Assembly (NCBI GenBank): GCA_041648595.1 | Contig: JBAZOQ010000001.1 | Span: 82,242 to 146,241 of the forward strand | Reading direction: 5' to 3' | Length of the DNA: 64,000 bases | Origin: Minisyncoccota bacterium | Lineage (GTDB): Bacteria > Patescibacteriota > Minisyncoccia > Phycocordibacterales > UBA9973 | In this document: one piece after another, positions 1-64,000 of the stretch | How the letters are laid out: each line of letters starts with the position of its first letter | Position numbering within the stretch: position 1 is the first letter of the stretch | The notes under the pieces: model-generated | Database searches by the model: none | What the model was told of the DNA's origin: nothing | The model's input: only the letters and a program-made list of their open reading frames with translations | Program-made: the position numbers and the translations under genes

Positions 1-1
1 T

Positions 2-307
2 GCTTCTGGGCTTCCAACTCATGAATTTACTTTTCTTGGTTTTATTCCACATAAAAAAGGGAGAGAAACTTTATTTAAAGAGATAGCTCTCTCAAAGAGA
101 ACTATGGTATTTTATGAATCTCCACATCGTATTTTAAAAACATTGGAATCATTAAATAAATTTTGTCCAAATAAAAAAGTTTGCATAGCTCGTGAGATTA
201 CCAAAATTTATGAAGAATTTAAAACAGGTTCTTCATTAGAGCTCTTAGATTACCTAACAAAAAATCCTATTAAACAAAAAGGGGAGTTTACGGTATTGGT
301 TTCCTAA
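2..307 (+). CDS. rsmI: 16S rRNA (cytidine1402-2'-O)-methyltransferase RsmI, C-terminal part; 5' end lies outside the window
   Basis: The frame is open from the window start (ASGLPTHEFTFLGFIPHKKG...YESPHRILKTLE...REITKIYEEF...GEFTVLV), matching the C-terminal motifs of tetrapyrrole-methylase-family RsmI. The ORF track gives only the M-started 104..307 portion. Confidence 0.7.
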   Translation, partial: ASGLPTHEFTFLGFIPHKKGRETLFKEIALSKRTMVFYESPHRILKTLESLNKFCPNKKVCIAREITKIYEEFKTGSSLELLDYLTKNPIKQKGEFTVLVS

Positions 308-368
308 TTTTACAACAAATCTTTTGAATTTATAAAAATTTTGTAAAAAGATATGTTATAATTAAAGA

Positions 369-1349
369 GTGAAGAAATTAGAAAATAAAAATAAAATAGT
401 TATATATCAGGCTTCATCTGGAGCTATTGAACTTCGTGGAGATTTTGAAAAAGAAACAGTATGGGCAACACAAGCACAGATTGCTCAGCTTTTTGATGTT
501 ACCCCTCAAAATGTGACATTACACTTAAATAATATTTTTAAAGACAAAGAATTGGACATAAAAGCAACTTGTAAGGAATCCTTACAAGTTCAAACCGAAG
601 GAAACAGAAAGATTAAAAGAAATATTAAACTTTATAATTTAGATGCAATTATTGCTGTAGGTTATCGTATAAGTTCAGTAATGGGAACTAATTTTCGCAT
701 TTGGGCTACGAAAACTTTACGTGAACATATCATAAAAGGCTATACAATAAATCGTAAACAAATCGCAAAAAATTATAATGCTTTTATGCAAGCTGTAGCT
801 AATGTTCAAAATTTATTACCAGAGCATATTACACTTGATCCTAAAGCAGTTCTAGAACTTATTAAAGAATTTGCTAGCACATGGATGTCAATTGGTGCTT
901 ACGATAAAGAAACACTAAAAATTATTGGTTCTACTAAAAAAGCTATTAAATTTAGTGGTATAGAATTAACTAATGCTATTATTGATTTACGTTCTAAATT
1001 AATTAAAAATAAAGAAGCTACAGAAATTTTTGCACAAGAAAGAGAGAAAGGAAGCATAGAAGGAATAGTTGGAAATGTTATGCAAACTTTCGGAGGTAAA
1101 GCACTTTATAAAACTACAGAGGAAAAAGCAGCACACCTTTTATATTTTATGGTTAAGAATCATCCTTTTATAGATGGAAACAAGCGTTCTGGTGCATTTG
1201 CTTTTATTTGGTTTTTAAGAAAAACTAAAACAAAAGGATTTAGAAATATAAATCCAGCAACATTAACAACTCTTACACTTCTTATAGCTGAAAGTGATCC
1301 AAAAAAGAAAGATCAAATGGTTGCATTAGTTACTCAATTGTTGAAATAA
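369..1349 (+). CDS. RhuM-family virulence protein fused to a C-terminal Fic/Doc-like domain (HPFIDGNKR motif); GTG start
   Basis: The N-terminal region (IVIYQ...IELRGDFEKETVWATQAQIAQLFDVTPQNVTLHLNNIF...YNLDAIIAVGYRISS..GTNFRIWATKTLREHIIKGY) is typical of RhuM. The C-terminal HPFIDGNKRSGAFAFIWFL matches the Doc/Fic HxFx(D/N)GNKR motif. Confidence 0.75.
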   Translation: MKKLENKNKIVIYQASSGAIELRGDFEKETVWATQAQIAQLFDVTPQNVTLHLNNIFKDKELDIKATCKESLQVQTEGNRKIKRNIKLYNLDAIIAVGYRISSVMGTNFRIWATKTLREHIIKGYTINRKQIAKNYNAFMQAVANVQNLLPEHITLDPKAVLELIKEFASTWMSIGAYDKETLKIIGSTKKAIKFSGIELTNAIIDLRSKLIKNKEATEIFAQEREKGSIEGIVGNVMQTFGGKALYKTTEEKAAHLLYFMVKNHPFIDGNKRSGAFAFIWFLRKTKTKGFRNINPATLTTLTLLIAESDPKKKDQMVALVTQLLK

Positions 1350-1369
1350 ATATAAGGAGTAGTATTTTA

Positions 1370-1684
1370 CTACTCCTTATATGCAATTCTTCTTTCAAAA
1401 AAAATTTTTATAAAGAATTGCCCACCTTTTTTCTCTTTTACTTGTTCTTTTTTATAAATTCTTTGCAAGAAAAAATTACTTTTAACTAGTTTTGGATTAT
1501 CTAAAAAAAAGCATACTTTATCAGATATAATAAAATCTTCTTTTAAAATATCTTCTATTAAAACTTCTTTATATAGTTCCCCACATAATCCGACAACTTT
1601 TTTCTTTGCATCTTCTTCAGATGAAAAAGAAAAACTAATAATTTCTTTATTAAGAGAATTTATAAAATAGTATAAAAAATACAT
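1370..1684 (-). CDS. hypothetical small protein
   Basis: A 104-aa ORF between the RhuM gene and priA with no recognisable motif. It could be spurious in AT-rich DNA. Confidence 0.3.
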   Translation of the reverse strand: MYFLYYFINSLNKEIISFSFSSEEDAKKKVVGLCGELYKEVLIEDILKEDFIISDKVCFFLDNPKLVKSNFFLQRIYKKEQVKEKKGGQFFIKIFFERRIAYKE

Positions 1685-1750
1685 AAGAACACTCCTTCCT
1701 TTTTTCTTTTTAATATAGACTTTTTATTTTTTATGTCAAATAGTAGTTTT

Positions 1751-3775
1751 TTAGAGTAAATCCTCTGGATCTATAGAGATTTCGTAAGTAGGAGGTAGAG
1801 ATAATAACAAATTATATAAATTCTGATCTATTACTGAATTATTAGAAATTTCTGGTAATGACCATTTTTGGGGATTTAATCTTATTAATGCATTAGTTAC
1901 ATATTGATTTTTATTTTTACTTATAAATCCACTAAAAATTTCTGGTTCATATAATTTTAAAATTTCACTTAAATTTCTTTTTGCTTCTATGGAATCTTCT
2001 TTTTCTCCTAAAAATGTAATTTTTATAAAACGTTTGTATGGAGGATAATTTAGATTTTTTCTATCTTCTAATTCCTCACGTACATAAGAAAGTAAATTTT
2101 CTGATTTAAATGCAAGTAAAGTTTTGTCATTTTTATTTTTTGTTTGAATGATAAGTTTTTTTTCAGTTTTATCAAGAATAGAAAGTAAAAGCTGAATTAT
2201 TTTTTCACTCATTCTAAAACTTGGTATACTCCAAAGAGCATCAAATGAAGCTACAATAGATAAATCAACTTTTTCTTTTAAGTAATAAAAAGCCATTTCT
2301 GTGCCTATTAATATTTTACCAACATTCTCTCCGCCGGAGGCGGATCCGCCCTTGGCGGAAAAATCTTTTATTATTTTTTCTGCTCCAGATGCTGTTTTTG
2401 CTATTTCTTTATCTATTTTAAAGATTTTTGTTTTATTAAATTTATTTTTTATTTCTTCAAAAATTGTATCTGTTCCTATACCGAGTGGCATCAAGTTCCA
2501 GCTTCCACAATTTATACATTTTGTTTGTGGATCTTTTTCCGTATTGCACTTGTTGCAGATAAACATTCTTTTTTTACCATCCTTAGAAAGATAAAGTACA
2601 AGTGGAGCTAAACATTCTTCACAATTGACTGTTTCATTACAATCTTTACATACAGTATACGTTGCTAGGCCTTTTCTTAGTGAAAAGATGAAAACATTTT
2701 TTTTGTTATTTAAAGAATTTTCTATTTCCTCAATACTTATATCATTAAATATTTTAAACTTAGAGGCCTTGCCTCCGCTTGGAGGCAAGGCCTCTAAGTT
2801 TTCTTCTTTATTTGTATTTATTATCTTTGTTATTACTTGATTAAAATTAGTTCTAAAAGACAAAGGATATATTTCACTAAAATTATCAATTTCTTTTCTT
2901 GCTATTGTTTCAAAACGTAATAATGTATCACCTAATATAAATTTTGCATTAATTTTTGAAGCGAAAAGTTCCGCAAAAATTCGTAAATCAAAATGAGGTC
3001 GTGGAATCATCTTGTAAACATTTGAGCTTTCATGTTCAACTATTATTACACTTATGTCTATACGAGGTATAGACAAAAATGGTGCAGTCCCTAATATTAA
3101 TACGCCATGTTCTGAATTTATTATATTTTTATATTGTTCAATGACTTTTTTAGGTTTTAATCCTCCATGTATAGAAAAAGTAAAATTTTCAATACCCTTA
3201 GAAAGTGATTGATAATACATATTTATATCATGTTCTGTAGGTAATATAATAAAGACAGATTTTTTTAGAGCAAATTGTCCACGAATTAGAGTTTTATAAT
3301 AGGAAATACGATCCTCTAATTGTGCTTGGAATAATAATTTTTCAGTTTTTATATTATTAGAAATATCTGCTGTTTTTTCTTTTTGATTATTTTCGTTTAA
3401 AGAAAATTGATTACTAGAAGAAAATTCTAATATTTCATCATATTTTTCTCGGAATATTGACGGAATAAGAGACAATACTCCATTATTTTTTTTTGTCATA
3501 AAATAAGAACTTAAAAGAAAAGTAGATTCTAGATATTCATTTCTAAAAATTGAATGCTCTTTTACCTCAGTTATTTTTTTCAACTTAAAAGACATATTTT
3601 TGATTTTTGATTTTATATCTGTAACTTCTTGAGAAGAAACAACTAAACCTAGAATTTTTTTATTGCGAACAGGAACATAAACAATACTTCCATTTTTTAT
3701 ATCTTTTGACGTAAAATAACTTAAATCTGTTTTGAAAACTCCTTTTTCTAGTGGTATTATGGTCACAATTTTCAT
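1751..3775 (-). CDS. priA: primosomal protein N' (PriA helicase)
   Basis: It has helicase motifs and a Cys4 zinc-binding region (CKDCNETVNCEEC...CNKCNTEKDPQTKCINCGS) within 674 aa. It contains two in-frame GC-rich palindromic insertions (see findings). Confidence 0.8.
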   Translation of the reverse strand: MKIVTIIPLEKGVFKTDLSYFTSKDIKNGSIVYVPVRNKKILGLVVSSQEVTDIKSKIKNMSFKLKKITEVKEHSIFRNEYLESTFLLSSYFMTKKNNGVLSLIPSIFREKYDEILEFSSSNQFSLNENNQKEKTADISNNIKTEKLLFQAQLEDRISYYKTLIRGQFALKKSVFIILPTEHDINMYYQSLSKGIENFTFSIHGGLKPKKVIEQYKNIINSEHGVLILGTAPFLSIPRIDISVIIVEHESSNVYKMIPRPHFDLRIFAELFASKINAKFILGDTLLRFETIARKEIDNFSEIYPLSFRTNFNQVITKIINTNKEENLEALPPSGGKASKFKIFNDISIEEIENSLNNKKNVFIFSLRKGLATYTVCKDCNETVNCEECLAPLVLYLSKDGKKRMFICNKCNTEKDPQTKCINCGSWNLMPLGIGTDTIFEEIKNKFNKTKIFKIDKEIAKTASGAEKIIKDFSAKGGSASGGENVGKILIGTEMAFYYLKEKVDLSIVASFDALWSIPSFRMSEKIIQLLLSILDKTEKKLIIQTKNKNDKTLLAFKSENLLSYVREELEDRKNLNYPPYKRFIKITFLGEKEDSIEAKRNLSEILKLYEPEIFSGFISKNKNQYVTNALIRLNPQKWSLPEISNNSVIDQNLYNLLLSLPPTYEISIDPEDLL
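2329..2360. repeat. GC-rich double-hairpin element (family D copy 1), in-frame inside priA, encoding ...SAKGGSASGGEN...
   Basis: The sequence ccgccggaggcgg atccgcccttggcggaaaaa forms two adjacent hairpins. The 3' half (gatccgccYttggcggaaaa) is nearly identical to an intergenic copy at 42486..42518. Confidence 0.7.
2764..2795. repeat. Perfect 32-bp GC-rich palindrome in-frame inside priA (encodes LEALPPSGGKASKF)
   Basis: The sequence gaggccttgcctcc gctt ggaggcaaggcctc has 14-bp perfect arms in an otherwise ~25% GC gene. The frame is preserved on the priA strand, and the palindrome also creates the spurious antisense ORF 2625..2840. Confidence 0.75.
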
Positions 3776-3818
3776 GTTTCTATTCTAACATAACTTATGA
3801 TATATTTAATTAATGGGT

Positions 3819-3933
3819 CCCGTTAGAAGCCGCGGTCACGGTGTATAGCGGGAAACAAAGAAAATTATTTATTTAAGTTAATATTAGTAGGCGTAATTTA
3901 TGTAAAAATAGACCGCGACCTGCTTCTAACGGG
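3819..3933. mobile_element. MITE-like element copy A with 11-12 bp perfect terminal inverted repeats TCCCGTTAGAAG / CTTCTAACGGGA, flanked by the 5-bp direct repeat ATGGG (3813-3817 and 3934-3938)
   Basis: The structure is ATGGG t cccgttagaag ccgcggtc acggtgtatagcggga ... gaccgcgacctg cttctaacggg ATGGG. The right-hand ATG is the mreB start codon. The extended arms (ccgcggtc/gaccgcg) are also complementary. Confidence 0.6.
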
Positions 3934-4947
3934 ATGGGAATTTTTTCAAGAAAATTAGGCATAGACCTAGGCACAGCCAATACTTTGGTTTTTTTGCCTG
4001 GTAAGGGAATAGTATTAAATGAACCTTCAGTTGTAGCAGTTTCAGAACAAGACAATAAGATTCTAGCTATTGGTTTTGAGGCTAAAGATATGATAGGAAA
4101 AACACCAGATTCAATAATTACTTATTGTCCTATGAAAGATGGTGTTATTGCAGATTATAGAGTCACAGAAGCAATGCTTCATTATTTTATAAATAAAGCA
4201 TTGGGAAAATTTAATTTTTTTAAACCAGATGTGATGATTTCAGTACCAGCTGGTGTCACCTCAACAGAGAGAAGAGCTGTAGTAGAAGCAGCAATACGTG
4301 CTGGAGCTAGAAATGCTTATGTAGTTAAAGAGCCGATACTTGCAGCAATTGGTGCTGGTATTCCTATTTATGAATCAAAAGGACATATGGTGGTAGATAT
4401 CGGTGGAGGAACTACCGATGTTGCTGTTATTTCATTGGGAGGAATTGTTGCTTCTACTTCTGTTAAATGTGCTGGAAATAAAATTGATCAAGCTATAGCT
4501 GATTATATTAAAAAAACTTTTAATTTGGCTATAGGAGACAGAACAGCCGAAGAAGTAAAAATAAAAATTGGAGCAGCTGTTCCACTTGAAGAAGAACTTA
4601 GGGTTACAATAAAAGGAAGAGATTTTATTCAAGGGTTGCCAAGATCTGCTCAAGTGGGAACCAATGAAATAGTGAAAGCAATAGATGGAGAATTAAAACA
4701 GATAATAAAAGCTATAAAAGATGTATTACAAGAAACTCCACCAGAACTTGCTTCTGATATTATGGATTATGGAATTATTATGACAGGAGGGACGTCTCAG
4801 TTGCGTAATTTAACAGATTTAGTTTATAGAAAAACTGGAGTAAAAGCAACATTAGCCGATGAATCTATTTTTTGTGTAGTAAAAGGGACAGGCGTAGCAT
4901 TAGAGCATCTAGATGTATATAAAAAAACAGTTTTAAGTAAAAAATAG
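3934..4947 (+). CDS. mreB: rod shape-determining protein MreB (actin-like ATPase)
   Basis: The N-terminal sequence MGIFSRKLGIDLGTANTLVF..., an actin-fold phosphate-1 motif, and DIGGGTTD are present within 337 aa. Confidence 0.9.
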   Translation: MGIFSRKLGIDLGTANTLVFLPGKGIVLNEPSVVAVSEQDNKILAIGFEAKDMIGKTPDSIITYCPMKDGVIADYRVTEAMLHYFINKALGKFNFFKPDVMISVPAGVTSTERRAVVEAAIRAGARNAYVVKEPILAAIGAGIPIYESKGHMVVDIGGGTTDVAVISLGGIVASTSVKCAGNKIDQAIADYIKKTFNLAIGDRTAEEVKIKIGAAVPLEEELRVTIKGRDFIQGLPRSAQVGTNEIVKAIDGELKQIIKAIKDVLQETPPELASDIMDYGIIMTGGTSQLRNLTDLVYRKTGVKATLADESIFCVVKGTGVALEHLDVYKKTVLSKK

Positions 4948-4952
4948 AATTT

Positions 4953-5690
4953 ATGATTCTAGAACATTTAGATAAAAATAATTTACATCATGCATATTTG
5001 ATAGAAGGTAGAAAAGAGGATATTGTGCCAGATATTTTTGAATTTTTAAAAGATTTAAAAATAAATACATCCAACAATCCTGATTTTTATCATATGTCTT
5101 TTGATACATTTAAAATTGAGGATGCTCATAATTTAAAATCTATACAATATGAAAAAAGTTTTTCTTTGGGCAAAAAAATAATTTTGATTTCAGCTAATAA
5201 TTTTTTGTTAGAAGCACAAAATACTTTACTAAAAATTTTTGAAGAACCAATAGAAAATACGCATTTCTTTTTAATTGTGCCAAATAAAAATATTTTGTTA
5301 AAGACCTTACTCTCTAGATTTTATTTAATTCAAACTAAGTCAGACTTAGAAGAAGAATTGAAAGAAGCAGAAAAATTTATTTCAATGCCGTTGAGAAATA
5401 GATTAGACTATATTAAAGAATTTTTGATAGAAGAAGTCCCGACCGAAGTCGGGATCCCGACAGAGGTCGGGAAAGATATATTACAAGATTCTGTTCGTGC
5501 AAAAGCATTAAGGTTTCTCAATGCATTAGAAACTGTGCTTCACCACAGGGTAGCCCTGTGTAATTACACAGGGCTACCCTGTGGTGGTATTTTTGCTCAT
5601 ATTTTTAAAGTCCGTGAATTTATCAATCAACCTGGTTCATCAATAAAAAGCTTGATGGAATCTTTAGCACTAAAAATACCAAGTTTTTAA
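4953..5690 (+). CDS. holB: DNA polymerase III delta-prime-like subunit (HolB-like, degenerate, no P-loop)
   Basis: HHAYLIEG...NTLLKIFEEP...HFFLIV resembles the clamp-loader delta' fold, and a bona fide dnaX lies elsewhere in the window. It contains two in-frame GC-rich hairpin/palindrome insertions. Confidence 0.55.
   Translation: MILEHLDKNNLHHAYLIEGRKEDIVPDIFEFLKDLKINTSNNPDFYHMSFDTFKIEDAHNLKSIQYEKSFSLGKKIILISANNFLLEAQNTLLKIFEEPIENTHFFLIVPNKNILLKTLLSRFYLIQTKSDLEEELKEAEKFISMPLRNRLDYIKEFLIEEVPTEVGIPTEVGKDILQDSVRAKALRFLNALETVLHHRVALCNYTGLPCGGIFAHIFKVREFINQPGSSIKSLMESLALKIPSF
5436..5472. repeat. Two adjacent small GC hairpins in-frame in the holB-like gene (encode EVPTEVGIPTEVGK)
   Basis: The sequences cccgac cgaa gtcggg and tcccgac aga ggtcggga form a tandem peptide repeat PTEVG-IPTEVG. 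Confidence 0.6.
5541..5587. repeat. Perfect ~46-bp GC-rich palindrome in-frame in the holB-like gene (encodes HHRVALCNYTGLPCGG)
   Basis: The sequence caccacagggtagccctgtgtaat tacacagggctaccctgtggtg has ~23-bp perfect arms. Confidence 0.75.
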
Positions 5691-5721
5691 TTTTAATCAT
5701 AAAATGTTATGATATATAAAT

Positions 5722-6273
5722 ATGCAATATAATTTTTCAAATTTTAAGACAGAAATAAATAAAATAGCAGAATATTTAGGAAAAGAATATACTCAGCTTA
5801 ATATTGGCCGAGCATCACCTATGATACTCGATAGTGTGTCTGTAGAATCATATGGTTCACGTGTTCCATTGAAAAATATTGCTTCTGTTTCTATTGAAGA
5901 TCCGAAAACTTTACGTATTATAGCTTGGGATAAAAACCAAATTAAAGAAATTGAAAAAGCTATAGTATCCTCAAATTTAGGATTATCAGTTGCTGTAGAT
6001 GGTGGAGGCATTAGAGTTATTTTTCCACAATTGACTACTGATACAAGGCAAACACTTGTAAAAGTATTAAAAGAAAAATTAGAAGAAAGTAGAATAACAG
6101 TACGTAAAGAACGTGAAAGAATTTGGGATGAAGTTCAAAAATTAGAGAAAGAAGGGAAGATGACTGAAGATGAAAAATTTAGAGCAAAAGAAGATTTGCA
6201 AAAAGTAATAGATGAAATAAATCAAAAATTGGAAGATATTTTTGAAAAAAAAGAAAAAGAGGTATTGGGGTAG
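5722..6273 (+). CDS. frr: ribosome recycling factor
   Basis: The 183-aa protein starts MQYNF...IGRASPMILDSVSVESYGSRVPLKNIASVSIEDPKTLRI... and has a C-terminal charged coiled arm. Confidence 0.85.
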   Translation: MQYNFSNFKTEINKIAEYLGKEYTQLNIGRASPMILDSVSVESYGSRVPLKNIASVSIEDPKTLRIIAWDKNQIKEIEKAIVSSNLGLSVAVDGGGIRVIFPQLTTDTRQTLVKVLKEKLEESRITVRKERERIWDEVQKLEKEGKMTEDEKFRAKEDLQKVIDEINQKLEDIFEKKEKEVLG

Positions 6274-6315
6274 AACAGCTTATAGGTGTTAGCTTTTAGC
6301 TTATAGAGAAATACA

Positions 6316-7452
6316 ATGAACATACTTATATTTATAATCATTCTTCTTGTCCTCGTCCTAGTTCATGAATTTGGACATTTTTTTACTGCAAAAAGATTTG
6401 GTATTAGAGTGGATGAATTTGGTTTTGGTTTTCCTCCTAAGTTATTTAGTTGGAAATATGGTGAAACAGAGTATAGCATCAATCTTTTACCAATCGGAGG
6501 ATTCGTAAAAATTTTTGGTGAAGATATGGATGAAGCAGATCTGTTGGAGGTTGGATTTTTAGATAAAAAAGAAACTGTAGAAAAAATAGATTCAGCAAGG
6601 AGCTTGGTGAATAAACCAAAATATCAACAAGCGTTAGTTATGTTTGCTGGAATTTTTTCTAATTTTTTACTTGCCTGGCTTTTGTTTTCTGTTGGTTTTA
6701 TGTCTGGACTTCCTACTTCGGTTGGAAGTGAACCGAAAGGATATACAGTGAAAGATCCACATTTGGTTTTAGTTTCTGTTTTAGCTAATTCACCAGCTGA
6801 AATGGGTGGATTAAAATCAGGGGATAAAATAGTTTTAATTAAAAGTGGAAATGATTTAGTTCAAAATATCAATCCTGATATATTGAAATCTTTTATAGTT
6901 TCTCATGGTGATAAAGAAATTGAGTTTAGCTATATACGTGGAAAAGATGAAACAATAAGAATTACAAATATAACTCCTTCTATAAGTGCGACTAATCAAA
7001 ACCCCAGCATTGGTATAGCTATGGATGAAATAGGTATCGTTAAATTGCCTATTTTAAGTGCCCTTTGGGAAGGTTTAAAATTAGATTGGTCTGTCACTAA
7101 AAACACTGTTATAGGGCTTTATACGCTCATTAAGGAGGGTATAACAGGCAAAGGAAGCTTCTCTTCGGTCACTGGACCTGTCGGAATGGTGGGTATAGTC
7201 GGAGATGCATACCAATTTGGTTTTGTATATTTGCTATCTTTTGCAGCATTAATTTCAGTTAATTTAGCCATAATAAATCTTATTCCATTTCCAGCATTAG
7301 ATGGTGGACGACTTCTCTTTTTACTTATTGAAAAAATAAAAGGTTCTCGTTTAAATCCAAAATTTGCAAATGGTGCTAATATGGTAGGTTTTGCATTACT
7401 AATTATTCTAATGCTTTTTGTTACTTATCATGATGTAGTTAAATTATTTTAA
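6316..7452 (+). CDS. rseP: RIP zinc metalloprotease RseP (site-2 protease) with PDZ domain
   Basis: An HEFGHFF motif (HExxH) lies in the first TM helix, followed by a PDZ region and an LNLIPFPALDGGRLL C-terminal motif. Confidence 0.85.
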   Translation: MNILIFIIILLVLVLVHEFGHFFTAKRFGIRVDEFGFGFPPKLFSWKYGETEYSINLLPIGGFVKIFGEDMDEADLLEVGFLDKKETVEKIDSARSLVNKPKYQQALVMFAGIFSNFLLAWLLFSVGFMSGLPTSVGSEPKGYTVKDPHLVLVSVLANSPAEMGGLKSGDKIVLIKSGNDLVQNINPDILKSFIVSHGDKEIEFSYIRGKDETIRITNITPSISATNQNPSIGIAMDEIGIVKLPILSALWEGLKLDWSVTKNTVIGLYTLIKEGITGKGSFSSVTGPVGMVGIVGDAYQFGFVYLLSFAALISVNLAIINLIPFPALDGGRLLFLLIEKIKGSRLNPKFANGANMVGFALLIILMLFVTYHDVVKLF

Positions 7453-8424
7453 ATGTTAAAAAATAAATTAAAAATTGGAGTGCTTTTTGGTGGTAAGTCT
7501 GCAGAGCATGATGTATCTATTTCATCATCAAAAAATATAATTGATGCATTAGATAAAAATAAATATCAAATTTTTGTAATAAAAATAGAAAAAAATGGTG
7601 AATTTGATTTGAATTTTGTAAAAAAAATGGATCTTATTTTTCCTGTATTACATGGACCATACGGAGAAGATGGAAGTATGCAAGGATTGTTAAAAATTCT
7701 TGGGATACCTTTTGTTGGTCCAAGTGTGCTTGGCTCAGCTGTCGGAATGGATAAAGATGTGATGAAAAGGCTATTTAGAGATGCAAAAATTCCCATTGGT
7801 AAATTTATTACTGTTTGTGCTGGAGAAAAAATATCTTTTGAAAAAGTTAAAAAAGTTCTTGGTTTACCAATGTTTATAAAACCTGCAAATATGGGTTCTT
7901 CTGTGGGTATTAATAAAGTTAAAAATAAAAAAGAATTTGAAATTGCAGTAAATGATGCGTTTCTATATGATTCAAAAATTGTAATTGAAGAAAATATAAA
8001 TGGACAAGAAGTGGAATGTTCAGTATTAGGAAATGAGAATCCAATGGCTTCTATTGTTGGAGAAATAGTTCCTAAAAATGACTTTTATTCGTATAAAGCA
8101 AAATATATAGATGGAGATGGTGCGGTACTTTTAATACCAGCAAGACTTTCAAAAACAATATCTAAAAAAGTTCAAAATTTAGCAATTAAAGTATTTCAAA
8201 CATTAAATTGTGAAGGAATGGGTAGAGTAGATTTTTTTGTTAAAAAAAATGGGGAGGTGATAGTCAATGAAATTAATACAATTCCAGGATTTACAGCTAT
8301 TAGTATGTATCCCAAACTTTGGGAAGCGAGTGGAATACCTCTATCAAAACTTTTAGATAGATTAATCGAGCTCGCAATAGAGCGATTTGAAAGAGAATCT
8401 AAACTAAAGACTACGGTTAAATAA
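7453..8424 (+). CDS. ddl: D-alanine--D-alanine ligase
   Basis: The protein shows an ATP-grasp fold, an N-terminus IGVLFGGKSAEHDVSISS and the C-terminal motif EINTIPGFT. Confidence 0.9.
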   Translation: MLKNKLKIGVLFGGKSAEHDVSISSSKNIIDALDKNKYQIFVIKIEKNGEFDLNFVKKMDLIFPVLHGPYGEDGSMQGLLKILGIPFVGPSVLGSAVGMDKDVMKRLFRDAKIPIGKFITVCAGEKISFEKVKKVLGLPMFIKPANMGSSVGINKVKNKKEFEIAVNDAFLYDSKIVIEENINGQEVECSVLGNENPMASIVGEIVPKNDFYSYKAKYIDGDGAVLLIPARLSKTISKKVQNLAIKVFQTLNCEGMGRVDFFVKKNGEVIVNEINTIPGFTAISMYPKLWEASGIPLSKLLDRLIELAIERFERESKLKTTVK

Positions 8425-8429
8425 AAAAA
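8372..8429 (+). repeat. 58-bp direct repeat copy 1 (native 3' end of ddl including the stop); the identical copy 2 is at 9224..9281
   Basis: The sequence tcgcaatagagcgatttgaaagagaatctaaactaaagactacggttaaataaaaaaa occurs twice, 852 bp apart. The 794 bp in between carry one minus-strand ORF. Confidence 0.8.
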
Positions 8430-8460
8430 GACCTACGGCTTGGTAGCTTTTGGTCTTTTT
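8428..8460 (+). terminator. rho-independent terminator after ddl
   Basis: The sequence aagacc tacggcttggtagcttt tggtcttttt forms a hairpin followed by a T-run. Confidence 0.6.
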
Positions 8461-8471
8461 ATCTTTCTGAT

Positions 8472-9086
8472 TTATACAGTAAAAAATAAATATCCTGCAT
8501 TTTGATCACCACTATAAGGATTGTTATATGAACCAGTAGTAATAACCTTATTATAACTTGGGTCATATACAACAATTAAATCATCATCATCTTGGTCTAA
8601 TTTCTCTAAGGGGTCACTCATGATGAATATACGATCCATATTGTGAATATTCAAAAATTCTTTAGTAAATATCTTTGAAATTATATATGCAACATGGAAT
8701 GTAATCTGCGGTGGAATTAAATAACAATCAGCAGGAAATCCATCTCTAATTAAAACTGAAGGATATCTACAATAAGTTGCCCTGCCTTTGATAATTGCTA
8801 CTTTATCAAATATTTCTCTAATAGAGCTAGAGAAACTTTTTTTGAAAAATCCAGATAGAATTAATTTATTGATTTTATTCCCAATGTCGATGTTTCTTAA
8901 TTTTAGATCATTGACCATAGCTGTGATTGACATATCATCACCTAGTGTTGATTTAGTAAAATCAAGATGCTTACCTAACCTATAGGTATTAGGTAACAGT
9001 AATATATCTACAATGATAATATCATCAGCCTTAATTCTAAATTGACCAACTTCCATTGTAAATATTTCTGATATTTTATTTTCCAT
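8472..9086 (-). CDS. hypothetical protein (only ORF inside the segment bounded by the duplicated ddl 3' end)
   Basis: A 204-aa ORF with no recognisable motifs, located between the two 58-bp direct repeats. Confidence 0.45.
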   Translation of the reverse strand: MENKISEIFTMEVGQFRIKADDIIIVDILLLPNTYRLGKHLDFTKSTLGDDMSITAMVNDLKLRNIDIGNKINKLILSGFFKKSFSSSIREIFDKVAIIKGRATYCRYPSVLIRDGFPADCYLIPPQITFHVAYIISKIFTKEFLNIHNMDRIFIMSDPLEKLDQDDDDLIVVYDPSYNKVITTGSYNNPYSGDQNAGYLFFTV

Positions 9087-9223
9087 TTTGAGCCTCGTTA
9101 TTTATTCTTTGTTTGTTGAGTTATTTTTATCTCTAAAATAGGGGACAAAAATAACCCAACAAATATTTTTAAAGATCAAAAAACTATGTTTATAATACAG
9201 TTATTATAATAAAAAGTCAATAG

Positions 9224-9281
9224 TTCGCAATAGAGCGATTTGAAAGAGAATCTAAACTAAAGACTACGGTTAAATAAAAAA
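9224..9281 (+). repeat. 58-bp direct repeat copy 2 (non-coding duplicate of the ddl 3' end)
   Basis: It is identical to 8372..8429. Confidence 0.8.
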
Positions 9282-9343
9282 ACCACTGTCTAACTTTTTA
9301 AGTTTTAAGTGGTTTTTTACAAGATTCTCAAGAAAAATTCATT

Positions 9344-9676
9344 TTATTTTTTTGCAAAAATATTATTACCTTTTTGCATTTTAAATGATATATAGTTCTC
9401 TGTTTCATGTACAATTTTTGCTTCAAGTCCAGTTATTTGGCATATTACTCTCATAAAAGACTCTGCATAAGCTTTATCTGGTAAATGATTTAATATTTCT
9501 ATTTTATCTTCCGATTGTACGCCTGTATTTTCAAAGTATAATCTATTTAGACTTGGACGAGTAACTGACATAAGAAGTGCATTACCATGCCCAATATGCA
9601 TTATCACTAAATCATCCTTTTGAATCCCTGTTCTTTTTAACACTGTTTTTGAATTTGTTTCTTGTTGCGTTACCAT
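9344..9676 (-). CDS. hypothetical protein
   Basis: A 110-aa ORF (..LVIMHIGHGNALLMSVTRPS..) with a hairpin terminator downstream at ~9282-9320. No confident family assignment. Confidence 0.4.
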   Translation of the reverse strand: MVTQQETNSKTVLKRTGIQKDDLVIMHIGHGNALLMSVTRPSLNRLYFENTGVQSEDKIEILNHLPDKAYAESFMRVICQITGLEAKIVHETENYISFKMQKGNNIFAKK

Positions 9677-9824
9677 GTTTGACTCCTTTTATATTATTTA
9701 ATTAAATTAGTTATCTCTACCACCAAAAGAAGCAGAGAAAACTAATTTAATATAAACAAAAAGAAAATATCAAAGAACCTTAATACTTGTATAAGTATAG
9801 CATTTTATATTAAAAAGTCAAGAG

Positions 9825-9895
9825 CGGGTGATGAGGGAATCGAACCCCCGCCAAAGGATTTGGAGGCCTTCGTTCTGCCACTAAACTAATCACCC
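9825..9895 (-). tRNA. tRNA-Trp (anticodon CCA)
   Basis: The reverse complement GGGTGAT TA GTTT AGTGGCA GAAC G AAGGC CUCCAAA TCCTT TGGC GGGGG TTCGATT CCCTC ATCACCC G folds as a cloverleaf. The acceptor stem is perfect, the T-loop is TTCGATT, and the anticodon loop CUCCAAA matches bacterial tRNA-Trp. One C-U mismatch sits at the 31-39 position. Confidence 0.7.
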
Positions 9896-9901
9896 ATGGC
9901 T

Positions 9902-10558
9902 TTATTTATACCTTTTCATGAAAACTTTTGCAATAGATTGTAATTTACGAGCTACGGAAACATCTGAATAATGAAGTTTAATACAGCCTTGATATCCTTC
10001 TTTTTTATATTTTCCGCTATTTGATTTTAAATAACTTCTATTGAATTGCTCTTTTGGTATTTTTGTTATTTTTGACCAAAAATCTTTTTGGATTTTTTCA
10101 TTATGATATTTATGCAGATGCATTAAAATTCTAAACTTCTTCTCATCTAAATCAAAAGAATTTCTAAACAAATATAAGAAGGTAACAATTAGATCTGGGT
10201 CAGAATTTGTAAATGTTACAAGACTTTTAAGAGATTTATTGCCTTCACAAAAATAAATCATAGCACATAAGATAGCTCGGTCTGCTTTGGTACAATCAGT
10301 TTTAGAAAGTATCTCTTTTGCAAAATTATCAGCTTGAATATTTTTTTGACGAGTTTTTTCTTTTATTGTTTTTTGAGAAGCTAGTTGACCGTTTGTATAA
10401 TTCTTTTTTAGTCGAGCTTGAGCTTTGTCAGAAAGTTTTATTCCTTGTATCCATATAGAGATAGTGCCTTTAGATACCCCGAGCATTTTATGAAGTTCTT
10501 TCACAGAATATCCTTTCTTCCTCAATTCTGTAGCTTTTATTTGTAAGTCTTTTTTCAT
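9902..10558 (-). CDS. HTH-domain protein with a degenerate LAGLIDADG-like C-terminal region (homing-endonuclease-like), adjacent to tRNA-Trp
   Basis: The N-terminal ELRKKGYSVKELHKMLGVSKGTISIW looks like a transposase/resolvase-type HTH and is homologous to the 65-aa ORF at 24353..24550. The central AILCAMIYFCEGNKS resembles a degenerate LAGLIDADG motif. Confidence 0.4.
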   Translation of the reverse strand: MKKDLQIKATELRKKGYSVKELHKMLGVSKGTISIWIQGIKLSDKAQARLKKNYTNGQLASQKTIKEKTRQKNIQADNFAKEILSKTDCTKADRAILCAMIYFCEGNKSLKSLVTFTNSDPDLIVTFLYLFRNSFDLDEKKFRILMHLHKYHNEKIQKDFWSKITKIPKEQFNRSYLKSNSGKYKKEGYQGCIKLHYSDVSVARKLQSIAKVFMKRYK

Positions 10559-10619
10559 AAAATAGTATTTTATATATTATGTTATATAACTATTATACTA
10601 CATACAAAAACAAAAAGAA

Positions 10620-10645
10620 ATCCCCCTAGAGAGGGGGATTTTCTG
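10620..10645 (-). terminator. hairpin terminator downstream of rpmG (possibly bidirectional)
   Basis: The sequence atccccctagagagggggat forms a perfect 8-bp stem with T-rich flanks on both strands. Confidence 0.55.
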
Positions 10646-10655
10646 ACGACTTTAA

Positions 10656-10814
10656 TTACTTCTTAATCTCTTTATGCTTAACTTGTTTTTTGCACCATTT
10701 GCAATACTTCTTGAGCTCAATCTTTTTAGTGACGAGTTTCTTATTTTTACTGGACCAGTAATTTATACGTTTACAGGTAGTACATGCAAGTTTTATAAGT
10801 CTTTCTTGTGACAT
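10656..10814 (-). CDS. rpmG: 50S ribosomal protein L33 (not in the ORF track; 52 aa)
   Basis: Hand translation of the minus strand gives MSQERLIKLACTTCKRINYWSSKNKKLVTKKIELKKYCKWCKKQVKHKEIKK. It shows the classic bL33 Cys pair pattern and length. Confidence 0.8.
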   Translation of the reverse strand: MSQERLIKLACTTCKRINYWSSKNKKLVTKKIELKKYCKWCKKQVKHKEIKK

Positions 10815-10851
10815 GTATATAGAATAATATAAAATCCTTTAAAAAGCAACC

Positions 10852-11763
10852 TTATATCAATTTTTTTAAATTTATCTTTTTGGATGCATCAAACCACTTA
10901 ATTTCTTTATCGCGTTTAAACCATGTCATTTGGCGTTTTGTGTATTTTATAGTTTCTTTTACAACTTTTTTATAAGTAGGGGAATCGTATTCAAAACCAA
11001 ACTCTTTTAGTCTTTTCTCTGATATACCAAATTTTTTGAGTTTTTTTATTTCATTAAGTAAACCATCTGCAAACATTTTTTTAACTCTTTTTTCTATTTT
11101 CTTTTTTAAAATATCTGTTGGTAAATATAATCCAATTTTTATGAATTTATATGGTGATACACTTTCTGCCATGGCAGAGTTTGTATCACTTTGTAGTTTT
11201 GGAACTTTACCGAGAGCTTTTGCTATCTCTATTGCTCTCACTAATCTCACTTTATTATTTAACTCATTTTTATTTTTAATATCTTTTGCACGTCTAGGGT
11301 CTAATTTTTTCAAATACTCAAATAATGCTATCGCAGATTTTGAGTATAATGCTTTTCTCAATTTCAAATTTGGTGGAACTTTTGGAAAAACTGTCCCTTT
11401 AGTAATTGCATCAATATAAAAACCAGTACCTCCACAGATAATTGGAGTTTTACCTTTTTTTACAATCTCAGCCATGGCGTAGATTGCTTTTTTTTGATAT
11501 TTGGCTACTGTGAATTTCCGTTTAGGATCTACAACATCAATAAGATGATGAAAAATTCCTTTCATTTCTTTAGTAGTAATTTTTCCAGTCCCAATATCAA
11601 GTCCTTTATAAACTTGTCTAGAATCAGCAGAAATAACCTCTGCACCGTTTATCCCTGCTTTTTTAGCTTGTCCTGAGCTTAGTCGAAGGGCAATTTTAAC
11701 AGCTAAATTACTCTTTCCAGTAGCTGTAGGGCCTAATATTACAATAACTTTTGGTTTTTGCAT
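10852..11763 (-). CDS. miaA: tRNA dimethylallyltransferase (isopentenyl-adenosine A37)
   Basis: The N-terminal P-loop is VIVILGPTATGKSNLAVKIAL, and ...SADSRQVYKGLDIGTGK is the MiaA signature. Confidence 0.9.
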   Translation of the reverse strand: MQKPKVIVILGPTATGKSNLAVKIALRLSSGQAKKAGINGAEVISADSRQVYKGLDIGTGKITTKEMKGIFHHLIDVVDPKRKFTVAKYQKKAIYAMAEIVKKGKTPIICGGTGFYIDAITKGTVFPKVPPNLKLRKALYSKSAIALFEYLKKLDPRRAKDIKNKNELNNKVRLVRAIEIAKALGKVPKLQSDTNSAMAESVSPYKFIKIGLYLPTDILKKKIEKRVKKMFADGLLNEIKKLKKFGISEKRLKEFGFEYDSPTYKKVVKETIKYTKRQMTWFKRDKEIKWFDASKKINLKKLI

Positions 11764-11772
11764 TAGAAATTT

Positions 11773-13104
11773 TTATTTCAAAATTTTAATATCTGCACCA
11801 ATAGAATTTAAACGTTTAGCTATCTCTTCATAGCCACGGTTTATCATATATACATTACGTAAAATGGATGTACCTGGGGCTGCAAGCATAGAAATGAGTA
11901 TTACCATTGATGGGCGTAATGCAGGTGGACAGACGACTTGAGCAGCTTTGAGTGGTGTTCCACCTTGTATGTAAACTCTATGAGGATCAGCAAGAGTAAT
12001 ATTTGCCCCCAAACGATTTAATTCAGTAAAATATATTGCGCGGTTTTCATAAACCCAATCGTGTATCATAGTTTGACCTTTTGCACGGATAGCAATAGGT
12101 ACAAAGAATGGTAAATTATCTATATTTATTCCAGGATATGGATTGGAGTGAATTTTGTCAGTTAATGCTTTTAATTTACTTGGAAAGATTTCAATGTCAG
12201 CAAGTTTAGTACGTCCATTATAAGAGTAATATCTTTTCAGAATTTTAAATTTTAAATTCATTCTTTTTAATTTTTCAAGTTCAAGAGAAAGAAAATCAAT
12301 AGGACAACGTGTTATGGTGAGTCTAGAATCAGTGACAATACAAGCAGATATAAACATCATAGATTCTATAGGGTCTTCACTATTCCAATATTCAATATTT
12401 TTATTTACTTCTTTTATTCCATGAACGATCAATGTAGAAGTGCCTATGCCTTCTATTTTTACTCCTAATATTTCAAGAAAAAAACATATTTCCTGAACCA
12501 TATAATTTGCACTGGCAAAAGATATTTTTGTATCGCCCACAATCAAAGCTGATGCAGTTAAAACATTTTCACAAGCAGTGTCTCCAGATTCATACATTAC
12601 TATATCTCTAGATTTTAAATTTTTTGCACTAATTTCATAATTTTGTGATGTAGTTTTTATTTTTAGTCCTAATTCTTCAAGTGCATAAGTATGAGCTGCA
12701 ATAGTACGTTTTCCTAAATTACAACCTTGTGCATGTGGTAGTGAAAAGGAAGATAAATAATGAATAAGTGGACCTATTAGCATTACAATAGAACGAGTTT
12801 TTATTGCTGAATCAATATTTATATTTTTTAAATTAAAATTTTTAGGTGGATTGATTATTACAGTATTTTGATCTTGCCATTTGATTTTTACTCCAATACT
12901 TTCCAATATTTCGATTACTCTATTCACTTCTTCAATACGAGCAATGCCATGTAACGTGGTTGTTCCTTTATTCAAAAGGGAAGCACAAAGAAGTCCAACA
13001 GAACCATTTTTAGAAAAATTAGTTTTTATGGTTCCACTTAATTTTTTTCCACCATTTACTAAAAAATCAGTAGAGATGCTCGGTTGTATTTTTATTTTTT
13101 TCAT
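11773..13104 (-). CDS. murA: UDP-N-acetylglucosamine 1-carboxyvinyltransferase
   Basis: EPT-family motifs and the active-site region are present. The track ORF extends to 13203 through a GTG, but those extra 33 codons overlap tRNA-Leu, so the likely start is MKKIKIQ at 13104. Confidence 0.85.
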   Translation of the reverse strand: MKKIKIQPSISTDFLVNGGKKLSGTIKTNFSKNGSVGLLCASLLNKGTTTLHGIARIEEVNRVIEILESIGVKIKWQDQNTVIINPPKNFNLKNINIDSAIKTRSIVMLIGPLIHYLSSFSLPHAQGCNLGKRTIAAHTYALEELGLKIKTTSQNYEISAKNLKSRDIVMYESGDTACENVLTASALIVGDTKISFASANYMVQEICFFLEILGVKIEGIGTSTLIVHGIKEVNKNIEYWNSEDPIESMMFISACIVTDSRLTITRCPIDFLSLELEKLKRMNLKFKILKRYYSYNGRTKLADIEIFPSKLKALTDKIHSNPYPGINIDNLPFFVPIAIRAKGQTMIHDWVYENRAIYFTELNRLGANITLADPHRVYIQGGTPLKAAQVVCPPALRPSMVILISMLAAPGTSILRNVYMINRGYEEIAKRLNSIGADIKILK

Positions 13105-13110
13105 ATTCTG

Positions 13111-13194
13111 TGCCCAGGGAGAGAATCGAACTCTCATGATGTTGCCATCAATAGATTTTGAGTCTATCGCGTCTACCAATTCCGCCACCTGGGC
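13111..13194 (-). tRNA. tRNA-Leu (anticodon CAA), type II with long variable arm
   Basis: The reverse complement GCCCAGGTGGCGGAATTGGTAGACGCGATAGACTCAAAATCTATTGATGGCAACATCATGAGAGTTCGATTCTCTCCCTGGGCA folds as a cloverleaf. The anticodon stem-loop is ATAGA CTCAAAA TCTAT, the extra arm is TGATGGCAACATCATG, and the T-loop is GTTCGATTC. Confidence 0.85.
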
Positions 13195-13267
13195 AATCCA
13201 CACATTTTACACAAAAATCACATTAAAATCAATTTAATAAAAAATATTAATATGCTAGAATAGATTC

Positions 13268-14314
13268 ATGTCTACTTTATACTCCAACTCAATTTTTTGG
13301 ATTGATACAGACAAGATCAAACCAAATCCATATCAACCAAGACGAGATTTTGATGAAACTCGACTTCAAGATTTAGCTGACTCAATTAAACAATATGGAG
13401 TATTGCAACCTTTGACAGTTTCTCGTGTTGAGATAGAAAAGGAAGATGGAGGTCTTGCAACAGAATATGAACTTATAGCAGGAGAAAGAAGATTAAGAGC
13501 AGCTATTTTAGCTAGAGTATCACAAGTGCCAGCTATTATTCGTGTCGGAGATACTTCAATGATGAAACTTGAACTCGCTATTATAGAAAATTTACAACGT
13601 GAAGATTTAAATGTTGTTGATCGTGCAAGAGCATTTTTTCGTTTAACTAGTGAATTTAAATTCACTCATAATGAAGTTGCTAAAAAAATGGGTAGAAGTA
13701 GGGAATATGTTTCAAATACTTTACGTATTTTGGCATTGCCTGAAGAAGTACTTAATGCATTGTCTGAAGGAAAAATTACAGAAGGACATACGAGACCAAT
13801 TTTGATGCTTACAGATCATCCAGAAGAACAAATGGTTTTATTTAAAGAAATTTTATATAAAAAAATAACTGTTAGAGAAGCAGAAAGATTAGCTAGAAAA
13901 ATTGCTTATGATCGTGTACGTAAAAAAGAATTTTTGCCAGATCCAGAAATAGTAGAACTTGAAGAAGAGTTTCAAGATAAATTAGGTACACGTGTTCATA
14001 TAGATAGAAAAGAACTAGGTGGACAAATTAAAATTGATTTCTTTTCTACTGAAGATTTACGTGCAATTTTAGATTTAATAAATAAATCAGCAATTGAAAG
14101 GAAGTTAGATGATGCTCCTGCTCATGCAGGAATGTTAGAAAATTATATTGCTAAAAATACAGAAACCGTAAATGTTGAACAGATAACACCTGAACAAATG
14201 TCAGAATTAGCCATCAATTCTTCTGAAATTCCATTAGACGATAGAACAAAAAATGAAATAAAAAAAGAAGAAGATGAAGATCATTTATACGATATTTCTA
14301 ATTTTAGCGTTTAA
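13268..14314 (+). CDS. parB: chromosome partitioning protein ParB (Spo0J)
   Basis: The ParB box (LIAGERRLRAA) and IENLQREDL are present, along with an HTH and a long acidic C-terminal extension. Confidence 0.85.
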   Translation: MSTLYSNSIFWIDTDKIKPNPYQPRRDFDETRLQDLADSIKQYGVLQPLTVSRVEIEKEDGGLATEYELIAGERRLRAAILARVSQVPAIIRVGDTSMMKLELAIIENLQREDLNVVDRARAFFRLTSEFKFTHNEVAKKMGRSREYVSNTLRILALPEEVLNALSEGKITEGHTRPILMLTDHPEEQMVLFKEILYKKITVREAERLARKIAYDRVRKKEFLPDPEIVELEEEFQDKLGTRVHIDRKELGGQIKIDFFSTEDLRAILDLINKSAIERKLDDAPAHAGMLENYIAKNTETVNVEQITPEQMSELAINSSEIPLDDRTKNEIKKEEDEDHLYDISNFSV

Positions 14315-15780
14315 GAACGTCCAAAAGATTTAAGTTTAGAGAGCAAACTATTTTTTTCTAGATAAGATCTGATATTCTTTTTTGCTACATTTGTTTTTGA
14401 ATACTCAAGCCATTTAGAAGATGGATGAGAATCTTTTCTTGTTACTATTTCTACTATATCTCCATTCTTAAGATTTGAAAGTATTGGAGCTATTTTATTG
14501 TTTACTTTTACTCCAGTTATATGATCACCAATGTCTGAATGTATAGCATAAGCAAAATCAATTGGACTAGAATCTTCTGGTAGGTCTATAACATCACCCT
14601 TTGGTGTAAAAATAAAAATACGGTCGTTAAAAAAATCAGTTTTAAGATGTTCTAAATATTTTAAAGGATTATGTAAATCGTAATTAAAATCTTTTAATTC
14701 TTCTATCCATTTAAATTTAGATTTATCGTCTTTATCTTTTTTATAATTTTTTTCTTTATAGGCAAAATGAGCTGCTATACCATAAGCTGCCTCTTCATGC
14801 ATTTCTTTTGTTCTTATTTGGATTTCTGCAGTTCCTCCTGAACCAGTAAAAATAGTCGTATGTATAGAACGATATCCATTTGGCTTAGGAACAGCTATAT
14901 AATCTTTAATTCTACCTGGTAATGGTTTCCACAGAGAATGTATTATTCCTAAAACTCTATAACATTCTTCTACACTTTCTACTACGACACGAAGAGCGAC
15001 AATATCATTAATTTTTGATATATCCATATCACGCTTTAGAAGTTTTTTCCATAAACTATATTTATGTTTCATTCGATAATCAATTTCGATTACCTTGACT
15101 TTGTTTTTATAAAGTTCTTTTTTGAGTTCACTATGTACTTCTGCTAAATATTTTTGATATAAATTTTTTTCTTCTTTTATTATTTCTTCTATTTCTGCAT
15201 ATTCTTTTGGATAAGCAAAAGGGAAAGCTGCATCTTCTAATTCACCTTTTAAATTTCCCATTCCTAAACGATTTGCAAGTGGAGCATAAACTTCTAAAGA
15301 TTCCATTGCTATTCTTTGTTTTTTATCTTCCCTTATAAACTGTAATGTACGTAAATTATGAAGTCTGTCTGCAAATTTTATAATGACGACTCTTAGGTCG
15401 TTAGTCATAGCAACAAAAAATTTTCTTAAACTTTCTACATGTCTCTCATGTCCTCTGTATTTTAAAGTTCCAAGTTTTGTAACACCATTAACTAAAAAAA
15501 CAATATTGTCTCCAAACTCTTTTTTCATTTCTTCTTCTGTAATTTTTGTATCTTCCAATACATCATGCAACAATCCTGCACTGATAGTTTCAACATCCAT
15601 TCCAAGTTGAGCTAATATTTTAGCAGTTTCAAATACATGAGAAAAATATGGTTTTCCATCCATTCTCTTTTGACCTTCATGAGCACGTTCTGCAAAATTA
15701 TAAGCTTTTTCTATAAGATCCTTATCTTTTATGCTTATTTTTCCAACTATAAGATCTATTATTTCTTTAACATTGGACAT
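14311..15780 (-). CDS. RelA/SpoT-family (p)ppGpp synthetase/hydrolase (HD + synthetase + TGS, short form)
   Basis: The HD hydrolase motif (HLLHDVLEDT), the RelA/SpoT synthetase core (...RIKDYIAVPKPNGYRSIHTTI...) and a C-terminal TGS domain are present. Confidence 0.8.
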   Translation of the reverse strand: MSNVKEIIDLIVGKISIKDKDLIEKAYNFAERAHEGQKRMDGKPYFSHVFETAKILAQLGMDVETISAGLLHDVLEDTKITEEEMKKEFGDNIVFLVNGVTKLGTLKYRGHERHVESLRKFFVAMTNDLRVVIIKFADRLHNLRTLQFIREDKKQRIAMESLEVYAPLANRLGMGNLKGELEDAAFPFAYPKEYAEIEEIIKEEKNLYQKYLAEVHSELKKELYKNKVKVIEIDYRMKHKYSLWKKLLKRDMDISKINDIVALRVVVESVEECYRVLGIIHSLWKPLPGRIKDYIAVPKPNGYRSIHTTIFTGSGGTAEIQIRTKEMHEEAAYGIAAHFAYKEKNYKKDKDDKSKFKWIEELKDFNYDLHNPLKYLEHLKTDFFNDRIFIFTPKGDVIDLPEDSSPIDFAYAIHSDIGDHITGVKVNNKIAPILSNLKNGDIVEIVTRKDSHPSSKWLEYSKTNVAKKNIRSYLEKNSLLSKLKSFGRS

Positions 15781-15802
15781 GCTCGATATTATAACACTAT
15801 TT

Positions 15803-18058
15803 TTATTCTATTTTAGATAACTTATGTGGATTATGATTTGGACAGGATTTGTCACTACATCTATCAGGAATAGTTTTTGTGCCTTCCATCATTAATGATC
15901 CACACTTATTACATAATTTACCTGTAGGTTTTGCTTTTATTGCATATTTACAATCAGGATAATTTGAACAAGAATAAAATATACCAAAACGTCCTCTTCT
16001 TTCACTTATATCTCCTTTTTTACATACAGGACAAATGACGCCGGTTCTTTTTTTAGCCTCTTCAGCTTCATCTTTTTTAATAAATTTACATTTTGGATAA
16101 CGTGAACAAGAGATAAAAGTACCTGTTCCATCACGTCTTTCTTTTATAATCAATTTACCACCACCTTGTTTTCCTTTTTTCTCTCCACATTCAGGGCACA
16201 ATTCTCCAGTTTCTTTAGGTCCTTCCAGTTCTGTTCCATCTAATCTTAATGCTCCATCACAATCTGGATATTTAATACAAGAATAAAATTTACCACCACG
16301 AGAAAGTTTTATAATCATTTTATCTCCACATTTTGGGCATTTCATATTTTCTGGTGCTTCTCCTAGGTTTGTCGCTTTCTCTAATTTCTCTTTTATTTTT
16401 ATTTCTTTTGAAAATGGTCCATAAAAATCTTTTAATGTTTTCTCGTATTCACGTTCACCGCGTGATATTTCATCTAATTCATCTTCCATTTCTGCTGTAA
16501 ATGTATCAGAAATATAATTTGCAAAATGTGTTTCTAAAAATAGAGACACAACTTCACCAACATCAGTAGGGAATAGAGTTTTATTTTCTTTTCTTACGTA
16601 TTCACGATCTTCTAGCGTCTTCATTATGGAAGCATAAGTAGATGGTCTACCTATATCACGAGCTTCCAATTCTTTAATAAGGCCAGCCTCACTATATCTA
16701 TTTGGTGGTTCTGTAAATTTTTCTTCTTTTATTAAATTTAGTAATTTTAATTTTTCTCCAATTTTCACTTCTGGTAATTCTATGTCTTCTCCTCTACTAT
16801 CCTTCTCAACTTCCAACCATCCTCTAAAAAGAATTCTTGAACCAGTAGCTGTAAAGTCTGGAAATTCAAATTCTGCGGAAGCCTTGCTTCCGCGAGTACG
16901 CGGAAGCAAGGCTTCCGCAGAAATATTTGCACTTATTTTTGTTTTTAATAATCTTGCATCAGTCATTTGAGATGAGACAGTACGTTCCCAAATCAATTTA
17001 TAAAGTCTCTGTTGTTCGTCGGTACCCGCTCCAAGATTTTCTATATGAGTCGGACGAATTGCTTCGTGTGCTTCTTGTGCATTTTTAGATTTAGTTTTAT
17101 ATATTTTAGCTTCTGCATAATTTTTTCCATATTTTTTTTTAACAAGAGAAATGATTTGGGTTTGTGCTACTGCGGATAGGTTTGTACTATCTGTTCGCAT
17201 ATATGTAATATGTCCAGCTTCATAAAGTTTTTGTGCTAATTGCATTGTTTTTGAAGGAGAATAACCAAGTCGTGAACTTGCTGTTTGTTGTAATGTAGAA
17301 GTAGTAAATGGTGCACGAGGTGTTCGTTTTTGTTCTGATTCTTTTACTCCAGTTACTAACCAATCTCCATTTTTTCCTTCTTCTAATATTTTTTCAACTA
17401 AATCTTTTTCTCTTGGTTCCTTGGAACAATTTAATGTTATCTTTGCTTTTTTGAGTGTTTCAAAAAGACCCAAAAGTTTCCAATATTGTTCAGGAATAAA
17501 AGCACGGATTTCTCTTTCGCGTTCCATTATTATACGAAGTGCAGGGGATTGGACTCTTCCTGCAGAGAGCCCATAACGTACTTTTTTCCAAATAAGTCCT
17601 GAAAGATCATATCCTACAAGTCTATCCAAAACTCGTCTCGCTTCTTGAGCTTTTCTTAAGTTTGTATCAATTTCTCTTGGATTTTTTAATGCTTCAATAA
17701 CTGCTTCTTTTGTTATTTCATAAAAAGCTACACGCTTTATTGGTGCCTTTACTTTTTTATCTTTTTTTAATAGTTCTTCTATGTGCCATGCTATAGCTTC
17801 TCCTTCACGATCAGGGTCTGTTGCTAATAAAATTTCTGTTGCTTTTTCTCCAAGTGTTTGAAGTTCATGAACAACTTTTTCTTTACCACGAGAAATCTCA
17901 TAATGTGGTATAAAGCCACCTTCTATGTCTATTGCTGTTTTATTTGATTTAGGTAAATCACGAATATGTCCAATAGAAGCACGTACTGTGTACGCACCTT
18001 CTAAATATTTTTCTATAGTTTTTGCTTTTGATGGTGACTCAACAATAAGTAATTTCAT
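15803..18058 (-). CDS. topA: DNA topoisomerase I with C-terminal zinc-ribbon repeats
   Basis: A Toprim N-terminus (MKLLIVESPSKAKTIEKYL), the type IA core, and multiple C-terminal CxxC...CxxC zinc ribbons are present. It contains an in-frame 48-bp palindrome. Confidence 0.9.
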   Translation of the reverse strand: MKLLIVESPSKAKTIEKYLEGAYTVRASIGHIRDLPKSNKTAIDIEGGFIPHYEISRGKEKVVHELQTLGEKATEILLATDPDREGEAIAWHIEELLKKDKKVKAPIKRVAFYEITKEAVIEALKNPREIDTNLRKAQEARRVLDRLVGYDLSGLIWKKVRYGLSAGRVQSPALRIIMEREREIRAFIPEQYWKLLGLFETLKKAKITLNCSKEPREKDLVEKILEEGKNGDWLVTGVKESEQKRTPRAPFTTSTLQQTASSRLGYSPSKTMQLAQKLYEAGHITYMRTDSTNLSAVAQTQIISLVKKKYGKNYAEAKIYKTKSKNAQEAHEAIRPTHIENLGAGTDEQQRLYKLIWERTVSSQMTDARLLKTKISANISAEALLPRTRGSKASAEFEFPDFTATGSRILFRGWLEVEKDSRGEDIELPEVKIGEKLKLLNLIKEEKFTEPPNRYSEAGLIKELEARDIGRPSTYASIMKTLEDREYVRKENKTLFPTDVGEVVSLFLETHFANYISDTFTAEMEDELDEISRGEREYEKTLKDFYGPFSKEIKIKEKLEKATNLGEAPENMKCPKCGDKMIIKLSRGGKFYSCIKYPDCDGALRLDGTELEGPKETGELCPECGEKKGKQGGGKLIIKERRDGTGTFISCSRYPKCKFIKKDEAEEAKKRTGVICPVCKKGDISERRGRFGIFYSCSNYPDCKYAIKAKPTGKLCNKCGSLMMEGTKTIPDRCSDKSCPNHNPHKLSKIE
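16873..16920. repeat. Perfect 48-bp GC-rich palindrome in-frame inside topA
   Basis: The sequence ctgcggaagccttgcttccgcg agta cgcggaagcaaggcttccgcag has 22-bp perfect arms. It encodes ...AEALLPRTRGSKASAE... on the topA strand, and nearly the same peptide on the other strand (spurious ORF 16782..16970). Confidence 0.8.
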
Positions 18059-18148
18059 TTTATTTTTTTATAAGCTATAAGCTAAAACCTATAAGCTGTA
18101 TTTAACAGTATTACACGAAATATATTTTTTTTGCAAATTTGAATTCTT

Positions 18149-19012
18149 TTAACCCAATCGTATTTCCCCCATTTCTTCTTTTATTAATTCTTTTATTTCC
18201 ATCACAGTGAGTATTGCATTTGCATTAGGTGTCGGCATTTTCATAGCTCTTATTAAATCATCTCTTGGAATAGGTTCACGAAGTAAATCTACTACTTTTT
18301 TTTCTTCAGTTGATAAATCTATAAAAAGTTTTTCTTGCTTTTCTTTATCTTTTGGTTTTTCAAACCCTAGTGCCTCTAATACATCCTCTGCACAAGTTAT
18401 GGGTGTAGCCCCTTGTCGTATTAATCTATTTGTTCCTTTTGAATTTGATGAAAAAACTGATCCAGGTATAGCAAGCACATCTCTATTATATTCAGTAGCA
18501 AGTCGTGCAGTAATTAATGTTCCAGATTTTTCCTCGGCTTCTATTATAAGTACAGCTTTAGAAATTCCTGCCATTAATCTATTTCGCATTGGGAAGCTCC
18601 ATTGTGTGGCCTTGAAATCTGGTTCAAATTCTGAAATTAAACATCCACCAGTCTCTATTACATCTCTCATGAGTCTTACATTTGTTTTTGGATATATTGC
18701 TTCATCTCCTAAACCTGAGCCAGGGAAAACTATAGTTTTGAGTCCTACTTGCATTGCTTTTTTATGAGATATTGTATCTATACCTATAGCAAAACCAGAA
18801 ACTATGGCTATTGGATAACCTTTTAAACCAGCAATTATTTTTTCACAAATTTCTTTTCCGTATGAAGTAAATTTACGAGAGCCAACTACTGATAAATAAA
18901 TTAAATTTTTTTCAGTAGGTAAATCACCGATTATCCATAAATCTTCTGGGGGTTGTGGAATTTCTAATAATGCAGCAGGGAATTCTTTTTTGTTTAATTT
19001 TCTTATTTTCAT
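18149..19012 (-). CDS. dprA: DNA processing protein DprA (Smf)
   Basis: The Rossmann-like DprA core (VVGSRKFTSYG...IVSGFAIGIDT...GSGLGDEAIYP...LITARLATEYNRDVLAIPG) is present. The track ORF starts at 19102; MKIRKL at 19012 is the more plausible start. Confidence 0.8.
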   Translation of the reverse strand: MKIRKLNKKEFPAALLEIPQPPEDLWIIGDLPTEKNLIYLSVVGSRKFTSYGKEICEKIIAGLKGYPIAIVSGFAIGIDTISHKKAMQVGLKTIVFPGSGLGDEAIYPKTNVRLMRDVIETGGCLISEFEPDFKATQWSFPMRNRLMAGISKAVLIIEAEEKSGTLITARLATEYNRDVLAIPGSVFSSNSKGTNRLIRQGATPITCAEDVLEALGFEKPKDKEKQEKLFIDLSTEEKKVVDLLREPIPRDDLIRAMKMPTPNANAILTVMEIKELIKEEMGEIRLG

Positions 19013-19138
19013 AAAAGATATTATTTTATATTTTGTAATTATACTACTTATAGTATATAATATAAATACTTGTCCCGTAGTAAATTTTTGATTACGTGAC
19101 ATAAAGATAAAGATTATTAATAAAATTTTACTACTGGG

Positions 19139-20404
19139 ATGTTAGACATCAAATTCATTCGTGAAAACAAAGAAATAGTGCAAGAAGGTGCAAAGAAAAA
19201 ATTAGTAGATATTGATATTGAAAAACTTGTAACCCTTGACGATGAACGTTTAAAACAACTAAAAGAAGTTGAGGACTTAAGAAGTGAAGTAAATAAAGTT
19301 TCAAACAATATAGCTCGTGACCAAGACCCTGTTCTTAAAAATCAATTAATAGAAGAAATGCGTATTGTAAAAGAAGATATTAAACAAAAAGAAGAGAAAC
19401 TAAAAATTATAATAGAAGAATGGCAGAAAATGATGCTACAAGTTCCTAATGTTCCAGATATTTCTGTTCCTGATGGAAAAAGTGATGAAGAAAATCTTGA
19501 ACTTAGAGCTTGGGGAGAAAAACCAGTATTTGATTTTACACCAAAAGACCATGTTGCAATTGCAGAGAATCTTGATTTGGCAGATTTTGAACGGGGAACA
19601 AAAGTTTCTGGTTTTCGTGGTTATTTTATGAAAAATGATGGAGCATTATTATTCTTTGCTCTTTGGCAATATTTTTTAGATTATTTTGTTAGCCAAGGTT
19701 ACACTCCAATGATTGTGCCTTCACTTGTAAGAAAAGAAACTCTAATGGGTACAGGATATATACCTGGTGGTGAAGATGATTTATATAAAACACAAGATGG
19801 AGAATATTTAGCTGGAACAGGAGAAGTGGCAATGATGTCTTATTATTCTGGAGAAGTTTTACAAAAAGAATCTCTTCCTAAAAAATTTATTGCTTTTTCA
19901 TCTTGTTTTAGACGTGAGGCTGGAGCTCATGGAAAAGACGTGAAGGGAATTATTAGAGTACATGAATTTTTTAAACTCGAACAAATTTTGTTATGTGAAG
20001 CAAGTCATGAAGAATCTGTAAAGCTTCACGAAGAAATAACAAATCATGTAGAGCATTTAATGCAAGAATTAGGTATTCCTTATCGTATTGTTGTGAATTG
20101 TGGTGGCGATCTTGGATTAGGACAAGTTAAAAAATATGACATAGAAGCTTGGATGCCTTCTCAAGATAAGTATAGAGAAACTCATTCATCTTCATATTTT
20201 CATGACTTTCAAACGAGAAGACTTAATATTAAATATAGAGATGAAAATGAAAAATTAAAATATGTTCATTCTTTAAATAATACAGCTTGTGCTACAAGTA
20301 GATTACCAGCAGCTATACTAGAGAACTATCAACAAGCAGATGGTACTGTAAAAATTCCAGAAGTTCTAAAAAAATATATGGGTGGAAAAGATTTCATAAA
20401 ATAA
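19139..20404 (+). CDS. serS: seryl-tRNA synthetase
   Basis: The N-terminal coiled-coil starts MLDIKFIRENKE, and class II motifs are present (FRRE, GLGQVKKYDIEAWMPSQ) within 421 aa. Confidence 0.9.
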   Translation: MLDIKFIRENKEIVQEGAKKKLVDIDIEKLVTLDDERLKQLKEVEDLRSEVNKVSNNIARDQDPVLKNQLIEEMRIVKEDIKQKEEKLKIIIEEWQKMMLQVPNVPDISVPDGKSDEENLELRAWGEKPVFDFTPKDHVAIAENLDLADFERGTKVSGFRGYFMKNDGALLFFALWQYFLDYFVSQGYTPMIVPSLVRKETLMGTGYIPGGEDDLYKTQDGEYLAGTGEVAMMSYYSGEVLQKESLPKKFIAFSSCFRREAGAHGKDVKGIIRVHEFFKLEQILLCEASHEESVKLHEEITNHVEHLMQELGIPYRIVVNCGGDLGLGQVKKYDIEAWMPSQDKYRETHSSSYFHDFQTRRLNIKYRDENEKLKYVHSLNNTACATSRLPAAILENYQQADGTVKIPEVLKKYMGGKDFIK

Positions 20405-20415
20405 TTTAAAAAGAT

Positions 20416-21327
20416 ATGAAAAAAAGTGTTTTAAGTTCTCCGCGTCTTGTAGAATTAAAAAAAAAGAAGCATCAAATATTAAGAAGAAAAATACTTTTTT
20501 TTCTTCTTTTATTTATATTAATAACTACTTTTTTATCTTTTTTTTCAAAATGGAAAGAAGTAAATATAAATAATATTGTAGTTTTGGGGAATAAGGTTAT
20601 AGAAACTAAAACAATAACAGATCTTGTAAATGAAAAAATTACTGGTAATTATTTTTATTTTTTTCCAAAAACAAATTTTTTATTTTTTCCTAAAAATGAA
20701 ATAATAAAAGGACTTAGAGAAAAATTTAAAAGATTAGATAATATATCTTTAAATATAAAAAACATTAAAACCTTAGAAATATCTCTTTCAGAAAGAACTG
20801 CCTTATATACATGGTGTGGAGATACTTTACCTGAATTAAATAACTTAGAAAGTAATATCACAGATAAAAATAAATGTTATTTTATGGATGAAAATGGCTA
20901 TATTTTTGATGAAGCTCCTTATTTTTCTGATGATGTCTATCTAAAATTTTATGGTAAAACAGATGTTGAACGTTTAGAATCCGGAAGTCCAACATCCGAA
21001 ATAAATCCATCTGGTTCTTATTTTTTACAAACAAATTTTAAAAAGATTATTTCTTTTAAAGAGACAATAAAAAAATTGGGAATGAAACCATCAGCATTTT
21101 TTGCAGAAGATAATGGAGATGCAAAAATGTTTCTTTCTTCTTCTTCGGCGTCAAAAATGGGGCCAAGTATAAATTTTAAAATAGATTTTGACATGAATAA
21201 GGCTATAGAAAATTTACAATCAGTTTTGACAACAGAGCCATTGCAATCTGATTTTAAGAATAAATATAATTCTCTTATTTACATTGACCTAAGGTTTGGA
21301 AATAAAGTATACTACAAATTCCGGTAG
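20416..21327 (+). CDS. FtsQ/DivIB-like cell division protein (single N-terminal TM + POTRA-like region)
   Basis: An N-terminal basic stretch and a TM helix are followed by a beta-rich extracytoplasmic region. The assignment rests on architecture and synteny with the cell-envelope genes only. Confidence 0.4.
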   Translation: MKKSVLSSPRLVELKKKKHQILRRKILFFLLLFILITTFLSFFSKWKEVNINNIVVLGNKVIETKTITDLVNEKITGNYFYFFPKTNFLFFPKNEIIKGLREKFKRLDNISLNIKNIKTLEISLSERTALYTWCGDTLPELNNLESNITDKNKCYFMDENGYIFDEAPYFSDDVYLKFYGKTDVERLESGSPTSEINPSGSYFLQTNFKKIISFKETIKKLGMKPSAFFAEDNGDAKMFLSSSSASKMGPSINFKIDFDMNKAIENLQSVLTTEPLQSDFKNKYNSLIYIDLRFGNKVYYKFR

Positions 21328-21466
21328 CATATATTTTATAAAACACGACATATTTGCAAGCTTACAAATTGCTATGCTCGTCGTTCAAGAAAAATATAGT
21401 CGGAATACCTCCTTATTTTTCTAAACTCCTGTGCAATGTTTTCTAAAACACATGCTACCGGAATTT
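21317..21466. repeat. Structured intergenic element bounded by 15-bp perfect inverted repeats AAATTCCGGTAGCAT / ATGCTACCGGAATTT, with nested inner inverted repeats
   Basis: The left arm overlaps the TAG stop of the FtsQ-like gene. The right arm ends 6 nt before the dus ATG. The inner pair is cgacatattt / aaatatagtcg. Confidence 0.55.
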
Positions 21467-21471
21467 AACAT

Positions 21472-22479
21472 ATGCAAAATTTTTGGCAAAAATTAAATAA
21501 ACCTTTTTTTTGTTTAGCACCAATGTCTGATGTCACTGATATTGCTTTTCGTCGTATTTTGGCGAAATATAGCAAAAACAGAGAAAACAAAGATAGTGTT
21601 ATTTTTTGGACAGAGTTCATAGCTGCTGATGGTCTATGTAATAAGCTCGCTAAAAAAAAGTTGTCTTATATATTAAAATATTCAGAATCTGAGAGGCCAA
21701 TTGTTGCTCAAGTTTTTGGTGCTAATCCGGAAAATATGGAAAAAGCTTGTAGTTATATTGCTAGTCTTGGTTTTGATGGAATAGATATAAATATGGGTTG
21801 TCCAGATAAATCTGTGGTGGCCCAAGGAGCTGGATCTGGTTTGATAAGAACTCCACAACTCGCAAGAAAAATTATACAAGCAGTTCATGCTGGAATAAAA
21901 TCTGCAGGTCTCCATATTCCAATATCAGTTAAAACAAGAATTGGTTTTTCTAAAGAAGAAATAAATACTTGGATACCAGAATTATTAAAAGAAGATATTT
22001 CTGCTTTAATAATTCATTTGCGTACTACAAAAGAATTATCACTCGTCCCAGCACATTGGGATCTAATGAAAAAAATCATTGAATTACGAAATAAAATAAA
22101 TCCAGAAACTTTAATAATTGGCAATGGAGATGTTGAAGATTTAGAAGATGCAAAAAATAAAATACAAGAATATAGTTGCGATGGAGTAATGATAGGTAGG
22201 GGAGTTTTTGGTAATCCTTGGGTATTCATCTCACCCCCAACCCCTCTCCTTATTAAAGAGAGGGTGGAGGAAAAGCTTCAAATTTTAATAGAACACACTC
22301 AAATTTTTGATAAAGAACTTTTGAAACCTAAACATAAAAATTTTTCTGTTATGAAAAAACATTTTAAAGCATATGTGAATGATTTTCCTGGTGCTAAAGA
22401 ATTGAGAGTAAAATTAATGGAAACCAATAATGCCAAAGAAGTAGAAAAAATAATTAATGATTTTTTAAAAAGAAAATAA
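21472..22479 (+). CDS. dus: tRNA-dihydrouridine synthase (DusB family)
   Basis: The TIM-barrel Dus motifs FCLAPMSDVTDIAFRRI, DINMGCP, ...K..IG and IGRGVFGNPWVF are present. Confidence 0.85.
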   Translation: MQNFWQKLNKPFFCLAPMSDVTDIAFRRILAKYSKNRENKDSVIFWTEFIAADGLCNKLAKKKLSYILKYSESERPIVAQVFGANPENMEKACSYIASLGFDGIDINMGCPDKSVVAQGAGSGLIRTPQLARKIIQAVHAGIKSAGLHIPISVKTRIGFSKEEINTWIPELLKEDISALIIHLRTTKELSLVPAHWDLMKKIIELRNKINPETLIIGNGDVEDLEDAKNKIQEYSCDGVMIGRGVFGNPWVFISPPTPLLIKERVEEKLQILIEHTQIFDKELLKPKHKNFSVMKKHFKAYVNDFPGAKELRVKLMETNNAKEVEKIINDFLKRK

Positions 22480-22572
22480 AAAGGAATTTCAAAAAATTTC
22501 TGAGCCTTCGCCCTCGGAGTCCGTGAGGACAGGGGACCCACGACTCTTGAAATTCTTTAAATTCCTTTTTAT
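22480..22572. repeat. Palindromic GC-core element family C, copy 1 (intergenic, dus-dnaX)
   Basis: The sequence is taaaaaggaatttcaaaaaatttctgagccttcgccctcggagtccgtgaggacaggggacccacgactcttgaaattctttaaattccttttta. The AT-rich arms are mutually complementary, and the conserved GC core is shared with copies at ~40901..41002 (reverse) and ~49711..49820. Confidence 0.75.
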
Positions 22573-22599
22573 TTTCTAAAAATCTGATATAGTTATTCT

Positions 22600-23667
22600 A
22601 TGCACGACTTAGCTTTATATCGTAAATATAGACCTCAGAGCTTTAAAGAAGTCTTAGGGCAAGACCATATTGTAAAGGTCTTAGAGAGTTCTGTGGAGAC
22701 AAATAAAGTTTCTCATGCTTATCTTTTTGTTGGTACTCGTGGTACTGGCAAAACGTCTGTGGCTAGAATTTTTGCTAAAGAAATTGGAGTCTCAGAAAAT
22801 GATCTTTATGAAATAGATGCTGCTTCAAATAGAGGTATTGAAGACATTAGAGAGCTTCGTGATGGAGTGCGTGTATTACCATTTGACTCAAAATACAAGG
22901 TTTATATCATAGATGAGGTGCATATGCTCTCTAAAGACGCTTGGGGGGCATTATTGAAGACATTAGAAGAGCCACCAAAGCATGTGATCTTCATTTTAGC
23001 TACCACAGAAGTCCATAAAGTTCCTGAAACTATTGTGTCTCGTTGTCAGGTTTTTACATTTAGAAAAGCTTCTGATTTAGTTTCTAAAAATATGATTTTA
23101 GAAGTTGCAAAAAAAGAAGGTTTTGAATTGGATAATAGCACAGCAGAATTGATAGCAATACTTGGAGATGGATCTTTCCGTGATGCATTAGGTACTCTTC
23201 AAAAAGTTTTAAATTTTTCTGTTGATTCAAAAGGTGAAAAAGTTAAAAAAATAAATAAAGAAGATGTGGAAAAAATTACAGGCGCACCAAAAACTATTTT
23301 AGTAAATGATTTTATTTCTTCTATTGCTTTAAAAGATTTAGAAAAAGGAATACTGACAATAAGAAAAGCTGCAGCAGAGAATTTAGATATGAAACTTTAT
23401 TTTAAACTTATTATACAAAAGTTTCGCATGGCAGTAATTTTAAAATATGCACCAAAATTAGAAAAAGAAATGGCAGGGGATTTAGGAGAAGAAGATTTAG
23501 AGTTTTTGAAAAAACTTGTTAAACAAGATACTGAAGGTTTACTTCGTTCTAAAGCATTATCTATACTTCTAGAAGCTTATAGCGATATAGATAGAGCATT
23601 TATATCAGAATTACCATTAGAACTTGCACTTATTAAGATTTTGGGGCAAGATAAAGAAGTTAAATAA
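22600..23667 (+). CDS. dnaX: DNA polymerase III subunit gamma/tau (short form)
   Basis: The clamp-loader AAA+ signatures YRPQSF..VLGQDHIVKVL...HAYLFVGTRGTGKTSVARIFAKEI and the sensor motifs are present. Confidence 0.8.
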   Translation: MHDLALYRKYRPQSFKEVLGQDHIVKVLESSVETNKVSHAYLFVGTRGTGKTSVARIFAKEIGVSENDLYEIDAASNRGIEDIRELRDGVRVLPFDSKYKVYIIDEVHMLSKDAWGALLKTLEEPPKHVIFILATTEVHKVPETIVSRCQVFTFRKASDLVSKNMILEVAKKEGFELDNSTAELIAILGDGSFRDALGTLQKVLNFSVDSKGEKVKKINKEDVEKITGAPKTILVNDFISSIALKDLEKGILTIRKAAAENLDMKLYFKLIIQKFRMAVILKYAPKLEKEMAGDLGEEDLEFLKKLVKQDTEGLLRSKALSILLEAYSDIDRAFISELPLELALIKILGQDKEVK

Positions 23668-23671
23668 ATAT

Positions 23672-23742
23672 TGGGAGATCGTCTAACGGCAGGACAGCGG
23701 CCTTTGAAGCCGTGAATTATGGTTCGAATCCATATCTCCCAG
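23672..23742 (+). tRNA. tRNA-Gln (anticodon TTG)
   Basis: TGGGAGA TC GTCT AACGGCA GGAC A GCGGC CTTTGAA GCCGT GAAT TATGG TTCGAAT CCATA TCTCCCA G folds as a cloverleaf. The acceptor and T stems are perfect, the T-loop is TTCGAAT, and the anticodon loop is CU-UUG-AA. Confidence 0.8.
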
Positions 23743-23820
23743 CTAGCTAAAATAACCTTATTTTATAAAGTTATTTTTATTTACCTTAAGTTAAGTTAGA
23801 ATTTTTGATATAATAAAAAC

Positions 23821-24304
23821 ATGCGAAAAGAAATTCAATTAAAAACTAAAGACGAACATATTATTTATGGAACATTTGATTCAGTTAAAAAAAGTAAAAC
23901 CCTATTAATTTTTGTTCATGGATTTACTGGGCATAGAAATGAACACCATAATAGTTTTATGGGATCCTGCAGATAAAATGAAGGATTTAAAAGAAAAAAA
24001 TGCTGAATATAATGCTGATCTAGATAAATATATTTTTAATTCAAGATTAAATATAATTGTTTCTAAAGAATTGGTTGATGAGTGGCAAACTATAGATGTT
24101 GGTAAATTAGCTGAGGAAATAGATATTCCATGTAAATTTATTTTTGCTGGAAATTATAATAAATTAGAAGTATGGAAACCATTTTTAAATAGAATAAAGG
24201 TAGCTAATGAATTTGCAATAGTTGAAGGAGCTAGTCATGTATTTATTGAAGAGGGAGTTGAGCAAAAACTATTTGAAGAAACCCTTAATTATATAAAAGC
24301 ATAA
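23821..24304 (+). pseudogene. Disrupted alpha/beta-hydrolase gene: an N-terminal fragment (frame 1, MRKEIQLKTKDEHIIYGTFDSVKKSKTLLIFVHGFTGHRNEH..., stop ~23973) plus a C-terminal fragment in another frame (ORF 23912..24304 with the catalytic-His region VEGASHVF)
   Basis: The two fragments sit in different frames. The nucleophile-elbow (GxSxG) region appears to be missing, and the combined length (~180 aa) is short for the fold. Confidence 0.55.
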
Positions 24305-24352
24305 TAAAAATATAAATTATACTTTTATTTTGTGTTAAAATCGTGGATTTTT

Positions 24353-24550
24353 TTATCTCTTTACCTTCACTAATTTTTTTGAGTTTTTTGATTTAACAAC
24401 ACCATTCTTAAACCAAAATCCAATGGTGCTTTTTCCTATTTTAAGCTTTTCTGCTATTTGATTAAAACTCATTCCTTTTTTTCTAAGCATTACTGCTTTT
24501 TCTTTAATTTTTTTACTATATGAAATCATATAAATTAATAATATGCTCAT
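24353..24550 (-). CDS. small HTH protein (65 aa), homologous to the N-terminus of the 9902..10558 protein
   Basis: KAVMLRKKGMSFNQIAEKLKIGKSTIGFWFKN aligns with ELRKKGYSVKELHKMLGVSKGTISIWIQG. It may be a truncated remnant. Confidence 0.4.
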   Translation of the reverse strand: MSILLIYMISYSKKIKEKAVMLRKKGMSFNQIAEKLKIGKSTIGFWFKNGVVKSKNSKKLVKVKR

Positions 24551-24758
24551 TATCCTTGAAACACAAGTAATTTACCTTAAGGCCAGCACTTTTAATTATA
24601 TTTTGCTATAATAAAATTATGAAAAACATAAGAATCAGTTTTAAATTTTTATGGTATGATTTTTGGATAGGAGCTTTTTATGATAGAAACTCCAAAGTTT
24701 TATATGTTTGTCCATTACCAATGTGTGTTATAAAAATTTGGAAAAGTGAATAAAATTT

Positions 24759-25274
24759 ATGAATAAAATTCTAGAATTTGGAATAAAAAGAGAAAATGAA
24801 GAGCGACGAGATGGTGGATGTGCTGTTGTTTTTGATACTGAAAGTCAAAGATATGCAGTATATAGAAACCTAAAAAATAAAATATTAGGACTTTATGGTG
24901 GTGGATTTGATGATGGAGAAAATGAAGAACAAGGAGTATTAAGGGAAGTCATTGAAGAAAGTGGTTTATATGATTTTTTATATACAGAAAAAATAGATAA
25001 AGTATTAACTCATTATTTTAATTTTAATAAAAAGAAAAATAGAGTAGCGATGGCTACATGCTTTTTGGTAATCCTGAAATCTAAGAGTTTAAAACCAACT
25101 AATTTTGATGAACATGAAGAATTTGAATTAGAATGGATGACACCTAAAGACTTATTTTTTATTTGGGAAACCAATAGTAAAGATAAAAATTATGACCACT
25201 GGATTTATTTTCTTAAAAAAGCAGTAAATCGTGCTATTGAACTTAGTTATGATACAACTAGTCAGAAAATGTAA
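24759..25274 (+). CDS. NUDIX hydrolase
   Basis: The Nudix box GGGFDDGENEEQGVLREVIEESGL (Gx5Ex7REUxEExGU) is present. Confidence 0.75.
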   Translation: MNKILEFGIKRENEERRDGGCAVVFDTESQRYAVYRNLKNKILGLYGGGFDDGENEEQGVLREVIEESGLYDFLYTEKIDKVLTHYFNFNKKKNRVAMATCFLVILKSKSLKPTNFDEHEEFELEWMTPKDLFFIWETNSKDKNYDHWIYFLKKAVNRAIELSYDTTSQKM

Positions 25275-25363
25275 TATTTGACAGAGTAGTTTTAGAATGC
25301 TATTATGTTTTAATAACTAAAGGTTCTTTTTAATTAAAAAAATATCTTGAAAGGGTTCAAAAA

Positions 25364-25894
25364 ATGGAATTCAAAAAAACTGACCTAATTATTCTTAGTG
25401 AAAAGAAATTGCATGTTAGTTCTTCAGCAATAATACTTTTTGAAAAAATAACAAAATTTCATAGAGAAAAATCAAATGGTTTGTGGATAAAAATTAGGGA
25501 CGTAAAAAATCAATCAAATCGTTTAAATTTACCTATTTTTACCCCCTCAGAAGAAGTTTTGTATATTTGCGACCAAGAAGCTACAGATTTGTTAATTTTG
25601 AAAGATACTGTTTCTAATTTTAATTTTTTTGATAATTATCATTATGAAAAAAGTATAAATGCTGGATCTATTTTATTTAACAAAAATGAAACCCGGTTTC
25701 AATCAACAGTTTCTGGTCTTTTAAGAAAAGAAGATAATATTTTTCTTGCAATGTGTTTAATACCAACAGTATTAAACATAGAAATAGACTTTGTCGTAAA
25801 TCATATTCAGAAAAGAGATAAAGATGCTCTTCCTGAATGTTTTTTTAAAGAAAATCATTATCTTAACAAAATTTTAAAAGTTTTTAAAATATAA
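25364..25894 (+). CDS. hypothetical protein
   Basis: A 176-aa ORF with a hairpin terminator immediately downstream (25908..25937). No motif recognised. Confidence 0.45.
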   Translation: MEFKKTDLIILSEKKLHVSSSAIILFEKITKFHREKSNGLWIKIRDVKNQSNRLNLPIFTPSEEVLYICDQEATDLLILKDTVSNFNFFDNYHYEKSINAGSILFNKNETRFQSTVSGLLRKEDNIFLAMCLIPTVLNIEIDFVVNHIQKRDKDALPECFFKENHYLNKILKVFKI

Positions 25895-25969
25895 TTTTAA
25901 AAACAAAAAGCCTTGAGAAATCAAGGCTTTTTTTATTTTTGATAATATATTCTACTTTTTCACTTAATA

Positions 25970-26821
25970 ATGTATAATTATATAATGACTTTTAAAAAAT
26001 TTTATATTATTATATTTTTAGTATTTTCTATATTACCAACACAAAAAATATTTGCTCAAACTCCTAATACTGGTTTTGTTTCAGAAAATATTTGGTATTC
26101 AAAAGATCCACTAATGGAAGGGGATAAGGTTCAGATATATACATTTGTTTTTAATCCTGACAGTAGAGAATTATCTGGTACTGTGATTTTCTTTGATAAA
26201 ACTGTTTTATTAGGTAAAAAAGAATTTGTTATACCTCCAAAAGGTGCTAAAGATGTATTTATTAATTGGACTACAACTGCAGGTGACCATATTATTTTTG
26301 CTAAAATAGAAAATGCTAAATTTTTACTTTCAAATGGAAAATATGAAGAAGTATATATAGCCCTAAACGAAACAGAAAAAAACTCTCAAACTATATCTAA
26401 AAAAATAACCTCTGCAGATACAAATACTGACATAAATCCTATTTCCAATATAAGTAATACTGTATCTGATTCTATTTCAAATATTAAAAATATAATAGAA
26501 GAAAAAACACCAAATTTTATAACTCAACCAATACTAGCTACTACAAATAAATTAGAAGAATTAAGAAAAAATATAAACACAACAGGACAACTTAAAAAAG
26601 AAGAAATAAAAAAAGAAATAGAAAACTTAAATTCTACTAAAATAAACAAAGAAGGAAATTCAAAAACAACAAGAAATCCGTTATTAAAACCATTTAAATA
26701 TGTAGAATTATTCTTTGTTTCCACCTTATCTCTAATCCTAAACAATAAAATTCTATTTTATGGAATTTTACTTATTTTAATTTTCTTTATTTTACGTTAT
26801 ATTTGGAAGAAAATTTTCTAA
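25970..26821 (+). CDS. hypothetical secreted/membrane-anchored protein (N-terminal signal peptide, Ser/Asn-rich linker, coiled region, C-terminal TM)
   Basis: The assignment rests on hydrophobic N- and C-termini. It is positioned upstream of the PBP2 gene. Confidence 0.45.
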   Translation: MYNYIMTFKKFYIIIFLVFSILPTQKIFAQTPNTGFVSENIWYSKDPLMEGDKVQIYTFVFNPDSRELSGTVIFFDKTVLLGKKEFVIPPKGAKDVFINWTTTAGDHIIFAKIENAKFLLSNGKYEEVYIALNETEKNSQTISKKITSADTNTDINPISNISNTVSDSISNIKNIIEEKTPNFITQPILATTNKLEELRKNINTTGQLKKEEIKKEIENLNSTKINKEGNSKTTRNPLLKPFKYVELFFVSTLSLILNNKILFYGILLILIFFILRYIWKKIF

Positions 26822-26874
26822 CTTTAAATAAAAAATAAATTTGTATTTTAAATTTAAGTGTGTAGAATAAGCTT

Positions 26875-27138
26875 ATGATACAAAGAATCGTAGCGTCCTT
26901 AATACTTCTTTTTTCTATTCTATATATGCCTTTTTATTTGTCTATAATATTGGCATTAATAGGTATAATATATTTCTCATTTTATTGGGAAAGTGTCTTT
27001 CTATTTTTTATTTCAGATTTAATTTTTGGTATAAAAGAAGAAAAACTTTTAAATATCTATTTCATATCTTTTTTAATATCTTTCATAGTTTTAATATCTA
27101 TAGAATTATTAAAAAGAAAAATTAGAATTTCAAAATGA
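26875..27138 (+). CDS. small integral membrane protein (2-3 TM), overlaps the PBP2 start by 4 nt
   Basis: An 87-aa hydrophobic ORF translationally coupled to the PBP2 gene. It could be a minimal MreD-like protein, but this is unproven. Confidence 0.45.
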   Translation: MIQRIVASLILLFSILYMPFYLSIILALIGIIYFSFYWESVFLFFISDLIFGIKEEKLLNIYFISFLISFIVLISIELLKRKIRISK

Positions 27139-28829
27139 TACGAAGAATATTAAGAAAACAAAAAATTAAAAATGCTAATTTTTTTGTAGAACCAGATGAG
27201 ATTTTTCTTGATTCTAAAAATTTACAAAATTTTGATCGTCAACAATTCGAAGGTCGCATAGAAAAACCAATTTCCAAAAAAACTATATTTTTTGTTGGAT
27301 TTTTCTTCTTATTATTTTTAGTAATTTTTTCAACCAGACTTGGATACCTTCAAATAGAAAAAGGGTATGCATATTTAAATAGAAGTCAAAATAATATTTT
27401 AGAAAAACAAATTATTTTTAGTGATAGAGGTATCATTTATGATAGAAATAAAGTAGAGCTTGCTTGGAATAAAAAAAGAGATGATTTACCTACGACAATA
27501 CGTTCATATATATCCCCTGGGTTTTCTCATGTTTTAGGATATGTAAGTTACCCAACACAAGATAAATCAGGAAATTATTGGCAAAGTGAATTTATAGGTA
27601 AAGATGGACTTGAAAAACAATATAATCAAGAATTAAGGGGTGTAAATGGTTCAAAAATAGTAGAGATAGATGCTCGCAAAATAATTCATTCAGAAAATAT
27701 AGTAAATGCTCCTTCACGTGGTGTTGATTTAATTACAACAATAGATTCACGTATTCAATCAGAATTATACACTCTTATTAAGAATCTATCAGCTAGTAAT
27801 TCTTTTTCAGGTGGAGCAGGAGTATTAATTAATATAAAAAATGGAGAAGTTTTAACATCAGTAAGTTTTCCAGAATATGATTCCGAAGTTTTATCTTTGG
27901 GAAAAGATACAGAAAAAATTCAAAACTATTTAAAAGATAAAAGAAAAGTATTTTTAGATAGGACAATTTCAGGACTTTATGTACCGGGTTCTATAGTAAA
28001 ACCATTTTTTGCTATTGGAGCATTAACAGAAGGAATAATTGATCCATACAAAAAAATATTATCAACTGGTTCAATTTCAATACCAAATCCATATTTAAAA
28101 GATCAAGAAACTGTTTTTAAAGACTGGAAAGCACATGGATGGGTAGATATGCGACAAGCATTAGCTGTTTCAAGTGACGTATATTTTTATGAAATTGGTG
28201 GAGGTTTTCAAGGCCAAAAAGGTTTAGGAATTGTTAATATTGAAAAATATGCTTCACTTTTTGGTATTGGACAAAAAACTGGTATTGACCTACCAGATGA
28301 AAAAAGTGGTGTTATACCAAGTCCAGAATGGAAAATAAAAAACTTTAATGGAGAAGTCTGGCGTATTGGAGACACTTATCACACCGTCATAGGACAATAT
28401 GGCTTTCAGGTAACTCCAATGGAAATGGCACGTGCCATATCTGCACTAGCAAACTACGGAACACTTATTACTCCACATTATATTTTAGGAGACAAAGAGA
28501 AAGAAAATATTATTTCAAAAATAAATTTTAAAAAAGAAGATTTTAACACAATCCATGAAGGAATGAGGGAAAGTGTTTTAGTTGGAACTTCTGTTTTACT
28601 AAATGTGCCATATATAAAAGTTGCTTCTAAGACTGGAACAGCGCAACTTGGTATAAATAAAAATAAAGTTAATTCTTGGATTGTTGGTTTCTTTCCATAT
28701 GAAAATCCACAATATGCATTCACTATAATGATGGAAGCGGGACCTTCCTCAAACGGAGTCGGAGCATCATCTATTATGCGCCAACTACTAGATTGGATGT
28801 CTATAAATACCCCAGAATATTTTGAATAA
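27135..28829 (+). CDS. mrdA: penicillin-binding protein 2 (peptidoglycan D,D-transpeptidase)
   Basis: An N-terminal TM is followed by the SxxK (SIVKPF), SxN (SSDVYF) and KTG (KTGTA) motifs. Confidence 0.85.
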   Translation: MIRRILRKQKIKNANFFVEPDEIFLDSKNLQNFDRQQFEGRIEKPISKKTIFFVGFFFLLFLVIFSTRLGYLQIEKGYAYLNRSQNNILEKQIIFSDRGIIYDRNKVELAWNKKRDDLPTTIRSYISPGFSHVLGYVSYPTQDKSGNYWQSEFIGKDGLEKQYNQELRGVNGSKIVEIDARKIIHSENIVNAPSRGVDLITTIDSRIQSELYTLIKNLSASNSFSGGAGVLINIKNGEVLTSVSFPEYDSEVLSLGKDTEKIQNYLKDKRKVFLDRTISGLYVPGSIVKPFFAIGALTEGIIDPYKKILSTGSISIPNPYLKDQETVFKDWKAHGWVDMRQALAVSSDVYFYEIGGGFQGQKGLGIVNIEKYASLFGIGQKTGIDLPDEKSGVIPSPEWKIKNFNGEVWRIGDTYHTVIGQYGFQVTPMEMARAISALANYGTLITPHYILGDKEKENIISKINFKKEDFNTIHEGMRESVLVGTSVLLNVPYIKVASKTGTAQLGINKNKVNSWIVGFFPYENPQYAFTIMMEAGPSSNGVGASSIMRQLLDWMSINTPEYFE

Positions 28830-28880
28830 AAAGTATTATTTTGTTTTTTTTAATAAATACAGTATAATATTAAGATGAAT

Positions 28881-28979
28881 CCCGTTAGAAGTTAACTATG
28901 CGGGATTGATATTTTAATGATAATCAAGTTATATAATATTATTTATAATTAATGTAATATTAGTATAACTTCTAACGGG
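28881..28979. mobile_element. MITE-like element copy B with the same CCCGTTAGAAG / CTTCTAACGGG terminal inverted repeats, flanked by the 5-bp direct repeat ATGAA (28875-28879 and 28980-28984)
   Basis: The structure is ATGAA t cccgttagaagtta actatgcggga ... taacttctaacggg ATGAA. The right-hand ATG is the start of ORF 28980..29201. It shares the internal tat(a)gcggga motif with copy A. Confidence 0.6.
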
Positions 28980-38350: not shown

Positions 38351-39403
38351 TCACCTACTAATAACAGCTAAAATTATACCTATAATAGAAAAAGCAACAG
38401 ATAAAATCCAGAAACGCATTGTAACTTTATAAGATGGCCAACCTAGTGCTTCAAAATGATGATGAATTGGAGCTAATCGAAATATTTTCTTACCATTTCT
38501 TAATTTTTTTGAAAAAACTTGTAAAATGACAGACAAAGAACTGATAACGAGAGGCATTGCAACAATTGGAAGAATCAAAATTGAATCAGTCAAAAATGCT
38601 AGTGTCGCAAGTGTTATTGTAAGCCCTATAATTCCTGTTTCTCCCATATAAAATCTAGCTGGAGGAATATTAAACCAAAGAAATGCTAATATTGCTCCAG
38701 TTATAACGGCTGAAAATGCAGCTATATCTATTTGATTGTTTGTAAATGCTATTACTGAATAAGCAGCAAAAATAGAAGATAATACTCCACCTGAAAGGCC
38801 GTCTATACCATCTATGACACCACCTGAAAAAGTAGCTAATGCAACTATTATAAAAAGTGGAATAATTAAAATACCTAAATATAATTCTCCACTAAATGGA
38901 ATATGTATTGTTACCATTCCTAATTTAAAATAAAAATAAAGTCCAATTAAAAAAGAAATACAAAATACTAAAAATACTTTCCATTTACGCCAAGACTTAT
39001 CATCATGAGCAATCTTTCCTTTTCCATAAATTTGTATTAAATCATCCCAAAGTCCCAAAAATGATCCAAAAAGTAAAACTAAAAGAGGTATTAAGGTTTG
39101 ATTTTTACTCAAAAAGTTTATCTTTTCAGTAATTTCTGTTGGAAATAAAATTGAAATTATATAAAAAATTAAAGTTGAAAAAAGTATTGAAACCCATATT
39201 ATTATTCCACCAACTCGAGGAGTTTTAAGTTCTTCCTCTTCATTATGAACTTTTTGAAATTCTGTATTAGTAACATCATTACGAGAATATTTTTTCCACA
39301 TTTGGTATTTATAAAAAAAATGTGTTGCAAATGGTGTTATAAAAAGCCCTATTAAAAGAGCCATTATCATTGGCAAAAATATTTTAACTAAATTTAAAAG
39401 CAT
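38351..39403 (-). CDS. mraY: phospho-N-acetylmuramoyl-pentapeptide transferase
   Basis: The polytopic membrane protein carries the APIHHHFEALGW motif. Confidence 0.85.
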   Translation of the reverse strand: MLLNLVKIFLPMIMALLIGLFITPFATHFFYKYQMWKKYSRNDVTNTEFQKVHNEEEELKTPRVGGIIIWVSILFSTLIFYIISILFPTEITEKINFLSKNQTLIPLLVLLFGSFLGLWDDLIQIYGKGKIAHDDKSWRKWKVFLVFCISFLIGLYFYFKLGMVTIHIPFSGELYLGILIIPLFIIVALATFSGGVIDGIDGLSGGVLSSIFAAYSVIAFTNNQIDIAAFSAVITGAILAFLWFNIPPARFYMGETGIIGLTITLATLAFLTDSILILPIVAMPLVISSLSVILQVFSKKLRNGKKIFRLAPIHHHFEALGWPSYKVTMRFWILSVAFSIIGIILAVISR

Positions 39404-39459
39404 ATAGAGATTATAACAGATTTTCTAAAACTGTGTATAACCAAAGAAAGACCACCATT

Positions 39460-40350
39460 CTAGAGATCTACTTTATATAGTGTATCTATAATTTTTTCTA
39501 TATCAGAAAATCTACCTTCTCTTGTTGATCCTAATACTGTAATAGCTATATTGTGATCATATTGATTTTTGTAAATTATAGTTAAATTACCACCAGCAAG
39601 TGGTGTATATCCTGTTTTAGAAAATAAAATATTAAGAATTTTATCTAAAATAACATCAGTATTTTTTATTTTGTGCTCAAAACCATCTTCAGATTTTATT
39701 GTTATTTCTGGTAAAATACTTGCACTAAATATCTCAGGATATAATTTAAATCCATATATAGCCATAATATTTACATCATTTGCTGAAGAATAAGCACCCA
39801 CATTTTCTTCATCAATATCTAAACCAGTAAAATTAAAAAAAGATGTATTCTCCATACCGATCATTAGTGCTTTATTATTCATTTTTTCTAAAAAACTATT
39901 ATTATTTTCCGAAAAAGCATAAGCACCATCATTCGCAGAGCCAACTAAAGTAAATTTAGCTAAATCCCTAATCTTAAATTTTTCATTAACAAAAAATCCA
40001 TAATCCCCTTCTTGCTTTACCGCTTCTTTAGAAATAGAAATAACATCATCCATTTTATGATTATTAAGAACAACAATAGTACTCATTATTTTAGTCAATG
40101 ATGCAATAGGCATTTTTATATTATCATTCCTTCCATAAATTTTTCTATTTAAAGTTTCATCATAAATAGATATTGCCTTAGCTTCTATTGGAATATTTGA
40201 AAACGTATCATATATCTTTGCAATTTTATTTTCTTCGTTTTTATACTGAAGTTCTAATTTATTATTACCAATAGAAAAAAAAATTGCTTCTATTGCAAAT
40301 AAAATTAATATAAAAAATAACAAATTATTTTCTTTAGATGTCTCCATCAT
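39460..40350 (-). CDS. D-alanyl-D-alanine carboxypeptidase (S11, PBP5/6-like)
   Basis: The SxxK (SLTKIMS), SxN (SANDG) and KTG (KTGYT) motifs are present. Confidence 0.8.
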   Translation of the reverse strand: MMETSKENNLLFFILILFAIEAIFFSIGNNKLELQYKNEENKIAKIYDTFSNIPIEAKAISIYDETLNRKIYGRNDNIKMPIASLTKIMSTIVVLNNHKMDDVISISKEAVKQEGDYGFFVNEKFKIRDLAKFTLVGSANDGAYAFSENNNSFLEKMNNKALMIGMENTSFFNFTGLDIDEENVGAYSSANDVNIMAIYGFKLYPEIFSASILPEITIKSEDGFEHKIKNTDVILDKILNILFSKTGYTPLAGGNLTIIYKNQYDHNIAITVLGSTREGRFSDIEKIIDTLYKVDL

Positions 40351-40357
40351 TTTTTAA

Positions 40358-40891
40358 TTATTCTTCTAAATTTTGTGCCATAGATTCAATGGAACTATTT
40401 ATTAATTCATAATCTGGTAATTCTTCTACAGATTTTACGCCCATAAATGAAAGAAGTTCAAATGTAGGTTTATAAATATAACGTCTACTATCTTCAGAAT
40501 CAATATTTTTTTCTATCAAACCCCTAATAGATAACGCCCTTAATGTAAAACTGGAATTTACTCCTCGTATGTAGTCAATAAGAGATCTGCCTACTCCTTT
40601 TTTGTAAAGAATAATTGATAATGTTTCTAAACTTGCTTTTGAAAGTTCTTTATTTAATTCCTCTTTTTGTAATCTCTCTATAATATCTGAAAGTTCTGGC
40701 GCTGTTCCTAAAGTTATCTCATTCTCTTTTTCTTGTAACACTATTCCTCTACTTTTTAAATTTTCTTTTAATTTCTCTAATGCTTCATTTATTTCAATCT
40801 GTTCCACACCCAAAAACTCTGCGAGCTTTTTTCGAGACATTGGTTCTCCTTTAAAGAAAAGTATTGCTTCTATTTTTTGTTCTAAATTCAT
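40358..40891 (-). CDS. scpB: segregation and condensation protein B
   Basis: Tandem winged-helix ScpB pattern (EAILFFKGEPMS...). Confidence 0.8.
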   Translation of the reverse strand: MNLEQKIEAILFFKGEPMSRKKLAEFLGVEQIEINEALEKLKENLKSRGIVLQEKENEITLGTAPELSDIIERLQKEELNKELSKASLETLSIILYKKGVGRSLIDYIRGVNSSFTLRALSIRGLIEKNIDSEDSRRYIYKPTFELLSFMGVKSVEELPDYELINSSIESMAQNLEE

Positions 40892-40900
40892 AATTTGTTT

Positions 40901-41002
40901 AGACTCCCTGAAATTAAAAAATTTTAAGAGTCGTGGGTTCCCTGTCCTTATGACTCCGAGGGCGAAGGCTCAGAAATTTTTTGAATTTCTGGGAGTCTAT
41001 TA
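40901..41002. repeat. Palindromic GC-core element family C, copy 2 (reverse orientation); supplies the last 14 codons and stop of scpA
   Basis: The sequence agactccctgaaattaaaaaattttaagagtcgtgggttccctgtccttatgactccgagggcgaaggctcagaaattttttgaatttctgggagtct has complementary arms. The scpA C-terminus PEIQKISEPSPSES* is read from the element. Confidence 0.75.
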
Positions 41003-41742
41003 ATTATAATATCTTCAAAATTATTATCTTGAACCACATGAAGCATTCCCTGCCTTACAAGTTCTAGCATAGCAAGAAAACCAATAATTACAACCACCTT
41101 CTCTTCTTTTGTCACTGCTTTTCCCGCAAAATCCTTAAAACTCATTTTTAATGCTCCTTCTATTCTTTTAGTCAATTTATCAATCATTTCTTCTATACTT
41201 ATCACTTTTTTCACTTCTACTTCTGGCAAAAATACTTTTTTAGGAATTCTATCTAAGGCACCATGTGCAAAAGTCATCATACTTTCTTTTGTGATTTGTT
41301 CATCAGGTAAAAATATTAATACCTCATTTTTTCTTTCAAGCGGTGCAAAAATTATTTTTTTACCAAACATTTCTTTTATATGTACTCCTAATTTAGTATA
41401 AAGTTCATATAATTTTAACCTATCTTCCAAACTATGTATGTCACTCTCTTCTTCAGAAGTTAAATTCAAATTAGGTAAAAGTGATTTTGATTTTATTAAA
41501 ATAAGTGTAGCTGCTACTACTATAAAATTTGATATTTCAAAAGTTCTTTTATCTTTTGATAAAGATTCATCTTCTTGTATTTTTTTAAAATAATTTAAAT
41601 AATCTTCAGTGACCTGTGCTAATGATAAATCATTAATAAAAAATTTCCTTTCTTCTATCAAAGAAAGCAATAAATGAAAAGGCCCTTCAAAGGCTTCTGT
41701 CTTTATTTGATATAAATCGTCTTTATCTGTTTCTGTTTCCAC
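40948..41742 (-). CDS. scpA: segregation and condensation protein A
   Basis: N-terminal ScpA kleisin motif (LYQIKTEAFEGPFHLLLSLIEERKFFINDLSLAQVTEDYLNY). Confidence 0.8.
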   Translation of the reverse strand: METETDKDDLYQIKTEAFEGPFHLLLSLIEERKFFINDLSLAQVTEDYLNYFKKIQEDESLSKDKRTFEISNFIVVAATLILIKSKSLLPNLNLTSEEESDIHSLEDRLKLYELYTKLGVHIKEMFGKKIIFAPLERKNEVLIFLPDEQITKESMMTFAHGALDRIPKKVFLPEVEVKKVISIEEMIDKLTKRIEGALKMSFKDFAGKAVTKEEKVVVIIGFLAMLELVRQGMLHVVQDNNFEDIIINRLPEIQKISEPSPSES

Positions 41743-41766
41743 CTTTATATTATAACACGCTTTAAT

Positions 41767-42459
41767 CTATTTTAGTGTGATACTTTGCAAAATGATAGGT
41801 TCAATAGGTCTGTCGGAACTATCTGTTTTTACAGAATTTATTTTTTCTGCAACATCAAGTCCAACTGTAATTTTTGCAAAGACAGTATGTTTTGTATCTA
41901 AAAAATTATTTGTAGCTGCATTAATAAAAAATTGGCTACCATTTGTATTTGGTCCAGAATTTGCCATTGCTATAGTGCCTATATCATTCTTGTTACTAGA
42001 AGTTAATTCATCATCAAACTTATATTCTGGTCCTCCTGTACCCCAAAGATTTTCTTTTGTATCATCTTTTGAAAGTGGATCACCACCTTGACTCATAAAA
42101 CCTTTTATAATTCGATGAAATTTTGTACCATCATAAAAACCACTTTCTGCAAGTTTAATAAAATTTTCTACAGTCTTGGGTGTGTTTGGATTAAATTCTA
42201 TTGTAATATCTCCTTTGTTTGTTTTTAATGTAACTGTCATAATCTTTTTATTTTCTTCCTTATTTATAATATTTTGATCTTGTCCATTAGTAATAGGTTC
42301 TTGTGTTGCAGTTTCTGGTGTATTTACGGCAGATTCAACTGGTAAACTAGCTTCTTTTGTGTCAGAAACTTTTAATACATCACCTATATTTGAAACAGAC
42401 AACCAATATCCCAAACCAAGTACTACTAGTAGTAAAAACACAATTCCATATTTATTCAT
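41767..42459 (-). CDS. peptidyl-prolyl cis-trans isomerase, cyclophilin type, membrane-anchored/secreted
   Basis: The cyclophilin signature FHRIIKGFMSQGGDP follows an N-terminal TM/signal. Confidence 0.85.
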   Translation of the reverse strand: MNKYGIVFLLLVVLGLGYWLSVSNIGDVLKVSDTKEASLPVESAVNTPETATQEPITNGQDQNIINKEENKKIMTVTLKTNKGDITIEFNPNTPKTVENFIKLAESGFYDGTKFHRIIKGFMSQGGDPLSKDDTKENLWGTGGPEYKFDDELTSSNKNDIGTIAMANSGPNTNGSQFFINAATNNFLDTKHTVFAKITVGLDVAEKINSVKTDSSDRPIEPIILQSITLK

Positions 42460-42485
42460 ACTTATATATTTATATTTTAAAATTT

Positions 42486-42518
42486 CAGCCTGAGGCTGAT
42501 CCGCCTTTGGCGGAAAAT
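42486..42518. repeat. GC-rich double hairpin, family D copy 2 (intergenic)
   Basis: The sequence cagcctgaggctg atccgcctttggcggaaaa shares gatccgccYttggcggaaaa with the priA-internal copy at 2329..2360. Confidence 0.7.
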
Positions 42519-42519
42519 T

Positions 42520-42543
42520 TATAATATTTTGATTATATCATAA
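42520..42543 (+). repeat. 24-bp direct repeat tataatattttgattatatcataa, copy 1 (copy 2 at 43219..43242); the pair brackets gene 42569..43201
   Basis: The match is exact over 24 bp, with ~700 bp between copies. Confidence 0.7.
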
Positions 42544-42568
42544 ACATCATAATTGATTAAATTTACTA

Positions 42569-43201
42569 CTAATTTTTAATTTCTTTAAAGAATTTATTCC
42601 ATCGCAATCTTTCATCTGCCTCTGTTAATTGTTGCACGGTAGTACTAACAATTATAAATATAATCAATAATAAAACAGAACTTATCTCAAAACCGACAGA
42701 ACCTGAAAAAAGAATAAAAAACATCATAATCCACAATGGTAAGTATCTGAAAAAACCAGTATTTCCACCCATATCATCTTTTTCTTCATATTCATAAAGT
42801 TCTTCACGTTGTTTATAGAATATAATTTCTTTATATATAGATAATCCTATAAATAACAAAAACAGCAAAACACCTTGATTAAATTGATTTTCAAAAAAAA
42901 TAAAAAGATATTTTCTTAATACAAATGCATGAATTCCTAAAAAAATGATAGTCCAAATATTAAATAAAAATATAACAAAAAATGAATATTTAAATTTTAT
43001 CATAAATATATTTGTAATAGAGAAAAATAACAATAGCTGTATAAAAAAAACAGAAATTGCGGCAGGAAAAGTCCAATATTCCAATATACCGAAGATTAAA
43101 GATGAAAAAAAATAAAAAATATCAACATAAATTGTTTTACTATTTGGTATTTCTTTAACTAAAGGTAATAGAAAAATTTTTATTTTTTCGGACATATCCA
43201 T
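42569..43201 (-). CDS. hypothetical polytopic membrane protein
   Basis: A 210-aa protein with 5-6 hydrophobic helices, flanked by the 24-bp direct repeats. Confidence 0.5.
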   Translation of the reverse strand: MDMSEKIKIFLLPLVKEIPNSKTIYVDIFYFFSSLIFGILEYWTFPAAISVFFIQLLLFFSITNIFMIKFKYSFFVIFLFNIWTIIFLGIHAFVLRKYLFIFFENQFNQGVLLFLLFIGLSIYKEIIFYKQREELYEYEEKDDMGGNTGFFRYLPLWIMMFFILFSGSVGFEISSVLLLIIFIIVSTTVQQLTEADERLRWNKFFKEIKN

Positions 43202-43243
43202 ATATTTATATTAATTTCTATAATATTTTGATTATATCATAAT

Positions 43244-43618
43244 TTAAAACCAGACCCCTATCGTAACTTTAATATTTAAATTATCATAAAGATTCTCTTC
43301 AAAACGAATTTGTTTTTTAAGAGGCAAAATATATGTCGGAGAATACCTATCTGGAAAAATGGAAGTCACCCATTCACTTTTCTTTACCTTAGCTTTAACA
43401 TAAATAGCACCCCAACCACGTCGAAGCTTCCCTTTTTGCATTTCTTTAATTTCAGCAGATATTTTTTCTGATACCCTAGCAAACCGCCAAGCACTATCAA
43501 CATTTTCTCTATCAGTTCCATATGCCCAGACAATCACTTTACTTTTAAATTTAAAAGTTCTTCGTATTTTTCCAACCTTAATTTCTTTTTTTATTTTAAT
43601 TTTTAAATTCTTTGACAT
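43244..43618 (-). CDS. hypothetical protein
   Basis: A 124-aa basic protein with no motif recognised. Confidence 0.4.
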   Translation of the reverse strand: MSKNLKIKIKKEIKVGKIRRTFKFKSKVIVWAYGTDRENVDSAWRFARVSEKISAEIKEMQKGKLRRGWGAIYVKAKVKKSEWVTSIFPDRYSPTYILPLKKQIRFEENLYDNLNIKVTIGVWF

Positions 43619-43701
43619 CTACTTATTAAATTGACTAACCCAAAATATTTTTTTATCTTTTAACCACTTTAATATTAGTTTTCCATATTTTTATAATATC
43701 T

Positions 43702-43735
43702 AACATCCTTACAAACTCCAGTTTGTAAGGATGTT
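43702..43735. terminator. 15-bp-stem hairpin aacatccttacaaac tcca gtttgtaaggatgtt, downstream of the ArsR-family gene
   Basis: It has a perfect stem and shares the core ctacaaactccagtttgtag with the hairpin at ~44037..44070. Confidence 0.55.
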
Positions 43736-43736
43736 A

Positions 43737-44036
43737 TTATGTTTGTTTAAATAATTTTAAAAAATTAACAAAGATTTTACCATATGGAGATAAAGTATGT
43801 TCAACAAATTTACCTTTATATTTTTTATTAATCAATCCTGCTTGGTGAAGTCTTCGAGTATGCTCTCCTATTGTTTTCGGATTTGCATCAAGCGTTTCAA
43901 TAATACCATCAAGAGTTATTCCATCTTCCTTGGCTACAAGAAGTAATATTTCAATGCGATGATGGTTTGCCATACCTTTGAGATGTCGCTCCATTTGTTT
44001 AGCTGTTTTTATTTTACCCATATTTATATTATACAC
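43737..44036 (-). CDS. ArsR/SmtB-family winged-helix transcriptional regulator; GTG start
   Basis: HHRIEILLLVAKEDGITLDGIIETL...HTRRLHQAGLI is the ArsR HTH signature. Confidence 0.75.
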   Translation of the reverse strand: MYNINMGKIKTAKQMERHLKGMANHHRIEILLLVAKEDGITLDGIIETLDANPKTIGEHTRRLHQAGLINKKYKGKFVEHTLSPYGKIFVNFLKLFKQT

Positions 44037-44070
44037 AATACCCCTACAAACTCCAGTTTGTAGGGGTATT
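44037..44070. terminator. Second hairpin of the same family, aatacccc(c)tacaaac tcca gtttgtaggggtatt, between the SWIB gene and the ArsR gene
   Basis: The loop and inner stem are the same as 43702..43735, while the outer stem carries compensatory changes. Confidence 0.55.
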
Positions 44071-44122
44071 ATTTAAATTAGAAGCAAAAATTATTTCTTT
44101 GCTTTTTTGGTTTAACTTAAAA

Positions 44123-44419
44123 TTATGAAAGATGCTTGGAAACAAGCTTGGTCATTTCAAACATATTGACTACACTTTTGCCACCAAACACTTTCTTGAG
44201 TGCAGCATCAGCTACGATATTACGCTTGTTCTTTGGGTCTTGAAGATTATTCTTCTTGATATATACCCACAATACCTTTACCACCTCAGACCTAGGCATA
44301 GGACCCTTGCCTACTACTTCTGCCAATTCTGTACTTATCTTCATTGGCTTCATAAATGCGGAAACTTTTTTTTCTGCCATATAATTTCTTGTTGTTAATC
44401 CCGGCACCTTAATTTTCAT
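44123..44419 (-). CDS. SWIB/MDM2-domain protein
   Basis: KPMKISTELAEVVGKGPMPRSEVVKVLWVYIKKNNLQDPKNKRNIVADAALKKVFGGKSVVNMFEMTKLVSKHL matches the SWIB domain consensus over its whole length. Confidence 0.75.
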   Translation of the reverse strand: MKIKVPGLTTRNYMAEKKVSAFMKPMKISTELAEVVGKGPMPRSEVVKVLWVYIKKNNLQDPKNKRNIVADAALKKVFGGKSVVNMFEMTKLVSKHLS

Positions 44420-44487
44420 TTTGGGTCGAGACTCCGACTTTACGTCGGGGTTAATAATATCTATATATTATAGCATAATTTTACTTC

Positions 44488-44652
44488 TTATGCCCTTTAG
44501 AATAACCTGCTACATTTAAAGCAATGGCTATTATTTGTTTATGACTTCTAATCTTACCATTCGCCCCACGAGCCTTTCCTGTCTTTTTATTATCAGCCTC
44601 TAATTCTTTTATATTTTCACCTATATTCTTTTTTCCTTTCAATAATGGCATA
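44488..44652 (-). CDS. hypothetical small basic protein (~54 aa; not in the ORF track; coordinates approximate)
   Basis: Hand translation gives MPLLKGKKNIGENIKELEADNKKTGKARGANGKIRSHKQIIAIALNVAGYSKGHK. Confidence 0.25.
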
Positions 44653-44727
44653 TATTTAATTTTTTATTAATAGCACAATGATGGTTTTTAGGTAAAGATA
44701 ATTATAAAATATACATATTTCAATAAT

Positions 44728-44910
44728 TTAGTTTTGTGTTATTTCTTTAAAAAACTCTTCCCCATACAAATTTTTTATTTCAGTATTTATTTTATCTATT
44801 AAACTTAAAAATAATTTTTCAAAAACTTCTCTTGCTTTTTTATAATCTTCTTCATTGAGTTTTATTTTTGTCCCTATTGGATGGTTTTTTGCAAATTTAG
44901 TATTTCTCAT
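44728..44910 (-). CDS. hypothetical small protein
   Basis: A 60-aa ORF downstream of, and co-oriented with, the methyltransferase and the 159-aa gene. Confidence 0.3.
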   Translation of the reverse strand: MRNTKFAKNHPIGTKIKLNEEDYKKAREVFEKLFLSLIDKINTEIKNLYGEEFFKEITQN

Positions 44911-45023
44911 TTGTTTTAAATATCTTTCATCAATCTTTGAAAAAGAATGAACAATAACATGTCTTAGTGCCTGATATTTTATTATATTATCTTTTATTTC
45001 ATCATCAATTTTTAAATTTATTT

Positions 45024-45503
45024 TTAAATATTCTTCAAAAAACGAAGTGTGCTTTGTAAATCTTGAAAATTAAATTCTACACCTAATGATTTCGTTATTA
45101 CTTCTCCTAGCGTTGAAAATTTATAATTTAATACACTAACTTCAAAAACAATTTTTTTATCCTCTTTTGGCCACTGAATAATATCATGATATTCGTTTAC
45201 TATTGTGATTACTAAATCAGTTAGTGATGATTCTAAATTTGAAACTAGAAGAACATTAGCTTGATTGTAAATAACTTCATATTTATCTTTTAAACTTGGA
45301 TGATTTTTTATTTTTTCAATTTCACCAATAACTCTTTCAAGCTTTTCTTTGTAAAGAATAAAACCAGGAATTTTTTCATTCTCTTTTTCTAGTGATTTCA
45401 AAAGAACAAGTAATATTTTACTCACATCTGATCCTATTCGAGTGATTTGATCAATGGACTCTATATTTTTTCTATATTTCTCTAAAATTAATCCTGGCGA
45501 CAT
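45024..45503 (-). CDS. hypothetical protein directly downstream of the methyltransferase gene (possible partner or specificity component)
   Basis: A 159-aa, mostly helical protein with no PD-(D/E)xK or HEPN motif that I can confirm. Confidence 0.4.
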   Translation of the reverse strand: MSPGLILEKYRKNIESIDQITRIGSDVSKILLVLLKSLEKENEKIPGFILYKEKLERVIGEIEKIKNHPSLKDKYEVIYNQANVLLVSNLESSLTDLVITIVNEYHDIIQWPKEDKKIVFEVSVLNYKFSTLGEVITKSLGVEFNFQDLQSTLRFLKNI

Positions 45504-45520
45504 TTTTTTATAAAATTATT

Positions 45521-47578
45521 TTAATAATTGATATTTAAATAATTTCGGCTGGATTTCTGTTCGGCAGTTGTAAAATAAATATCTCGCTCATACCAATTTT
45601 TTTGCGGATAAAGTTTTGCGGCAAAAAGAGGGAGTTTTTCGATAAAATTATCAGAACGAAGATAAAAACCACGAATATTGTATCTTGTAGCTCGCAATAG
45701 ATGTATGTCATGTTGTGTGATGGCAAAACCTTTTGGTACTAAATATCCAATAATATTTTTATTATAAAAAGATTTACCATCAACTTTCCTACCAGTTATT
45801 TGAGATCCGTCATCTTCACAATATATATTTGTAATAATGTCATCTTTAAATGTTCGACGATCATAATATGACTCAAGTGTACTATGAGCTTTTTTTATTG
45901 TGATTTTTTCAAGCGAAACAATTTTTTCTTCTTGCTCTTGCATATTTTGAGTATAAATATCAAATGCTTTTAAGGTTAATTCTTCAACACTTTGATTTTC
46001 ATTTTGCCAAGCAATACAACTAATTGAGCTTTCACTGGCATGAAAATATTTACGATTAAAAAGATATCCATCTATAAACTTTCTATTACCAAGACCAAGT
46101 GATTTCCAGTACTTAATCGGCGAAAATAGCACATAACAATCATTCGGTTTTGTTAAATAATATTTCCATCCACTCCAATTAAATTGATTCGAAATGTCAC
46201 GAGCAGTTGATACATTAGAGTTTGCCAGATTTTTTAAATCAAGTTTCATATTCTCAAACACAAAAGTCCCTTTGCTGGTTTTATTTGTTAAATTATCAGT
46301 ATTCGCAGCACTACTGTCTCTATAAGGTGGATTCTCAAATAAAATGATATTGGTCTTTTTATCTTTTACAAAATTATTTAGCTCGGTGATAGATTTGATA
46401 TACTCCTTACTTATTTTAATTTTTGTTTTTCCGAGTATAAATTGTTCACTCAAAGCATCGCCACCATTTACAAGAGGCTCACGCCCGGTAACCTCCACCG
46501 GTGGTGGAATAATCTTTTTTACCTTAAGACCAAACCGTCCATTCAAAACAATCCATTCTTTTAATTCATAAGTGTTAACGATGGCATGCGATAATTCATT
46601 ATTAAAAATATAATCATGAATATTTATTTTTGTTTTATATTTTTCTAGTTTGCCAATAGTTATTTGATTAAAATCACTAAATTTAATAAGGGAAAGAACA
46701 TTTGCTTTATCTTTTAAATATTTATCAACAAATTCATCTGAAAGATATTTTCGCAATTCGCTGATAGTAATGTCATTTACTAGTTTATCAGTTAAAAATT
46801 CCAAAAGATTGCCGGTGCCGGCGCAACGATCAAGAATAATATAATCATTGCCTTTGGGAATCTAAGCAATAGCTTTGCGAACAAGTTCAGTGGCTTTCTT
46901 GCAATAAGCAGGCGGTGTATAAAAAGCGCCTAGCTCCTTGCGATGCATACGATCGTTTAGAAGATCCATTATGTATTTGAAATCTTTTTCCTTGCCTTTC
47001 CATAGCTGAATAAATTTTTTAAAATGTTTTGGCTCTCGAAATTCTTCAAAAAGTTTGATTTTTGTTGCTCTGGGATTTTCATCATAAAAACGATTGGACC
47101 ATCCAACAACGTCATATATGTCAATTGTTACTTTAGTAAAATTGTTTGTTTGAAGCAACTCAGTGATACATTGAATGCCGACAGGTTTATCATATTTAAT
47201 AACTTCTGGTTTTAATGTTGTACTAAACTCATCATTACTCTTGCTGGCAGCACCGATAAAAGGCGGACAGTTTATATAATCACGGGCAAAATCTTGAGAA
47301 TTAAACAGATAGGCAATTTCTTGATTTAGATCCACTAATAAGATGTTTGCTGGAATGCTAATACCCTTGACGCGTATATGGTTAAGATATTTTAGTGTTT
47401 GAAAAAGTACAGCATTGATATTATTGATATTAGGCTTAAATTCAAATATATTTCCGTTATAGATACCGTCGGTGTTATTACTGAGTTCGGTATCCGTAAT
47501 TCCAAATTTTTTAAAAAATTCAAATTGGCCCTCGCGCTCAGATTGAAAGTTATTCCCAGATTTGAATGTTTTTTTCAT
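45521..47578 (-). pseudogene. N6-adenine DNA methyltransferase (gamma-class; motif X GAFYTPP, motif I ILDRCAGTGNLL, motif IV NPPY, C-terminal TRD) interrupted by a single in-frame TAG at 46862..46864
   Basis: Track ORFs 46862..47578 and 45521..46804 are in the same frame. The M of the downstream ORF is really a TTG Leu codon. Translation through the TAG gives ...VRKAIA*IPKGNDYIILDRCAGTGNLLEFLTDKL..., restoring the conserved AdoMet motif I between motifs X and IV. Confidence 0.7.
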
Positions 47579-47628
47579 AATTTTATTTCTCCAACTTTTT
47601 ATATAAAGTTTAGTTTTATTATTAAAAT

Positions 47629-48390
47629 TTACAATCCACTTAATTGACTGTTTAATTCACGTTCAAGTGTTAATCCAAAATCTTTGATAATCCCCTGTTG
47701 GTCAATTGGCAAAAAAGTTCCAAGTTCATTTTTAAAATTTATTTGTTTTGCCTCGGCAATAATAAAATCTTTCTTCATAGCGAGTTTTTTCTTTTGTTCA
47801 GAAGAAAGTCTCCCTTGGCGCATTATAATATAAAGATCATAAAAATCACGTGGTTTTTTTCGTTCAATTAATGCACCAAAAATTTTTTCATCAATCAACT
47901 CATTTTGTGGTAAATGATTAATTGTATAAGTAGGCACAAAATTATTTGAAATACTATCTAGTTCACCTTTTATAATTACATCACTTCGTGTTGAAATATT
48001 TATCTCTACACCAATCGGTTGATAATCAAACATTTGAAATGTAGCAATTCCTAAATACCCACCACTTGTTGTTCCAAATCGGTCACCAAGCTTGACTTTT
48101 ATTCCCATTTTTTCTATTTCAGAAAGTGTTTTTAAAAATAATTCTTCAATAAATAGTTTTACTTCATGTGGAGCAACACCAAAAAGAGAAAAATCTAAAT
48201 CTTCAGAAAATCGTGGACTACCATAAACAATACGAAGTGCCGTTCCACCTTTAAAAAGAAGTTTCTCAGAATCTGGCAATTTATACAATTCTCCTAAAAA
48301 AATATGTTGAAAATATTCTCGAATTACGTTCGGAAATATTCCCATTTGATACTGCCTACTTAATTTTTCCAGTGTTTCTATAGATATCAT
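47629..48390 (-). CDS. AbiEii-family nucleotidyltransferase toxin (type IV TA / abortive infection)
   Basis: FKGGTALRIVYGSPRFSEDLDFSL is the hallmark DUF1814/AbiEii motif. Its start overlaps the upstream gene's stop (ATGA). Confidence 0.8.
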   Translation of the reverse strand: MISIETLEKLSRQYQMGIFPNVIREYFQHIFLGELYKLPDSEKLLFKGGTALRIVYGSPRFSEDLDFSLFGVAPHEVKLFIEELFLKTLSEIEKMGIKVKLGDRFGTTSGGYLGIATFQMFDYQPIGVEINISTRSDVIIKGELDSISNNFVPTYTINHLPQNELIDEKIFGALIERKKPRDFYDLYIIMRQGRLSSEQKKKLAMKKDFIIAEAKQINFKNELGTFLPIDQQGIIKDFGLTLERELNSQLSGL

Positions 48391-48986
48391 TGTAATGTTG
48401 TCTTTATTATACCTGAAAGTTTTTTATTACCAAACAACGAAGCATATTTCTTTGCTCTTGTGGAATTAATTTTTTCTTTATTAAAACGAGAAATCGGTTT
48501 TTGTCCACTCATTAATCGCAAATAATTTGCGTCTACAAAAGCTTTTTCAGCATCTGCAATGTTAAAACCTAGACCTTTCTGTTTTTGAATTTCGTAACCA
48601 GTGTATGCAACTTTTTTTATTTTTCGATAAGAAAAAATTTTTCCTAATGCTTCAAACCTACGTGTAGCTTTAGTAGTTACTGAAGTAATTTCATAAACTG
48701 TCTCCGGAATAACTCCATAATATGAAAGTGCAAATTCAAGTGAAATATAAGATGGAGTATAAAGTTTACTAGCAACATAAACATCAGGTGGTAAGGTATC
48801 TGGAAAAACATAGAATCCTTTCTTAAGTTGTATTATAAATCCTTGTTTTTTATACCTGTGAAGTAGTGCAGATGCAGCAACAGCAGAAACTCCAAACAAA
48901 GAGCGAATATCACTTGCATTAAATATATATAACTTTTTACCCTTTATTTTTGAGGCAAAAAGTGTCTGATTCACCAATTTGACCAT
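48387..48986 (-). CDS. AbiEi-family antitoxin/transcriptional regulator (partner of AbiEii)
   Basis: It sits immediately upstream of, and translationally coupled to, the AbiEii gene. The size and N-terminal wHTH-like region fit AbiEi. Confidence 0.55.
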   Translation of the reverse strand: MVKLVNQTLFASKIKGKKLYIFNASDIRSLFGVSAVAASALLHRYKKQGFIIQLKKGFYVFPDTLPPDVYVASKLYTPSYISLEFALSYYGVIPETVYEITSVTTKATRRFEALGKIFSYRKIKKVAYTGYEIQKQKGLGFNIADAEKAFVDANYLRLMSGQKPISRFNKEKINSTRAKKYASLFGNKKLSGIIKTTLQ

Positions 48987-49022
48987 ATTGTCAATTTACC
49001 AAAACGTTATAAAATTGTCAAT
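48987..49022 (-). promoter_or_regulatory. Two direct ATTGACAAT repeats (coding-strand sense) 27 bp apart, abutting the AbiEi start codon; candidate autoregulatory operator/promoter
   Basis: The minus strand reads attgacaattttataacgttttggtaaattgacaat ATG. The upstream copy contains a TTGACA -35-like hexamer, with TAAATT 17 nt downstream. Confidence 0.3.
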
Positions 49023-49057
49023 AATCGACTGTGTATAAACCTATTTCATCCATTTTT

Positions 49058-49324
49058 TTAACCCTTCATGTGTATATAAATTTCACGTAAAGGCTCATTA
49101 TCTTTTTTAATACGGTAAATATCTACTATCTCACCATCTAAATCAAAATCTTTTTTTTCTAATTCTTTACTAAAAGTAGGATCAGACTCAAGTTTAGATT
49201 CAGCGGTTGTACCACATGAAAAAACATCAAAAGGTTCAATTTTTTCTTTTAATCCCGATTCTTTTATCTTTTTTTCTAAAGATTTTTTAGGATCAAAAGT
49301 ATTTTCTATCATTCCAGTTTTCAT
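49058..49324 (-). CDS. small hypothetical protein, paralog of 49336..49626 (shared C-terminal motif VDIYRIK...Y.H.K)
   Basis: The two ORFs are tandem and align with each other. Confidence 0.4.
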   Translation of the reverse strand: MKTGMIENTFDPKKSLEKKIKESGLKEKIEPFDVFSCGTTAESKLESDPTFSKELEKKDFDLDGEIVDIYRIKKDNEPLREIYIHMKG

Positions 49325-49335
49325 AAATTTATTTT

Positions 49336-49626
49336 TTATTCTTTTATGTGTAAATATAATTTATATTTATTGTCTCCGTCTGTGCACTCAATTTTAATGC
49401 GATATATATCTACATTTTTACCATCTAGAATAACATTTTCAGCAATAGGTTTTTCATTTATTGGTAGCTTTTTTTCTATCATAATATACTCATATGGCTC
49501 AATATTTTCAATCCTACCTTCATCTATTGCTTTTTGTATTTCTTTTTTATAAAACTGCGTACCCTTATATTCTTGCTCTATTTTTACTTTACTACTATTC
49601 ACCTTGTCTATTTTACTTTGTTCCAT
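49336..49626 (-). CDS. small hypothetical protein, paralog of 49058..49324
   Basis: See the call for 49058..49324. Confidence 0.4.
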   Translation of the reverse strand: MEQSKIDKVNSSKVKIEQEYKGTQFYKKEIQKAIDEGRIENIEPYEYIMIEKKLPINEKPIAENVILDGKNVDIYRIKIECTDGDNKYKLYLHIKE

Positions 49627-49710
49627 AATGTTTTTTATTTAACCCACATTTTAGTGGGTATGTTAATAATCTATAGGTTTATTATACCACTCAAATCAAA
49701 AACTAAGAAA

Positions 49711-49820
49711 TGCAAGAGCAAAAACAAGAAATCAAAAATTTCTGAGCCTTCGCCCTCGGAGTCCGTGAGGACAGGGAACCAACACGACTCTTAAAATTTT
49801 TATTTCTTGTTTTTGCTCTC
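49711..49820. repeat. Palindromic GC-core element family C, copy 3; the right arm overlaps the TAG stop of the ABC-F gene
   Basis: The sequence is gagcaaaaacaagaaatcaaaaatttctgagccttcgccctcggagtccgtgaggacagggaaccaacacgactcttaaaatttttatttcttgtttttgctc, with complementary AT-rich arms. Confidence 0.75.
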
Positions 49821-51313
49821 TATTTTTCTAAATCAAGAATCTCATCAATACGGATCTTAGCCACGAATTCTGGTACGTGGGAGACTAAAATCAAAGCTCC
49901 TTTATATTGATTAATTGCTTCGGCAATAATAGGAATATGGCGAAAATTTATATGATTTGTAGGTTCATCTAAAATAAGTAACCCTGGACGCTCTAAAACA
50001 AGCCTAGCAAAGGCCACAAGCCCCTTCTGGCCTTCTGAGAGACTACCAATTTTCGTACGGATAAATTCACCTGTAATCAAAAAACTCGCAGCAGTAGCCC
50101 TCATATGCTCTTCATTGAGAGGTAAACCACCTGCAAGCATAGCACTAGCAAGAGATTCATAAACAGTATGTTCAAAATTTAAAGTTGAGAAATCTTGTCT
50201 ATAATAACCGATACGGATACCTTCAAGAATTTTTGCACCCTCCGAAGTATTGTTTGCGAGATGTTCAAGTAATGTACTTTTACCAATTCCATTCGGACCT
50301 TTCAAAAGTAAATGTTGATTCTTTTTCATTTTTATATTTGCTTTGTGTTTTACAATTTTTCCATTCTTTGCATTCATTGTCGTAAAAAAATTTATCGTAA
50401 TAATATCACCATTAATATCTTGTTGCACTGGAATTGTAAAATTTTTAATAGTTTTGTCTTCTTTTCGTACATCTACCATATTGTCTTCGAGCTCTTCTGC
50501 TTTTTCTCGCATACGCTTTGCGACTAGACGAAGTTGACCTCCTTTATGTGCAAAGACATTTGCTTGATCTTTTTTTGCTTGAATTTCTTTTGCAAGCTGA
50601 GCATTTTTCATATTTTCTTTTTCTACTCGAGCTGTAATATCTTTCAATACATTTTTATAGTTACCGACATATTGTTCAACTTTACGTGTATAAATATCTA
50701 AATAAAGAACACCATCCGTAAATGCATTTAAGAATTCTGCATCGTGAGAAATGACAATGACAGTCTTATCATATTTCATTAAAAAATCCGTAAGGTGAGC
50801 GATACCCGCATGATCTAAATTATTTGTAGGCTCATCTAATAAAAGTAAATCTGGATCTTGAATAAGTGCAGAAGCTAAAAGTATACGAGCGAGCTGTCCA
50901 CCAGAAAATGTTTTTAATATTCTGTCGTGAAGTTTTGTATGGCCTCTTAAATTTACAACTTCTAAAACATCATCAATCCGTGGATCTATATCATAAACTT
51001 TTTTAGTAAAACCATTTTCAGTAAAACATTGTTCAAAAAATTCACGCACAGTTAATATCAAATCACCTCTCGCCATAACTTGTTTTGCAGTAGCTATGGT
51101 GAGTTTGTTGTTTATGACTATTATCCCCGATTCAGGTTTTAGAGCTCCAGTGATAAGTCCAAAAATAGTACTCTTTCCAGCACCATTTTGTCCCATTATT
51201 GTAATTTTTGCTCCACGTCGAAGTGGAAAAGAAACATCGTCTAAAATGGGTTTATTATGCCCATATTCAAATGAGACTTTTTCAAATCTTAGAATTACTT
51301 CATCTTTTGCCAT
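49820..51313 (-). CDS. ABC-F family ATPase (two ABC cassettes, no TM; translation-factor-type)
   Basis: It has two Walker A motifs (GQNGAGKST, GPNGIGKST) and two signature motifs (FSGGQLARI, LSEGQKGLV). Confidence 0.85.
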   Translation of the reverse strand: MAKDEVILRFEKVSFEYGHNKPILDDVSFPLRRGAKITIMGQNGAGKSTIFGLITGALKPESGIIVINNKLTIATAKQVMARGDLILTVREFFEQCFTENGFTKKVYDIDPRIDDVLEVVNLRGHTKLHDRILKTFSGGQLARILLASALIQDPDLLLLDEPTNNLDHAGIAHLTDFLMKYDKTVIVISHDAEFLNAFTDGVLYLDIYTRKVEQYVGNYKNVLKDITARVEKENMKNAQLAKEIQAKKDQANVFAHKGGQLRLVAKRMREKAEELEDNMVDVRKEDKTIKNFTIPVQQDINGDIITINFFTTMNAKNGKIVKHKANIKMKKNQHLLLKGPNGIGKSTLLEHLANNTSEGAKILEGIRIGYYRQDFSTLNFEHTVYESLASAMLAGGLPLNEEHMRATAASFLITGEFIRTKIGSLSEGQKGLVAFARLVLERPGLLILDEPTNHINFRHIPIIAEAINQYKGALILVSHVPEFVAKIRIDEILDLEK

Positions 51314-51352
51314 GTTTTATGAGAATACCCTATTTTTGCTTAAAATGAAAGG

Positions 51353-52786
51353 TTATTTATACTCTTCAATAAATTTATATAAAAGCCTAACTCCTGTACC
51401 TAGTGCACCTTGAGCTAGATTTTCACCTGCCATTGCTGTCATACGAGGAGCCATATCTATATGTACCCATTTCAGACCTTTTTCACCTCCATCTTTGCCT
51501 TTTATAAACTGATGTAAAAAAACAGCCGCATAAATCGCTCCACCATAACGAGAGTCTTTATTATGCACATTAGTCCAATCACCAAGAGATCCTTTTATTT
51601 CATTTTCATATTCTTCCCATAAAGGTAAACGCCAAACATAATCTCCTGTTTCTTCTCCAACTTTTTCTAATTTTTTTGAGAGTTCCTCATTTGTTGTAAA
51701 AAAAGCAGAAGCTCTCTCACCAAGAGCCACACACGCAGCTCCAGTTAAAGTTGCGATGTCTATAATAACTTCAGGATTATATTTTTGTGCATAAAAAAGA
51801 GCATCCGCTAAAATTATTCTACCTTCAGCATCTGTATTTAGAACTTCAATTGTTTTTCCAGACATTGAACGTATAACATCTCCTGGACGATAACTTTTCC
51901 CAGATGGCATATTTTCAACAGAAGGAATTAATCCAATCACATTCTTTTTTAATTTCATTTTTGCAACAAGTGCTATTGTATGTATAACAGATGCACCTCC
52001 AGACATATCCATATTCATACCAAGAAGACCATTCGATGGTTTTAAATTTATTCCACCTGTATCAAAAGTAACACCTTTACCAACAAGAACAATAGGCTTT
52101 TCTCCTTTTTTACCTCCACTATATTCCATAATAATAAATTTAGATTCTTCGTCTGATCCGCGACCAACAGAAAGTATTGCTCGCATATTTTGTTTTTCCA
52201 TTTCTTTTTCGCCGAGCACTGTGATTTTTACAGGCAAACCTTTCACCGCTTCTTTTGCTTTTTGCGCCAAAATTTGAGGAGTCATATCTCCACCTGGTGT
52301 ATTTGAAAGTGTTCGAGTTTTATTTACTTCTTCTGCAATAATATGACCTTTTAAAATTGCTTTTTCTTCTTCTTTATTTACTCCTAAAATAACTATTTCT
52401 TTTATAAAATTAAAACCTTCTTTTGTTGGCGTTTTATATTCAATAAATTCATAATTCGCAAAATCAAGTTGTGAACCGATAAGCTCAGCAAGCGCTATAT
52501 CAGAAATCTTTATATTTTTAAATTTAAAATCATTAAAATTAAAACAAATCTTCTCTGACTTAACACTTTTTGCCATTATTACCATTTTACGCACAAGTAA
52601 AAAGAGCTTTCTCAAATTCATCTTATCTTTCTCGTCACATTTTAAATAAAGTGTTTTTTGCCCATTCTCTTTTTCAATCTCATCTTGATTTTTAGAATTT
52701 ACAGAAAGAAAAAGCATTCCAGTTTTTATATCTTTTTGACTATTTTTAAATATTATTTTCATATTTATACTATATACTTTTTTCAC
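51353..52786 (-). CDS. pepA: leucyl aminopeptidase (M17)
   Basis: NTDAEGRIILADAL is the M17 signature, and the VGKGVTFDTGG region is present. Confidence 0.85.
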   Translation of the reverse strand: MKKVYSINMKIIFKNSQKDIKTGMLFLSVNSKNQDEIEKENGQKTLYLKCDEKDKMNLRKLFLLVRKMVIMAKSVKSEKICFNFNDFKFKNIKISDIALAELIGSQLDFANYEFIEYKTPTKEGFNFIKEIVILGVNKEEEKAILKGHIIAEEVNKTRTLSNTPGGDMTPQILAQKAKEAVKGLPVKITVLGEKEMEKQNMRAILSVGRGSDEESKFIIMEYSGGKKGEKPIVLVGKGVTFDTGGINLKPSNGLLGMNMDMSGGASVIHTIALVAKMKLKKNVIGLIPSVENMPSGKSYRPGDVIRSMSGKTIEVLNTDAEGRIILADALFYAQKYNPEVIIDIATLTGAACVALGERASAFFTTNEELSKKLEKVGEETGDYVWRLPLWEEYENEIKGSLGDWTNVHNKDSRYGGAIYAAVFLHQFIKGKDGGEKGLKWVHIDMAPRMTAMAGENLAQGALGTGVRLLYKFIEEYK

Positions 52787-52932
52787 AAAAAACTCAAAAA
52801 AAAATGGTAATAAAAAACAAATAAAATATCTAGAATATCAACCTTAGTTAGATAAAGTAGATAAAAAGTTATCCACACCCCACCTTGCTACTTTACTTGA
52901 CTAAAGAACTTTATTTTGATAAAGTAGCTTAT

Positions 52933-53331
52933 ATGAGTAAAGGAATGAATAAAAATACATCAATAAAAACAATCAATTTAGTCCGAGAAATTGGATCAGG
53001 AATAAACTGGAACGAAAAGAAAAACAAACAATTTGTTGAAGCATTTTTGGCATTAGAAAATGCTAACGAGACACAATGTTTTCTTCGTGACCTTATGACT
53101 GAAACAGAAATAAAAGAATTTGCTAACCGACTAGAAGCTGCTTCCCTGCTTACTAAAGATGTGCAATATAATTCAATTATTGAAAGCACAGGTCTTTCTT
53201 CTACCACTATTGCTAGAATAGCAAAATGGCTAAATGGTTCACTTGGCGGATATCGCCTTATACTTAATCGTATTTCAAACCATCATCATAACTCCCCTAA
53301 AATTAGGAAAGGGTTGTCTTTGAGCTCATAA
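52933..53331 (+). CDS. TrpR/YerC-family small DNA-binding protein
   Basis: FLRDLMTETEIKEFANRLEAASLL....TGLSSTTIARI is the TrpR-like HTH. The track ORF starts at 52885; the likely start is MSKGMNK. Confidence 0.6.
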   Translation: MSKGMNKNTSIKTINLVREIGSGINWNEKKNKQFVEAFLALENANETQCFLRDLMTETEIKEFANRLEAASLLTKDVQYNSIIESTGLSSTTIARIAKWLNGSLGGYRLILNRISNHHHNSPKIRKGLSLSS

Positions 53332-53358
53332 TTAATTATTCTAAATTTTCTCGAAATC

Positions 53359-53389
53359 AACCCCTTCCTAAGTTTAGGAAGGGGTTTTA
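53359..53389 (+). terminator. rho-independent terminator after the TrpR-like gene
   Basis: The sequence aaccccttcctaa gtt taggaaggggtt is followed by tttt. Confidence 0.65.
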
Positions 53390-53479
53390 CGTTATGTAAA
53401 ACTTTTAATTGTTCTTTGAAAAAGATAATGGAGAAAAAATGAAAAGAAAATGGTTTAACTATTGTTCTTTAGGAGGAGC

Positions 53480-53578
53480 AGGTCCTCATAAGTAAATCAG
53501 ATTAGAGAAACTAAACAGGTCCTCATAAATAAATCAGATTAGAGAAACTAAAATTTATTTAGTTTCTCTAATTTATAA
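53480..53578 (+). promoter_or_regulatory. Tandem 37-bp direct repeat (x2) followed by an inverted partial copy forming a 15-bp-stem hairpin, ~25 nt upstream of the 53602 start codon
   Basis: The tandem copies are gcaggtcctcataagtaaatcagattagagaaactaaa and caggtcctcataaataaatcagattagagaaactaaa. They are followed by atttatt tagtttctctaat ttataat, and then the AAGGAG RBS. Confidence 0.6.
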
Positions 53579-53601
53579 TCCAAAAAATTAAGGAGATAAA
53601 A

Positions 53602-54522
53602 ATGTTACCACAAGCTATAAAAACAATGAAAAAACTACGAGAGATAAACAAATCTCTTGATCATGCCCTTAAGATAAACGAATTTGTTGATTCTTATGTA
53701 AATGAATGTATACTTTACGGTCAACCAGTTACTTTAATTACTCCATGGTCATTATCTAGAAGTTTTAAAGAAAGATATAAAGAACAAGAAAATAAGTTTT
53801 TCCCTACAGAAAAAGAAAAAACTTTATTTAGTTGGGAAATTCCACAAATTGAATTAATCTTAAAAGAAAATAACCTTGATTTTAATTGGTGGTTAATTTT
53901 TTCTAGATCATATATAAGATCTGCAACACTAGATAGAGAACAAGAAAAAGAGTATGTCGAAATGATTACCAAACTTTCAGAAGAAAATAAATCTGAATTA
54001 GCAATCATAAATTGGGAAGACGACGTTATTAAAACAAACCACCAACCGAATAATGATTTATTAAAATATGAATTATCATTCGAAAAGTCAGTAGATAAAA
54101 AAGATTTTGAGTACGAAATAGGAAGACGTTCAAATAGGTCAAAAAATATTCTTAACTTAGATATAACGAATGATAAACTTATAGAAGAAACAAAATACAA
54201 AATTGCTTGTGAGGCAAATGAGGGATTATTCCTTATGAAAAATGAAAATAATCCACTATGTCAACCTGGAAATTTTTTATTCCTAATTCTAGGAAAAGCT
54301 GAAAGATATTCTTTTTTTTCTACACTAGTTCCAGAATTTAAAAAAAGAATTGTATGTGTTTTACGTCCTTATCCTTGGAGATTAGGAGGGTTTGATAAAG
54401 AAAAGAAAGAACTTACACACACAGAAGAAGAATTAAAAAGATTCAGAGAAAATGAAGCAAACGAAGAATCTAATCGTCTTAGATCCTCTTTTTATTTTTA
54501 TTTTAGGGATGGTAAAAATTAA
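53602..54522 (+). CDS. hypothetical protein (306 aa)
   Basis: It has a good AAGGAG RBS and a charged, helical C-terminus. No family recognised. Confidence 0.5.
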   Translation: MLPQAIKTMKKLREINKSLDHALKINEFVDSYVNECILYGQPVTLITPWSLSRSFKERYKEQENKFFPTEKEKTLFSWEIPQIELILKENNLDFNWWLIFSRSYIRSATLDREQEKEYVEMITKLSEENKSELAIINWEDDVIKTNHQPNNDLLKYELSFEKSVDKKDFEYEIGRRSNRSKNILNLDITNDKLIEETKYKIACEANEGLFLMKNENNPLCQPGNFLFLILGKAERYSFFSTLVPEFKKRIVCVLRPYPWRLGGFDKEKKELTHTEEELKRFRENEANEESNRLRSSFYFYFRDGKN

Positions 54523-54589
54523 AAAAATATTGCAATGCGACATATAAAAATATGTCGCATTTATTATTTTTAGTATATAATATAATTAT

Positions 54590-55195
54590 ATGAAAAAATA
54601 AGTAGTTTCCATACATGGAGGAGAAACTTTTAGCTCTTATAAGAAGTATATTTCCTTTTTAAAAACGTATAAGTTTAAAAAAAATAAATTCACTAAAAAA
54701 AGATGGGCTAATTCATTACAAAGTAAGTTAGGAAAAAATTTTGAAGTTATTATACCACAAATGCCAAATGCTTTAAACGCAAAATATTTTGAATGGCAAA
54801 TTTGGTTTAAAAAACTATTCCCTTTTTTAAATAAAGAAGTTATTTTAATTGGTGGATCACTAGGGGGAATATTCCTTGTTAAATATCTGTCTGAAAACAA
54901 ATTTCCTAAAAAAATTAAAGGACTATTTTTAGTTGCTCCTCCTTTTGGTGATAGGGATAAAAAATATTCTTTAGCAGATTTTAATCCAAAAATAAAAAAT
55001 TTAAAAAACATAGAAAAACAATGCACTTATATTAATATTTACCATAGTAAGAATGACCCTGTTGTCCCTTTTGAAGATTTTTTAAATTACAAAAAATACC
55101 TAACCAAGGCTAACTTTCACGAATTTAAAAATAGAGAACATTTTAGCCAAGAAAAATTTCCAGAAATTATAAAAGATATCAAAAAAATAATATAA
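54590..55195 (+). pseudogene. YdeN/RBBP9-like alpha/beta hydrolase with an in-frame TAA at codon 4 (54599..54601): MKK*VVSIHGGETFSS...GGSLGG...
   Basis: The ATG at 54590 is in-frame with track ORF 54761..55195. The frame stays open from the TAA to 55195 and encodes the N-terminal HG region that the M-started ORF lacks. Confidence 0.55.
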
Positions 55196-55199
55196 AAAT

Positions 55200-55781
55200 A
55201 TGAAAACAATAAATAATAGAACAACAAAATATCCTATAAATGACATATTTTTAAATCGTTTTTCTCCTCGTTCAATGTCTGGAGAAAAAATAACAGAAGA
55301 AGAACTCATGACTTTATTTGAAGCTGCACGCTGGGCACCATCTTTATAAAACGAACAACCATGGAGATTTATTTATGCAATAAAAGAAACTTCAGATTTT
55401 GATAAATTTTTATCTTTTCTTATGGAAGGAAATAAAATTTGGTGTAAAAATGCATCAATATTGATTGTAGTAATTTCAAAAAAGAATCTTCCAAAAGGTG
55501 ACCTAAATATTGCTCACTCATTTGATACAGGAGCAGCTTGGGAAAATCTAGCATTACAATCTACTTCTATGAATCTAATTTCCCATGGCATGGCTGGTTT
55601 TGATTATATTTTAGCAAAAAAAGAATTTTCTGTTCCAGACGATTATAATGTTGAAATGATGATAGCTATAGGTAAACCAGGTAAAATAGAAAACTTACCA
55701 GAAGCATTTCAAGAACATGAAAAACCTAGTGACAGAAAACCATTAGAAGAAATAATTTCTGAAGGAAAATTTAATTTTTAA
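55200..55781 (+). pseudogene. nitroreductase-family protein with an in-frame TAA (55347..55349) inside the conserved APS-x-x-N-x-QPW motif (AARWAPSL*NEQPWRF)
   Basis: The ATG at 55200 is in-frame with ORF 55422..55781. The N-terminal 49 codons encode the nitroreductase FMN-binding N-terminus (RFSPRSMSGEKITEEELMTLFEAARWAPS). Confidence 0.65.
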
Positions 55782-57148
55782 AATCCTTCTTCTGTTAATC
55801 TTTCATCTATTCTATTCATATCTCGTGGAAACATTGAAGCTTCACGAATATTTTTTAATCCTAAAAGTTGCATAGTGATACGTTCAGCACCAAAAGAAAA
55901 TCCTCCTTCAGGTGGAACTCCATATTTAAAAGCTTCCAAAAACATTTTAATTTTATTAGGATCCATCCCCCAAATTTTTACATGTTCATTAAGTTGATCA
56001 TAATTGTTTATTCTGCGTCCACCTGAAAGCCATTCCACTCCACGACAAATAAGGTCTACCCCTTCATTATATTCAGGTTCCTCTGGATTGGGATAAACAT
56101 AAAAAGGTTTCTTGCGAGTAGGATATCCGTAAATAAAAACAAAATCAGACCCAGTCTCTTTTTTTACTATTTCACAAATTTCTCTTTCATCTTGTGGATT
56201 TGTATCTTTTTCTCCTCGAACATCACGATTATAAGTTTCAAAAATCTTTTGTTGAACTTCACTTAAAGAATATGTAGGAGTTTTTTCTATCATCACCGGT
56301 AAGGTGGTACCTAATATTTTTAAATGATCAACGTGTTTATTTTCTACTTGTTTTAAAATATATCTAAAAGTTTCTTCTGCCATATCACGAACATCTGTCC
56401 AAGAATCAATAAAACCCATCTCTGCATCCAAACAAACTATCTCTGTCAAATGTCTAGTAGTTGATGATGGTTCTGCACGAAAAACTTTATTTACAGAAAA
56501 ACACCTCTCAAATGCAGACATCACAATTTGTTTATAAAGTTGTGGTGATTGAGTTAAATATGCTTTTTTATCAAAATAATCAATTTTAAAAACTTCACTT
56601 CCTCCTTCTGCCACTGCTGGAGTAATGCTTGGAGCCTGAAATTCAAAAAACATATTTTTTTTCATAAATTCTCTAAAAGAATCAATTATTGTTTCTTGAA
56701 TTTTAAAAATTGCTTGTATTTTTGGTTGTCTTAAAACCAAAGCTCTATTATCAAGTTCTGCTGTTAACTCTAAATTATATCCATCAAGCGACATATCAAA
56801 AGGAAGAGTTGCAGCTTCTGCTAATACTTCAATACTAGTAACCTCAAGTTCAACATCACCATTTAACACATCTGTTTTTATATTTTTATCTGGGCGTTTA
56901 TTTACCATGCCTGTGATTTTCAAAACCCATTCTGGACGAATTTCTTTGGCAACATTTATGGCTTCTTCATGTGAAGGAAGAGCTACACACTGTACCAATC
57001 CAGTCATATCACGCATATCAAAAAAGACCATTTTCCCCTGGTCGCGCCTGATATTTACCCATCCGGTGATAATTACTTCTTTTCCAATATTATCTTTTAA
57101 ATCTTTAATATAAATTCTGTTTTTCATACTCCTATTATAATACCACAA
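55778..57148 (-). CDS. class IIb aspartyl/asparaginyl-tRNA synthetase (archaeal-type AspRS-like)
   Basis: An N-terminal OB anticodon-binding domain is followed by QSPQLYKQ, FRAEPSSTTRHLTEIVCLDAEMGF and a motif-3 GGFSFGAERI. Confidence 0.8.
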   Translation of the reverse strand: MWYYNRSMKNRIYIKDLKDNIGKEVIITGWVNIRRDQGKMVFFDMRDMTGLVQCVALPSHEEAINVAKEIRPEWVLKITGMVNKRPDKNIKTDVLNGDVELEVTSIEVLAEAATLPFDMSLDGYNLELTAELDNRALVLRQPKIQAIFKIQETIIDSFREFMKKNMFFEFQAPSITPAVAEGGSEVFKIDYFDKKAYLTQSPQLYKQIVMSAFERCFSVNKVFRAEPSSTTRHLTEIVCLDAEMGFIDSWTDVRDMAEETFRYILKQVENKHVDHLKILGTTLPVMIEKTPTYSLSEVQQKIFETYNRDVRGEKDTNPQDEREICEIVKKETGSDFVFIYGYPTRKKPFYVYPNPEEPEYNEGVDLICRGVEWLSGGRRINNYDQLNEHVKIWGMDPNKIKMFLEAFKYGVPPEGGFSFGAERITMQLLGLKNIREASMFPRDMNRIDERLTEEGF

Positions 57149-57173
57149 AAATTTTATTATAAAAATAAGAATA

Positions 57174-59402
57174 TCAAGACATGGGACGCTCTATGGTCTG
57201 ACTTTTTACTTTTATCAATTTCTGCTCAAGTAGGTTATAGAGCCAAGTTGTTTGTAAAAATTCACCCGTCCGGCAGTCAGATTGGTATTCGGCCTGAAAC
57301 TCTATTTCATCTACATTTTTCCAAATTAAACTTTTGATTGTTTGTGAGCCAAACTGATCATCTAAAAACCAATCGGGTTGTTGCTCAACAAAAGTAGTAG
57401 TATTAAAAATTTTTATATCCCCGTGGTTATTACAAAATCCACCAAAACTTTCAGACACAATCGCGATTCGCGTCAAGTCGGGAGCAATATCTAAGTCAGT
57501 TATTTCTCCAAAAATATCAGCAGAAATAAGTTTTAATTTATTTTTATCCGCATCAAATCGGTAAAAAACCCATGAGCAATTACTGGCCCCACAACCTTCA
57601 CTGTCCGTAGCACCAAAATAAAAAACATTTTCTGGATTCTCTAAAACTACCGGACTAATATGAGTGTAATTTGGCAAATCGGATGTTACTAAATCCGTTA
57701 TGCCTAAGTTTCTGTCAACATTTAATTGCTCCACATCCAAACTTCCAACAATTTTTTTCTTTGAATTAAGAAAATCGACTTGGTTATTTGTCTCGTTCAA
57801 AAATACATTGGGCACGAAGGAGTAATAGTCCCTCGAGTTATATTTATTGTCATCAAATGTTGAGAAAAAATTTGAAGTAAATTCGTGAAAGTTGATTTTT
57901 GGTTTGTAATTCATTAAAAAACCATAGTTTATAACAGTTGCGGTAGAATACTGATCCACAATTTTTGGAGATATGTGGCTAACCCATAACGATGAAGCAA
58001 AAAACAATATGACAATGGGTAAATAAATTATATGGTACCAATTCTTTTTTTCTAAATTCGCAAGAACATTTTTAATAAAACTTTTTGTCTCAGGGGAAAG
58101 TTTATTATAATCAAATGTTTTATTATTTATTTTCCTAATTGTGGTTGTCGGTCCATCATGCCAAGCTGTGAGTCTTTTTACTAATATATCTCCGCGACCA
58201 GTGATCCGCTTTTCTATATCTTTATAATTTTGGACTCCGCCAGCTACATTTTGATAAAAATCATAAGAGTCCTCAACTCCAAAGCGTTTTCTAGTATCTC
58301 CTGACAACTGAAATATTCCCATAGGACTGAGACCTGGTCCAGATTTAGCAAATGGTTTAAAGTGAGACTCTCGACTGGCTATGGCAAGCATTATATTTGC
58401 ATCAACATTATATTGATTACATTTTTCTTTTATTAAATCTATTATTTTTTCTCGCTCTTGACCCTCAATTTCTATATAAGAAGATAGAACATAACCTTTC
58501 GTACCACGAACAATTACCTCATGCCAAATTTCCGAAAGATTTTCAATATACTTTCCGAGTACACGCTCATTAATAATATTTACTTTTTCGCCATCTTTAA
58601 GCATTAACAAACTCTCGCTTTCATTGGTGTAATCTGATCTTAGGTTTACATCATCACGAATGATAATATCTTTATATAATTTTACAAAACCACTACTGTA
58701 AATTATATTTTCTAAGTTGATTTTTAATTTTATAGATTCTATTTCAGGTTTGCCTTGCCCATTTAATTCTAAAGAATGAAGTCCTCCATTCCAAATATCC
58801 GACATGGTGTATTCCTTACTGTTTCCCTTTAATTCCTGTCCGTACCAATACCATTTTTCAAATTTTTTATATTTTGGATTTTTTTCTGTTCTGCCGTCAA
58901 TTTTTATTTCTAATTTAGAATTAATTCCAACCCTGACTTTGATTCCAAGTTTTTTGATTTTTAAATTTTGGGAAATTATGTCTAAAAACTTACCAGGAGC
59001 AACAATATTATCTGCCATTAAATTTATTTCATTTTCTTCAATTTTATAAATTTTTATTTTCTCTAATGTCGGTTGACCATCAATCCAAAATTTTATTTGA
59101 TGAACATTAGCTTTGAGTGGTAAAATAAACAATACATTTTTTGTATTATTTTTAATTTTGTTCCCATTCCAAGAACCGGGACTAGTAAATTCCCTCTTTT
59201 TACCCTTGATTTCGGCAAATAAATAATCATCTATTTGTATTGCTAAATCGTCGTCGTTAAATAATCTCTTATAATTCTGAAGCCAATTTTTACATCTAGC
59301 TGATATTGATATTATATAAATTCCATTTTCAGGCACATCAAAACTCCAGATATACTGATTGTCCACTTGCATATCTATTTTTTCCTGTTTTATTAATTTC
59401 AT
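57174..59402 (-). CDS. large membrane-associated protein with a central lytic transglycosylase (SLT) domain
   Basis: ANIMLAIASRESHFKPFAKSGPGLSPMGIFQLSGDT matches the SLT catalytic region (ES, GLMQ-like). A TM helix lies mid-protein and a C-terminal beta-rich domain follows. Confidence 0.6.
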   Translation of the reverse strand: MKLIKQEKIDMQVDNQYIWSFDVPENGIYIISISARCKNWLQNYKRLFNDDDLAIQIDDYLFAEIKGKKREFTSPGSWNGNKIKNNTKNVLFILPLKANVHQIKFWIDGQPTLEKIKIYKIEENEINLMADNIVAPGKFLDIISQNLKIKKLGIKVRVGINSKLEIKIDGRTEKNPKYKKFEKWYWYGQELKGNSKEYTMSDIWNGGLHSLELNGQGKPEIESIKLKINLENIIYSSGFVKLYKDIIIRDDVNLRSDYTNESESLLMLKDGEKVNIINERVLGKYIENLSEIWHEVIVRGTKGYVLSSYIEIEGQEREKIIDLIKEKCNQYNVDANIMLAIASRESHFKPFAKSGPGLSPMGIFQLSGDTRKRFGVEDSYDFYQNVAGGVQNYKDIEKRITGRGDILVKRLTAWHDGPTTTIRKINNKTFDYNKLSPETKSFIKNVLANLEKKNWYHIIYLPIVILFFASSLWVSHISPKIVDQYSTATVINYGFLMNYKPKINFHEFTSNFFSTFDDNKYNSRDYYSFVPNVFLNETNNQVDFLNSKKKIVGSLDVEQLNVDRNLGITDLVTSDLPNYTHISPVVLENPENVFYFGATDSEGCGASNCSWVFYRFDADKNKLKLISADIFGEITDLDIAPDLTRIAIVSESFGGFCNNHGDIKIFNTTTFVEQQPDWFLDDQFGSQTIKSLIWKNVDEIEFQAEYQSDCRTGEFLQTTWLYNLLEQKLIKVKSQTIERPMS

Positions 59403-59496
59403 TGGTTGGATTATAACAAATAATTTAATCTAATTTCAAGTAAAATATTAAATTTTAAAATTAACCTAGTGCGTTGACATTTATATCACTAGAATT

Positions 59497-60447
59497 TTAA
59501 TAAACCTTAACCCCGATTTTTTCCCGCACTTCTTCCATTTTTTTCGAGGCTATTTTTTTTGTTTTTTCACTACCTGCTTTTAAAATTGCTAATGCTTTAG
59601 GAATATCTTTTTCAAATTCTTTTCTTTTTTCTCTAAGTGGTGCAATAAATTTTTCTATATCCTCTATAAGTAATTCTTTTAATTCTTTATACTTCCCTTC
59701 TTTTTCTTTATAAATCTTTTTTAAATCATCTTCGTTTCTAAAAAGTTTATGAATAGCATATACATTTTTAGGAATTCCTTCGCTAGAATCTGTAACTATA
59801 CTCATTACACTTTTTTTTATTTCTTCATATTCTGCAAAAAGTGGAATATGATTATTATAACTCTTAGACATCTTTCTTCCATCTATACCAGGAACAGTAG
59901 CAACTTCTTCTATTATTTTCGGTTCTGGTAATTTAAATGTTTCTCCAAAAATACGATTAAATTTTTCTGCAGTATCACGAGCGATCTCTACGTGTTGTTT
60001 CTGGTCAGAACCTATCGGTACGATATCAGGACTATAAAGTAAAATATCTGCAGCCATAAGCATAGGATAATTGAACGTCCCAACACATATTTCTTTATTT
60101 TTAGCTTCCGCATCTTTAAATGCATGAGCACGCATAAGGTATGGCATTGTTGTTAAAGTATCAAAAATCCAAGCGAGTTCTGTGTGTTCACTTATATCTG
60201 ATTGTTTAAATATTACTAATTTTTCTGGATCGAGCCCGATAGCTAAATAATCTAATAAAACCCCTATTATATTCTTCTGCATTTCTTCCCTATTTTGAAT
60301 AAAATTCAAAGCATGATAATCAGCAATAAAAACATAGCCATCATAATCCTTTTGTAAATCAACAAACTGTTTCATTGCACCAAAATAGTTACCTATATGA
60401 GGTGCTCCTGTTGGTTTTACACCTGATAATAATATCTTTTTTGACAT
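59497..60447 (-). CDS. trpS: tryptophanyl-tRNA synthetase
   Basis: SGVKPTGAPHIGNYFGA (HIGH) and KMSKS are present within 316 aa. Confidence 0.9.
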   Translation of the reverse strand: MSKKILLSGVKPTGAPHIGNYFGAMKQFVDLQKDYDGYVFIADYHALNFIQNREEMQKNIIGVLLDYLAIGLDPEKLVIFKQSDISEHTELAWIFDTLTTMPYLMRAHAFKDAEAKNKEICVGTFNYPMLMAADILLYSPDIVPIGSDQKQHVEIARDTAEKFNRIFGETFKLPEPKIIEEVATVPGIDGRKMSKSYNNHIPLFAEYEEIKKSVMSIVTDSSEGIPKNVYAIHKLFRNEDDLKKIYKEKEGKYKELKELLIEDIEKFIAPLREKRKEFEKDIPKALAILKAGSEKTKKIASKKMEEVREKIGVKVY

Positions 60448-60539
60448 ACTATAATATTATCATATTTGTCCCCATTTTAATAACATATTTAATAACTTTT
60501 TGATTTTGACTATTTTTTTACTATGCTAGAATAACTGGA

Positions 60540-61931
60540 ATGATAAAAACAAATAAAAACAACATACGAATCCCACCACAAAGTATTCCATCAGAACAAG
60601 CAGTATTGGGGTCTATAATGTTGCGTAAGGATGCCATACATGAAGTAGAAGATATTATAACTCCAGATTCTTTTTATGTTGAAAAACATAAAATAATTTT
60701 CAGAGCGATGCTAGATCTATCTTTTAAAAATGAACCAATAGATATGCTTTCACTTTCTACAAAATTAAGTGAGCAAAAAGTTTTAGAAAGAGTTGGTGGA
60801 AATCAATATTTAGCAGAAATAGTAAATGTAGTACCTTCTTCAACAAATGTTAAACATTATTCTGAAATTGTTCAAAAAAAATATGTCTTAAGAAGTTTGA
60901 TAGAAGCAGCTGATTATGTTTCAGAACTTGGTTTTGAAGAAGGAGATGATCACATGGATGACATATTAGATATGGCAGAGAAAAAAATATTTAGTGTAGT
61001 GTCGTCTCCAAAAAGTCAAAAATTTATAAATTTAAAAGATGCTCTACCTGAAGCATGGGAACGTCTTGAAAAATTACATGAACATAAAGGTGCACTCAGG
61101 GGTTTATCAACTGGATTTAAAGATTTAGATAATACACTCTCCGGTCTACAAAAATCAGATTTGATTATTATTGCTGCGAGACCTTCTATGGGAAAAACAA
61201 CGCTTGCTCTCGATATAGCTCGAATGGCTTCTGTCGTCCACGATAAATCTGTCTTAATTTTTTCTCTCGAAATGTCTTCCCAGCAATTAGTAGATAGAAT
61301 GCTTTCAGCACAATCGCGTGTAAATGCATGGAATTTACGTACTGGACATTTATCATCTGATAGAGATTTTTCCCAACTTCGTGATTCATTAGACAAACTC
61401 GCAAAAGCTAAAATTTATATTGATGATCAACCAGGCAACTCAATAGTCAGAATGAAAGCTCTTTCTCGAAGATTAAAAATAGAAAAAGGACTTGACCTTA
61501 TTGTAGTTGATTATTTACAACTTATGACTACTTCAAAAAATTATGATTCTATGGTAAATCAAGTGACAGAAATTTCAAGATCTTTAAAAAGCTTAGCTAA
61601 AGAGCTCGATGTGCCAGTATTAGCCTTATCTCAGCTTTCTCGTGCTGTAGAGAGCCGTGGTGGCAAGCCAAGACTCTCAGACCTTCGTGATTCAGGATCC
61701 ATAGAACAAGATGCAGATGTTGTAATGTTTATTCACAGAGAAGATAAAGGTAAAGATGAATCCGAAAAAACAAATATAGCTGAAATCTTAATCGAAAAAC
61801 ACAGAAATGGTCCAACTGGAAAAGTTGAACTTTACTTTGATGAAAAAACTACTACTTTCTTAAATCTTGAAAAAAGTAACCTAAGTGAATTTTCTGCGAC
61901 AAAAATAAGTGAGGATTTAGATGAGTTTTAA
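60540..61931 (+). CDS. dnaB: replicative DNA helicase
   Basis: A DnaB N-domain is followed by the RecA-like core (IIIAARPSMGKTTLALDIA, the H2 and H3 motifs, and the arginine finger). Confidence 0.9.
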   Translation: MIKTNKNNIRIPPQSIPSEQAVLGSIMLRKDAIHEVEDIITPDSFYVEKHKIIFRAMLDLSFKNEPIDMLSLSTKLSEQKVLERVGGNQYLAEIVNVVPSSTNVKHYSEIVQKKYVLRSLIEAADYVSELGFEEGDDHMDDILDMAEKKIFSVVSSPKSQKFINLKDALPEAWERLEKLHEHKGALRGLSTGFKDLDNTLSGLQKSDLIIIAARPSMGKTTLALDIARMASVVHDKSVLIFSLEMSSQQLVDRMLSAQSRVNAWNLRTGHLSSDRDFSQLRDSLDKLAKAKIYIDDQPGNSIVRMKALSRRLKIEKGLDLIVVDYLQLMTTSKNYDSMVNQVTEISRSLKSLAKELDVPVLALSQLSRAVESRGGKPRLSDLRDSGSIEQDADVVMFIHREDKGKDESEKTNIAEILIEKHRNGPTGKVELYFDEKTTTFLNLEKSNLSEFSATKISEDLDEF

Positions 61932-62028
61932 AATTTTACATAGTTCTTTTTAAAAGCCTTGGTAGGAGCGACGGCGACGGACAGAGAAAATTTTTAGCAA
62001 AAAATTTTTATGCTTTTTAAAAGAAGCT

Positions 62029-62697
62029 ATGAAAAATTTTAAAACTTATAATTTACAAAACATGAACACAATAGAAAAATTAACTGAAATATTCAAAGAA
62101 TTCCCTGGCATAGGAGAGCGACAAGCAAAACGTTTTGTTTATTTTTTAATGTCCAAAAATGGAGATTATGGAGATATTTTATCCAATTTAATAAAAGATT
62201 TAAAAAAAGAAATAGCTCAATGTACTGAATGTTTTAAATTTTTCCTTTTAGATTCAAATAAAAATAAATCGTGTGAACTTTGTATAGATCAAAATATTGA
62301 TTCTTCTACTTTAATGATCGTTGAAAAAGATTCTGACCTAGAAAGTATACATAAAAGTAAAGTTTATAATGGTAAATATTTTATTTTAGGAGGACTAGTC
62401 CCCATAGTTGAGAAAAATACAAATTCAAAAATAAGAATGAATGAATTAATAGAAAAAATTAAAAGAGAGAAAAAAAACCCGCCAAAGGACGGGCAAGTCT
62501 TAAAAGAAATTGTTTTAGCTTTTTCTCTTAATCCTCAAGGCAATCACACTGATTTTTATATTAGAAATCAATTAAAACCTGTCACCGAATCACTAAACAT
62601 AAAAATCTCATCTTTAGGTAGGGGTCTATCCACAGGCACAGAACTCGAGTATTCCGACAACGACACTCTTAAAAATGCTTTGAAAAATAGACAATAA
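62029..62697 (+). CDS. recR: recombination protein RecR
   Basis: An HhH N-terminus (FPGIGERQAKRFVYFL), a Cys4 zinc finger (CTECFKFF...CELC), a Toprim domain and a C-terminal extension are present. Confidence 0.8.
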   Translation: MKNFKTYNLQNMNTIEKLTEIFKEFPGIGERQAKRFVYFLMSKNGDYGDILSNLIKDLKKEIAQCTECFKFFLLDSNKNKSCELCIDQNIDSSTLMIVEKDSDLESIHKSKVYNGKYFILGGLVPIVEKNTNSKIRMNELIEKIKREKKNPPKDGQVLKEIVLAFSLNPQGNHTDFYIRNQLKPVTESLNIKISSLGRGLSTGTELEYSDNDTLKNALKNRQ

Positions 62698-62701
62698 AAA
62701 A

Positions 62702-62735
62702 GACCGTCACTAAATTACTAGCGACGGTTTTCTAT
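62702..62735 (+). terminator. weak hairpin terminator after recR
   Basis: The sequence accgtc actaaattactagc gacggt is followed by tttctattttt. Confidence 0.35.
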
Positions 62736-63104
62736 TTTTGCCAATTGATCCATAATATAGAAGATTTGTTAGCTTAAAAATAGAAGTTTCTACTTTTAGC
62801 AACAAATTTCCCTCTGCATCGAGAGAGTTCTAAGATCCAGTCTGAATAATCTCAATAATATTCAATACCTGTTATTCTAGAGTGTGAATCCATTATTTTT
62901 TTATATATTCCGGGCTCCCTCTCTCTTGACGTATACTGGGTATTTACTTCCCAATAGCCCTTTAAATGTATTTTTACGGGATCAAATTTAGCAATAAAAA
63001 GAACATATATGTTCTCCTTTTTTTATTACTATTGCACAAATGAGTGTTTCTCACAAAGAACAATAGTTTTAATAACTATAAAACTATTCAATTTTTTAGT
63101 CAAT

Positions 63105-63140
63105 CAATACTCAATTTCTGCTATCGCTAAGTTTGAGTAT
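63105..63140. repeat. 36-bp internally palindromic repeat R1 (caatactcaatttctgctatcgctaagtttgagtat); contains the TAG stop of gene 63127..63627
   Basis: It is 31/36 identical to R2 at 63603..63638. The outer arms atactcaa / ttgagtat are inverted. Confidence 0.8.
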
Positions 63141-63627
63141 TATATGATTTAGCTAATTTAAATGTTTTAATACATTCTTTTAGTTTAATTTCATTTATAT
63201 AATCTAAAAAATCTTTTGGAAGTGGAGATGGTCCAACCCAAACACTTTTTTGAATCATCTCATAACCAAATTCTCGTAAGTTAAAACGAAACCATTCTCT
63301 TTCTGCTTTTTTGGTTTCCGGTATATCAAACATAACAAGCAAATTTTTAGGTGCTTCTTTTTTATAAGGTGAATTAAATATTAAAAATCTAACTTTTTTA
63401 TTTTCAACATATTTTCTTCCACTAGGTAATAACAAAATACAATCATCTTGTTTTAAGATGTGACCATTCTTATTTAATTGATGAATCGTATTATTTATAG
63501 ATTGTTTTTTATAAGGGAAAATGGCTGGCAAGCCAAGCATACTAACCGGCATACCTCTATATCTAAATTTTGGTTCTAATAGAAATTTTAAAATTTTACT
63601 TTCAATACTCAATTTCTGCGATAGCAT
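63127..63627 (-). CDS. wHTH + Cas2/VapD-like endoribonuclease-fold protein (orphan; no cas1 or array seen in the window)
   Basis: The C-terminal NLLVMFDIPETKKAEREWFRFNLREFGYEMIQKSVWV closely parallels the Cas2 N-terminal beta1-alpha1-beta2 core (for example type II Cas2 [37 protein letters not shown]) and VapD. The N-terminal ~95 aa look like a winged helix. The ATG and stop fall at the equivalent position of the two flanking 36-bp repeats. Confidence 0.5.
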   Translation of the reverse strand: MLSQKLSIESKILKFLLEPKFRYRGMPVSMLGLPAIFPYKKQSINNTIHQLNKNGHILKQDDCILLLPSGRKYVENKKVRFLIFNSPYKKEAPKNLLVMFDIPETKKAEREWFRFNLREFGYEMIQKSVWVGPSPLPKDFLDYINEIKLKECIKTFKLAKSYNTQT

Positions 63628-63638
63628 AATTTGAGTAT
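63603..63638. repeat. 36-bp palindromic repeat R2 (caatactcaatttctgcgatagcataatttgagtat); contains the ATG start of gene 63127..63627
   Basis: See R1. The R1-R2 spacing is exactly 498 bp (166 codons). Confidence 0.8.
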
Positions 63639-63956
63639 AACATATTTATATAAGAAAATACTCTCAAAAATCGACAATAAAAAAACCAGCCAAAAATTTG
63701 ACTGGTTTAATATACTAATTTTACTAAACAAAACACAAATGGATCCTTGTTTGCTGCTTATTGCCAACATTGTAGACCAGGGGTATAACCGTGACCAACT
63801 GACACCTCTGTTTTCCCGCATTATTGCAGGCAGATTTTGTTTATAAGGCAAAATCCCTTGTCGACTACACATTGTCTCTTTACATCAAGAAATGGTTGGA
63901 TATAGTTAAAAAGATGCAGATTTACCTTTGAATCCGAACACTTGTAAAATAGAAAG

Positions 63957-64000
63957 ATGAATAAGTTTAATCATTTTAATTTAGGCGAAAGAAAAAGAAT
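63957..64000 (+). CDS. 5' end of an unidentified gene (MNKFNHFNLGERKR...), truncated by the window end
   Basis: An ATG at 63957 is followed by an open frame to the window edge. Confidence 0.3.
   Translation, partial: MNKFNHFNLGERKR

Follow-up and report, generated by a model that had tools for sequence, protein, structure and literature searches.

MITEs are generally shorter than 200 bp and may reach up to about 400 bp, and in-frame fusions between repeats and genes have been mentioned (PMC3184786). Among the bacterial MITEs, Correia/NEMIS of Neisseria, the enterobacterial ERIC/IRU, the pneumococcal RUP, and MITEAba12 are the named comparators of the family treated here. Rickettsia palindromic elements (RPE) are mobile palindromes in reduced genomes which persist in gene space because the gene is not destroyed by their insertion, and their sequence is translated into the host protein. 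Palindrome elements derived from IS200/IS605 and the REP/RAYT systems are hairpin-dependent and strand- and orientation-specific, with a folded single-stranded DNA substrate and a short asymmetric target; they make no target duplication, and they have subterminal hairpins instead of perfect inverted repeats at the termini. The hop in T4 gene 60, the ribosome shunt of CaMV, and IStrons render an insertion harmless by way of ribosomes or RNA processing.

The stretch of DNA analysed here (the window, 64 kb) contains two copies of a non-autonomous, MITE-like hairpin family which is widespread in Patescibacteria. The motif CCCGTTAGAAG occurs exactly four times in the window, arranged as two inverted pairs (3819-3829/3923-3933 and 28881-28891/28969-28979), where 0.33 occurrences are expected by chance and four or more were found in 0 of 100 shuffles. 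A flanking T/A extends the terminal repeat to a perfect 12 bp (Table 1). Long hairpins are predicted for both copies (folding z of -3.4 and -5.1), lengthened by additional arm pairing (ccgcggtc/gaccgcg). Each copy is flanked by a direct repeat, ATGGG and ATGAA, respectively, the right-hand one of which is the start codon of the host gene. These features had been predicted from the sequence alone. The perfect terminal inverted repeats in two copies held and were refined from 11-12 bp to 12 bp, as did the paired extended arms and the direct repeats with the right copy as initiation codon. The predicted duplication of 5 bp is better described as one of 4 bp (TGGG and TGAA), the element itself supplying its terminal A as the A of the right ATG.

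Table 1. Positions of the two element copies, their flanks, and their host genes in the window.
Feature	Position	Strand	Remark
mreB extended -10 element TGATATATT	3798..3806	+	6 nt 5' of left ATG
Left target copy ATGGG	3813..3817	+	start codon that mreB had before the insertion, with the next 2 nt; remains promoter-proximal
Mini-ORF MGPVRSRGHGV plus stop	3813..3848	+	opened by the retained left ATG
Whole element, copy 1	3818..3934		117 nt
Left terminal inverted repeat TCCCGTTAGAAG, copy 1	3818..3829	+	invariant in 127 copies
Interior, copy 1	3830..3922	+	GC-rich stem arms ccgcggtcacgg / gaccgcgacctg, AT-rich apical region; GCGGGA (3848-3853) and ATGTAA start-stop; no relay ORF
Right terminal inverted repeat CTTCTAACGGGA, copy 1	3923..3934	+	base 3934 doubles as the first base of the mreB ATG
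Right ATGGG repeat	3934..3938
mreB host gene	3934..4947	+	TGGG 3935-3938 is the right target copy
-10 hexamer TATAAT	28863..28868	+	6 nt 5' of left ATG of copy 2
Left target copy ATGAA	28875..28879	+	opens mini-ORF 28875-28895 (MNPVRS plus stop)
Whole element, copy 2	28880..28980		101 nt
Left terminal inverted repeat, copy 2	28880..28891	+
Interior, copy 2	28892..28968	+	AT-rich; GCGGGA 28900-28905 and ATGTAA start-stop; no relay ORF
Right terminal inverted repeat, copy 2	28969..28980	+	final base serves as the A of the host start codon ATG
Right ATGAA repeat	28980..28984
Host gene of copy 2	28980..29201	+	encodes a predicted small membrane protein (73 aa); lies downstream of PBP2

The ATG at 3934 opens a 337-aa MreB reading frame, and the orthologues begin with the same residues. 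The order TGnTATATT, then 6-7 nt, then ATG is also found in about 78 empty orthologous mreB loci, and this spacing between -10 element and left ATG is typical of a promoter for leaderless mRNA. At the second site the TATAAT promoter is likewise present at the empty site in three relatives (L200-L202), and the orthologous 73-aa gene was called in these and in L209 and L210.

Three comparisons with empty sites demonstrate clean insertion polymorphism. About 78 of the 80 orthologous mreB loci lack the element and read ...TATATTnnnnnnATGGGAATTTTTTC. At frr, about 29 loci and the window itself are without the element, which is present at the identical point in two others (L168, L173). The second window site is empty in L200-L202, with 93% identity in PBP2, and in L206-L210. 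For both copies in the window the empty-site test yielded a locus corresponding to the window minus the element and one repeat. The mobility of the element rests on this comparative evidence alone, and the mobilising enzyme is unidentified.

The exact terminal pair was found in more than 118 places, almost all of them labelled Patescibacteria. The census, seeded by exact termini, comprises 127 copies; the perfect 12-bp TCCCGTTAGAAG/CTTCTAACGGGA pair is shared by both window copies and 125 others. As the seeds were picked by exact termini, part of the observed terminus conservation is due to ascertainment. Members are about 70-135 nt long, with a few variants of 275-312 nt, and at least four occur in single MAGs (L027/L033, CAZLXA01 contigs), compared to two in the window. 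The interiors, of up to 110 nt, contain no transposase gene and hold only mini-ORFs of 3-43 codons, the peptides of which are unconserved and rich in K, N, and I. The interiors have diverged into 121 clusters among 130 copies, by which recent horizontal spread was rejected as an explanation of the identical termini. Changes in the termini were compensatory in 40 cases versus 14 affecting one arm, which indicates that pairing of the terminal hairpin is under constraint. An internal motif, GGGA(G/A)/TAACGGGA, is one-sided (23 of 130 copies versus 3.75 expected). Relative to the gene, 73 elements lie in the canonical orientation and 2 are inverted (97%). The host genes are functionally unrelated housekeeping genes, and their recurrence is about equal to chance expectation, so that no hot-spot genes were seen.

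The family thus meets the MITE criteria of small size, terminal inverted repeats, target duplication, absence of an internal transposase, multiple copies, and presence/absence polymorphism. No autonomous partner or transposase bounded by the termini of the family was found in the 1.17 Mb of fetched loci, which are not whole genomes; long pairs of terminal repeats in these data were considered as autonomous elements and rejected, since all were mis-pairings. Searches of viral contigs gave 0 matches, revealing neither carriage by phages nor an autonomous partner. Rfam yielded no match at gathering thresholds and noise alone at E up to 10. For other hairpin families of the same architecture one clear case was obtained (L049).

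Insertion creates a short target duplication and in the overwhelming majority of cases falls on the TG of a start codon. The right junction forms ATG in 119 of 127 copies, and 113 of these 119 open a reading frame of 50 codons or more, with a median of 217. For 17 host proteins the Pfam match begins at residue 1-4, and the right ATG is therefore the native start. A perfect 5/5 repeat is present in 65 copies and a perfect 4/4 TGNN repeat in 72 of 119; in 34 of 119 the repeats are imperfect, with the reading frames nonetheless intact. The duplication is usually of 4 bp with the consensus TGRR, occasionally of 3 or 5 bp, and the repeat, ATG plus 0-3 nt, is not fixed in length. Such variation is unusual for one transposase and counts against the main explanation given below. 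The duplicated bases differ between copies and match the second codon of each host gene. A purine follows the TG at the first position in 93% and at the second in 97% of targets; for ordinary starts the corresponding values are 65% and 55% (p 1.7e-7 and 1e-14). On the left, GTG, TTG, or CTG sometimes stands in place of ATG, and about 12% of copies have no start codon there; the right codon is always ATG.

From the availability of unoccupied ATGRR sites, 451 at starts and 881 in non-coding DNA, about 34% of copies would be predicted at starts, where about 90% were observed; in an unbiased sample of 250 kb, 5 of 5 copies were at gene starts. TANNNT is found 4-9 nt before the left ATG in 41 of 85 copies versus 11% of random ATGs, and about half of the copies are located at leaderless-type promoters. 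Operon-internal copies amount to 59 of 119, many of them on ATGA or GTGA overlaps. A targeting restricted to transcription start sites or open promoter complexes was rejected, as half of the copies are operon-internal. Motifs resembling Shine-Dalgarno sequences occur at 4-5% of host starts.

About 55% of the copies carry a small relay ORF, whose stop codon, a TAA, is part of the right terminus and precedes the host ATG by 4 nt. It was counted in 63 of 123 real elements versus 20 flipped ones and 25.6 +/- 4.2 shuffled ones (z about 9), and is frame- and orientation-specific. By frame, 57 were observed versus 13 and 11 in the others, the expectation with arms held fixed being 23-25 +/- 3.6. It is missing from about 45% of copies, including both in the window. 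GGGA(G/A)/TAACGGGA was considered as a Shine-Dalgarno sequence for the relay ORF and rejected, as it is not enriched there (7/60 versus 10%). The mini-ORFs opened by the left ATG are distributed 40/30/29 over the frames, so that neither their frame nor the place of their stop shows a signal of design. None of them is fused in frame to the host gene, and the frame that would fuse to the host is at or below expectation. A chain from left ORF to relay ORF is merely suggestive (38% versus 18 +/- 8%). No asymmetry between sense and antisense folding was detected (67 versus 62, p 0.29), and a selection for sense-strand RNA structure via G.U asymmetry is accordingly unsupported. The start region is predicted to be about 80% paired, with equal accessibility for natural and flipped elements; start-codon accessibility as a cause of the orientation bias is accordingly unsupported.

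The original prediction had read the window copies as a MITE-like mobile insertion with, as one of two options, a preference for initiation regions. Both parts were supported, the first by the clade-wide census and the empty orthologous loci, the second by an ATGNN...ATGNN architecture in about 90% of copies throughout the clade. Copies lacking flanking repeats and association with start codons would have spoken against it; the census shows both features. The suggestion that the element supplies a ribosome-binding site failed, as it carries no Shine-Dalgarno site. In refined form, its contribution to the 5' end of the gene is the A of ATG, plus, in the part of the family which does not include the window copies, the small ORF.

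The element ends in ...GGGA, and its last base together with the duplicated TG remakes an ATG in front of an untouched reading frame. The left copy retains the original start codon in its native context, which is a leaderless-type promoter 6-7 nt upstream or, in ATGA overlaps, the stop codon of the preceding gene. With the left context retained and the right ATG remade, both neighbouring genes therefore remain intact. Taken as a whole, these data are likely to be best explained by a mobile hairpin with start-directed insertion whose host genes continue to be translated from upstream loading. Also counting against this explanation are the lack of an autonomous partner in the loci examined, the duplications without TG away from gene starts, the negative results on folding asymmetry and start accessibility, and the copies without a relay ORF or without a left start codon. 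Insertion would be intrinsically directed to start sites and orientation-specific, and would probably proceed via a folded single-strand hairpin intermediate recognised by an enzyme supplied in trans, which is unidentified. The hosts almost never use Shine-Dalgarno sequences, and translation of the host gene is inferred to be upheld by ribosomes loaded upstream, either at the retained left start or at the internal AT-rich relay ORF where it is present. These ribosomes would open the hairpin as they translate through its 3' arm, terminate at the UAA in the right terminus, and start again at the host AUG 4 nt further on, a step for which there is no experimental test. The window copies would have to rely on their left mini-ORFs only. 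A bolder reading sees in the family a new kind of gene-sparing parasite, suited to bacteria whose translation does without Shine-Dalgarno sites, that actively homes to starts, rebuilds the ATG, and carries its own relay, with fixed orientation and hairpin dependence, including GTG/TTG starts and ATGA overlaps, so that essential genes stay translated; the balance of evidence tips slightly against going so far.

The most serious rival, which remains possible, is that the same mobile element does not sense start sites at all, having merely a weak sequence bias in the form of a 4-bp duplication that ends in purines, and that the register is made entirely later by purifying selection in gene-dense genomes, together with a slower loss of those copies that could not be deleted imprecisely without ruining an essential start codon. 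In its favour, the handful of copies off gene starts have 4-bp duplications without TG (TATG, TAAG, AAAA, CGAA), and selection rather than the enzyme may therefore account for the TG in the consensus. In addition the design of the element leaves exactly one harmless register per gene, the genomes are compact (a crude ORF mask leaves about 15% of the DNA as non-coding), and the orientation bias could be selected via the relay ORF. Against it, non-coding positions exceed the single permissive start register roughly 100 to 1, and non-coding ATGRR outnumber start ATGRR 2 to 1, yet about 90% of copies are at starts. Moreover, insertions a few nucleotides upstream of a start are rare despite a nearly equivalent transcript, and the predicted accessibility of the start is unchanged when the element is flipped.

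Removal or skipping of the element at the RNA level appears very unlikely. This could be an intron-like excision, processing by RNase III or another nuclease giving a leaderless mRNA from the right AUG, or a ribosome hop from left AUG to right AUG across the base of the hairpin. In its favour, the foot of a very stable stem brings two identical 5-nt repeats next to each other, about half of the copies have their left AUG where transcription of a leaderless mRNA would start, and the pairing of the start region to about 80% implies that some assistance is needed. However, the roughly one quarter of copies with imperfect repeats and the roughly 12% without a left start codon retain long, intact reading frames; in the operon-internal half of the copies the left AUG does not mark a 5' end; and neither a ribozyme or known RNA family match nor a strand asymmetry in folding was found. 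A vertically inherited, non-mobile cis-regulatory leader RNA, be it a riboswitch, a thermosensor, or a protein-binding leader, would account for conserved termini, a helix kept by compensatory changes, and a position always 5' of a reading frame. This alternative, which the original prediction had also raised, is all but excluded because the orthologous sites are empty, at mreB and frr as well as in the closest relatives at the second site. The host genes are unrelated, the duplications match the second codon of each gene, and Rfam gave no match; neither orthologous conservation nor a functional class of genes, as expected for such leaders, is met.

As far as the searchable literature shows, this start-codon-inserting hairpin family is abundant and undescribed; no relevant publication was found there on the motif, on CPR MITEs, on start-codon MITEs, or on leaderless genes of Patescibacteria. 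It spans much of the Patescibacteria, whose tiny, gene-dense genomes are ones where mobile DNA was thought to be scarce, and it suggests a route by which a transposable element may enter compact genomes, using the one position per gene where its end restores the start. Colonising copies leave the upstream stop codon or leaderless promoter intact. The family offers an entry point to start-codon choice in CPR, where Shine-Dalgarno-like motifs are so infrequent and leaderless-type promoters common, and to the enzyme behind a nucleotide-precise, orientation-specific insertion at start codons. For annotation it entails mis-called gene starts and spurious mini-ORFs in CPR genomes, and element copies are of practical use as strain-level markers.

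Compared with known systems, the design may be summarised as a MITE-like, start-codon-homing, gene-sparing element with an unidentified mobilising enzyme. Integron attC sites (R'' RYYYAAC ... R' GTTRRRY, recombination at G|TT) were rejected: GTTAGAA/TTCTAAC is present in the opposite order, GTTAGAA being at the 5' end on both strands, and the junctions fall outside GTTAGAA/TTCTAAC. With bypass and shunt devices the family shares matched sequences around a stable hairpin and a short ORF ending just before a structure or start. In contrast to these, the insertion lies upstream of the reading frame, the left repeat is dispensable in a minority, and the inferred mechanism would be ordinary termination-reinitiation, on which there are no experimental data. 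A translational bypass element of the T4 gene 60 or mitochondrial byp type was rejected, the insertion being upstream of the ORF and matching codons not obligatory. Elements of the IS200/IS605 and REP type would require a fixed tetra- or pentanucleotide, no duplication, and subterminal hairpins, none of which is met; here the duplicated bases vary between copies and match the host gene, the inverted repeats form the very ends, and a single hairpin spans the element. What the family would share with these elements is hairpin dependence and specificity of strand and orientation beside a short asymmetric target. To our knowledge no Y1 transposase is linked to the family. The element resembles RPE as a palindromic mobile repeat of reduced genomes whose insertion leaves the gene undestroyed, but unlike RPE it stays outside the reading frame. 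Neisseria REP2 and Borrelia plasmid repeats are similar in lying immediately upstream of genes, containing an ATG, and having internal stem-loops (PMC3184786); they carry promoter, ribosome-binding site, and ATG, whereas the present element lacks both promoter and Shine-Dalgarno sequence and contributes just the A of the start codon. Nor have these repeats been described as hairpins of inverted repeats with target duplications at pre-existing starts. The likeness to MITEs comprises a size below 200 bp, terminal inverted repeats, a short duplication, no transposase gene, multiple copies, long stem-loops, and frequent co-transcription with neighbouring genes (PMC3184786). Unlike MITEs, the family has no known parent IS, its termini are identical across many deep CPR lineages with unalignable interiors, its orientation is 97% fixed, more than half of its members carry an ORF stopping 4 nt before the host ATG, and about 90% sit in one exact start-codon register in which the terminal base rebuilds the ATG.

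The original prediction, two inverted-repeat elements flanked by ATGGG and ATGAA duplications at gene starts, held, and the sequence matches this description. Copy 1 lies at mreB, whose ATG takes its A from the last base of the right terminus, and copy 2 at a small ORF. The terminal 11-mer occurs four times in the window as compared with 0.33 expected, a number not reached in any of 100 shuffles, and no degenerate third copy was present when the window was searched for one. Both copies fold to long hairpins closed by their termini (-40.7 and -32.2 kcal/mol; z -3.4 and -5.1, respectively). Their interiors show a loose likeness with GCGGGA and an ATGTAA block in common, the ATGTAA being located about 30 nt upstream of the ATG of the host gene, i.e. 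the gene whose start codon carries the element.

Coordinates of the elements, promoters, and repeats. Positions refer to the window unless a locus fetched from another genome for comparison (L-number) is named.
Feature	Position	Remark
Copy 1, left repeat	3813-3817	ATGGG
Copy 1, left terminus	3818-3829	TCCCGTTAGAAG, 12 bp
Copy 1, interior	3830-3922	
Copy 1, right terminus	3923-3934	CTTCTAACGGGA
Copy 2, left repeat	28875-28879	ATGAA
Copy 2, termini	28880-28891 and 28969-28980	
Copy 2, host ATG	28980	opens 73-aa ORF
Left mini-ORFs	3813-3848; 28875-28895	copy 1; copy 2
-10 before ATG, examples	3798-3815; 28863-28877; 5700-5723	last one frr
Longer variants	L078 2985-3261; L118 6654-6930; L028 7264-7575	
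(A)CTTG class	L006 6900; L008 1064; L019 4812; L088 2229	
(A)CTTG class, mirrored	L005 7173-7239; L087 2907; L088 991	
GC-rich palindromes	2757-2802; 2330-2365; 5434-5474; 16871-16924; 42483-42519	first two in priA, third in holB-like gene
ATTTCTGAGCCTTCGCCCTCGGAGTCCGTGAGGACAGGG... repeat	22496-22553; 40932-40976; 49738-49793	second one reverse complement
CCCACAC-type palindrome	L203-L205, about 2396-2535	~135 nt, immediately 3' of PBP2 stop codon
CCCACAC-type element	L049 3176-3308, - strand	133 nt, TCCCACACATAACTTTCGC...GCGAAAGTTATGTGTGGGA
CCCACAC-type hairpin at mreB promoter	L125, L127, L131, L135, L137, L142, L145, L147, L148, L158, L182	~45 nt

The element is a mobile, non-autonomous hairpin. 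An empty-site test against relatives found element-free orthologous loci for both window copies, and insertion polymorphism was established by three independent comparisons, at mreB, at frr, and at the second window site. About 78 of 80 orthologous mreB loci are free of the insert and read TGnTATATT, 6-7 nt, then ATGGGAATTTTTTC..., which is the window sequence less the element and one repeat; the same point is occupied, with a different interior, in L184 and in L041, the latter from the first scan. At frr the site is empty in the window and in about 29 loci (TGnTAnAAT, 6-7 nt, ATGCAATAYAA). L168 and L173 both carry an element at exactly this position, each with the TGCAA duplication, and the nearest relatives of both are empty. 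At the second window site, downstream of the PBP2 gene, the closest relative (L200-L202, PBP2 93% identical) reads CAGTATAATATCAAT joined to ATGAGCAAAGTAAAAATAATTTTTATATTA without the element, and L206-L210 are empty too. In the relatives L150 (1080-1158) and L136 (1091-1159) an element was seen at the start codon of priA, the divergent neighbour of mreB, with mreB itself empty, so that neighbouring starts are hit independently.

A scan for the exact terminal pair, using one genome per species, yielded at least 118 stretches. By their deposited labels alone, nearly all are Patescibacteria: Nomura-, Kaiser-, Zambryski-, Jorgensen-, Moran-, Lipton-, Sungii-, Campbell-, Kerfeld-, and Levyi-bacteria, Paceibacterota, and many TPA bins under Saccharibacteria, with one small contig binned as Pirellulales as the exception. 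Scan loci and window together contain 127 exact copies. The right junction is ATG in 119 of them, and in 113 of these the ATG starts an ORF of 50 codons or more (median 217). Pfam matches beginning at residue 1-4 in 17 of 20 scanned host proteins show that the native N-terminus is at the right ATG. The host genes are unrelated housekeeping genes (trigger factor, SSB, TIM, L17, ParB, Pth, topoisomerase I, DHODH, RNase H, and others). Loci fetched by MreB, a 250 kb sample picked independently of element presence, contained five genuine copies, all at gene starts.

The right junction is nearly always GGGA/TG, and the left flank is ATG plus two nucleotides in 65 copies, plus one in 11, plus three in 8, and plus none in one. 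The 5-nt repeat is perfect in 65 copies and the TGNN repeat in 72. Many repeats which appear imperfect have GTG, CTG, or TTG plus NN at the left and ATG plus NN at the right; these are perfect 4-bp TGNN duplications in which a non-ATG start has exchanged its first base for the terminal A of the element. The element duplicates a short target at the TG of start codons and regenerates the ATG by its terminal A. The few copies away from ATG show 4-bp duplications (TATG, TAAG, AAAA, CGAA). Among targets, 93% have a purine at the first duplicated base after TG and 97% at the second; for ordinary starts of these loci the values are 65% and 55% (p 1.7e-7 and 1e-14, respectively). A -10-like TANNNT occurs 4-9 nt (mode 6-7) before the left ATG in 41 of 85 copies versus 11% of random ATGs, an arrangement of the leaderless type. 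Operon-internal copies (59 of 119) have the upstream ORF end at most 40 nt away, often in an ATGA or GTGA overlap, the upstream stop being kept by the left repeat and the downstream start by the right one. Insertion leaves the upstream stop or promoter preserved, and since half of the copies are operon-internal the target is start codons generally, not transcription starts alone. In a minority class a constant left flank (A)CTTG abuts the left terminus instead of a duplicated ATGRR, the right junction still being the host ATG; in L019 this ACTTG is located where a transcript from an upstream TATAAT would begin.

The genome of origin has a GC content of 29%. Among 28 unambiguous starts in the window 16 have a -10-like hexamer at 5-8 nt (mode 6) before the ATG and one has a Shine-Dalgarno (SD)-like motif; the respective figures for other loci are 29% and 5%. 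An extended -10 (TGnTAnAAT), 6-7 nt before the ATG, is conserved at orthologous mreB and frr loci. Promoter spacing and SD scarcity suggest that leaderless transcription and translation are pervasive in this lineage.

Variant termini change in both arms together (...GTTAGAAA/TTTCTAAC...; ...GTTAGAGA/TCTCTAAC...; CCCC.../...GGGG; TCAC.../...GTGA; GTACGAA/TTCGTAC in L173), with 40 compensatory versus 14 one-arm changes, some of the latter being mis-paired arms. The invariant core is CCCGTTAGA, and position 13 also co-varies. Arm complementarity is maintained, which indicates that one functional form is a folded single strand of DNA or RNA. One arm only carries a conserved YCTR before the right terminus, and read from this motif the orientation to the host gene is strongly biased, 73 canonical versus 2 inverted. 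At 16-32 nt from the 5' end, 23 of 130 copies contain an internal motif resembling TAACGGGA (3.75 expected), with no enrichment of its mirror image. Some longer variants, about 275-312 nt in length and with co-varying termini TCCCGTTAGAGAC...GTCTCTAACGGGA, were also seen at gene starts.

Other explanations were considered. A conserved leader RNA is refuted by the empty orthologous sites at mreB, frr, and the second window site. Recent horizontal spread as source of the identical termini is ruled out by the divergence of the interiors, which are almost unalignable between genomes (130 copies gave 121 clusters at 75% identity) and similar only within one MAG. Equilibrium RNA structure fails to explain the orientation bias, as sense and antisense folding are equal (67 vs 62, p 0.29) and an in silico flip of the element leaves the predicted accessibility of the start region unchanged, about 0.2 unpaired both ways. 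The position at starts could reflect a motif preference with loss of every intragenic insertion. From the unoccupied ATGRR sites (about 451 at predicted starts, 881 non-coding, and 6166 inside genes) this predicts about one third of copies at starts, as compared with about 90% observed, and the discrepancy is much larger under a weaker intrinsic motif, as suggested by the non-start copies. Start-directed insertion to some degree, or strongly preferential retention, is concluded to be necessary; the sensed feature has not been identified.

The right terminus contains a TAA 4 nt upstream of the host ATG (CTTC-TAA-CGGG-ATG). An ATG-initiated ORF ending at this TAA, here called relay ORF, is present in 63 of 123 copies; flipped interiors give 20 and shuffled ones 25.6 +/- 4.2 (maximum 38). 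When internal ATGs alone were counted, in 104 elements of 90-160 nt, the TAA frame had 57, as compared with 13 for the host-fusion frame and 11 for the +1 frame; the expectation for the TAA frame is 23-25 +/- 3.6 (maximum 35) if each arm is kept fixed over 25-30 nt. This enrichment of a stop-proximal small ORF is present in several interior families. Relay ORFs have a median length of about 20 codons, have their starts in the middle part of the hairpin, where pairing is lower (unpaired 0.50 vs 0.38), and encode unconserved, K/N/I-rich peptides with the ends ...TATCF, ...IAICF, or ...ISYF. SD-like motifs are not enriched before them (7/60 vs 10%), and the two inverted copies have versions of 4-5 codons. 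In 16 of 99 copies the ORF of the left ATG extends to the terminal TAA, and a separate relay ORF occurs in 39; that 15 of these 39 start -4 to +15 nt from the left ORF stop (18 +/- 8% expected) is merely suggestive. Neither window copy has a relay ORF; each carries only its left mini-ORF and the shared ATGTAA.

We infer that insertion would be start-directed and orientation-specific via a hairpin intermediate; the enzyme and the way of start-codon recognition are unidentified. By inference too, ribosomes would melt the 3' arm, and termination-reinitiation at UAA-CGGG-AUG would maintain host translation. Such relay-based translation does not account for copies that lack the relay ORF, the mreB copy of the window among them.

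Further repeats were observed alongside. Short GC-rich perfect palindromes are embedded in the AT-rich window sequence, at least three of them in frame within coding sequence: two in priA (e.g. AACTTAGAGGCCTTGCCTCC-GCTT-GGAGGCAAGGCCTCTAAGTT) and one in a holB-like gene, where a tandem pair of 18-nt hairpins (TCCCGAC-CGAA-GTCGGGA and TCCCGAC-AGAG-GTCGGGA) has TCCCG...CGGGA tips in common with the main element. These could represent a different type of in-frame palindromic insertion. A separate GC-rich repeat family, ATTTCTGAGCCTTCGCCCTCGGAGTCCGTGAGGACAGGG... (about 50 nt), has three copies in the window. Palindromic elements with CCCACAC-type arms were seen in several loci; the one in L049 has GTGAA and A/TGAA flanks at a gene start, i.e. 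the architecture of the main element with different arms, and the right arm of a short hairpin of this type adjoins the -10 of the mreB promoter.

No publication with the motif or on such elements in Patescibacteria (CPR) was found in the open-access literature searched. By structure the element fits the bacterial MITE definition (PMC3184786) in all criteria except a parent IS, none being known. Among described repeats at gene starts the nearest are Neisseria REP2 and those of Borrelia, which themselves carry promoter, RBS, and ATG and, unlike the element, are not inverted-repeat insertions with duplications. Compared with described MITEs, the exact start-codon register, the ATG regeneration, the fixed orientation, the relay ORF, and the ultraconserved termini across a superphylum are its own.

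Follow-up and report, generated by a model that had tools for sequence, protein, structure and literature searches.

The duplicated 3' end of ddl

In the 64-kb stretch of DNA analysed here (the window), which belongs to an uncultivated member of the Paceibacterota, ddl occupies positions 7453..8424 on the plus strand and encodes an intact D-alanine--D-alanine ligase of 323 residues (Pfam Dala_Dala_lig_C, 8.6e-74; Dala_Dala_lig_N, 5.3e-29); the 3' end of this gene is present twice. A repeat search of the window revealed that 8372-8429 is identical to 9225-9282, the two 58-bp copies being spaced 853 bp from start to start, and that this core is the longest exact direct repeat in the window; in 30 windows simulated under a Markov-1 model the longest repeats reached 16-21 nt, compared with 58 in the real sequence. 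With one mismatch (C8371/T9224) the repeat extends to 61 nt, from 8369-8429 to 9222-9282. Copy 1 comprises the last 53 coding nucleotides of ddl (codons 307-323 and the stop) followed by AAAAA and completes the gene in frame. Copy 2, the displaced duplicate, has an in-frame TAG immediately upstream and no start codon, and is a non-coding relic of the ddl 3' end. The copies agree at 58 of 58 positions, and both carry the two synonymous bases that separate the resident ddl from its relatives of 93% identity; these shared lineage-specific bases fit an in-place copying of the resident sequence. A search of the window for further copies of the 58-mer, whether a third exact one or a degenerate one, found none. 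Direct reading of the 58-mer gave an inverted repeat of only 4 bp and no clear core-type inverted repeats. The exact 58-bp duplication proposed in the earlier note is thereby borne out by the repeat search, by the simulations and by three assemblies; the size given for the DNA between the copies (794 bp) and the end given for copy 2 (9281) are to be corrected to 795 bp (8430-9224) and 9282.

The data are short-read metagenome assemblies, and one may wonder whether the two copies are really one, the segment between them having come from another strain or from a free circle. The JGI assembly does break 47 bp from copy 2, and the contig L029 of a related sample ends exactly at the ddl stop. Against this reading, a MEGAHIT k141 contig (L010) is 100% identical over 6 kb that include both copies, and two JGI contigs contain one copy each with unique sequence on either side. 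The stretch shared by those two contigs, 127 bp at 9051-9177, does not touch the repeat, and the JGI break falls inside a 5'-UTR instead of at the repeat. A k=31 Logan contig ends at 9253, a stop that follows from the fact that a 31-mer graph must branch there if the 58-mer has two different right flanks. The three assemblies are 100% identical and support both junctions, which are internal to contigs assembled at k = 127 and k = 141, each exceeding 58; these values derive from the 127-bp overlap, from the k141 contig name and from what we take to be the default settings of JGI and MEGAHIT. Moreover, a free circle together with an empty chromosome cannot yield k-mers that span the ddl body, the repeat and the terminator behind it. 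An assembly artefact is unlikely, and we would give such a mixture of strains hardly any credence.

The inserted units and the empty site

The empty site is seen in six contigs from relatives whose Ddl is 96% identical (93% at the nucleotide level), in which the ddl stop is followed by AAGA, the 3' end of tRNA-Trp, rpmG and miaA, so that ddl ends 4 nt from the 3' end of the convergent tRNA gene. Genes for the proteins of 204, 110 and 218 residues described below are all absent from these six contigs and also from a lineage with 86% identity, and in a limited sampling of four other lineages (96%, 86% and 82% among them) no occupant was seen at the ddl 3' end. No genome was found that lacks the 204-aa unit alone, the insert-free relatives being devoid of the 110-aa unit as well. 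Since the empty site has no terminators, both terminators of the locus and the 110-aa gene must also be inserted DNA, and the total insertion at the ddl/tRNA-Trp junction amounts to 1.39 kb, made of two similarly built units that each possess a promoter, a 5'-UTR hairpin, an ORF and a bidirectional terminator. Comparison with close relatives upholds the earlier proposal that the DNA between the copies was inserted, and it shows ddl to have an intact 3' end: the Ddl protein has the same length as its 96%- and 86%-identical orthologues, and its C-terminal residues are as in the relatives. The same comparison contradicts the expected empty site of ddl followed directly by a terminator, and it withdraws tRNA-Trp (CCA; 9824..9895, minus strand) from the cargo of the supposed island, this gene being a conserved core gene in the relatives. 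Rfam recognised only this tRNA at the locus. The conserved right flank is formed by rpmG (L33) and miaA (10656..11763, minus strand).

Unit 1 is the only unit bracketed by the repeat, and its 795 bp are filled from edge to edge by a single module. Terminator A (8425..8462) consists of an A-tract, a hairpin and a T-tract; it resembles a bidirectional intrinsic terminator, folds at -14.9 (plus) and -12.3 (minus) kcal/mol with ViennaRNA and is missing from the empty site. Repeat copy 1 ends in this A-tract, the terminator begins at the repeat, and it would serve both ddl on the plus strand and the 204-aa gene on the minus strand. The latter (8472..9086) is the only gene between the repeats, and is preceded by a 5'-UTR stem-loop (9112..9163, minus strand), an inverted repeat with a 20-bp stem and a fold z-score of -3.9, to which comparable hairpins exist upstream of the homologues in contigs L001, L004 and L026. 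A promoter-like site (9192..9220, minus strand; TTGACT, 17 nt, TATTAT) completes the module; its -35 box ends 4 nt from copy 2, and the site is conserved from -35 to -10 with that of a 55%-identical homologue in contig L025. This edge-to-edge arrangement, with a promoter conserved in another genome, points to a travelling unit that runs from promoter to terminator. The suggestion that the segment is a remnant of a larger element does not sit with an intact module occupying all 795 bp, and we consider it unlikely.

Unit 2 opens with a second and different terminator-like hairpin, again bidirectional (terminator B, 9277..9318; -14.6 and -12.5 kcal/mol), which uses the A-tract of copy 2 and is likewise missing from the empty site. 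It continues with an ORFan of 110 residues (9344..9676, minus strand) that has no flanking repeat and whose product matched only itself among 5.8 billion proteins, and then, within 9678..9821 on the minus strand, with a 5'-UTR hairpin (9678-9774) and a promoter-like site (9794-9821). The right ends of the two units are alike, 9805-9824 of unit 2 matching 9204-9223 of unit 1 at 18 of 20 positions, and the exact 11-mer TTGACTTTTTA occurs only in these two ends within the 64 kb. The final AAGAG of unit 2 is ancestral, being the 4-nt spacer plus the first base of the tRNA; unit 1 ends in AATAG. The interiors of the units are unrelated, and the 204-aa and 110-aa proteins are not paralogues. The 1.39-kb insertion has AAGA at either outer end (8428-8431 and 9820-9823), and a CAATAG motif lies near the inner junction, where it was not used as a joint. 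No compositional anomaly was detected across the insert.

Between tRNA-Trp and rpmG lies a gene for a 218-aa protein (9902..10558, minus strand) whose only Pfam and NCBIfam matches are to an N-terminal helix-turn-helix (HTH_23, 7e-5, below the cut-off). The relatives have 70 bp in its place, and the gene is a separate insertion, outside the repeat-flanked unit and beyond the tRNA. It had been described as HTH/LAGLIDADG-like and as a possible part of the same island; no LAGLIDADG match was obtained in Pfam, NCBIfam or PDB sequences, and no phage homologue was found. A single-sequence AF2 model of the protein (pLDDT 50) was too poor for use. Three separate small insertions thus lie within 2.2 kb around the tRNA, none with a recombinase and one with a flanking repeat.

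The orphan protein and the search for a recombinase

The distribution of the 204-aa protein is patchy. Eight homologues (52-59% identity) were recovered, and a profile search of 1.84 billion representative proteins yielded only 11 members; the protein belongs to a tiny orphan family confined to Paceibacterota. Its AF2 model has a pLDDT of 78 and a pTM of 0.78. No match in sequence or fold was found, Pfam, NCBIfam, PHROGs and PADLOC included, and scanning all 16 family members with Pfam gave no consistent weak match; there was no transposase, recombinase or HUH family match, no occurrence in phage, plasmid or IMG/VR collections and, with regard to anti-phage defence or a phage family, no PADLOC, PHROG or viral-fold match. 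Helicase-associated repeats were entertained on account of a weak match in one 1343-aa protein (E 7e-6) and were dismissed, as Pfam did not reproduce the match on the family. The absence of a recognisable family stated in the earlier note has therefore withstood family, fold and remote-homology searches. The 16-member alignment contains no invariant polar residue, such residues being lost on inclusion of the two most distant homologues (22-29% identity). This is a weak hint that the protein serves in binding or structure and not as an enzyme; the cargo is a putative cytoplasmic accessory protein.

In every genome the homologue is a solitary gene in a different context and never beside ddl. Five unrelated settings were seen for the homologues of 52-59% identity, including a position behind gatB, one flanked by a methylase gene and tgt and one within a defence/TA island, and no flanking repeats or conserved ends were seen at these other loci. 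Such unrelated, repeat-free contexts indicate that the gene has been repeatedly relocated without the footprint left at ddl.

That the repeats enclose a single gene and no integrase was rightly read from the sequence: the one ORF between them, 204 aa on the minus strand, has no recombinase signature. Nor was an integrase or transposase found in the flanks or among 30 larger ORFs of the window, the screen covering 64 kb of the genome. No attP-like free copy or fragment of the 58-mer was present in IMG/VR, and no attP-bearing relative in IMG/VR, INPHARED or PLSDB; scanning metagenomes for the ddl 3' end brought up nothing beyond one contig already known. The ends of the insert, GACCTACGG and ACTATTGAC, are not inverted repeats of one another, and there are no terminal inverted repeats. 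Two other origins were discarded on simple grounds. A transposon target duplication is at odds with the lack of terminal inverted repeats and of a transposase and with the 58 bp, which are too long (we know of no transposon family with a target duplication of such length), and a retro-copy of an mRNA is at odds with the inclusion of the promoter in the insert.

Origin of the insertion and comparison with known systems

The explanation that we favour, tentatively and somewhat short of calling it probable, is that the 853-bp unit arose by duplicative insertion of a horizontally acquired module through host recombination or repair at a hot spot. A self-contained module (promoter, 5'-UTR stem-loop, 204-aa ORF, bidirectional terminator) would have entered the convergent ddl/tRNA-Trp junction, the incoming DNA being processed by the recombination or repair machinery of the host, with no part for an integrase, whether encoded by the element or otherwise dedicated. 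One can envisage three routes: homology-anchored illegitimate recombination with ddl as the anchor, in the sense defined for homology-facilitated illegitimate recombination (PMC3240628); a single, Campbell-type crossover within the 58-bp homology that brings in a circularised fragment; or unequal recombination between two alternative occupants of the ddl/tRNA-Trp site. Whatever the route, one joint would fall inside ddl at codon 307, and the insertion would have been tolerated only thanks to a duplication of the 58 bp that follow this joint; by this duplication ddl keeps a complete 3' end in copy 1, now ended by the terminator of the module, and copy 2 is left as a dead relic. The route and the order of these events are what we infer from the present-day sequence. 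The clustering of three insertions without a recombinase would be covered by a single non-specific mechanism, the DprA encoded in the window fits an uptake of DNA, and duplications generated by transformation have been described (PMC3784515). The 4-nt AAGA microhomology, typical of illegitimate joints, is a weak sign in the same direction. None of the observations indicates that the module is an element able to move by itself. Several observations weigh against duplicative insertion by the host: a repeat that runs from inside a gene to just past its stop has precisely the layout to be expected of an att identity block by which the target gene is regenerated (PMC4383910), the inner junction shows no positive sign of an illegitimate joint, homology-facilitated illegitimate recombination usually gives replacement with deletion and not duplication, and the screen that found no recombinase extended to 64 kb only. 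Simple insertion also does not account for the agreement of the two right ends at 18/20 positions, and no data set contained either hypothetical precursor, one with ddl, repeat, terminator B and the 110-aa gene but no 204-aa unit, the other with tRNA-Trp directly adjoined by the 204-aa unit.

The resemblance of the two units is the starting point of a sub-case of this explanation, in which an unequal, illegitimate crossover joined two alternative occupants of the hot spot. One chromosome would have carried ddl, repeat, terminator A, the 204-aa gene, its promoter and tRNA-Trp, the other ddl, repeat, terminator B, the 110-aa gene, its promoter and tRNA-Trp, and the tandem would result from joining the first, at its tRNA-proximal end, to ddl codon 307 of the second. 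Each unit indeed has the 58-mer first and the same 20 nt last, the 11-mer is confined to these ends, unit 2 alone closes on the ancestral AAGAG and the interiors differ; however, neither single-occupant allele was found, the promoter of unit 1 is conserved elsewhere, so that the shared 20 nt may be no more than similar AT-rich promoters, and a 4/5 match to the ancestral bases is too short to carry weight. We consider this particular crossover improbable. A serious rival, doubtful in our opinion yet deserving of attention, is site-specific integration in trans, in which the 58-mer is the att identity block (attL in copy 1, attR in copy 2) and a recombinase encoded at another place in the genome, or supplied by a helper element, inserted an 853-bp circle with attP and the 204-aa module into the ddl 3' end; the unit would then be a miniature cis-mobilizable element (CIME) or cassette-like element that supplies ddl with a new 3' end and terminator. 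This reading draws on the exact repeat, which spans the ddl 3' end through the stop plus 5 nt, beside a tRNA gene and in a region variable among relatives, and on a compact layout with the recombination site directly after the terminator of the gene. The lack of a recombinase inside is what the definition of a CIME demands (PMC6323972), and a regenerated target with a displaced fragment is in principle what marks the ends of an island (PMC4383910). On the other side stand the absence of an integrase in the 64 kb and of an attP-bearing relative in the three collections searched, the ddl 3' ends left unoccupied in four other lineages, the cargo homologues that lack flanking repeats and never adjoin ddl, the 58-mer devoid of clear core-type inverted repeats, the similar adjoining unit, which has no repeat, the lack of a third att copy such as tandem accretion would leave, and the size of 0.85 kb, far below that of described CIMEs. 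The classic site-specific integration invoked in the earlier note consequently finds no positive support beyond the repeat itself, there being no integrase in the 64 kb, no attP-like copy in IMG/VR, no third att copy, no occupied ddl ends among the four other lineages and no flanking repeats around the cargo homologues elsewhere. It is hardly likely that the 204-aa protein is itself a new recombinase or transposase of an autonomous single-gene element of IS200-like size and layout, with the hairpins as its ends. The gene is always solitary and in a context that differs per genome, a hairpin lies on each side of the ORF in several loci, and the unit is close to IS200 in size; but no transposase, recombinase or HUH match exists, the 16-member alignment has no invariant polar residue (a result that rests on the two most distant members), each genome has one copy and the viral and plasmid collections none, the other loci have no flanking repeats or conserved ends, and terminator plus 5'-UTR structure explain the hairpins adequately. 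A bolder and quite improbable proposal regards the 853-bp unit as a minimal mobile gene cassette of CPR bacteria that would excise as a circle and re-integrate at the ddl 3' end. The recombinase would belong to no known family and would act in trans or be the 204-aa protein itself, and the stacked pair of units beside tRNA-Trp would form a rudimentary cassette array, analogous to an integron and mechanistically unrelated to it.

Among known systems, host recombination of the kind favoured above resembles single-crossover insertion-duplication and homology-facilitated illegitimate recombination (PMC3240628) in leaving an exact duplication of resident sequence around foreign DNA with no dedicated recombinase, and recombination during natural transformation, known to cause merodiploidy (PMC3784515), in that DprA is present in the window. 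Those processes, however, are known from laboratory systems in Acinetobacter, Streptococcus and E. coli, with replacement or large duplications as the usual outcome, whereas here the process is deduced from a static sequence in a CPR genome. Elements of the ICESt type at the 3' end of fda in Streptococcus provide an example of CIMEs, and described CIMEs are generally far larger than 0.85 kb. CIMEs are integrase-less islands that retain attL and attR (PMC6323972). Like them, unit 1 has its cargo between direct repeats in which a housekeeping gene's 3' end is comprised, leaves the target intact and contains no integration or transfer genes; it differs in having no known cognate integrase-bearing element or att-sharing relative, the att function being putative, and in being a single-gene unit of 0.85 kb adjoined by one without repeats. 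Tyrosine-integrase islands of the Islander type, situated in tRNA genes or at gene 3' ends (PMC4383910), share the regenerated target with a displaced fragment at the ends and the adjacent tRNA gene; relatives lack the insert, though together with the 110-aa unit, and here unit 1 has no integrase, the duplicated gene is ddl and not the tRNA, of which no fragment is duplicated, and the ddl site is not reused in the other genomes examined. With regard to IS200-type elements, the length of ~0.7-0.8 kb, the one small ORF and the hairpins near both ends are similar, whereas unit 1 is single-copy and without a Y1/HUH signature, and IS200 makes no target duplication against the 58 bp seen here.

The locus is a small documented example of the gain of accessory genes in the streamlined genomes of CPR/Patescibacteria, in which complete promoter-to-terminator modules were dropped between convergent core-gene ends and, in this instance, the core gene struck by the insertion survived thanks to a duplication; the locus offers a comparison of empty and filled sites, and the 204-aa family with its conserved 5'-UTR hairpin constitutes a clean orphan target for studies of structure and function. 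With integron gene cassettes the locus shares a single ORF of ~0.8 kb followed by a repeat of ~58 bp, the size of a recombination site, in two tandem units of the same orientation. Unlike in integrons, the repeat is not an imperfect palindrome of the attC type, IntI, attI and Pc are lacking, every unit comes with a promoter and a terminator of its own, and the final 'site' forms part of a coding gene. Should the 58-mer nevertheless be a working att site, unit 1 would be the smallest integrase-less integrative unit known and would represent the first cassette-type mobility system in CPR bacteria.

The repeated ddl end and its assembly support

The window derives from a metagenome-assembled genome of Candidatus Paceibacterota (CPR) and is AT-rich, with a G+C content of about 30%. 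A repeat search of the window paired 8369-8429 with 9222-9282, direct copies of 61 nt that differ at one position. Their exact core (58 nt, 8372-8429 and 9225-9282, spacing 853 bp) is longer than any other exact direct repeat in the 64 kb; the longest repeats in 30 Markov-1 simulated windows were 16-21 nt. The duplication of the ddl 3' end reported in the earlier note is thus real. Copy 1 spans codons 307-323 of ddl (7453-8424, plus strand; Pfam Dala_Dala_lig_N/C) and its stop codon, followed by five A's. Copy 2 lacks a start codon and is preceded directly, in the frame of ddl, by a TAG; it is therefore a non-coding relic. Between the copies lie 795 bp (8430-9224) with only one ORF, of 204 aa on the minus strand, and nowhere else in the window is the 58-mer present, even in degenerate form. 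In layout, the two copies match the regenerated target end and displaced target fragment of an Islander-type island.

Three assemblies agree on the locus. The MEGAHIT contig k141_195877 from ENA is 100% identical to the window across 6 kb, with both copies inside. The JGI/NCBI assembly splits the locus into two contigs (window 1-9177 and 9051 onward), each carrying one repeat copy with unique sequence on either side; their 127-bp overlap lies within the 5'UTR of the 204-aa gene, outside the repeat, and has the length expected of a k = 127 graph break under the JGI metaSPAdes settings. The Logan contig (k = 31) stops at 9253, exactly the point at which two different sequences to the right of the 58-mer would force a 31-mer graph to branch. 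A free circle beside an empty chromosome could not give k-mers running across the ddl body, the repeat and terminator A, the hairpin at the end of copy 1. That the duplicated copies are an assembly artefact is very unlikely. The JGI break (9051-9177) is a 127-mer inside the 5' end and UTR of the 204-aa gene, beside an A6 run, and a related sample's contig (L029) terminates exactly at the ddl stop codon; together these hint at population heterogeneity around the locus.

Other repeats were seen elsewhere in the window. A perfect 46-bp, G+C-rich palindrome (5541-5586, CACCACAGGGTAGCCCTGTGTAATTACACAGGGCTACCCTGTGGTG) lies inside a holB-like coding sequence (DNA_pol3_delta2), which is 7 codons longer than its orthologue in L017, a contig of the lineage with 86%-identical Ddl. 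Two intergenic regions share a G+C-rich repeat (22492-22577 and 49734-49819; 78% over 86 nt, the first 43 nt being identical) that has no Rfam match, and the minus strand of 22492-22577 folds modestly better than shuffles (z = -2.3). Two 56-nt repeats (43683-43738 and 44018-44073, 80% identical), each with a promoter-like TATAAT and a hairpin, are located in a 1.4-kb stretch without long ORFs, and a 37-nt unit occurs twice in tandem at 53479-53552 (97% identical). An AbiEii toxin and AbiEi antitoxin pair (47629-48986, minus strand; type IV TA/abortive infection), followed by unannotated ORFs (45521-47578), is another accessory patch amid core genes (cell-wall synthesis, aaRS, dnaB).

The empty site and the inserted units

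In six contigs with 96%-identical Ddl (ddl 93% nt), the order is ddl, TAA, AAGA, the convergent tRNA-Trp 3' end, 70 bp, rpmG and miaA. Their homology to the window stops at 8426, restarts at 9820-9896 (AAGA spacer and tRNA-Trp) and again from 10657 (rpmG), which indicates that 1393 bp were inserted between ddl and tRNA-Trp in the window genome and that a second insertion brought the gene of a 218-aa HTH protein (9902-10558) between tRNA-Trp and rpmG. The 86% lineage shares upstream synteny with the window and is missing the 204-, 110- and 218-aa genes. The insertion proposed in the earlier note is hence borne out by the lack of the 204-aa segment from both lineages, neither of which has the 110-aa unit either. 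Two of its details need correction: the empty site is not ddl followed directly by a terminator, as had been expected, but ddl, AAGA and then tRNA-Trp; and the island, which the note suggested could continue through tRNA-Trp and the HTH gene, comprises 1.39 kb in two units, tRNA-Trp being a core gene by the relatives' gene order and the 218-aa gene a separate insertion.

In L017 the stretch from ddl to miaA carries rpmG and tRNA-Trp as a segment inverted (L017 6970-7320 versus window 9820-10865) relative to the window and the 96% lineage, and in an 82% lineage alr directly follows ddl; by these comparisons, the ddl/tRNA-Trp neighbourhood is a small rearrangement hot spot. Upstream of ddl, the closest relatives (L012-L016 and L020; 93% nt) carry map (Peptidase_M24) and not rseP (Peptidase_M50), with the synteny break exactly at the ddl start (7453). 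Identity to these relatives is uneven by block (ddl 93%, miaA 83%, murA end 94%).

The 1.39-kb insertion consists of two units of like build, only the first of which is flanked by the repeat. Unit 1 (8430-9224) comprises a bidirectional terminator-like hairpin predicted by folding, whose A-tract is the end of copy 1, the 204-aa ORF, a 20-bp 5'UTR stem-loop (inverted repeat, 9112-9163) and a promoter close to consensus (TTGACT, 17 nt, TATTAT), with 4 nt between its -35 box and copy 2. In unit 2 (9283-9819), a different bidirectional terminator-like hairpin takes its A-tract from copy 2. The unit further holds a 110-aa ORF, a 5'UTR with a long hairpin (9678-9774) and a promoter; the insertion boundary falls inside the -35 box of this promoter, which reaches into ancestral sequence. 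The last 20 nt of the units are identical at 18 of 20 positions and include an 11-mer, TTGACTTTTTA, that occurs nowhere else in the window; the two encoded proteins are unrelated to each other. AAGA stands at both outer ends of the insertion (8428-8431 and 9820-9823), a microhomology of 4 nt that carries little statistical weight.

The inserted genes

Eight homologues of the 204-aa protein (52-59% identity) were found among 5.8 billion clusters, and the remote-homology search proposed in the earlier note gave only 11 representatives by profile among 1.84 billion proteins. Named hosts are Paceibacterota, Patescibacteria or unclassified bacterium, and just 2 of about 186,000 GTDB species representatives carry the gene. 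The protein is absent from IMG/VR, INPHARED and PLSDB and has no match in Pfam, NCBIfam, PHROG, PADLOC or PDB sequences, in keeping with the orphan status first assigned to it. An AlphaFold2 model from nine sequences is a confident alpha/beta fold (pLDDT 78, pTM 0.78), for which a Foldseek search of PDB and BFVD had no hits. Strong motifs (IIKGRxTxCRxPxxLIRDGFPxD, FLNIHNMDR and a C-terminal GYLFF) are common to the nine closest sequences, and no invariant polar residue is left once the most distant members join the alignment, which argues weakly against an enzyme.

The homologues are each solitary and occupy five unrelated contexts (after gatB, in a methylase gene/tgt gap, in a defence/TA-rich island and in two others), none with flanking repeats. 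Several have an equivalent 5'UTR hairpin of differing sequence (z = -3.5 to -7.2), which may have been conserved for cis-regulation or for mRNA stability; stem-loops of 17-24 bp occur at 9112-9163 and upstream of the homologues in L001, L004 and L026 (contigs from other genomes), and are weak in L006 and L025. The unrelated 110-aa gene likewise has a 5'UTR hairpin. From -35 to -10, the promoter of the 204-aa gene can be aligned with that of the L025 homologue, so that the conserved travelling unit runs from promoter to terminator.

The 110-aa protein is an ORFan with self-hits only among 5.8 billion proteins. The 218-aa protein (9902-10558, minus strand), located where relatives have 70 bp, has an N-terminal HTH (HTH_23, 7e-5) and no LAGLIDADG, recombinase or phage match; its single-sequence AF2 model (pLDDT 50) is unusable.

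Routes of insertion and known systems

Any mechanism has to cover the exact 58-bp duplication, from ddl codon 307 to 5 nt beyond the stop, one intact module occupying everything between the copies, the lack of a recombinase, two repeat-less insertions next door and the likeness of the two units at their right ends. Neither the flanks (Pfam) nor 30 larger ORFs from across the window yielded an integrase or transposase, and an autonomous element is most improbable. A decayed prophage or ICE is also unlikely, as internal deletion would need ends within 0-4 nt of both att sites while leaving one perfect module. A transposon is excluded by the lack of terminal inverted repeats and transposase, and no transposon family is known to make a 58-bp target duplication.

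We tentatively favour, at a little short of even confidence, the action of host recombination or repair on incoming DNA, with one joint falling inside ddl and the resident 58 bp becoming duplicated. DprA is encoded within the window. The insertion could have come about by illegitimate recombination anchored in homology (PMC3240628), by Campbell-type entry of a fragment that had circularised, or by an unequal exchange between alternative occupants of the site (compare PMC3784515), the last improbable as a specific case. Host recombination is favoured because one process would cover all three neighbouring insertions. It is also consistent with the perfect match between the copies, which have two lineage-specific synonymous bases in common, and with the relocation of 204-aa family genes to other sites without repeats. 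The other serious reading, though a less likely one, is that a trans-supplied recombinase integrated an 853-bp circle site-specifically, which would make the locus a miniature CIME (PMC6323972): the repeat position relative to the gene end fits very well, following the footprint logic for islands at target ends (PMC4383910), but it has no independent support, and a search of IMG/VR for attP-like copies of the 58-mer was negative. The earlier note is right on the insertion and the orphan gene; the classic site-specific event that it named would be the less likely course.

Compared with known systems, the locus has none of the defining features of integron cassettes or insertion sequences, and it lacks the integrase, the recurrent site use and the attP of the integrase-island class. 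With CIMEs it shares the repeat and the absence of an integrase. Judged from its layout, it would work like an att-flanked, integrase-less islet, and we file it as a very small accessory-gene islet at a gene 3' end beside a tRNA.

Follow-up and report, generated by a model that had tools for sequence, protein, structure and literature searches.

REP, BIME and REPIN sequences, mobilised by RAYT, are extragenic hairpin palindromes at gene 3′ ends that can stabilise upstream mRNA; within mRNA, RNases process the hairpins of Correia and ERIC elements, and the former can also give rise to promoters. Rickettsia palindromic elements (RPEs) are palindromic repeats of ~100–150 bp that occur as several families in a small AT-rich genome, with no transposase known, and they lie both between genes and in frame inside unrelated housekeeping genes, whose proteins thereby gain a peptide (PMC10969869). 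The mobile GC clusters of yeast mitochondria (for example, GC42) and the hairpin elements of sponge and fungal mitochondria are GC-rich islands in an extremely AT-rich genome, with loop-centred variation, presence or absence at given sites and suggested non-allelic recombination (PMC4478555; see also PMC2800124); a short AG target duplication has been reported for GC42 (PMC4478555).

The window, by which we mean the whole 64,000-nucleotide stretch analysed, holds three copies of an element that can be set beside these systems (Table 1). The 25-mer TTTCTGAGCCTTCGCCCTCGGAGTC has exactly three exact matches in the window, at 22497–22521 (+), 40952–40976 (−) and 49739–49763 (+), and no match across 100 dinucleotide-preserving shuffles; none of the three copies is expected by chance. 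When the copies are aligned, an invariant block runs from AAAAATTTCTGAG to CACGACTCTT and the flanks are unrelated from copy to copy. The GC-rich core of 44–47 nt forms the tip of a long AT-rich hairpin, with arms of 28–32 nt that are 84–89% complementary within each copy, and all three copies fold as a single long hairpin on either strand (z-scores −4.5 to −6.7). Search, alignment and folding thus agree with the preliminary description, which had reported three copies with a shared GC core and self-complementary arms. CCGTGA is the apical loop variant of copy 1 and, together with CCAACACG, a core variant of copy 3; the apical loop variant of copy 2 is CATAA, within which TAA is the scpA stop codon, and the right arm of that copy contains GGGAG 12 nt 5′ of the scpB ATG. 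Copy 1 lies in the dus–dnaX gap, as had been described, and its left arm also takes in the end of dus, namely the final two codons and the TAA stop (22477–22479). Copy 3, which is antisense relative to the minus-strand genes around it, had been placed across the ABC-F stop codon but in fact abuts it, with the arm ending at 49819 and the stop codon occupying 49820–49822. The window also holds elements of families C and D, as well as ordinary terminator-like hairpins with 4-nt loops (I6, I7, I10 and I11).

Table 1. Element copies, neighbouring genes and an empty site in the window.
Feature	Position	Strand	Description
Copy 1, whole hairpin	22471..22577	+	Arms 22471-22498 / 22550-22577; core GAG...CTC 22502-22546
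Copy 2, whole hairpin	40900..40999	-	Read on minus strand; arms 40969-40999 / 40900-40930; core 40928-40971
Copy 3, whole hairpin	49715..49819	+	Arms 49715-49746 / 49788-49819; core 49744-49790
dus	21472..22479	+	Pfam Dus; 3′ end and stop codon paired inside copy 1 left arm
dnaX	22600..23667	+	Pfam DNA_pol3_delta2 / gamma3; downstream of copy 1
scpB	40358..40891	-	Start 9 nt past copy 2 right arm
scpA ORF	40948..41742	-	264 aa; Pfam SMC_ScpA match = residues 28-248
Element-derived scpA 3′ end	40948..40999	-	Encodes ..RLPEIQKISEPSPSES + stop codon
ABC-F type ATPase	49820..51313	-	Two ABC_tran domains; stop codon abuts copy 3
Empty site, divergent intergenic region	60448..60539	.	Without core or hairpin in window; ortholog filled in L046, flipped in L024

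Copy 2 supplies about the last 16 codons of scpA together with its stop codon. The window ScpA ends in ...NRLPEIQKISEPSPSES and the stop; RLPEIQK comes from the left arm of copy 2, ISEPSPSES and the stop come from the core, and the Pfam ScpA match ends at residue 248 of 264. Among ~85 ScpA orthologs compared, the native end is ...FEDIIIKKQx, with a stop codon that overlaps the scpB start (ATGA), and this stop/start overlap is the ancestral scpA–scpB junction across 80 scpB loci. A tail of the KISEPSPSES-stop type occurs in only 9–10 of the ~85, each time alongside an element at the junction, while ~75 of 85 lack the tail and stop 11–16 residues sooner. Since the tail is found only where the element has inserted, it is element-encoded, as had been claimed for the C terminus and stop codon of scpA; the ortholog alignment proposed earlier likewise finds the native stop overlapping the scpB start at empty junctions, and a tail that is not broadly shared. 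Alternatively, what the copies share could be ancestral coding sequence for a C-terminal peptide conserved in ScpA and other proteins, with no repeat element involved. Several ScpA orthologs do have an ...EPSPSES ending in common, but most lack it, the Pfam domain stops ahead of the tail, and the same DNA lies between genes at most sites of the family, as do two of the three window copies; we give this interpretation next to no credence and regard it as refuted by the empty scpA–scpB junctions and the ortholog comparison. The scpA tail and the LeuRS insert described below are insertion by-products, not ancestral coding sequence. Two spurious ORFs had also been said to carry KISEPSPSES: 49534..49794 does, and 22299..22541, which lies on the opposite strand and reads VGPLSSRTPRAKAQKFF... 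in antisense, lacks the peptide.

A genome collection was scanned for exact matches to the 20-mer GAGCCTTCGCCCTCGGAGTC. The scan returned 69 loci, 65 of them on AT-rich contigs with the full hairpin architecture in ~27 Nomurabacteria/Paceibacterota/Patescibacteria assemblies; the other four are chance matches in high-GC genomes. The family comprises ~39 distinct sites, with at most nine copies per assembly, and at the obg site orthologous copies (seven in all) have been kept across many species. Its layout is a long imperfect hairpin of ~100 nt with an apical core consisting of GAGCCTTCGCCCTCGGAGTC, a loop and GGACAGGGRACC(C/AA)CACGACTC. The scan needed an exact 20-mer, which accounts for part of the core's apparent uniformity; in the unbiased scpB set there are both a decayed copy (L076) and a subfamily that has diverged (GAAAC...GTTTC). 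We conclude that the three window copies are members of a non-coding palindromic repeat family restricted to Candidatus Nomurabacteria and related Paceibacteria, in keeping with the dispersed palindromic family that had been proposed. The family has no match in Rfam, and searches of the literature on palindromic elements or MITEs of Nomurabacteria, Patescibacteria and the candidate phyla radiation found no description; by both measures it is previously undescribed.

The element sits at gene junctions and sometimes inside genes, and orthologous sites differ in whether they contain it. At the scpA–scpB junction, some close relatives have this element and others have unrelated GC-core hairpin families (E, F and G), and one locus (L133) has a small core-less hairpin; sequence identity at this junction is 0.94–0.99 in the core, compared with 0.54 at scpB third-codon positions and 0.53 in the outer arm. 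No hairpin is present at orthologous empty sites, namely the scpA–scpB ATGA overlaps of L071, L083, L101 and L148–150, the empty divergent region of the window (compared with filled L046 and L024) and the ABC-F 3′ end of L038. In L007, L035 and L050 the element lies in frame within the LeuRS linker (leuS), which has a baseline of 14–21 aa and holds different inserts in other lineages; one sense reading frame is open across the entire core. Across the family, arm length is near-constant (22–29 nt), the AT-rich inner arms have few compensating variants, arms at unrelated sites have 16–20 nt of subfamily-specific sequence in common, and the outermost 9–13 bp of the arm ends are site-specific yet mutually complementary.

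These observations bear on an earlier suggestion that the differing arms are pre-existing host terminators, into whose loops a short GC-rich mobile core has inserted. A common core within site-specific arms is what such invasion would produce, the 4-nt-loop hairpins in the window and the core-less hairpin of L133 are compatible with it, and opposite core orientations in homologous arms (see below) could also arise by independent invasions. We consider it highly improbable, however, because the arms are AT-rich, near-constant in length and partly shared between unrelated sites, they are unlike intrinsic terminators and fail terminator criteria, and the LeuRS copies would need a prior 14-bp palindrome in a coding linker; the hairpin-free empty sites largely refute the model.

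Orientation is biased, with 40 sense and 4 antisense copies between co-directional genes and 3 copies within ORFs, all sense; copies are also located in divergent promoter regions. Cores nevertheless flip: in four pairs, including window copy 3 versus L018 and L046 versus L024, arms and flanks are homologous and the cores are opposite. Between L084 and L077 the arms are identical and the flanks nearly so, but 6–7 positions differ in the apical ~22 nt, and all of these variants reappear in other copies. Flanking direct repeats exceed the 99th percentile of controls in 5 of 75 copies (0.75 expected), where they are 11–26 bp long and include the stop/start junction. Target-site duplication gives no global signal among family copies, and the few clear duplications are variable in length, which is not what a classical DDE transposon would leave.

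Across 69 aligned copies, 95.4% of cells are paired (88.8% in shuffles) and 114 cells are changed on both sides (30 expected), a number reached by none of 500 shuffles. This covariation is confined entirely to the arm helix; the core carries little signal because it is almost invariant, and its few compensatory changes are in the GAAAC/GTTTC subfamily and L069. The covariance analysis suggested in the preliminary description as a check for a conserved RNA fold thus gives a strong signal in the stem and little in the core. In 46 of 61 copies the base of the stem falls at the stop codon of the upstream gene (−10 to +9 nt, or stop within the element), and the downstream ATG is mostly 0–15 nt past the stem. 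Such a pattern could indicate a cis-acting RNA structure under selection in mRNAs, with the 25–30-bp stem acting as an RNase III-type processing or stability site, or as a clamp that holds the stop codon by the downstream start so that translational coupling survives a ~100-nt spacer; in either version the conserved core would serve as a module for protein binding or folding. Besides stem covariation and stop/start geometry, this interpretation is favoured by a core far better conserved than neighbouring synonymous sites, by the sense excess although flipping demonstrably happens, by an ancestral scpA–scpB junction that is a coupled overlap, and by the retention of orthologous copies across species, as at obg. 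Even jointly, we consider the two versions unlikely, albeit deserving of serious attention, because presence or absence differs among close relatives at one junction where unrelated core families interchange, copies occur within the coding sequence of leuS, in promoter regions between divergent genes and in antisense orientation, the core helices are nearly devoid of covariation, in 65 of 66 copies the complement folds better than the transcribed strand, no Rfam family exists, and any insertion into a near-zero-length spacer gives the same stop/start geometry.

The sense bias would also follow if the element carried an outward-facing sigma-70-like promoter (AGGACA, 16–18 nt, TAAAAT), with sense orientation selected for downstream expression. 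Copies 2 and 3 have a promoter-like match in sense orientation and most copies are directly upstream of a same-strand start codon, but we find this explanation very doubtful, because the match covers just 9 of 12 positions, no better than shuffle expectation, the −35-like hexamer varies among copies (GGGC, AGAC and GTCC), and some copies are inside ORFs. Moreover, copy 1 and seven others have TGAAAT, in which the critical A at −10 position 2 is lost; the G pairs with a left-arm C, and the variation thus tracks the stem, not a promoter.

We favour the interpretation that the family is a selfish MITE-like or RPE-like element, mobile or formerly mobile, which probably exchanges cores between its copies. 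It would insert where tolerated, at junctions of tightly packed or overlapping genes and in permissive protein linkers, and may enter through a process akin to replication or repair in which a junction segment of variable length is duplicated, so that the upstream stop and downstream start codons would both be kept. Gene conversion via the shared palindromic inner arms may exchange cores between copies, which would explain their near-identity and allow flipping, and operons would tolerate the sense orientation only. Against a mobile element, the analysis turned up neither a transposase or other mobilising gene nor an autonomous partner element. The outermost arm ends, site-specific yet complementary, are not accounted for by ordinary MITE insertion; we infer that they result from arm-to-arm correction or from extension templated on the upstream flank. 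Arm complementarity may be kept by such correction (intrastrand template switching), by selection or by both, and arm upkeep could carry the stem on into the upstream gene's 3′ end; correction or templated extension is suggested by a handful of cases (dus, the L121 scpA group, window families C and D, and the LeuRS linker), and near-constant arm length argues against open-ended stem extension. We caution that the core's very strongly conserved 5′ half, taken with the sense bias, could be equally compatible with a function of the element.

Like REP/BIME/REPIN sequences, the Nomurabacteria element is a dispersed, extragenic, hairpin-forming palindrome at gene 3′ ends, but REP/REPIN combine conserved arms with a variable loop, the reverse of the arrangement here, and the GTAG-type 5′ motif is absent from the Nomurabacteria element. 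MITEs (Correia of Neisseria, ERIC, RUP and BOX) are likewise small, non-coding and hairpin-forming, with many copies, inverted-repeat ends and co-transcription with adjacent genes. In classical MITEs, however, the termini are conserved, the target-site duplication is of fixed length and a related IS often exists, whereas the termini here are the least conserved part, flanking duplications occur in few copies and range from 11 to 26 bp, and no parent IS was found. The mitochondrial GC clusters and hairpin elements resemble the family as GC-rich hairpins in an AT-rich genome that vary mostly in their loops, are present or absent at homologous sites and may recombine between copies, but they are organellar and eukaryotic, shorter (~18–50 nt) and without long AT-rich stems, and no sequence relationship is known. 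RPEs differ in host phylum, with no sequence relationship shown; moreover, the Nomurabacteria element is intragenic at a minority of its ~39 sites (LeuRS linker and scpA 3′ ends), and it is conserved in its GC-rich apex, with a site-specific stem base and cores that flip and appear to be exchanged. Both, nonetheless, are short dispersed palindromes that form several families in small AT-rich genomes, have no known transposase, and occur between genes as well as in frame within them, here in leuS and in the tail of scpA.

The preliminary description proposed a three-copy family of palindromic elements in the window, and counting, alignment and folding bear this out. The 25-mer TTTCTGAGCCTTCGCCCTCGGAGTC matches the window, whose GC content is ~29%, exactly three times, and it was found in none of 100 shuffled sequences. 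Sequence reads and a three-way alignment revealed an invariant block common to the three copies, running from AAAAATTTCTGAG to CACGACTCTT and broken only by the apical loop (CCGTGA or CATAA), one A/G position and a C/AAC indel; the flanks beyond this block are unrelated among the copies and complementary within each of them, with arms of 28–32 nt that are 84–89% complementary. On either strand, every copy is predicted to form a single long hairpin (z-scores −4.5 to −6.7). Pfam confirmed Dus, DnaX, ScpA, ScpB and an ABC ATPase with two domains around the copies, in agreement with the gene context first assigned to them, except that copy 3 lies directly against the ABC-F stop codon instead of overlapping it. 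Two spurious ORFs had been said to carry the element-encoded peptide KISEPSPSES; this holds for the later of the two in the window, while the earlier one reads the element antisense. A protein search with a doubled 44-aa element-encoded peptide as the query gave no matches.

Coordinates of the core element copies, related inserts and neighbouring features in the window
Feature	Position (strand)	Setting	Details
Core element, copy 1	22471-22577 (+)	between dus and dnaX	25-mer at 22497 (+)
Core element, copy 2	40900-40999 (-)	3' end of scpA, before scpB	25-mer at 40976 (-)
Core element, copy 3	49715-49819 (+)	at ABC-F stop	25-mer at 49739 (+)
Spurious ORF, earlier	22299-22541		reads element antisense
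Spurious ORF, later	49534-49794		carries KISEPSPSES
Sigma-70-like matches	49768-49797 (+); 40948-40921 (-)	inside element, facing downstream side	AGGACA, 16-18 nt, TAAAAT
Empty site	60448-60539		filled in L046 and L024
Family B element	30914-31016	between convergent genes	perfect 23-bp AT-rich stem, 57-nt GC-richer core (CGCACTCGAACCTGAATATGGTT...)
Family D element	21319-21463	upstream of dus	~130-nt repeat (...GCTCGTCGTTCAAGAAAA...TTTTCTAAACTCCTGTGCAATG...); 12-bp closing stem TTCCGGTAGCAT/ATGCTACCGGAA includes upstream stop codon
131-nt insertion	61921-62049 (insert 61932-62062)	between upstream stop codon and true recR-like start	35-nt arms, core GGTAGGAGCGACGGCGACGGACAG; outer right arm TTAAAACTTAT is inverted copy of upstream coding end ATGAGTTTTAA
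recR-like start	62063		ATG, MNTIEK...; called too early, at 62029, by ORF caller
Perfect palindromes	2756-2801; 5541-5586; 16871-16922		21-24 bp, GC-containing, loops 0-4 nt, e.g. TTCTGCGGAAGCCTTGCTTCCGCG/CGCGGAAGCAAGGCTTCCGCAGAA
Toxin-antitoxin pair, AbiEi/AbiEii type	47629-48986 (-)	between copies 2 and 3	Pfam AbiEi_4 (weak), AbiEii, from precomputed hits on the source contig

The core is present well beyond the window, in ~27 related assemblies. A genome scan with the exact 20-mer GAGCCTTCGCCCTCGGAGTC, covering one genome per species, matched 69 loci, four of which lie in high-GC genomes and match by chance; the others lie on AT-rich contigs, and every one is a complete short element with the full architecture. 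All true matches are in Patescibacteria, the assemblies being labelled mostly Candidatus Nomurabacteria, Paceibacterota or Patescibacteria. The window's 64 kb contain three of these ~100-nt hairpins, and single assemblies have as many as nine with an exact core (nine in MFTY01, six in JAHFNS01). Flank clustering gave ~39 distinct genomic sites, and because many copies are orthologous, per-copy counts are not counts of independent events. A core HMM run on the fetched flanks added only three near-exact copies. We caution that core uniformity looks inflated because the scan required an exact 20-mer; the scpB-based sample described below is an unbiased set and includes diverged and decayed copies. 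All genomes in the comparison are metagenome-assembled. Some fetched loci from other assemblies and metagenomes (L-numbers), namely L045, L064, L070 (JAMPXW01), L058 (CAYHUV01) and L007/L010/L033/L049/L054, are labelled Burkholderiales, Woesearchaeota or Saccharibacteria despite AT-rich contigs and Nomurabacteria-like genes, and these labels are probably binning or labelling errors. A scan of viral contigs for the core gave a single chance match, on a high-GC contig and without the element architecture, so nothing in that scan points to phage carriage.

The scpA–scpB junction was read in each of 80 scpB loci from metagenomes. Ancestrally, the scpA stop overlaps the scpB start (ATGA; for example, L071, L083, L101, L138 and L148–150), and the native ScpA C-terminus is ...FEDIIIKKQ plus 1–5 residues. 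The element fills the junction in the window and in ~20 other loci, where at least three to four arm types suggest more than one insertion event. In the window, the Pfam ScpA match ends at residue 248 of 264 and the protein terminates in ...NRLPEIQKISEPSPSES and a stop. Only 9–10 of ~85 orthologs likewise run into the element and end in ...KI(S/F)E(P/T)xPSES; in the remaining filled junctions the scpA stop codon lies upstream of it. Since the tail is confined to orthologs that read into the element, the C-terminus and stop codon of the window scpA are element-derived, as first proposed, and not part of a tail broadly shared among ScpA proteins. One junction copy (L081:3883-3977) has a 26-nt insertion nested in its core (TCGTAGCCTATGGGCGAGGCCCTCGG) that duplicates CCCTCGG.

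Filled and empty orthologous states were seen at scpA–scpB, at the empty window site that is filled in L046 and L024, and at the ABC-F 3' end, which is filled in the window and L018 and empty in L038. No hairpin was found at the ATGA overlaps, at the empty window site or at the ABC-F 3' end of L038, and the suggestion that the arms are pre-existing terminators that were invaded therefore did not hold. The elements were also rejected as intrinsic (Rho-independent) terminators, which would have a short GC-rich stem running straight into a T-run: a terminator scan found no terminator-like site in copies 2 and 3, and its single weak match in copy 1 is internal, away from the hairpin base. A promoter reading of the sigma-70-like matches was set aside, as they fit 9 of 12 positions, no better than shuffle expectation, and neither the promoter nor the terminator consensus scans gave anything above that expectation. 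The perfect palindromes elsewhere in the window could be conventional terminators or belong to some other class of repeat.

Insertion also extends into the interior of a protein. In L007, L035 and L050 the core element lies in frame in a LeuRS linker, between ...RFLERVW and LHKTIKKV, that has a baseline length of 14–21 aa in most relatives; the L035 protein is an 802-aa ORF in which Pfam LeuRS domains flank the insert, and in L061 the same linker carries family B in frame. Different inserts of 15–25 aa occur there in several lineages, so that the linker, much like the scpA–scpB junction, is a hot spot for insertion. In other lineages that junction is occupied by GC-core families unrelated to the present one (E, F and G) or by heptamer-repeat palindromes. 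Loci and proteins listed for the linker are L007, L035, L050 and L061, and P0001, P0003, P0007 and P0013. In the LeuRS homolog search most matches were C-terminal fragments, and no clean filled/empty pair turned up among close relatives.

Several observations bear on how copies change once in place. The core is flipped between orthologous copies with homologous arms and flanks in four pairs in total, including window copy 3 versus L018 and L046 versus L024. L084 and L077 have identical arms, almost identical flanks and 6–7 differences in the apical ~22 nt, and every one of these core variants recurs elsewhere in the family. At the scpA–scpB junction, identity is 94–99% in the core, compared with 54% at scpB third-codon positions and 53% in the outer arm. 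Taken together, these recurring variants and a core identity far above that of neighbouring sites point to exchange of cores between copies through their common palindromic inner arms, a route that would also allow flipping. Flanking direct repeats exceeded the 99th percentile of controls in 5 of 75 copies by local alignment (11–26 bp; for example, L011, TAAATTTATGA, 12/12; L077, 14/15; L023, 23/26) and include the stop/start junction; the excess in this test is small, and a fixed-window test found no global excess of flanking 8-mer repeats.

The consensus of 69 aligned copies is a single irregular hairpin. Pairing is maintained in 95.4% of alignment cells, compared with 88.8% in shuffles, and both sides have changed in 114 cells against 30 expected, a number reached in 0 of 500 shuffles, so the arm helix covaries strongly. 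Three short core helices show no variation across the 69 copies and are thus evidence neither for nor against a core fold; a few compensatory core changes are seen in a diverged subfamily (GAGCC/GACTC to GAAAC/GTTTC and TCG/CGA to ACG/CGT) and in L069 (GAG/CTC to GCG/CGC). Arm length is nearly constant (22–29 nt). The inner arms come in a small number of compensating forms (AAAAATTT/AAATTTTT, AAAGATTT/AAATCTTT and AAGAATTT/AAATTCTT), with ~16–20 nt common within subfamilies at unrelated sites, and only the outermost 9–13 bp are site-specific, differing at every site. At several sites the upstream gene's native 3' end forms the outer left arm, and the outer right arm is the inverted complement of that end, as at dus (AGAAAATAA pairs with TTATTTTCT), in the L121/L108 group of scpA and, for other families, in the window inserts upstream of the recR-like gene and of dus, a pattern suggestive of stem extension or correction templated by the upstream flank. 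Rfam at gathering thresholds identified only three tRNAs in the whole window, and in E-value mode the copy 3 region gave only generic miRNA-type hairpin matches far below thresholds.

With GAGCC... placed on the top strand, 40 copies lie between two genes co-oriented with the element, 4 between genes on the opposite strand, 5 between divergent genes, 4 between convergent genes and 3, these in sense orientation, within an ORF; by site, a rough estimate is ~25 sense versus 4 antisense. In 46 of 61 copies the upstream stop codon falls inside the element or −10 to +9 nt from the base of the stem. The next ATG usually follows 0–15 nt past the stem, so that the hairpin takes up the whole spacer. This geometry of stop and start at the stem, together with the sense-orientation bias and the conservation of the core, favours the main rival interpretation, a functional RNA structure serving as a processing site or as a clamp that keeps stop and start codons together, but presence/absence polymorphism, the interchangeability of core families and the existence of intragenic and antisense copies argue against it. 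So does the better folding of the non-transcribed strand: in a wobble-pair strand test, the complement of the mRNA-sense strand folded better than the sense strand in 65 of 66 copies. Arm mismatches comprise 90 A.C and 42 G.T, an excess that probably comes for the most part from inherited mismatches at a handful of fixed positions; the strand asymmetry is not accepted as a sign of antisense RNA. The best-supported interpretation is a selfish palindromic repeat, similar in its workings to Rickettsia palindromic elements (RPEs) and other prokaryotic MITEs.

We consider it unlikely, with the parts on the apex and on sister families included, that such inserts are 'self-insulating', the stem base pairing the upstream stop region with the pre-start sequence so that the ~100-nt insert is looped out and coupling is preserved. 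The stem would have been built or selected for this pairing in the folded mRNA, and termination–reinitiation coupling across formerly overlapping genes (ATGA) would be preserved. The role of the conserved GC-rich apex would be to start folding or to bind a host factor, RNase III for instance; copies would exchange it through their palindromic inner arms and so keep it uniform, and several unrelated core families in the same genomes would use the same trick.

Sister families of GC-core hairpins are of similar design. The family B core occurs twice in L003, in addition to the L061 linker. The L046 counterpart of the 131-nt window insertion has its genes parted by TAA-A-ATG only. Ten copies of family D were found at various sites among the fetched loci, such as L048's ABC-F 3' end, and Rfam in E-value mode matched no family to it. 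Family E (core GTCCTGCGCCCTTCTTTGGGCGCATTTAGGGGAACAAAGTGGGACCCTCGGAC; L080, L087, L093, L098–L100, L102 and L047) has the same AT-rich inner arms on site-specific stems of 24–26 bp and is found at the scpA–scpB junction of other lineages and elsewhere; further junction inserts are family F (L073, L090–92), a GC-rich palindrome (L085) and heptamer-repeat palindromes (L074, L139).

Candidate-phyla-radiation bacteria, whose genomes are tiny and tightly packed, are usually said to contain little mobile DNA. The element and at least four sister families of the same build are palindromic repeats that repeatedly colonise overlapping-gene junctions and permissive protein linkers, change protein ends (ScpA) and interiors (LeuRS), give rise to spurious ORFs in annotation and, as the flips and core swaps indicate, serve as recombination substrates. 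They offer a concrete setting in which to ask how palindromes persist and lengthen in vivo, and whether translational coupling across an insertion can be kept intact by an RNA hairpin. In full-text literature searches, elements of this kind had not been described before from Nomurabacteria, Patescibacteria or CPR bacteria, and the only analogues returned were RPEs and mitochondrial GC clusters.

Like prokaryotic MITEs, the element is small (<300 bp), non-coding and dispersed in many copies per genome, with filled and empty orthologous sites. Conserved terminal inverted repeats, another MITE trait, are seen here in part: inverted arms are always present, with the inner 16–20 nt common within subfamilies and the outermost 9–13 bp different at every site. 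MITE target duplications have a fixed length, whereas here duplications are detectable in few copies and span 11–26 bp. Classical MITEs often have a related IS element; here every core match was a complete short element. The architecture is opposite to that of a typical MITE, with a conserved apex and a stem base that is site-specific yet paired. It also reverses that of REP/REPIN sequences, which have conserved arms, a variable loop and a 5' GTAG-like tetranucleotide that is absent from the element copies. RPEs provide the functional parallel (PMC10969869), as in-frame insertion adds a peptide in both cases (here the LeuRS linker and the ScpA tail in ~10 orthologs); the likeness we draw is in manner of working only, and membership in the RPE families proper is not claimed. 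AT-rich mitochondrial genomes contain a close analogue in their mobile clusters of GC-rich hairpins (PMC4478555).

Follow-up and report, generated by a model that had tools for sequence, protein, structure and literature searches.

The locus at 45516-47578 on the minus strand of the window (the whole 64,000-nt stretch of DNA that was analysed) is very probably a recent, irreversible pseudogene carrying two lesions, derived from a one-gene cassette that encoded an enzyme of ~820 aa with type IIG/IIL layout. It is an ordinary pseudogene of a type IIG/IIL-like family that annotation libraries have missed. The intact parent would have been a single chain of ~820 aa in four parts, among them an N-terminal PD-(D/E)xK-type nuclease, a variable target-recognition region and a conserved C-terminal domain. 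Like enzymes of types IIG and IIL, it would have recognised its DNA site through the variable region, methylated an adenine with its NPPY/SAM-binding core and used the D-ExK domain at its N-terminus to cut DNA that was not modified. In a Candidatus Paceibacterota lineage the gene then suffered two independent lesions, a CAG-to-TAG change at codon 239 and a deletion of 397 nt. It was observed directly that both lesions exist and recur in other assemblies, that relatives are full-length, that TAG serves as a normal stop and that dN/dS is low; that the parent both cleaved and methylated DNA we infer from its motifs, fold matches and genomic context.

Read on the minus strand, to which all coordinates of the locus refer, positions 45521-47578 make up 686 codons with a single internal stop, the premature TAG at codon 239 (46862-46864). 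Translation confirmed the preliminary description of this stop as lying between methyltransferase motif X (GAFYTPP, 46910-46930, which aligns to LGIFYTP of DrdV) and motif I (ILDRCAGTGNLL, 46802-46837), with motif IV (NPPY, 46322-46333) further on. Upstream of the TAG, the 5′ fragment of codons 1-238 (46865-47578) holds a putative PD-(D/E)xK nuclease domain, with the putative catalytic motif D37-X8-E46-F-K48 (TDGIYNGNIFEFK) at 47435-47470, followed by a helical linker and motif X; the annotation treats it as a gene in its own right, for the hypothetical protein WC839_01355 of 238 aa. Past the TAG the ancestral frame continues (45562-46861) as far as the junction of the 397-nt deletion (45560-45561), taking in the methyltransferase core, an insert particular to the subfamily and a variable region for putative target recognition. 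From there the 686-codon frame ends in 13 out-of-frame codons produced by the deletion (45521-45559; EQKSSRNYLNINY and a new stop, TAA 45521-45523). The true 3′ end of the gene survives as a relic in another frame (45516-45560), with its last 14 codons (TEIQPKLFKYQLLK) at 45519-45560 and the ancestral TAA at 45516-45518. Gene callers report a 427-aa ORF at 45521-46804, whose product is identical to the protein WC839_01350 of a metagenome-assembled genome (MAG) of a Candidatus Paceibacterota bacterium. Its TTG ‘start’ (46802-46804) is the last Leu codon of motif I, at which intact homologs have the second of the two Leu residues in ‘GNLLEF’, and the earlier suspicion that this start was really a Leu codon is thus borne out by the homolog alignment.

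A search of 5.8 billion proteins returned 3,235 relatives, the best 120 of which were listed. Of these, 116 have lengths of 796-847 aa (mostly 808-823) as single proteins and align with the fused query over 97-99% of its length, sharing 57-88% identity with it. Both halves of the locus align in one frame to uninterrupted proteins (88% identity, E = 0), a match that on these alignments is far beyond chance. Because 116 of the best 120 relatives are single full-length proteins, the two halves are not separate genes, and the possibility that relatives conserve them as such, which would have overturned the initial reading, does not hold. The same lengths, greater by about 130 aa, show that the initial estimate of a ~686-aa protein with a C-terminal target-recognition domain was mistaken. 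A functional split into two subunits was also considered and rejected, since only four of the 120 listed matches are shorter than 790 aa; one of these is the window locus itself and another is marked partial by NCBI. Separately, the protein P0049 (546 aa, found in NCBI, Logan and ENA; 78% identity) ends early with a divergent segment after NPPY, so that decay or truncation may have struck the family independently a second time.

The family extends well beyond these close relatives. An exhaustive profile search of 1.84 billion cluster representatives retrieved 689 clusters with a cut-off of E <= 1e-3, and 250 when this was tightened to E <= 1e-30. Counted at 50% identity, the family has at least 689 clusters; at 90% identity, the number exceeds 3,000. 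It is present in Patescibacteria, Prevotella, DPANN archaea and plasmids of Limosilactobacillus. Between motifs I and II, the window's subfamily has an extra ~60 residues; most members of the wider family do without them and measure 700-790 aa. This insert, helical, occupies residues ~264-323 of P0001 and ~46610-46789 of the window.

Conservation was assessed on a diverse alignment of 63 members at 26-61% identity. Invariant or near-invariant in these are D37, E46, K48, Q60 and Y64 of the N-terminal domain, G217, A218, T221 and P222 of motif X, and D250, R251, G254 and G256 of motif I; E341 and A375 are near-invariant, and N416, P417 and P418 of motif IV are invariant. GAFYTPP, DRCAGTG and NPPY, the motifs themselves, are likewise invariant or nearly so, and they align to those of DrdV. 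A set of 18 close members conserves E338/E341 in motif II and D374 in motif III; D37, E46 and K48 are invariant in this set as well as in 29 N-terminal domains. The family therefore presents a gamma-class N6-adenine methyltransferase core with the motif order X, I, II, III, IV (NPPY). Sequence entropy among close homologs peaks at aa 541-640, with further variable stretches at 421-460 and 381-400; a concentration of variability at aa 541-640 is what would be expected of a target-recognition domain.

Annotation libraries recover next to nothing of this. The fused window protein yielded nothing in Pfam, NCBIfam and PADLOC beyond one match at E = 0.03, and four intact homologs had no match in Pfam or NCBIfam. 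When the 63 diverse members were compared with the libraries, one matched N6_Mtase (E = 0.009), five matched one PADLOC MTase_II model, and a few other PADLOC models matched one member each; none of the 63 matched a type IIG model in Pfam, NCBIfam or PADLOC. The family is hence not a member of the curated models (Pfam N6_Mtase, Eco57I and MmeI domains, PADLOC type IIG, NCBIfam) and, because of the lack of any type IIG match in the three libraries, its assignment to restriction-modification rests on motifs and fold. A literature search by accession and by topic found nothing on the family.

A profile of close homologs had zero matches among PDB sequences, and the 63-member profile matched only DrdV (type IIL; E = 0.005), across motifs X, I and IV. 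The profile of the N-terminal domain gave no significant match to PDB sequences, with a single one at chance level. An AlphaFold model built from the 63-sequence alignment reached a pLDDT of 93.0 and a pTM of 0.90, and superseded an earlier model from 18 close homologs (pLDDT 64, weak Foldseek matches). Foldseek comparison of the new model with the PDB placed BpuSI (type IIG, 2.1e-8) and MmeI (type IIL, 3.8e-7) at the top, followed by CamA (1.8e-6), DrdV (2.1e-6), and then M.BseCI and BsaXI, all with probability 1.00. The fold is thus similar to that of solved type IIG/IIL members, at TM-scores of only 0.2-0.3, which are expected for multi-domain chains and fall short of proving equivalence domain by domain. 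In the model, E46 and K48 lie on the strand 43-48 and D37 just before a short strand at ~39-40, placing D-X8-E-X-K on a hairpin inside a predicted alpha/beta domain, which has no significant match to solved nuclease sequences. The near-invariance of D37-X8-E46-X-K48 and the best fold matches (BpuSI, MmeI and DrdV) support the initial proposal that the N-terminal domain resembles a type IIG nuclease module.

The gene is solitary, and its neighbours differ in all nine contexts examined; it thus stands alone, with a variable target-recognition region of its own. The pseudogene neighbours AbiEi/AbiEii in the window, the closest relative (L001) an AAA_15/AAA_21 ATPase, L004 genes for GmrSD_N and DUF2130, L007 MreC and PemK, and L009 housekeeping genes, while some homologs lie on small mobilisable Limosilactobacillus plasmids. 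Two of these contexts deserve description. The AbiEi antitoxin (48387-48986) and AbiEii nucleotidyltransferase toxin (47629-48390) genes, on the minus strand and overlapping by 4 nt, are directly upstream of the pseudogene and form with it a small defence/TA islet. On the Patescibacteria contig L004 (6302-10445), the homolog overlaps the preceding GmrSD_N (DUF262) gene by 11 nt and is followed by the DUF2130 gene, in what may be a composite defence operon. Intact homologs at 31-34% identity, annotated ‘hypothetical protein’, are found on the plasmids pAN417D of L. reuteri (L010) and pLF25067 of L. fermentum (L013). Around the pseudogene, the minus strand of the window also carries two adjacent small ORFs of 88 and 96 aa (49058-49324 and 49336-49626), with no Pfam match, which look paralogous and share ‘...DIYRIK...’ near their C-termini. 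A 159-aa ORF (45024-45503, minus strand), also with no Pfam match, starts 13 nt past the ancestral stop of the pseudogene and is absent beside intact homologs.

At the DNA level, similarity to two intact relatives (L001 and L011) runs from ~10 nt before the ATG to just past the ancestral stop (window 45513-47588), and the flanks beyond are all unrelated to those of L001 and L011. Because similarity is limited to the gene itself, the moving unit appears to be the single gene. No mobility gene or terminal repeats accompanying this cassette could be recognised in the comparison of the window with L001 and L011, and the phage collection held no homolog. Over its first 238 aa, the intact 820-aa protein P0272 (L011, Logan SRR30681595, 2501-4963) is near-identical to its counterpart in the window (roughly 95% by eye; both fall in one 90%-identity cluster), but blocks of divergence follow at aa ~420-440, 510-545 and 615-635. 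Such a mosaic, a pattern typical of specificity swapping in restriction-modification enzymes, is suggestive of recombination within the recognition region.

The parent family shares with MmeI, DrdV and BpuSI a single polypeptide with an N-terminal D...ExK domain, a central gamma-class N6-adenine methyltransferase (X-I-IV NPPY), a variable recognition region and a C-terminal domain, encoded by a stand-alone gene with no conserved partner. MmeI is described as having its endonuclease at the amino terminus, its methyltransferase in the centre and its recognition domain at the C-terminus, each molecule carrying a single PD-ExK motif (PMC2582602). The family differs from these enzymes in being unmatched by the Pfam, NCBIfam and PADLOC models that cover them, in being ~100-200 aa shorter than MmeI and DrdV, in the ~60-aa insert between motifs I and II of the window's subfamily, and in a C-terminal domain with four conserved Cys; the window copy is, in addition, dead. 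A distant match of the methyltransferase core to the BREX protein PglX/BrxX (9ewz) was obtained only with the first, low-confidence model. The family protein differs from PglX/BrxX in its far shorter length and its nuclease-like N-terminus, and none of the BREX partners (BrxA/B/C, PglZ, BrxL) was found beside the window copy or the homologs examined.

We considered that the parent could instead have been an adenine methyltransferase of DNA (or RNA) with an orphan or regulatory role, its N-terminal domain serving to bind nucleic acid rather than to cut it. The missing nuclease and type IIG profile matches agree with this, as does a degree of conservation across distant taxa (57-88% identity) that is unusually high. 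CamA and M.BseCI, which are methyltransferases with no N-terminal nuclease-like domain (also according to their PDB descriptions), are likewise strong fold matches (Foldseek E = 1e-5 to 2e-6 over ~370 columns) and share with the family the fold of the methyltransferase core and the motif order. The family nevertheless adds to that core a conserved N-terminal domain of ~200 aa with D-X8-E-X-K, near-invariant and on a hairpin in a predicted alpha/beta domain. Furthermore, its best fold matches are nuclease-methyltransferase fusions, several loci have defence-type or mobile neighbours, and its distribution is patchy and cassette-like, all of which makes an orphan methyltransferase an unlikely parent. 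We hence retain a nuclease-methyltransferase of type IIG/IIL layout as the probable ancestor of the pseudogene.

The second lesion had escaped the initial reading. DNA alignment of the window copy with two intact relatives (L001, L011) revealed 397 nt to be absent where 45561 meets 45560, a junction that shows no more than 1-2 nt of microhomology. In a tblastn search of the window with P0001, residues 1-678 aligned to 47578-45548 and residues 807-820 to 45560-45519, in another frame. The deleted stretch corresponds to about codons 679-810 of the intact relatives and, since 397 = 3 × 132 + 1, it shifts the frame, contrary to the initial view that the gene had no frameshift. The lost segment is a strongly conserved C-terminal domain, with an entropy of 0.4-0.6 bits at aa 641-720 and a pLDDT of 97-98, and its C689, C694, C701 and C717 are invariant in 18 close members. 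Because a 397-nt deletion cannot revert, the gene is irreversibly dead.

This result bears directly on the idea that an otherwise intact gene had been silenced by one nonsense mutation and could be switched on again. In its favour, the TAG is one transition away from CAG and the rest of the sequence is barely degraded. Yet the frameshifting deletion costs the gene ~132 codons in a domain of high conservation, the off state is found in every contig on record, and neither lesion has a homopolymer or simple-sequence tract: no tandem repeat or simple-sequence tract overlaps 46862-46864 or 45560-45561. Phase-variable type IIG enzymes of the Cj0031 type in Campylobacter jejuni switch through a repeat tract (PMC4889913). 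The window gene resembles them in being a type IIG-like gene in an ‘off’ state, but it has no repeat, and what keeps it off for good is a nonsense mutation together with a large deletion. The proposed reversion of a point mutation is thereby contradicted: the deletion, being unable to revert, excludes a revertible switch, to which we grant a very small probability at most.

Nor does the split gene look like an artefact of sequencing or assembly. The ENA MEGAHIT contig L002 (over 2.8 kb) and the Logan contig L003 from SRR8449812 (over 2.4 kb) match the window at 100% identity, and the identical stretches span both lesions. The exact 427-aa product, frameshifted tail included, is called on all five of the contigs on record, and each fragment has two GenBank accessions and is also found in ENA, Logan and JGI assemblies. 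Two identical contigs and the split ORF on all five make an assembly error unlikely, although these assemblies may share reads. A real genome with a sense codon and an intact gene would moreover require two artefacts, one for each independent lesion, and nothing direct speaks for it other than the metagenome-assembled origin of the source; we consider it highly improbable.

As for the first lesion, the position of the TAG aligns to Gln in relatives (CAG in L001, the closest, CAA in L007 and L009, and Gln in 90 of the 116 full-length homologs), and the TAG is a single C-to-T transition from the CAG of L001. TAG is an ordinary stop in the window: the 48 ATG-initiated ORFs of at least 150 aa end in 35 TAA, 10 TAG and 3 TGA, and the nine long ORFs other than the pseudogene that end in TAG adjoin the next gene in the usual way. 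The window encodes three tRNAs in total (Trp-CCA, Leu-CAA and Gln-TTG), with no suppressor tRNA of CUA anticodon among them. Recoding of TAG to Gln is known in some phages and would fit the Gln of the relatives, but a functional protein made by recoding or programmed readthrough is scarcely credible here, given that TAG ends nine other long ORFs at sensible gene boundaries, that all three stop codons are in use, that the window holds no CUA-anticodon tRNA and that even with readthrough the product would lack the C-terminal domain.

With both lesions in place, translation of the window copy would end at codon 239 and yield a 238-aa fragment that lacks everything from motif I onward. Any downstream re-initiation would occur after the glycine loop of motif I (GTG) and give a product with a frameshifted tail and no C-terminal domain. 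Since the 5′ fragment lacks motif I, and the 3′ ORF lacks motif X, the SAM-binding loop and the C-terminal domain, neither piece could yield an active methyltransferase, and both methylation and targeted cleavage are impossible.

The inactivation itself has left few other traces. The dN/dS of the window copy against L001 is 0.085 (Nei-Gojobori), with 0.076 upstream of the TAG and 0.091 downstream, and falls inside the range observed between intact family members (0.07-0.13). Where at least 98% of the 116 homologs agree, at 168 positions, the window copy is changed at one (I467N in ‘NQFIWSGW’); at the same positions intact controls are changed at 0-1 and a more divergent Prevotella copy at 7. 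By these measures the lesions are recent relative to the divergence from L001 (dS ~0.7). The dN/dS of 0.085 and the single change in 168 support the preliminary description of the locus as a recently inactivated gene of the gamma-class N6-adenine methyltransferase type.

Taken by itself, the locus represents routine gene decay, in which a streamlined symbiont-type bacterium lost a restriction-modification cassette. For annotators, it is useful to correct the ‘hypothetical proteins’ WC839_01350 and WC839_01355 to pieces of one pseudogene. The parent family, abundant, highly conserved, horizontally mobile and everywhere annotated ‘hypothetical protein’, may matter more than the locus. Tentatively, it could be a large uncharacterised clade of single-chain nuclease-methyltransferases, of at least 689 clusters, that current models miss, and perhaps a distinct type IIG/IIL-like subclass, which may have its own Cys-containing C-terminal domain and its own geometry of recognition and cleavage. 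If this is true, restriction-modification systems are undercounted in defence-system censuses of ultra-small bacteria. Since cultured hosts carry intact copies (Limosilactobacillus plasmids), testing is practical. Including the parent family in profile libraries for restriction-modification and defence would change the defence inventories of Patescibacteria, and the family might yield new type IIG/IIL enzymes.

Follow-up and report, generated by a model that had tools for sequence, protein, structure and literature searches.

A probable young pseudogene of the nitroreductase family in a decaying accessory gene patch of a Candidatus Paceibacterota genome

Introduction

The closest described relatives of the gene analyzed here are the nitroreductases of the PF00881 family, and the closest solved structure is the NAD(P)H-flavin oxidoreductase 2FRE (E=1.1e-48, residues 3-192). 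Our gene has the length and the motifs of these proteins (RFSPRSM... and APS-x-x-N-x-QPW), but it is interrupted at codon 50. The R-x-S-x-R and APS-x-x-N-x-QPW residues are presumably involved in FMN binding. The subfamily of 193 amino acids to which the gene corresponds is found in CPR bacteria, small-genome (DPANN-type) archaea, and Acidobacteriota.

In CPR bacteria, Gracilibacteria and Absconditabacteria use genetic code 25, in which UGA encodes glycine. The present locus belongs to the same broad bacterial group and likewise contains in-frame stops inside conserved genes; however, the in-frame codons found here are TAA and TAG rather than TGA, only three of them occur in 64 kb, and each of the three stop codons also terminates normal genes. 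Young unitary pseudogenes of reduced bacterial genomes show the same picture of single lesions in accessory genes beside an intact core, whereas the nitroreductase gene is unusually fresh among them, having one lesion and no measurable relaxation. In Parcubacteria/Paceibacteria genomes, pseudogenes comprise ~5-10% of genes, which has been read as ongoing streamlining (PMC11188291); the four broken genes among ~64 found here (~6%) lie within this published range.

This study concerns a stretch of 64 kb of DNA, analyzed over its whole length and referred to below as the window, which is part of a CPR/Patescibacteria genome. The window has a GC content of 24-34% and dense coding, with the largest intergenic gap not exceeding 454 nt. 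GenBank lists the open reading frame (ORF) fragments discussed below in a Candidatus Paceibacterota genome (locus tags WC839_01350-01405). We consider it highly probable that the nitroreductase gene is a young pseudogene located in a decaying accessory patch and read with the standard genetic code.

Results

The nitroreductase gene and its in-frame stop

The nitroreductase-family gene was identified by translation, Pfam PF00881, and homologs at positions 55200-55781 of the window (plus strand). It forms a single frame of 193 sense-codon positions with a terminal TAA, and its sole internal stop is the TAA of codon 50 at 55347-55349, within the sequence ...EAARWAPSL*NEQPWRF.... The half preceding the stop matched profile positions 3-32 of PF00881 with 23.7 bits (cut-off 23.5 bits), and the C-terminal half matched positions 82-167 with 22.6 bits, slightly below the same cut-off. 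When both halves were joined, with X placed at the stop, and compared with a collection of 5.8 billion proteins, 7984 homologs were found at E<=1e-10 (best E=7.7e-112). The 120 homologs listed were all uninterrupted and 193-214 amino acids long, mostly exactly 193; the few of them carrying organism names came from Candidatus Nomurabacteria, Paceibacterota or Minisyncoccia.

An earlier reading made from the DNA letters only (hereafter the sequence-only reading) had placed the stop inside the conserved FMN-binding motif. It does lie within the motif, but at a variable 'x' of APS-x-x-N-x-QPW and not at a conserved residue. Residues R20, S22, R24, A46, P47, S48, N51, Q53, P54, and W55 are invariant in an alignment of 20 sequences and are kept in the window copy, which places the stop between invariant residues. 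Among the 120 listed homologs, residue 50 itself is S in 50, M in 18, Y in 18, F in 14, N in 9, R in 4, L, K, and Q in 2 each, and I in 1. Members of the family are encoded by one uninterrupted ORF, which the window copy, with TAA at codon 50, does not possess. Judged by its sequence, the gene is a pseudogene of the nitroreductase family and would not be counted as a functional member.

Intact relatives and the ancestral codon

Intact relatives were reached through exact-protein look-ups. The closest one, L001, is a Logan contig (SRR30681578) with 92.8% nucleotide identity, and the second-closest is L167 (SRR30681715). The window gene aligns with both over 582 of 582 nt without a gap, which bears out the claim that a single in-frame TAA is present without an indel. 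Codon 50 is TCA (Ser) in L001 and in L167, hence one C>A transversion separates the sense codon from TAA. Orthologs are intact elsewhere too: the 120 listed proteins and 161 of 162 other nitroreductase loci contain no interruption. Among representative genomes of GTDB, none of the 80 loci returned came from the species of the window, the closest being only 75% identical, and the search of JGI metagenomes yielded no locus closer than 73%.

The single exception among the 162 loci is L042 (PFMK01000042.1, positions 6001-6582, Candidatus Gottesmanbacteria), in which TGA takes the place of Trp45, an invariant residue that precedes the stop position of the window by five codons. Long ORFs (at least 150 amino acids) already cover ~88% of this locus under code 11, which disfavors the use of code 4 there, although this exclusion is not rigorous. 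The TGA probably arose independently, as another nonsense mutation in this dispensable family.

The stretch of 92.8% identity with L001 extends from the start codon to no more than 1 nt from the stop codon (window 55200-55782 versus L001 74-656). The product of the convergent class II aminoacyl-tRNA synthetase gene located downstream shows only ~32% protein identity in the comparison with L001. Since the high identity is confined to the nitroreductase gene and is low in the downstream neighbor, these data suggest gene-by-gene horizontal exchange of the nitroreductase among Paceibacteria.

The adjacent hydrolase gene

Located 4 nt upstream of the nitroreductase gene, on the same strand, is a gene of 201 codons encoding an alpha/beta hydrolase of the Ser_hydrolase family (54590-55195, plus strand; Pfam PF06821, E=4e-10), which is inactivated at codon 4. 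The two genes are probably co-transcribed. The DNA, read directly, begins with ATG AAA AAA TAA GTA GTT... (MKK*VVSIHGG), and the TAA at 54599-54601 replaces a nearly invariant glutamine: homologs of ~200 amino acids begin with MKKQV..IHGG, 102 of 103 of them have Q at position 4, and the corresponding codon is CAG in L167 and CAA in L045. The hydrolase stop that the sequence-only reading had pointed out is real. Between this stop and the HGG motif, there is no in-frame ATG, GTG, or TTG; the GenBank call of 181 amino acids matches a start at residue 21, an ATT codon. Of the related loci searched, only L167 and L045 have the hydrolase and nitroreductase families close together; because the pairing is limited to these two, a functional link between them seems weak.

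The methyltransferase-like gene and its frameshifted neighbor

On the minus strand, positions 45521-47578 contain the remnant of a methyltransferase-like gene from a family of 820 amino acids, with two lesions. The first, the TAG of codon 239 (46862-46864, minus strand), was also noticed by the sequence-only reading and has been confirmed. It lies between the GAFYTP and DRCAGTGN motifs, and it corresponds to an ancestral CAG (Gln) changed by a C>T transition, as all three intact relatives (L168, L169, L170) have CAG there, in AI(S/D)QIPK. Homologs are mostly single proteins of ~796-847 amino acids, and the 88% identity to one of them, P0121, continues straight over the TAG. Related populations in SRR30681595 and SRR30681630 contain an intact form of the gene.

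The second lesion is a frameshifting deletion of 397 nt, with its junction at 45519-45561 (minus strand), which removed ~130 codons and was delineated with blastn and tblastn against intact relatives. The window copy stops matching the intact homologs of ~820 amino acids at residue 678. In blastn of the intact relatives, the alignment jumps from position 2639 to position 3036 of L168 at window position 45561. At 45557-45519, the final 13 codons of the gene (EIQPKLFKYQLLK) are still present but out of frame, and tblastn matched residues 808-820 there in another frame.

As a candidate N6-adenine DNA methyltransferase, the gene is labeled tentatively, from the visible motifs GAFYTP, DRCAGTGN, and NPPY together with a weak PADLOC hit (MTase_II, E=0.0045, residues 207-259), which is the sole profile match. 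The intact 820-residue homolog gave no Pfam match and nothing usable among PDB sequences. The family is widespread, with 3235 homologs at E<=1e-5, annotated as 'hypothetical' wherever they are named, and it may represent an uncharacterized defense-related methyltransferase family. No counterparts of the genes that flank the intact homologs in L168-L170 were found in the window. In L168, the gene is followed by an AAA_15/AAA_21 ATPase gene; in the window, it adjoins AbiE.

The neighboring gene (44728-45503, minus strand) belongs to an uncharacterized family of ~250 amino acids. A frameshift of 1 nt divides it into an ORF of 159 amino acids and a tail of ~100. The ORF (45503-45024) matches only the first ~160 residues of the best-scoring homologs of ~250 residues. 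The C-termini of these homologs align with the next frame between 45042 and 44767, and the remaining ~90 residues are encoded down to 44728. Three-frame translation and the DNA, compared with homologs reading ...LRFFEEYL..., locate the frame switch at a T6 run (45037-45042, minus strand), from which one T appears to have been lost.

An accessory patch among intact genes

The sequence-only reading had counted three interrupted accessory genes. All three nonsense codons are present, but the number of broken genes is four: five lesions affect two adjacent pairs of genes, both located in a series of 12 genes (44.7-55.8 kb) that also includes an intact AbiE toxin-antitoxin pair. The placement of four broken genes, among ~64, in such a run gave a permutation p of ~0.014, calculated post hoc. 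The earlier proposal of ongoing decay of dispensable genes gains support from the sense codons found in relatives and from the deletion and frameshift lying beside the nonsense codons. All point lesions run from GC to AT (TCA>TAA, CAG>TAG, and CAA or CAG>TAA), as expected in a genome with 29% GC.

Housekeeping genes are intact, as had been claimed, and most of their Pfam matches extend nearly from end to end. They include genes encoding MreB, RRF, ParB, RelA/SpoT, TopA, DprA, SerRS, Dus, DnaX, CtpA, L9, GluRS, MurG, FtsW, MraY, D-Ala-D-Ala carboxypeptidase, ScpB, and Ddl. The class II aminoacyl-tRNA synthetase (Asn/Asp type), DnaB, RecR, and M17 peptidase genes are intact as well.

Four other pairs of ORFs in the same frame (at 7450, 11775, 27123, and 41769) were considered as candidate interrupted genes, and none proved to be so. 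Three of them consist of complete genes with full Pfam domains (M50 protease/Ddl, MurA-like/MiaA, and cyclophilin/ScpA); the pair at 27123 consists of a complete PBP gene and a short upstream segment without a Pfam match.

Age of the nitroreductase stop and the possibility of readthrough

Using L167 as the outgroup and excluding the stop, we counted substitutions on the window branch and on the branch of the intact sister, L001. The window branch has 12 nonsynonymous and 12 synonymous changes, compared with a neutral expectation of ~80:20 (binomial p=0.0012), and it does not differ from the intact sister branch with its 9 nonsynonymous and 8 synonymous changes (Fisher p=1). The pairwise dN/dS of the nitroreductase is 0.27. 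All residues that are invariant in the other 19 of 20 aligned sequences are kept in the window copy. Three window-specific changes at well-conserved sites (A25S, L170F, R173H) are suggestive at most, and the sister branch has such changes too. Neither the branch counts nor the pairwise dN/dS revealed relaxed constraint in the nitroreductase after inactivation. Most of the window branch was evidently under purifying selection, which implies that the stop is recent; the data fit a recent stop, and they would equally fit a gene still read through at some level. Possible readthrough expression is the main residual uncertainty of this study.

Such readthrough would mean that the stops are leaky or suppressed, by near-cognate decoding or an ochre-type suppressor tRNA, and that the nitroreductase and hydrolase are down-tuned rather than dead, which we consider improbable. 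An ochre suppressor reads both UAA and UAG, and all three nonsense codons are one or the other; two of the three replace Gln. Near-cognate tRNAs at UAA insert Y, K, or Q, and Gln, Tyr, and Lys all occur naturally at position 50 of the nitroreductase. The lack of detectable relaxation of constraint in this gene also speaks for readthrough. Against it, the only tRNAs encoded in the window (Trp-CCA, Leu-CAA, and Gln-TTG) are all ordinary, with no suppressor among the three, and a strong suppressor would be costly where 60 of 63 long ORFs end in TAA or TAG. The hallmarks of programmed readthrough are likewise absent. The stop is missing from the loci of relatives. Like most TAA terminators of the window (30 of 47), it is followed by A, the most frequent context for termination there. 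The RNA of the stop region and of the sequence downstream of it (55320-55440) showed no more stable folding than shuffled sequences (z=0.01). Moreover, the deletion and the frameshift in the neighboring genes are beyond repair by suppression, and CAA/CAG>TAA/TAG and TCA>TAA are the routes to nonsense codons that would be expected under AT-biased mutation. A more specific version, in which the population tolerates UAA and UAG owing to an ochre-type suppressor (e.g., a tRNA-Gln with anticodon UUA) or to unusually leaky termination, appears more doubtful still; if it were true, low-level production of the nitroreductase and the hydrolase would continue.

The lesions in independent assemblies

The locus was recovered from other assemblies by exact-protein look-ups of the flanking and fragment ORFs. 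At the stop sites of both the nitroreductase and the hydrolase, 100% identity to the window was found in the contig k141_195877 (101.6 kb) of the ENA assembly ERZ27249422 and in contigs from the Logan runs SRR8449812 and SRR8449827. Over 16.8, 6.3, 3.6, 8.5, and 2.9 kb, the recovered contigs are 100% identical to the window, including each lesion covered, and the sole mismatch found in them lies 7 nt from a contig end. The nitroreductase TAA is also present in L002, L003, L005, and L006. The frameshift was found in the ENA contig and in both Logan runs (L171, L172, and L173 are identical), the methyltransferase-like TAG in the ENA contig, and the deletion junction in the ENA contig and SRR8449812.

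At the level of assemblies, the lesions belong to the DNA of the organism. The sequence-only reading had offered base-calling errors, or heterogeneity collapsed into a consensus, as an alternative; under it, an error made in sequencing or assembly, or the promotion of a minority variant to the consensus, would hide a real population with intact genes. This is very unlikely. The contigs are metagenome assemblies, and public assemblies may partly share read sets, which leaves such an explanation some room, but two runs assembled separately by Logan and a MEGAHIT-style ENA contig agree at 100% over 3.6-16.8 kb that include the sites, and the Logan contigs run unbroken across the sites. The same fragments of the nitroreductase (49 and 119 amino acids) occur in two NCBI genomes (MFA4975206.1 and MFA5827138.1) and in JGI data. 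The collection of 5.8 billion proteins contained no intact allele of the same strain, and the closest uninterrupted protein in it was 89% identical. A minority intact allele may nevertheless exist in the population. Independent lesions of three types, confined to one accessory patch and sparing housekeeping genes, also argue against error.

Split gene and altered genetic code

The two parts of the nitroreductase gene could also be made separately, as products of 49 and 119 or 143 amino acids, and assemble into an active enzyme. Both parts are open, and public gene callers report them as separate coding sequences (CDSs). We find this highly implausible, however, as the gene is a single ORF in the 120 listed proteins and in 161 of 162 loci and is split in no relative; a pair conserved as separate genes, which would have spoken against the sequence-only reading, was not found for the nitroreductase. 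In addition, the next in-frame ATG (55422) lies 25 codons past the stop, a start there drops N-x-QPW and the residues that follow, and the 26 nt upstream of it contain no GGAGG-like ribosome-binding site.

Genome-wide reassignment of TAA, or of TAA and TAG, to an amino acid would account for the three in-frame stops (TAA twice, TAG once) within 10 kb, but it is scarcely credible and, as already argued in the sequence-only reading, must be rejected: the 63 long ORFs in the window end in TAA (47), TAG (13), or TGA (3), their ends agree with those of homologs and Pfam profiles, and there are no in-frame stops in ~60 genes other than these three in 64 kb.

Discussion

The evidence is best accommodated by recent decay of an accessory patch under the standard code. 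A single C>A change converted the Ser codon TCA at position 50 of the nitroreductase gene into TAA in this Candidatus Paceibacterota lineage, and every assembly recovered so far carries TAA. Translation should end after 49 residues, with the loss of most of the FMN-binding fold, and no active enzyme is expected when this part is removed; from the sequence, we infer that nitroreductase function has been lost. The fourth codon (Gln) of the hydrolase gene has likewise become TAA, and the methyltransferase-like gene and its neighbor, ~8-10 kb away, are broken too. Together, the four genes may constitute an accessory patch under relaxed selection, decaying through GC-to-AT-biased point mutations and small deletions. 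Loss of the hydrolase or the nitroreductase may have weakened selection on its partner, or the function of the pair may have become dispensable. That relaxed selection was the cause, and in which order these events took place, is our interpretation.

The locus offers a clean, datable case of gene loss under way in a CPR bacterium, with the ancestral codon known for three lesions, and the lesions could mark the population for tracking. Practical value is limited to this use as a population marker and to the clean-up of annotation. These appear to be ordinary pseudogenes occurring at the published rate, and the data lend no support to a new genetic code or recoding mechanism.

With regard to annotation, a 'hypothetical protein' of 49 amino acids and a 'nitroreductase family protein' of 119 amino acids, present in two GenBank genomes, would be halves of one dead gene, and two further GenBank 'hypothetical proteins' would be pieces of one decayed gene of 820 amino acids. 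Pieces of the broken genes (window 54650-55195, 55200-55349, 55422-55781, and 45521-47578) were entered in GenBank as separate CDSs without a pseudogene flag (MFA4975195-MFA4975207 and MFA5827127-MFA5827139).

Two further observations concern accessory genes of the window. Tandem small ORFs encoding 88 and 96 amino acids (49058-49324 and 49336-49626, minus strand) resemble paralogs, both containing ...VDIYRIK...; they are flanked by the AbiE pair and an ABC-F ATPase gene, and the contig records hold no Pfam match for either. At the edge of the window (369-1349, plus strand), a protein of 326 amino acids has a Fic/DOC domain in addition to a match to the first ~70 positions of the RhuM profile and may represent another accessory or toxin-type gene.
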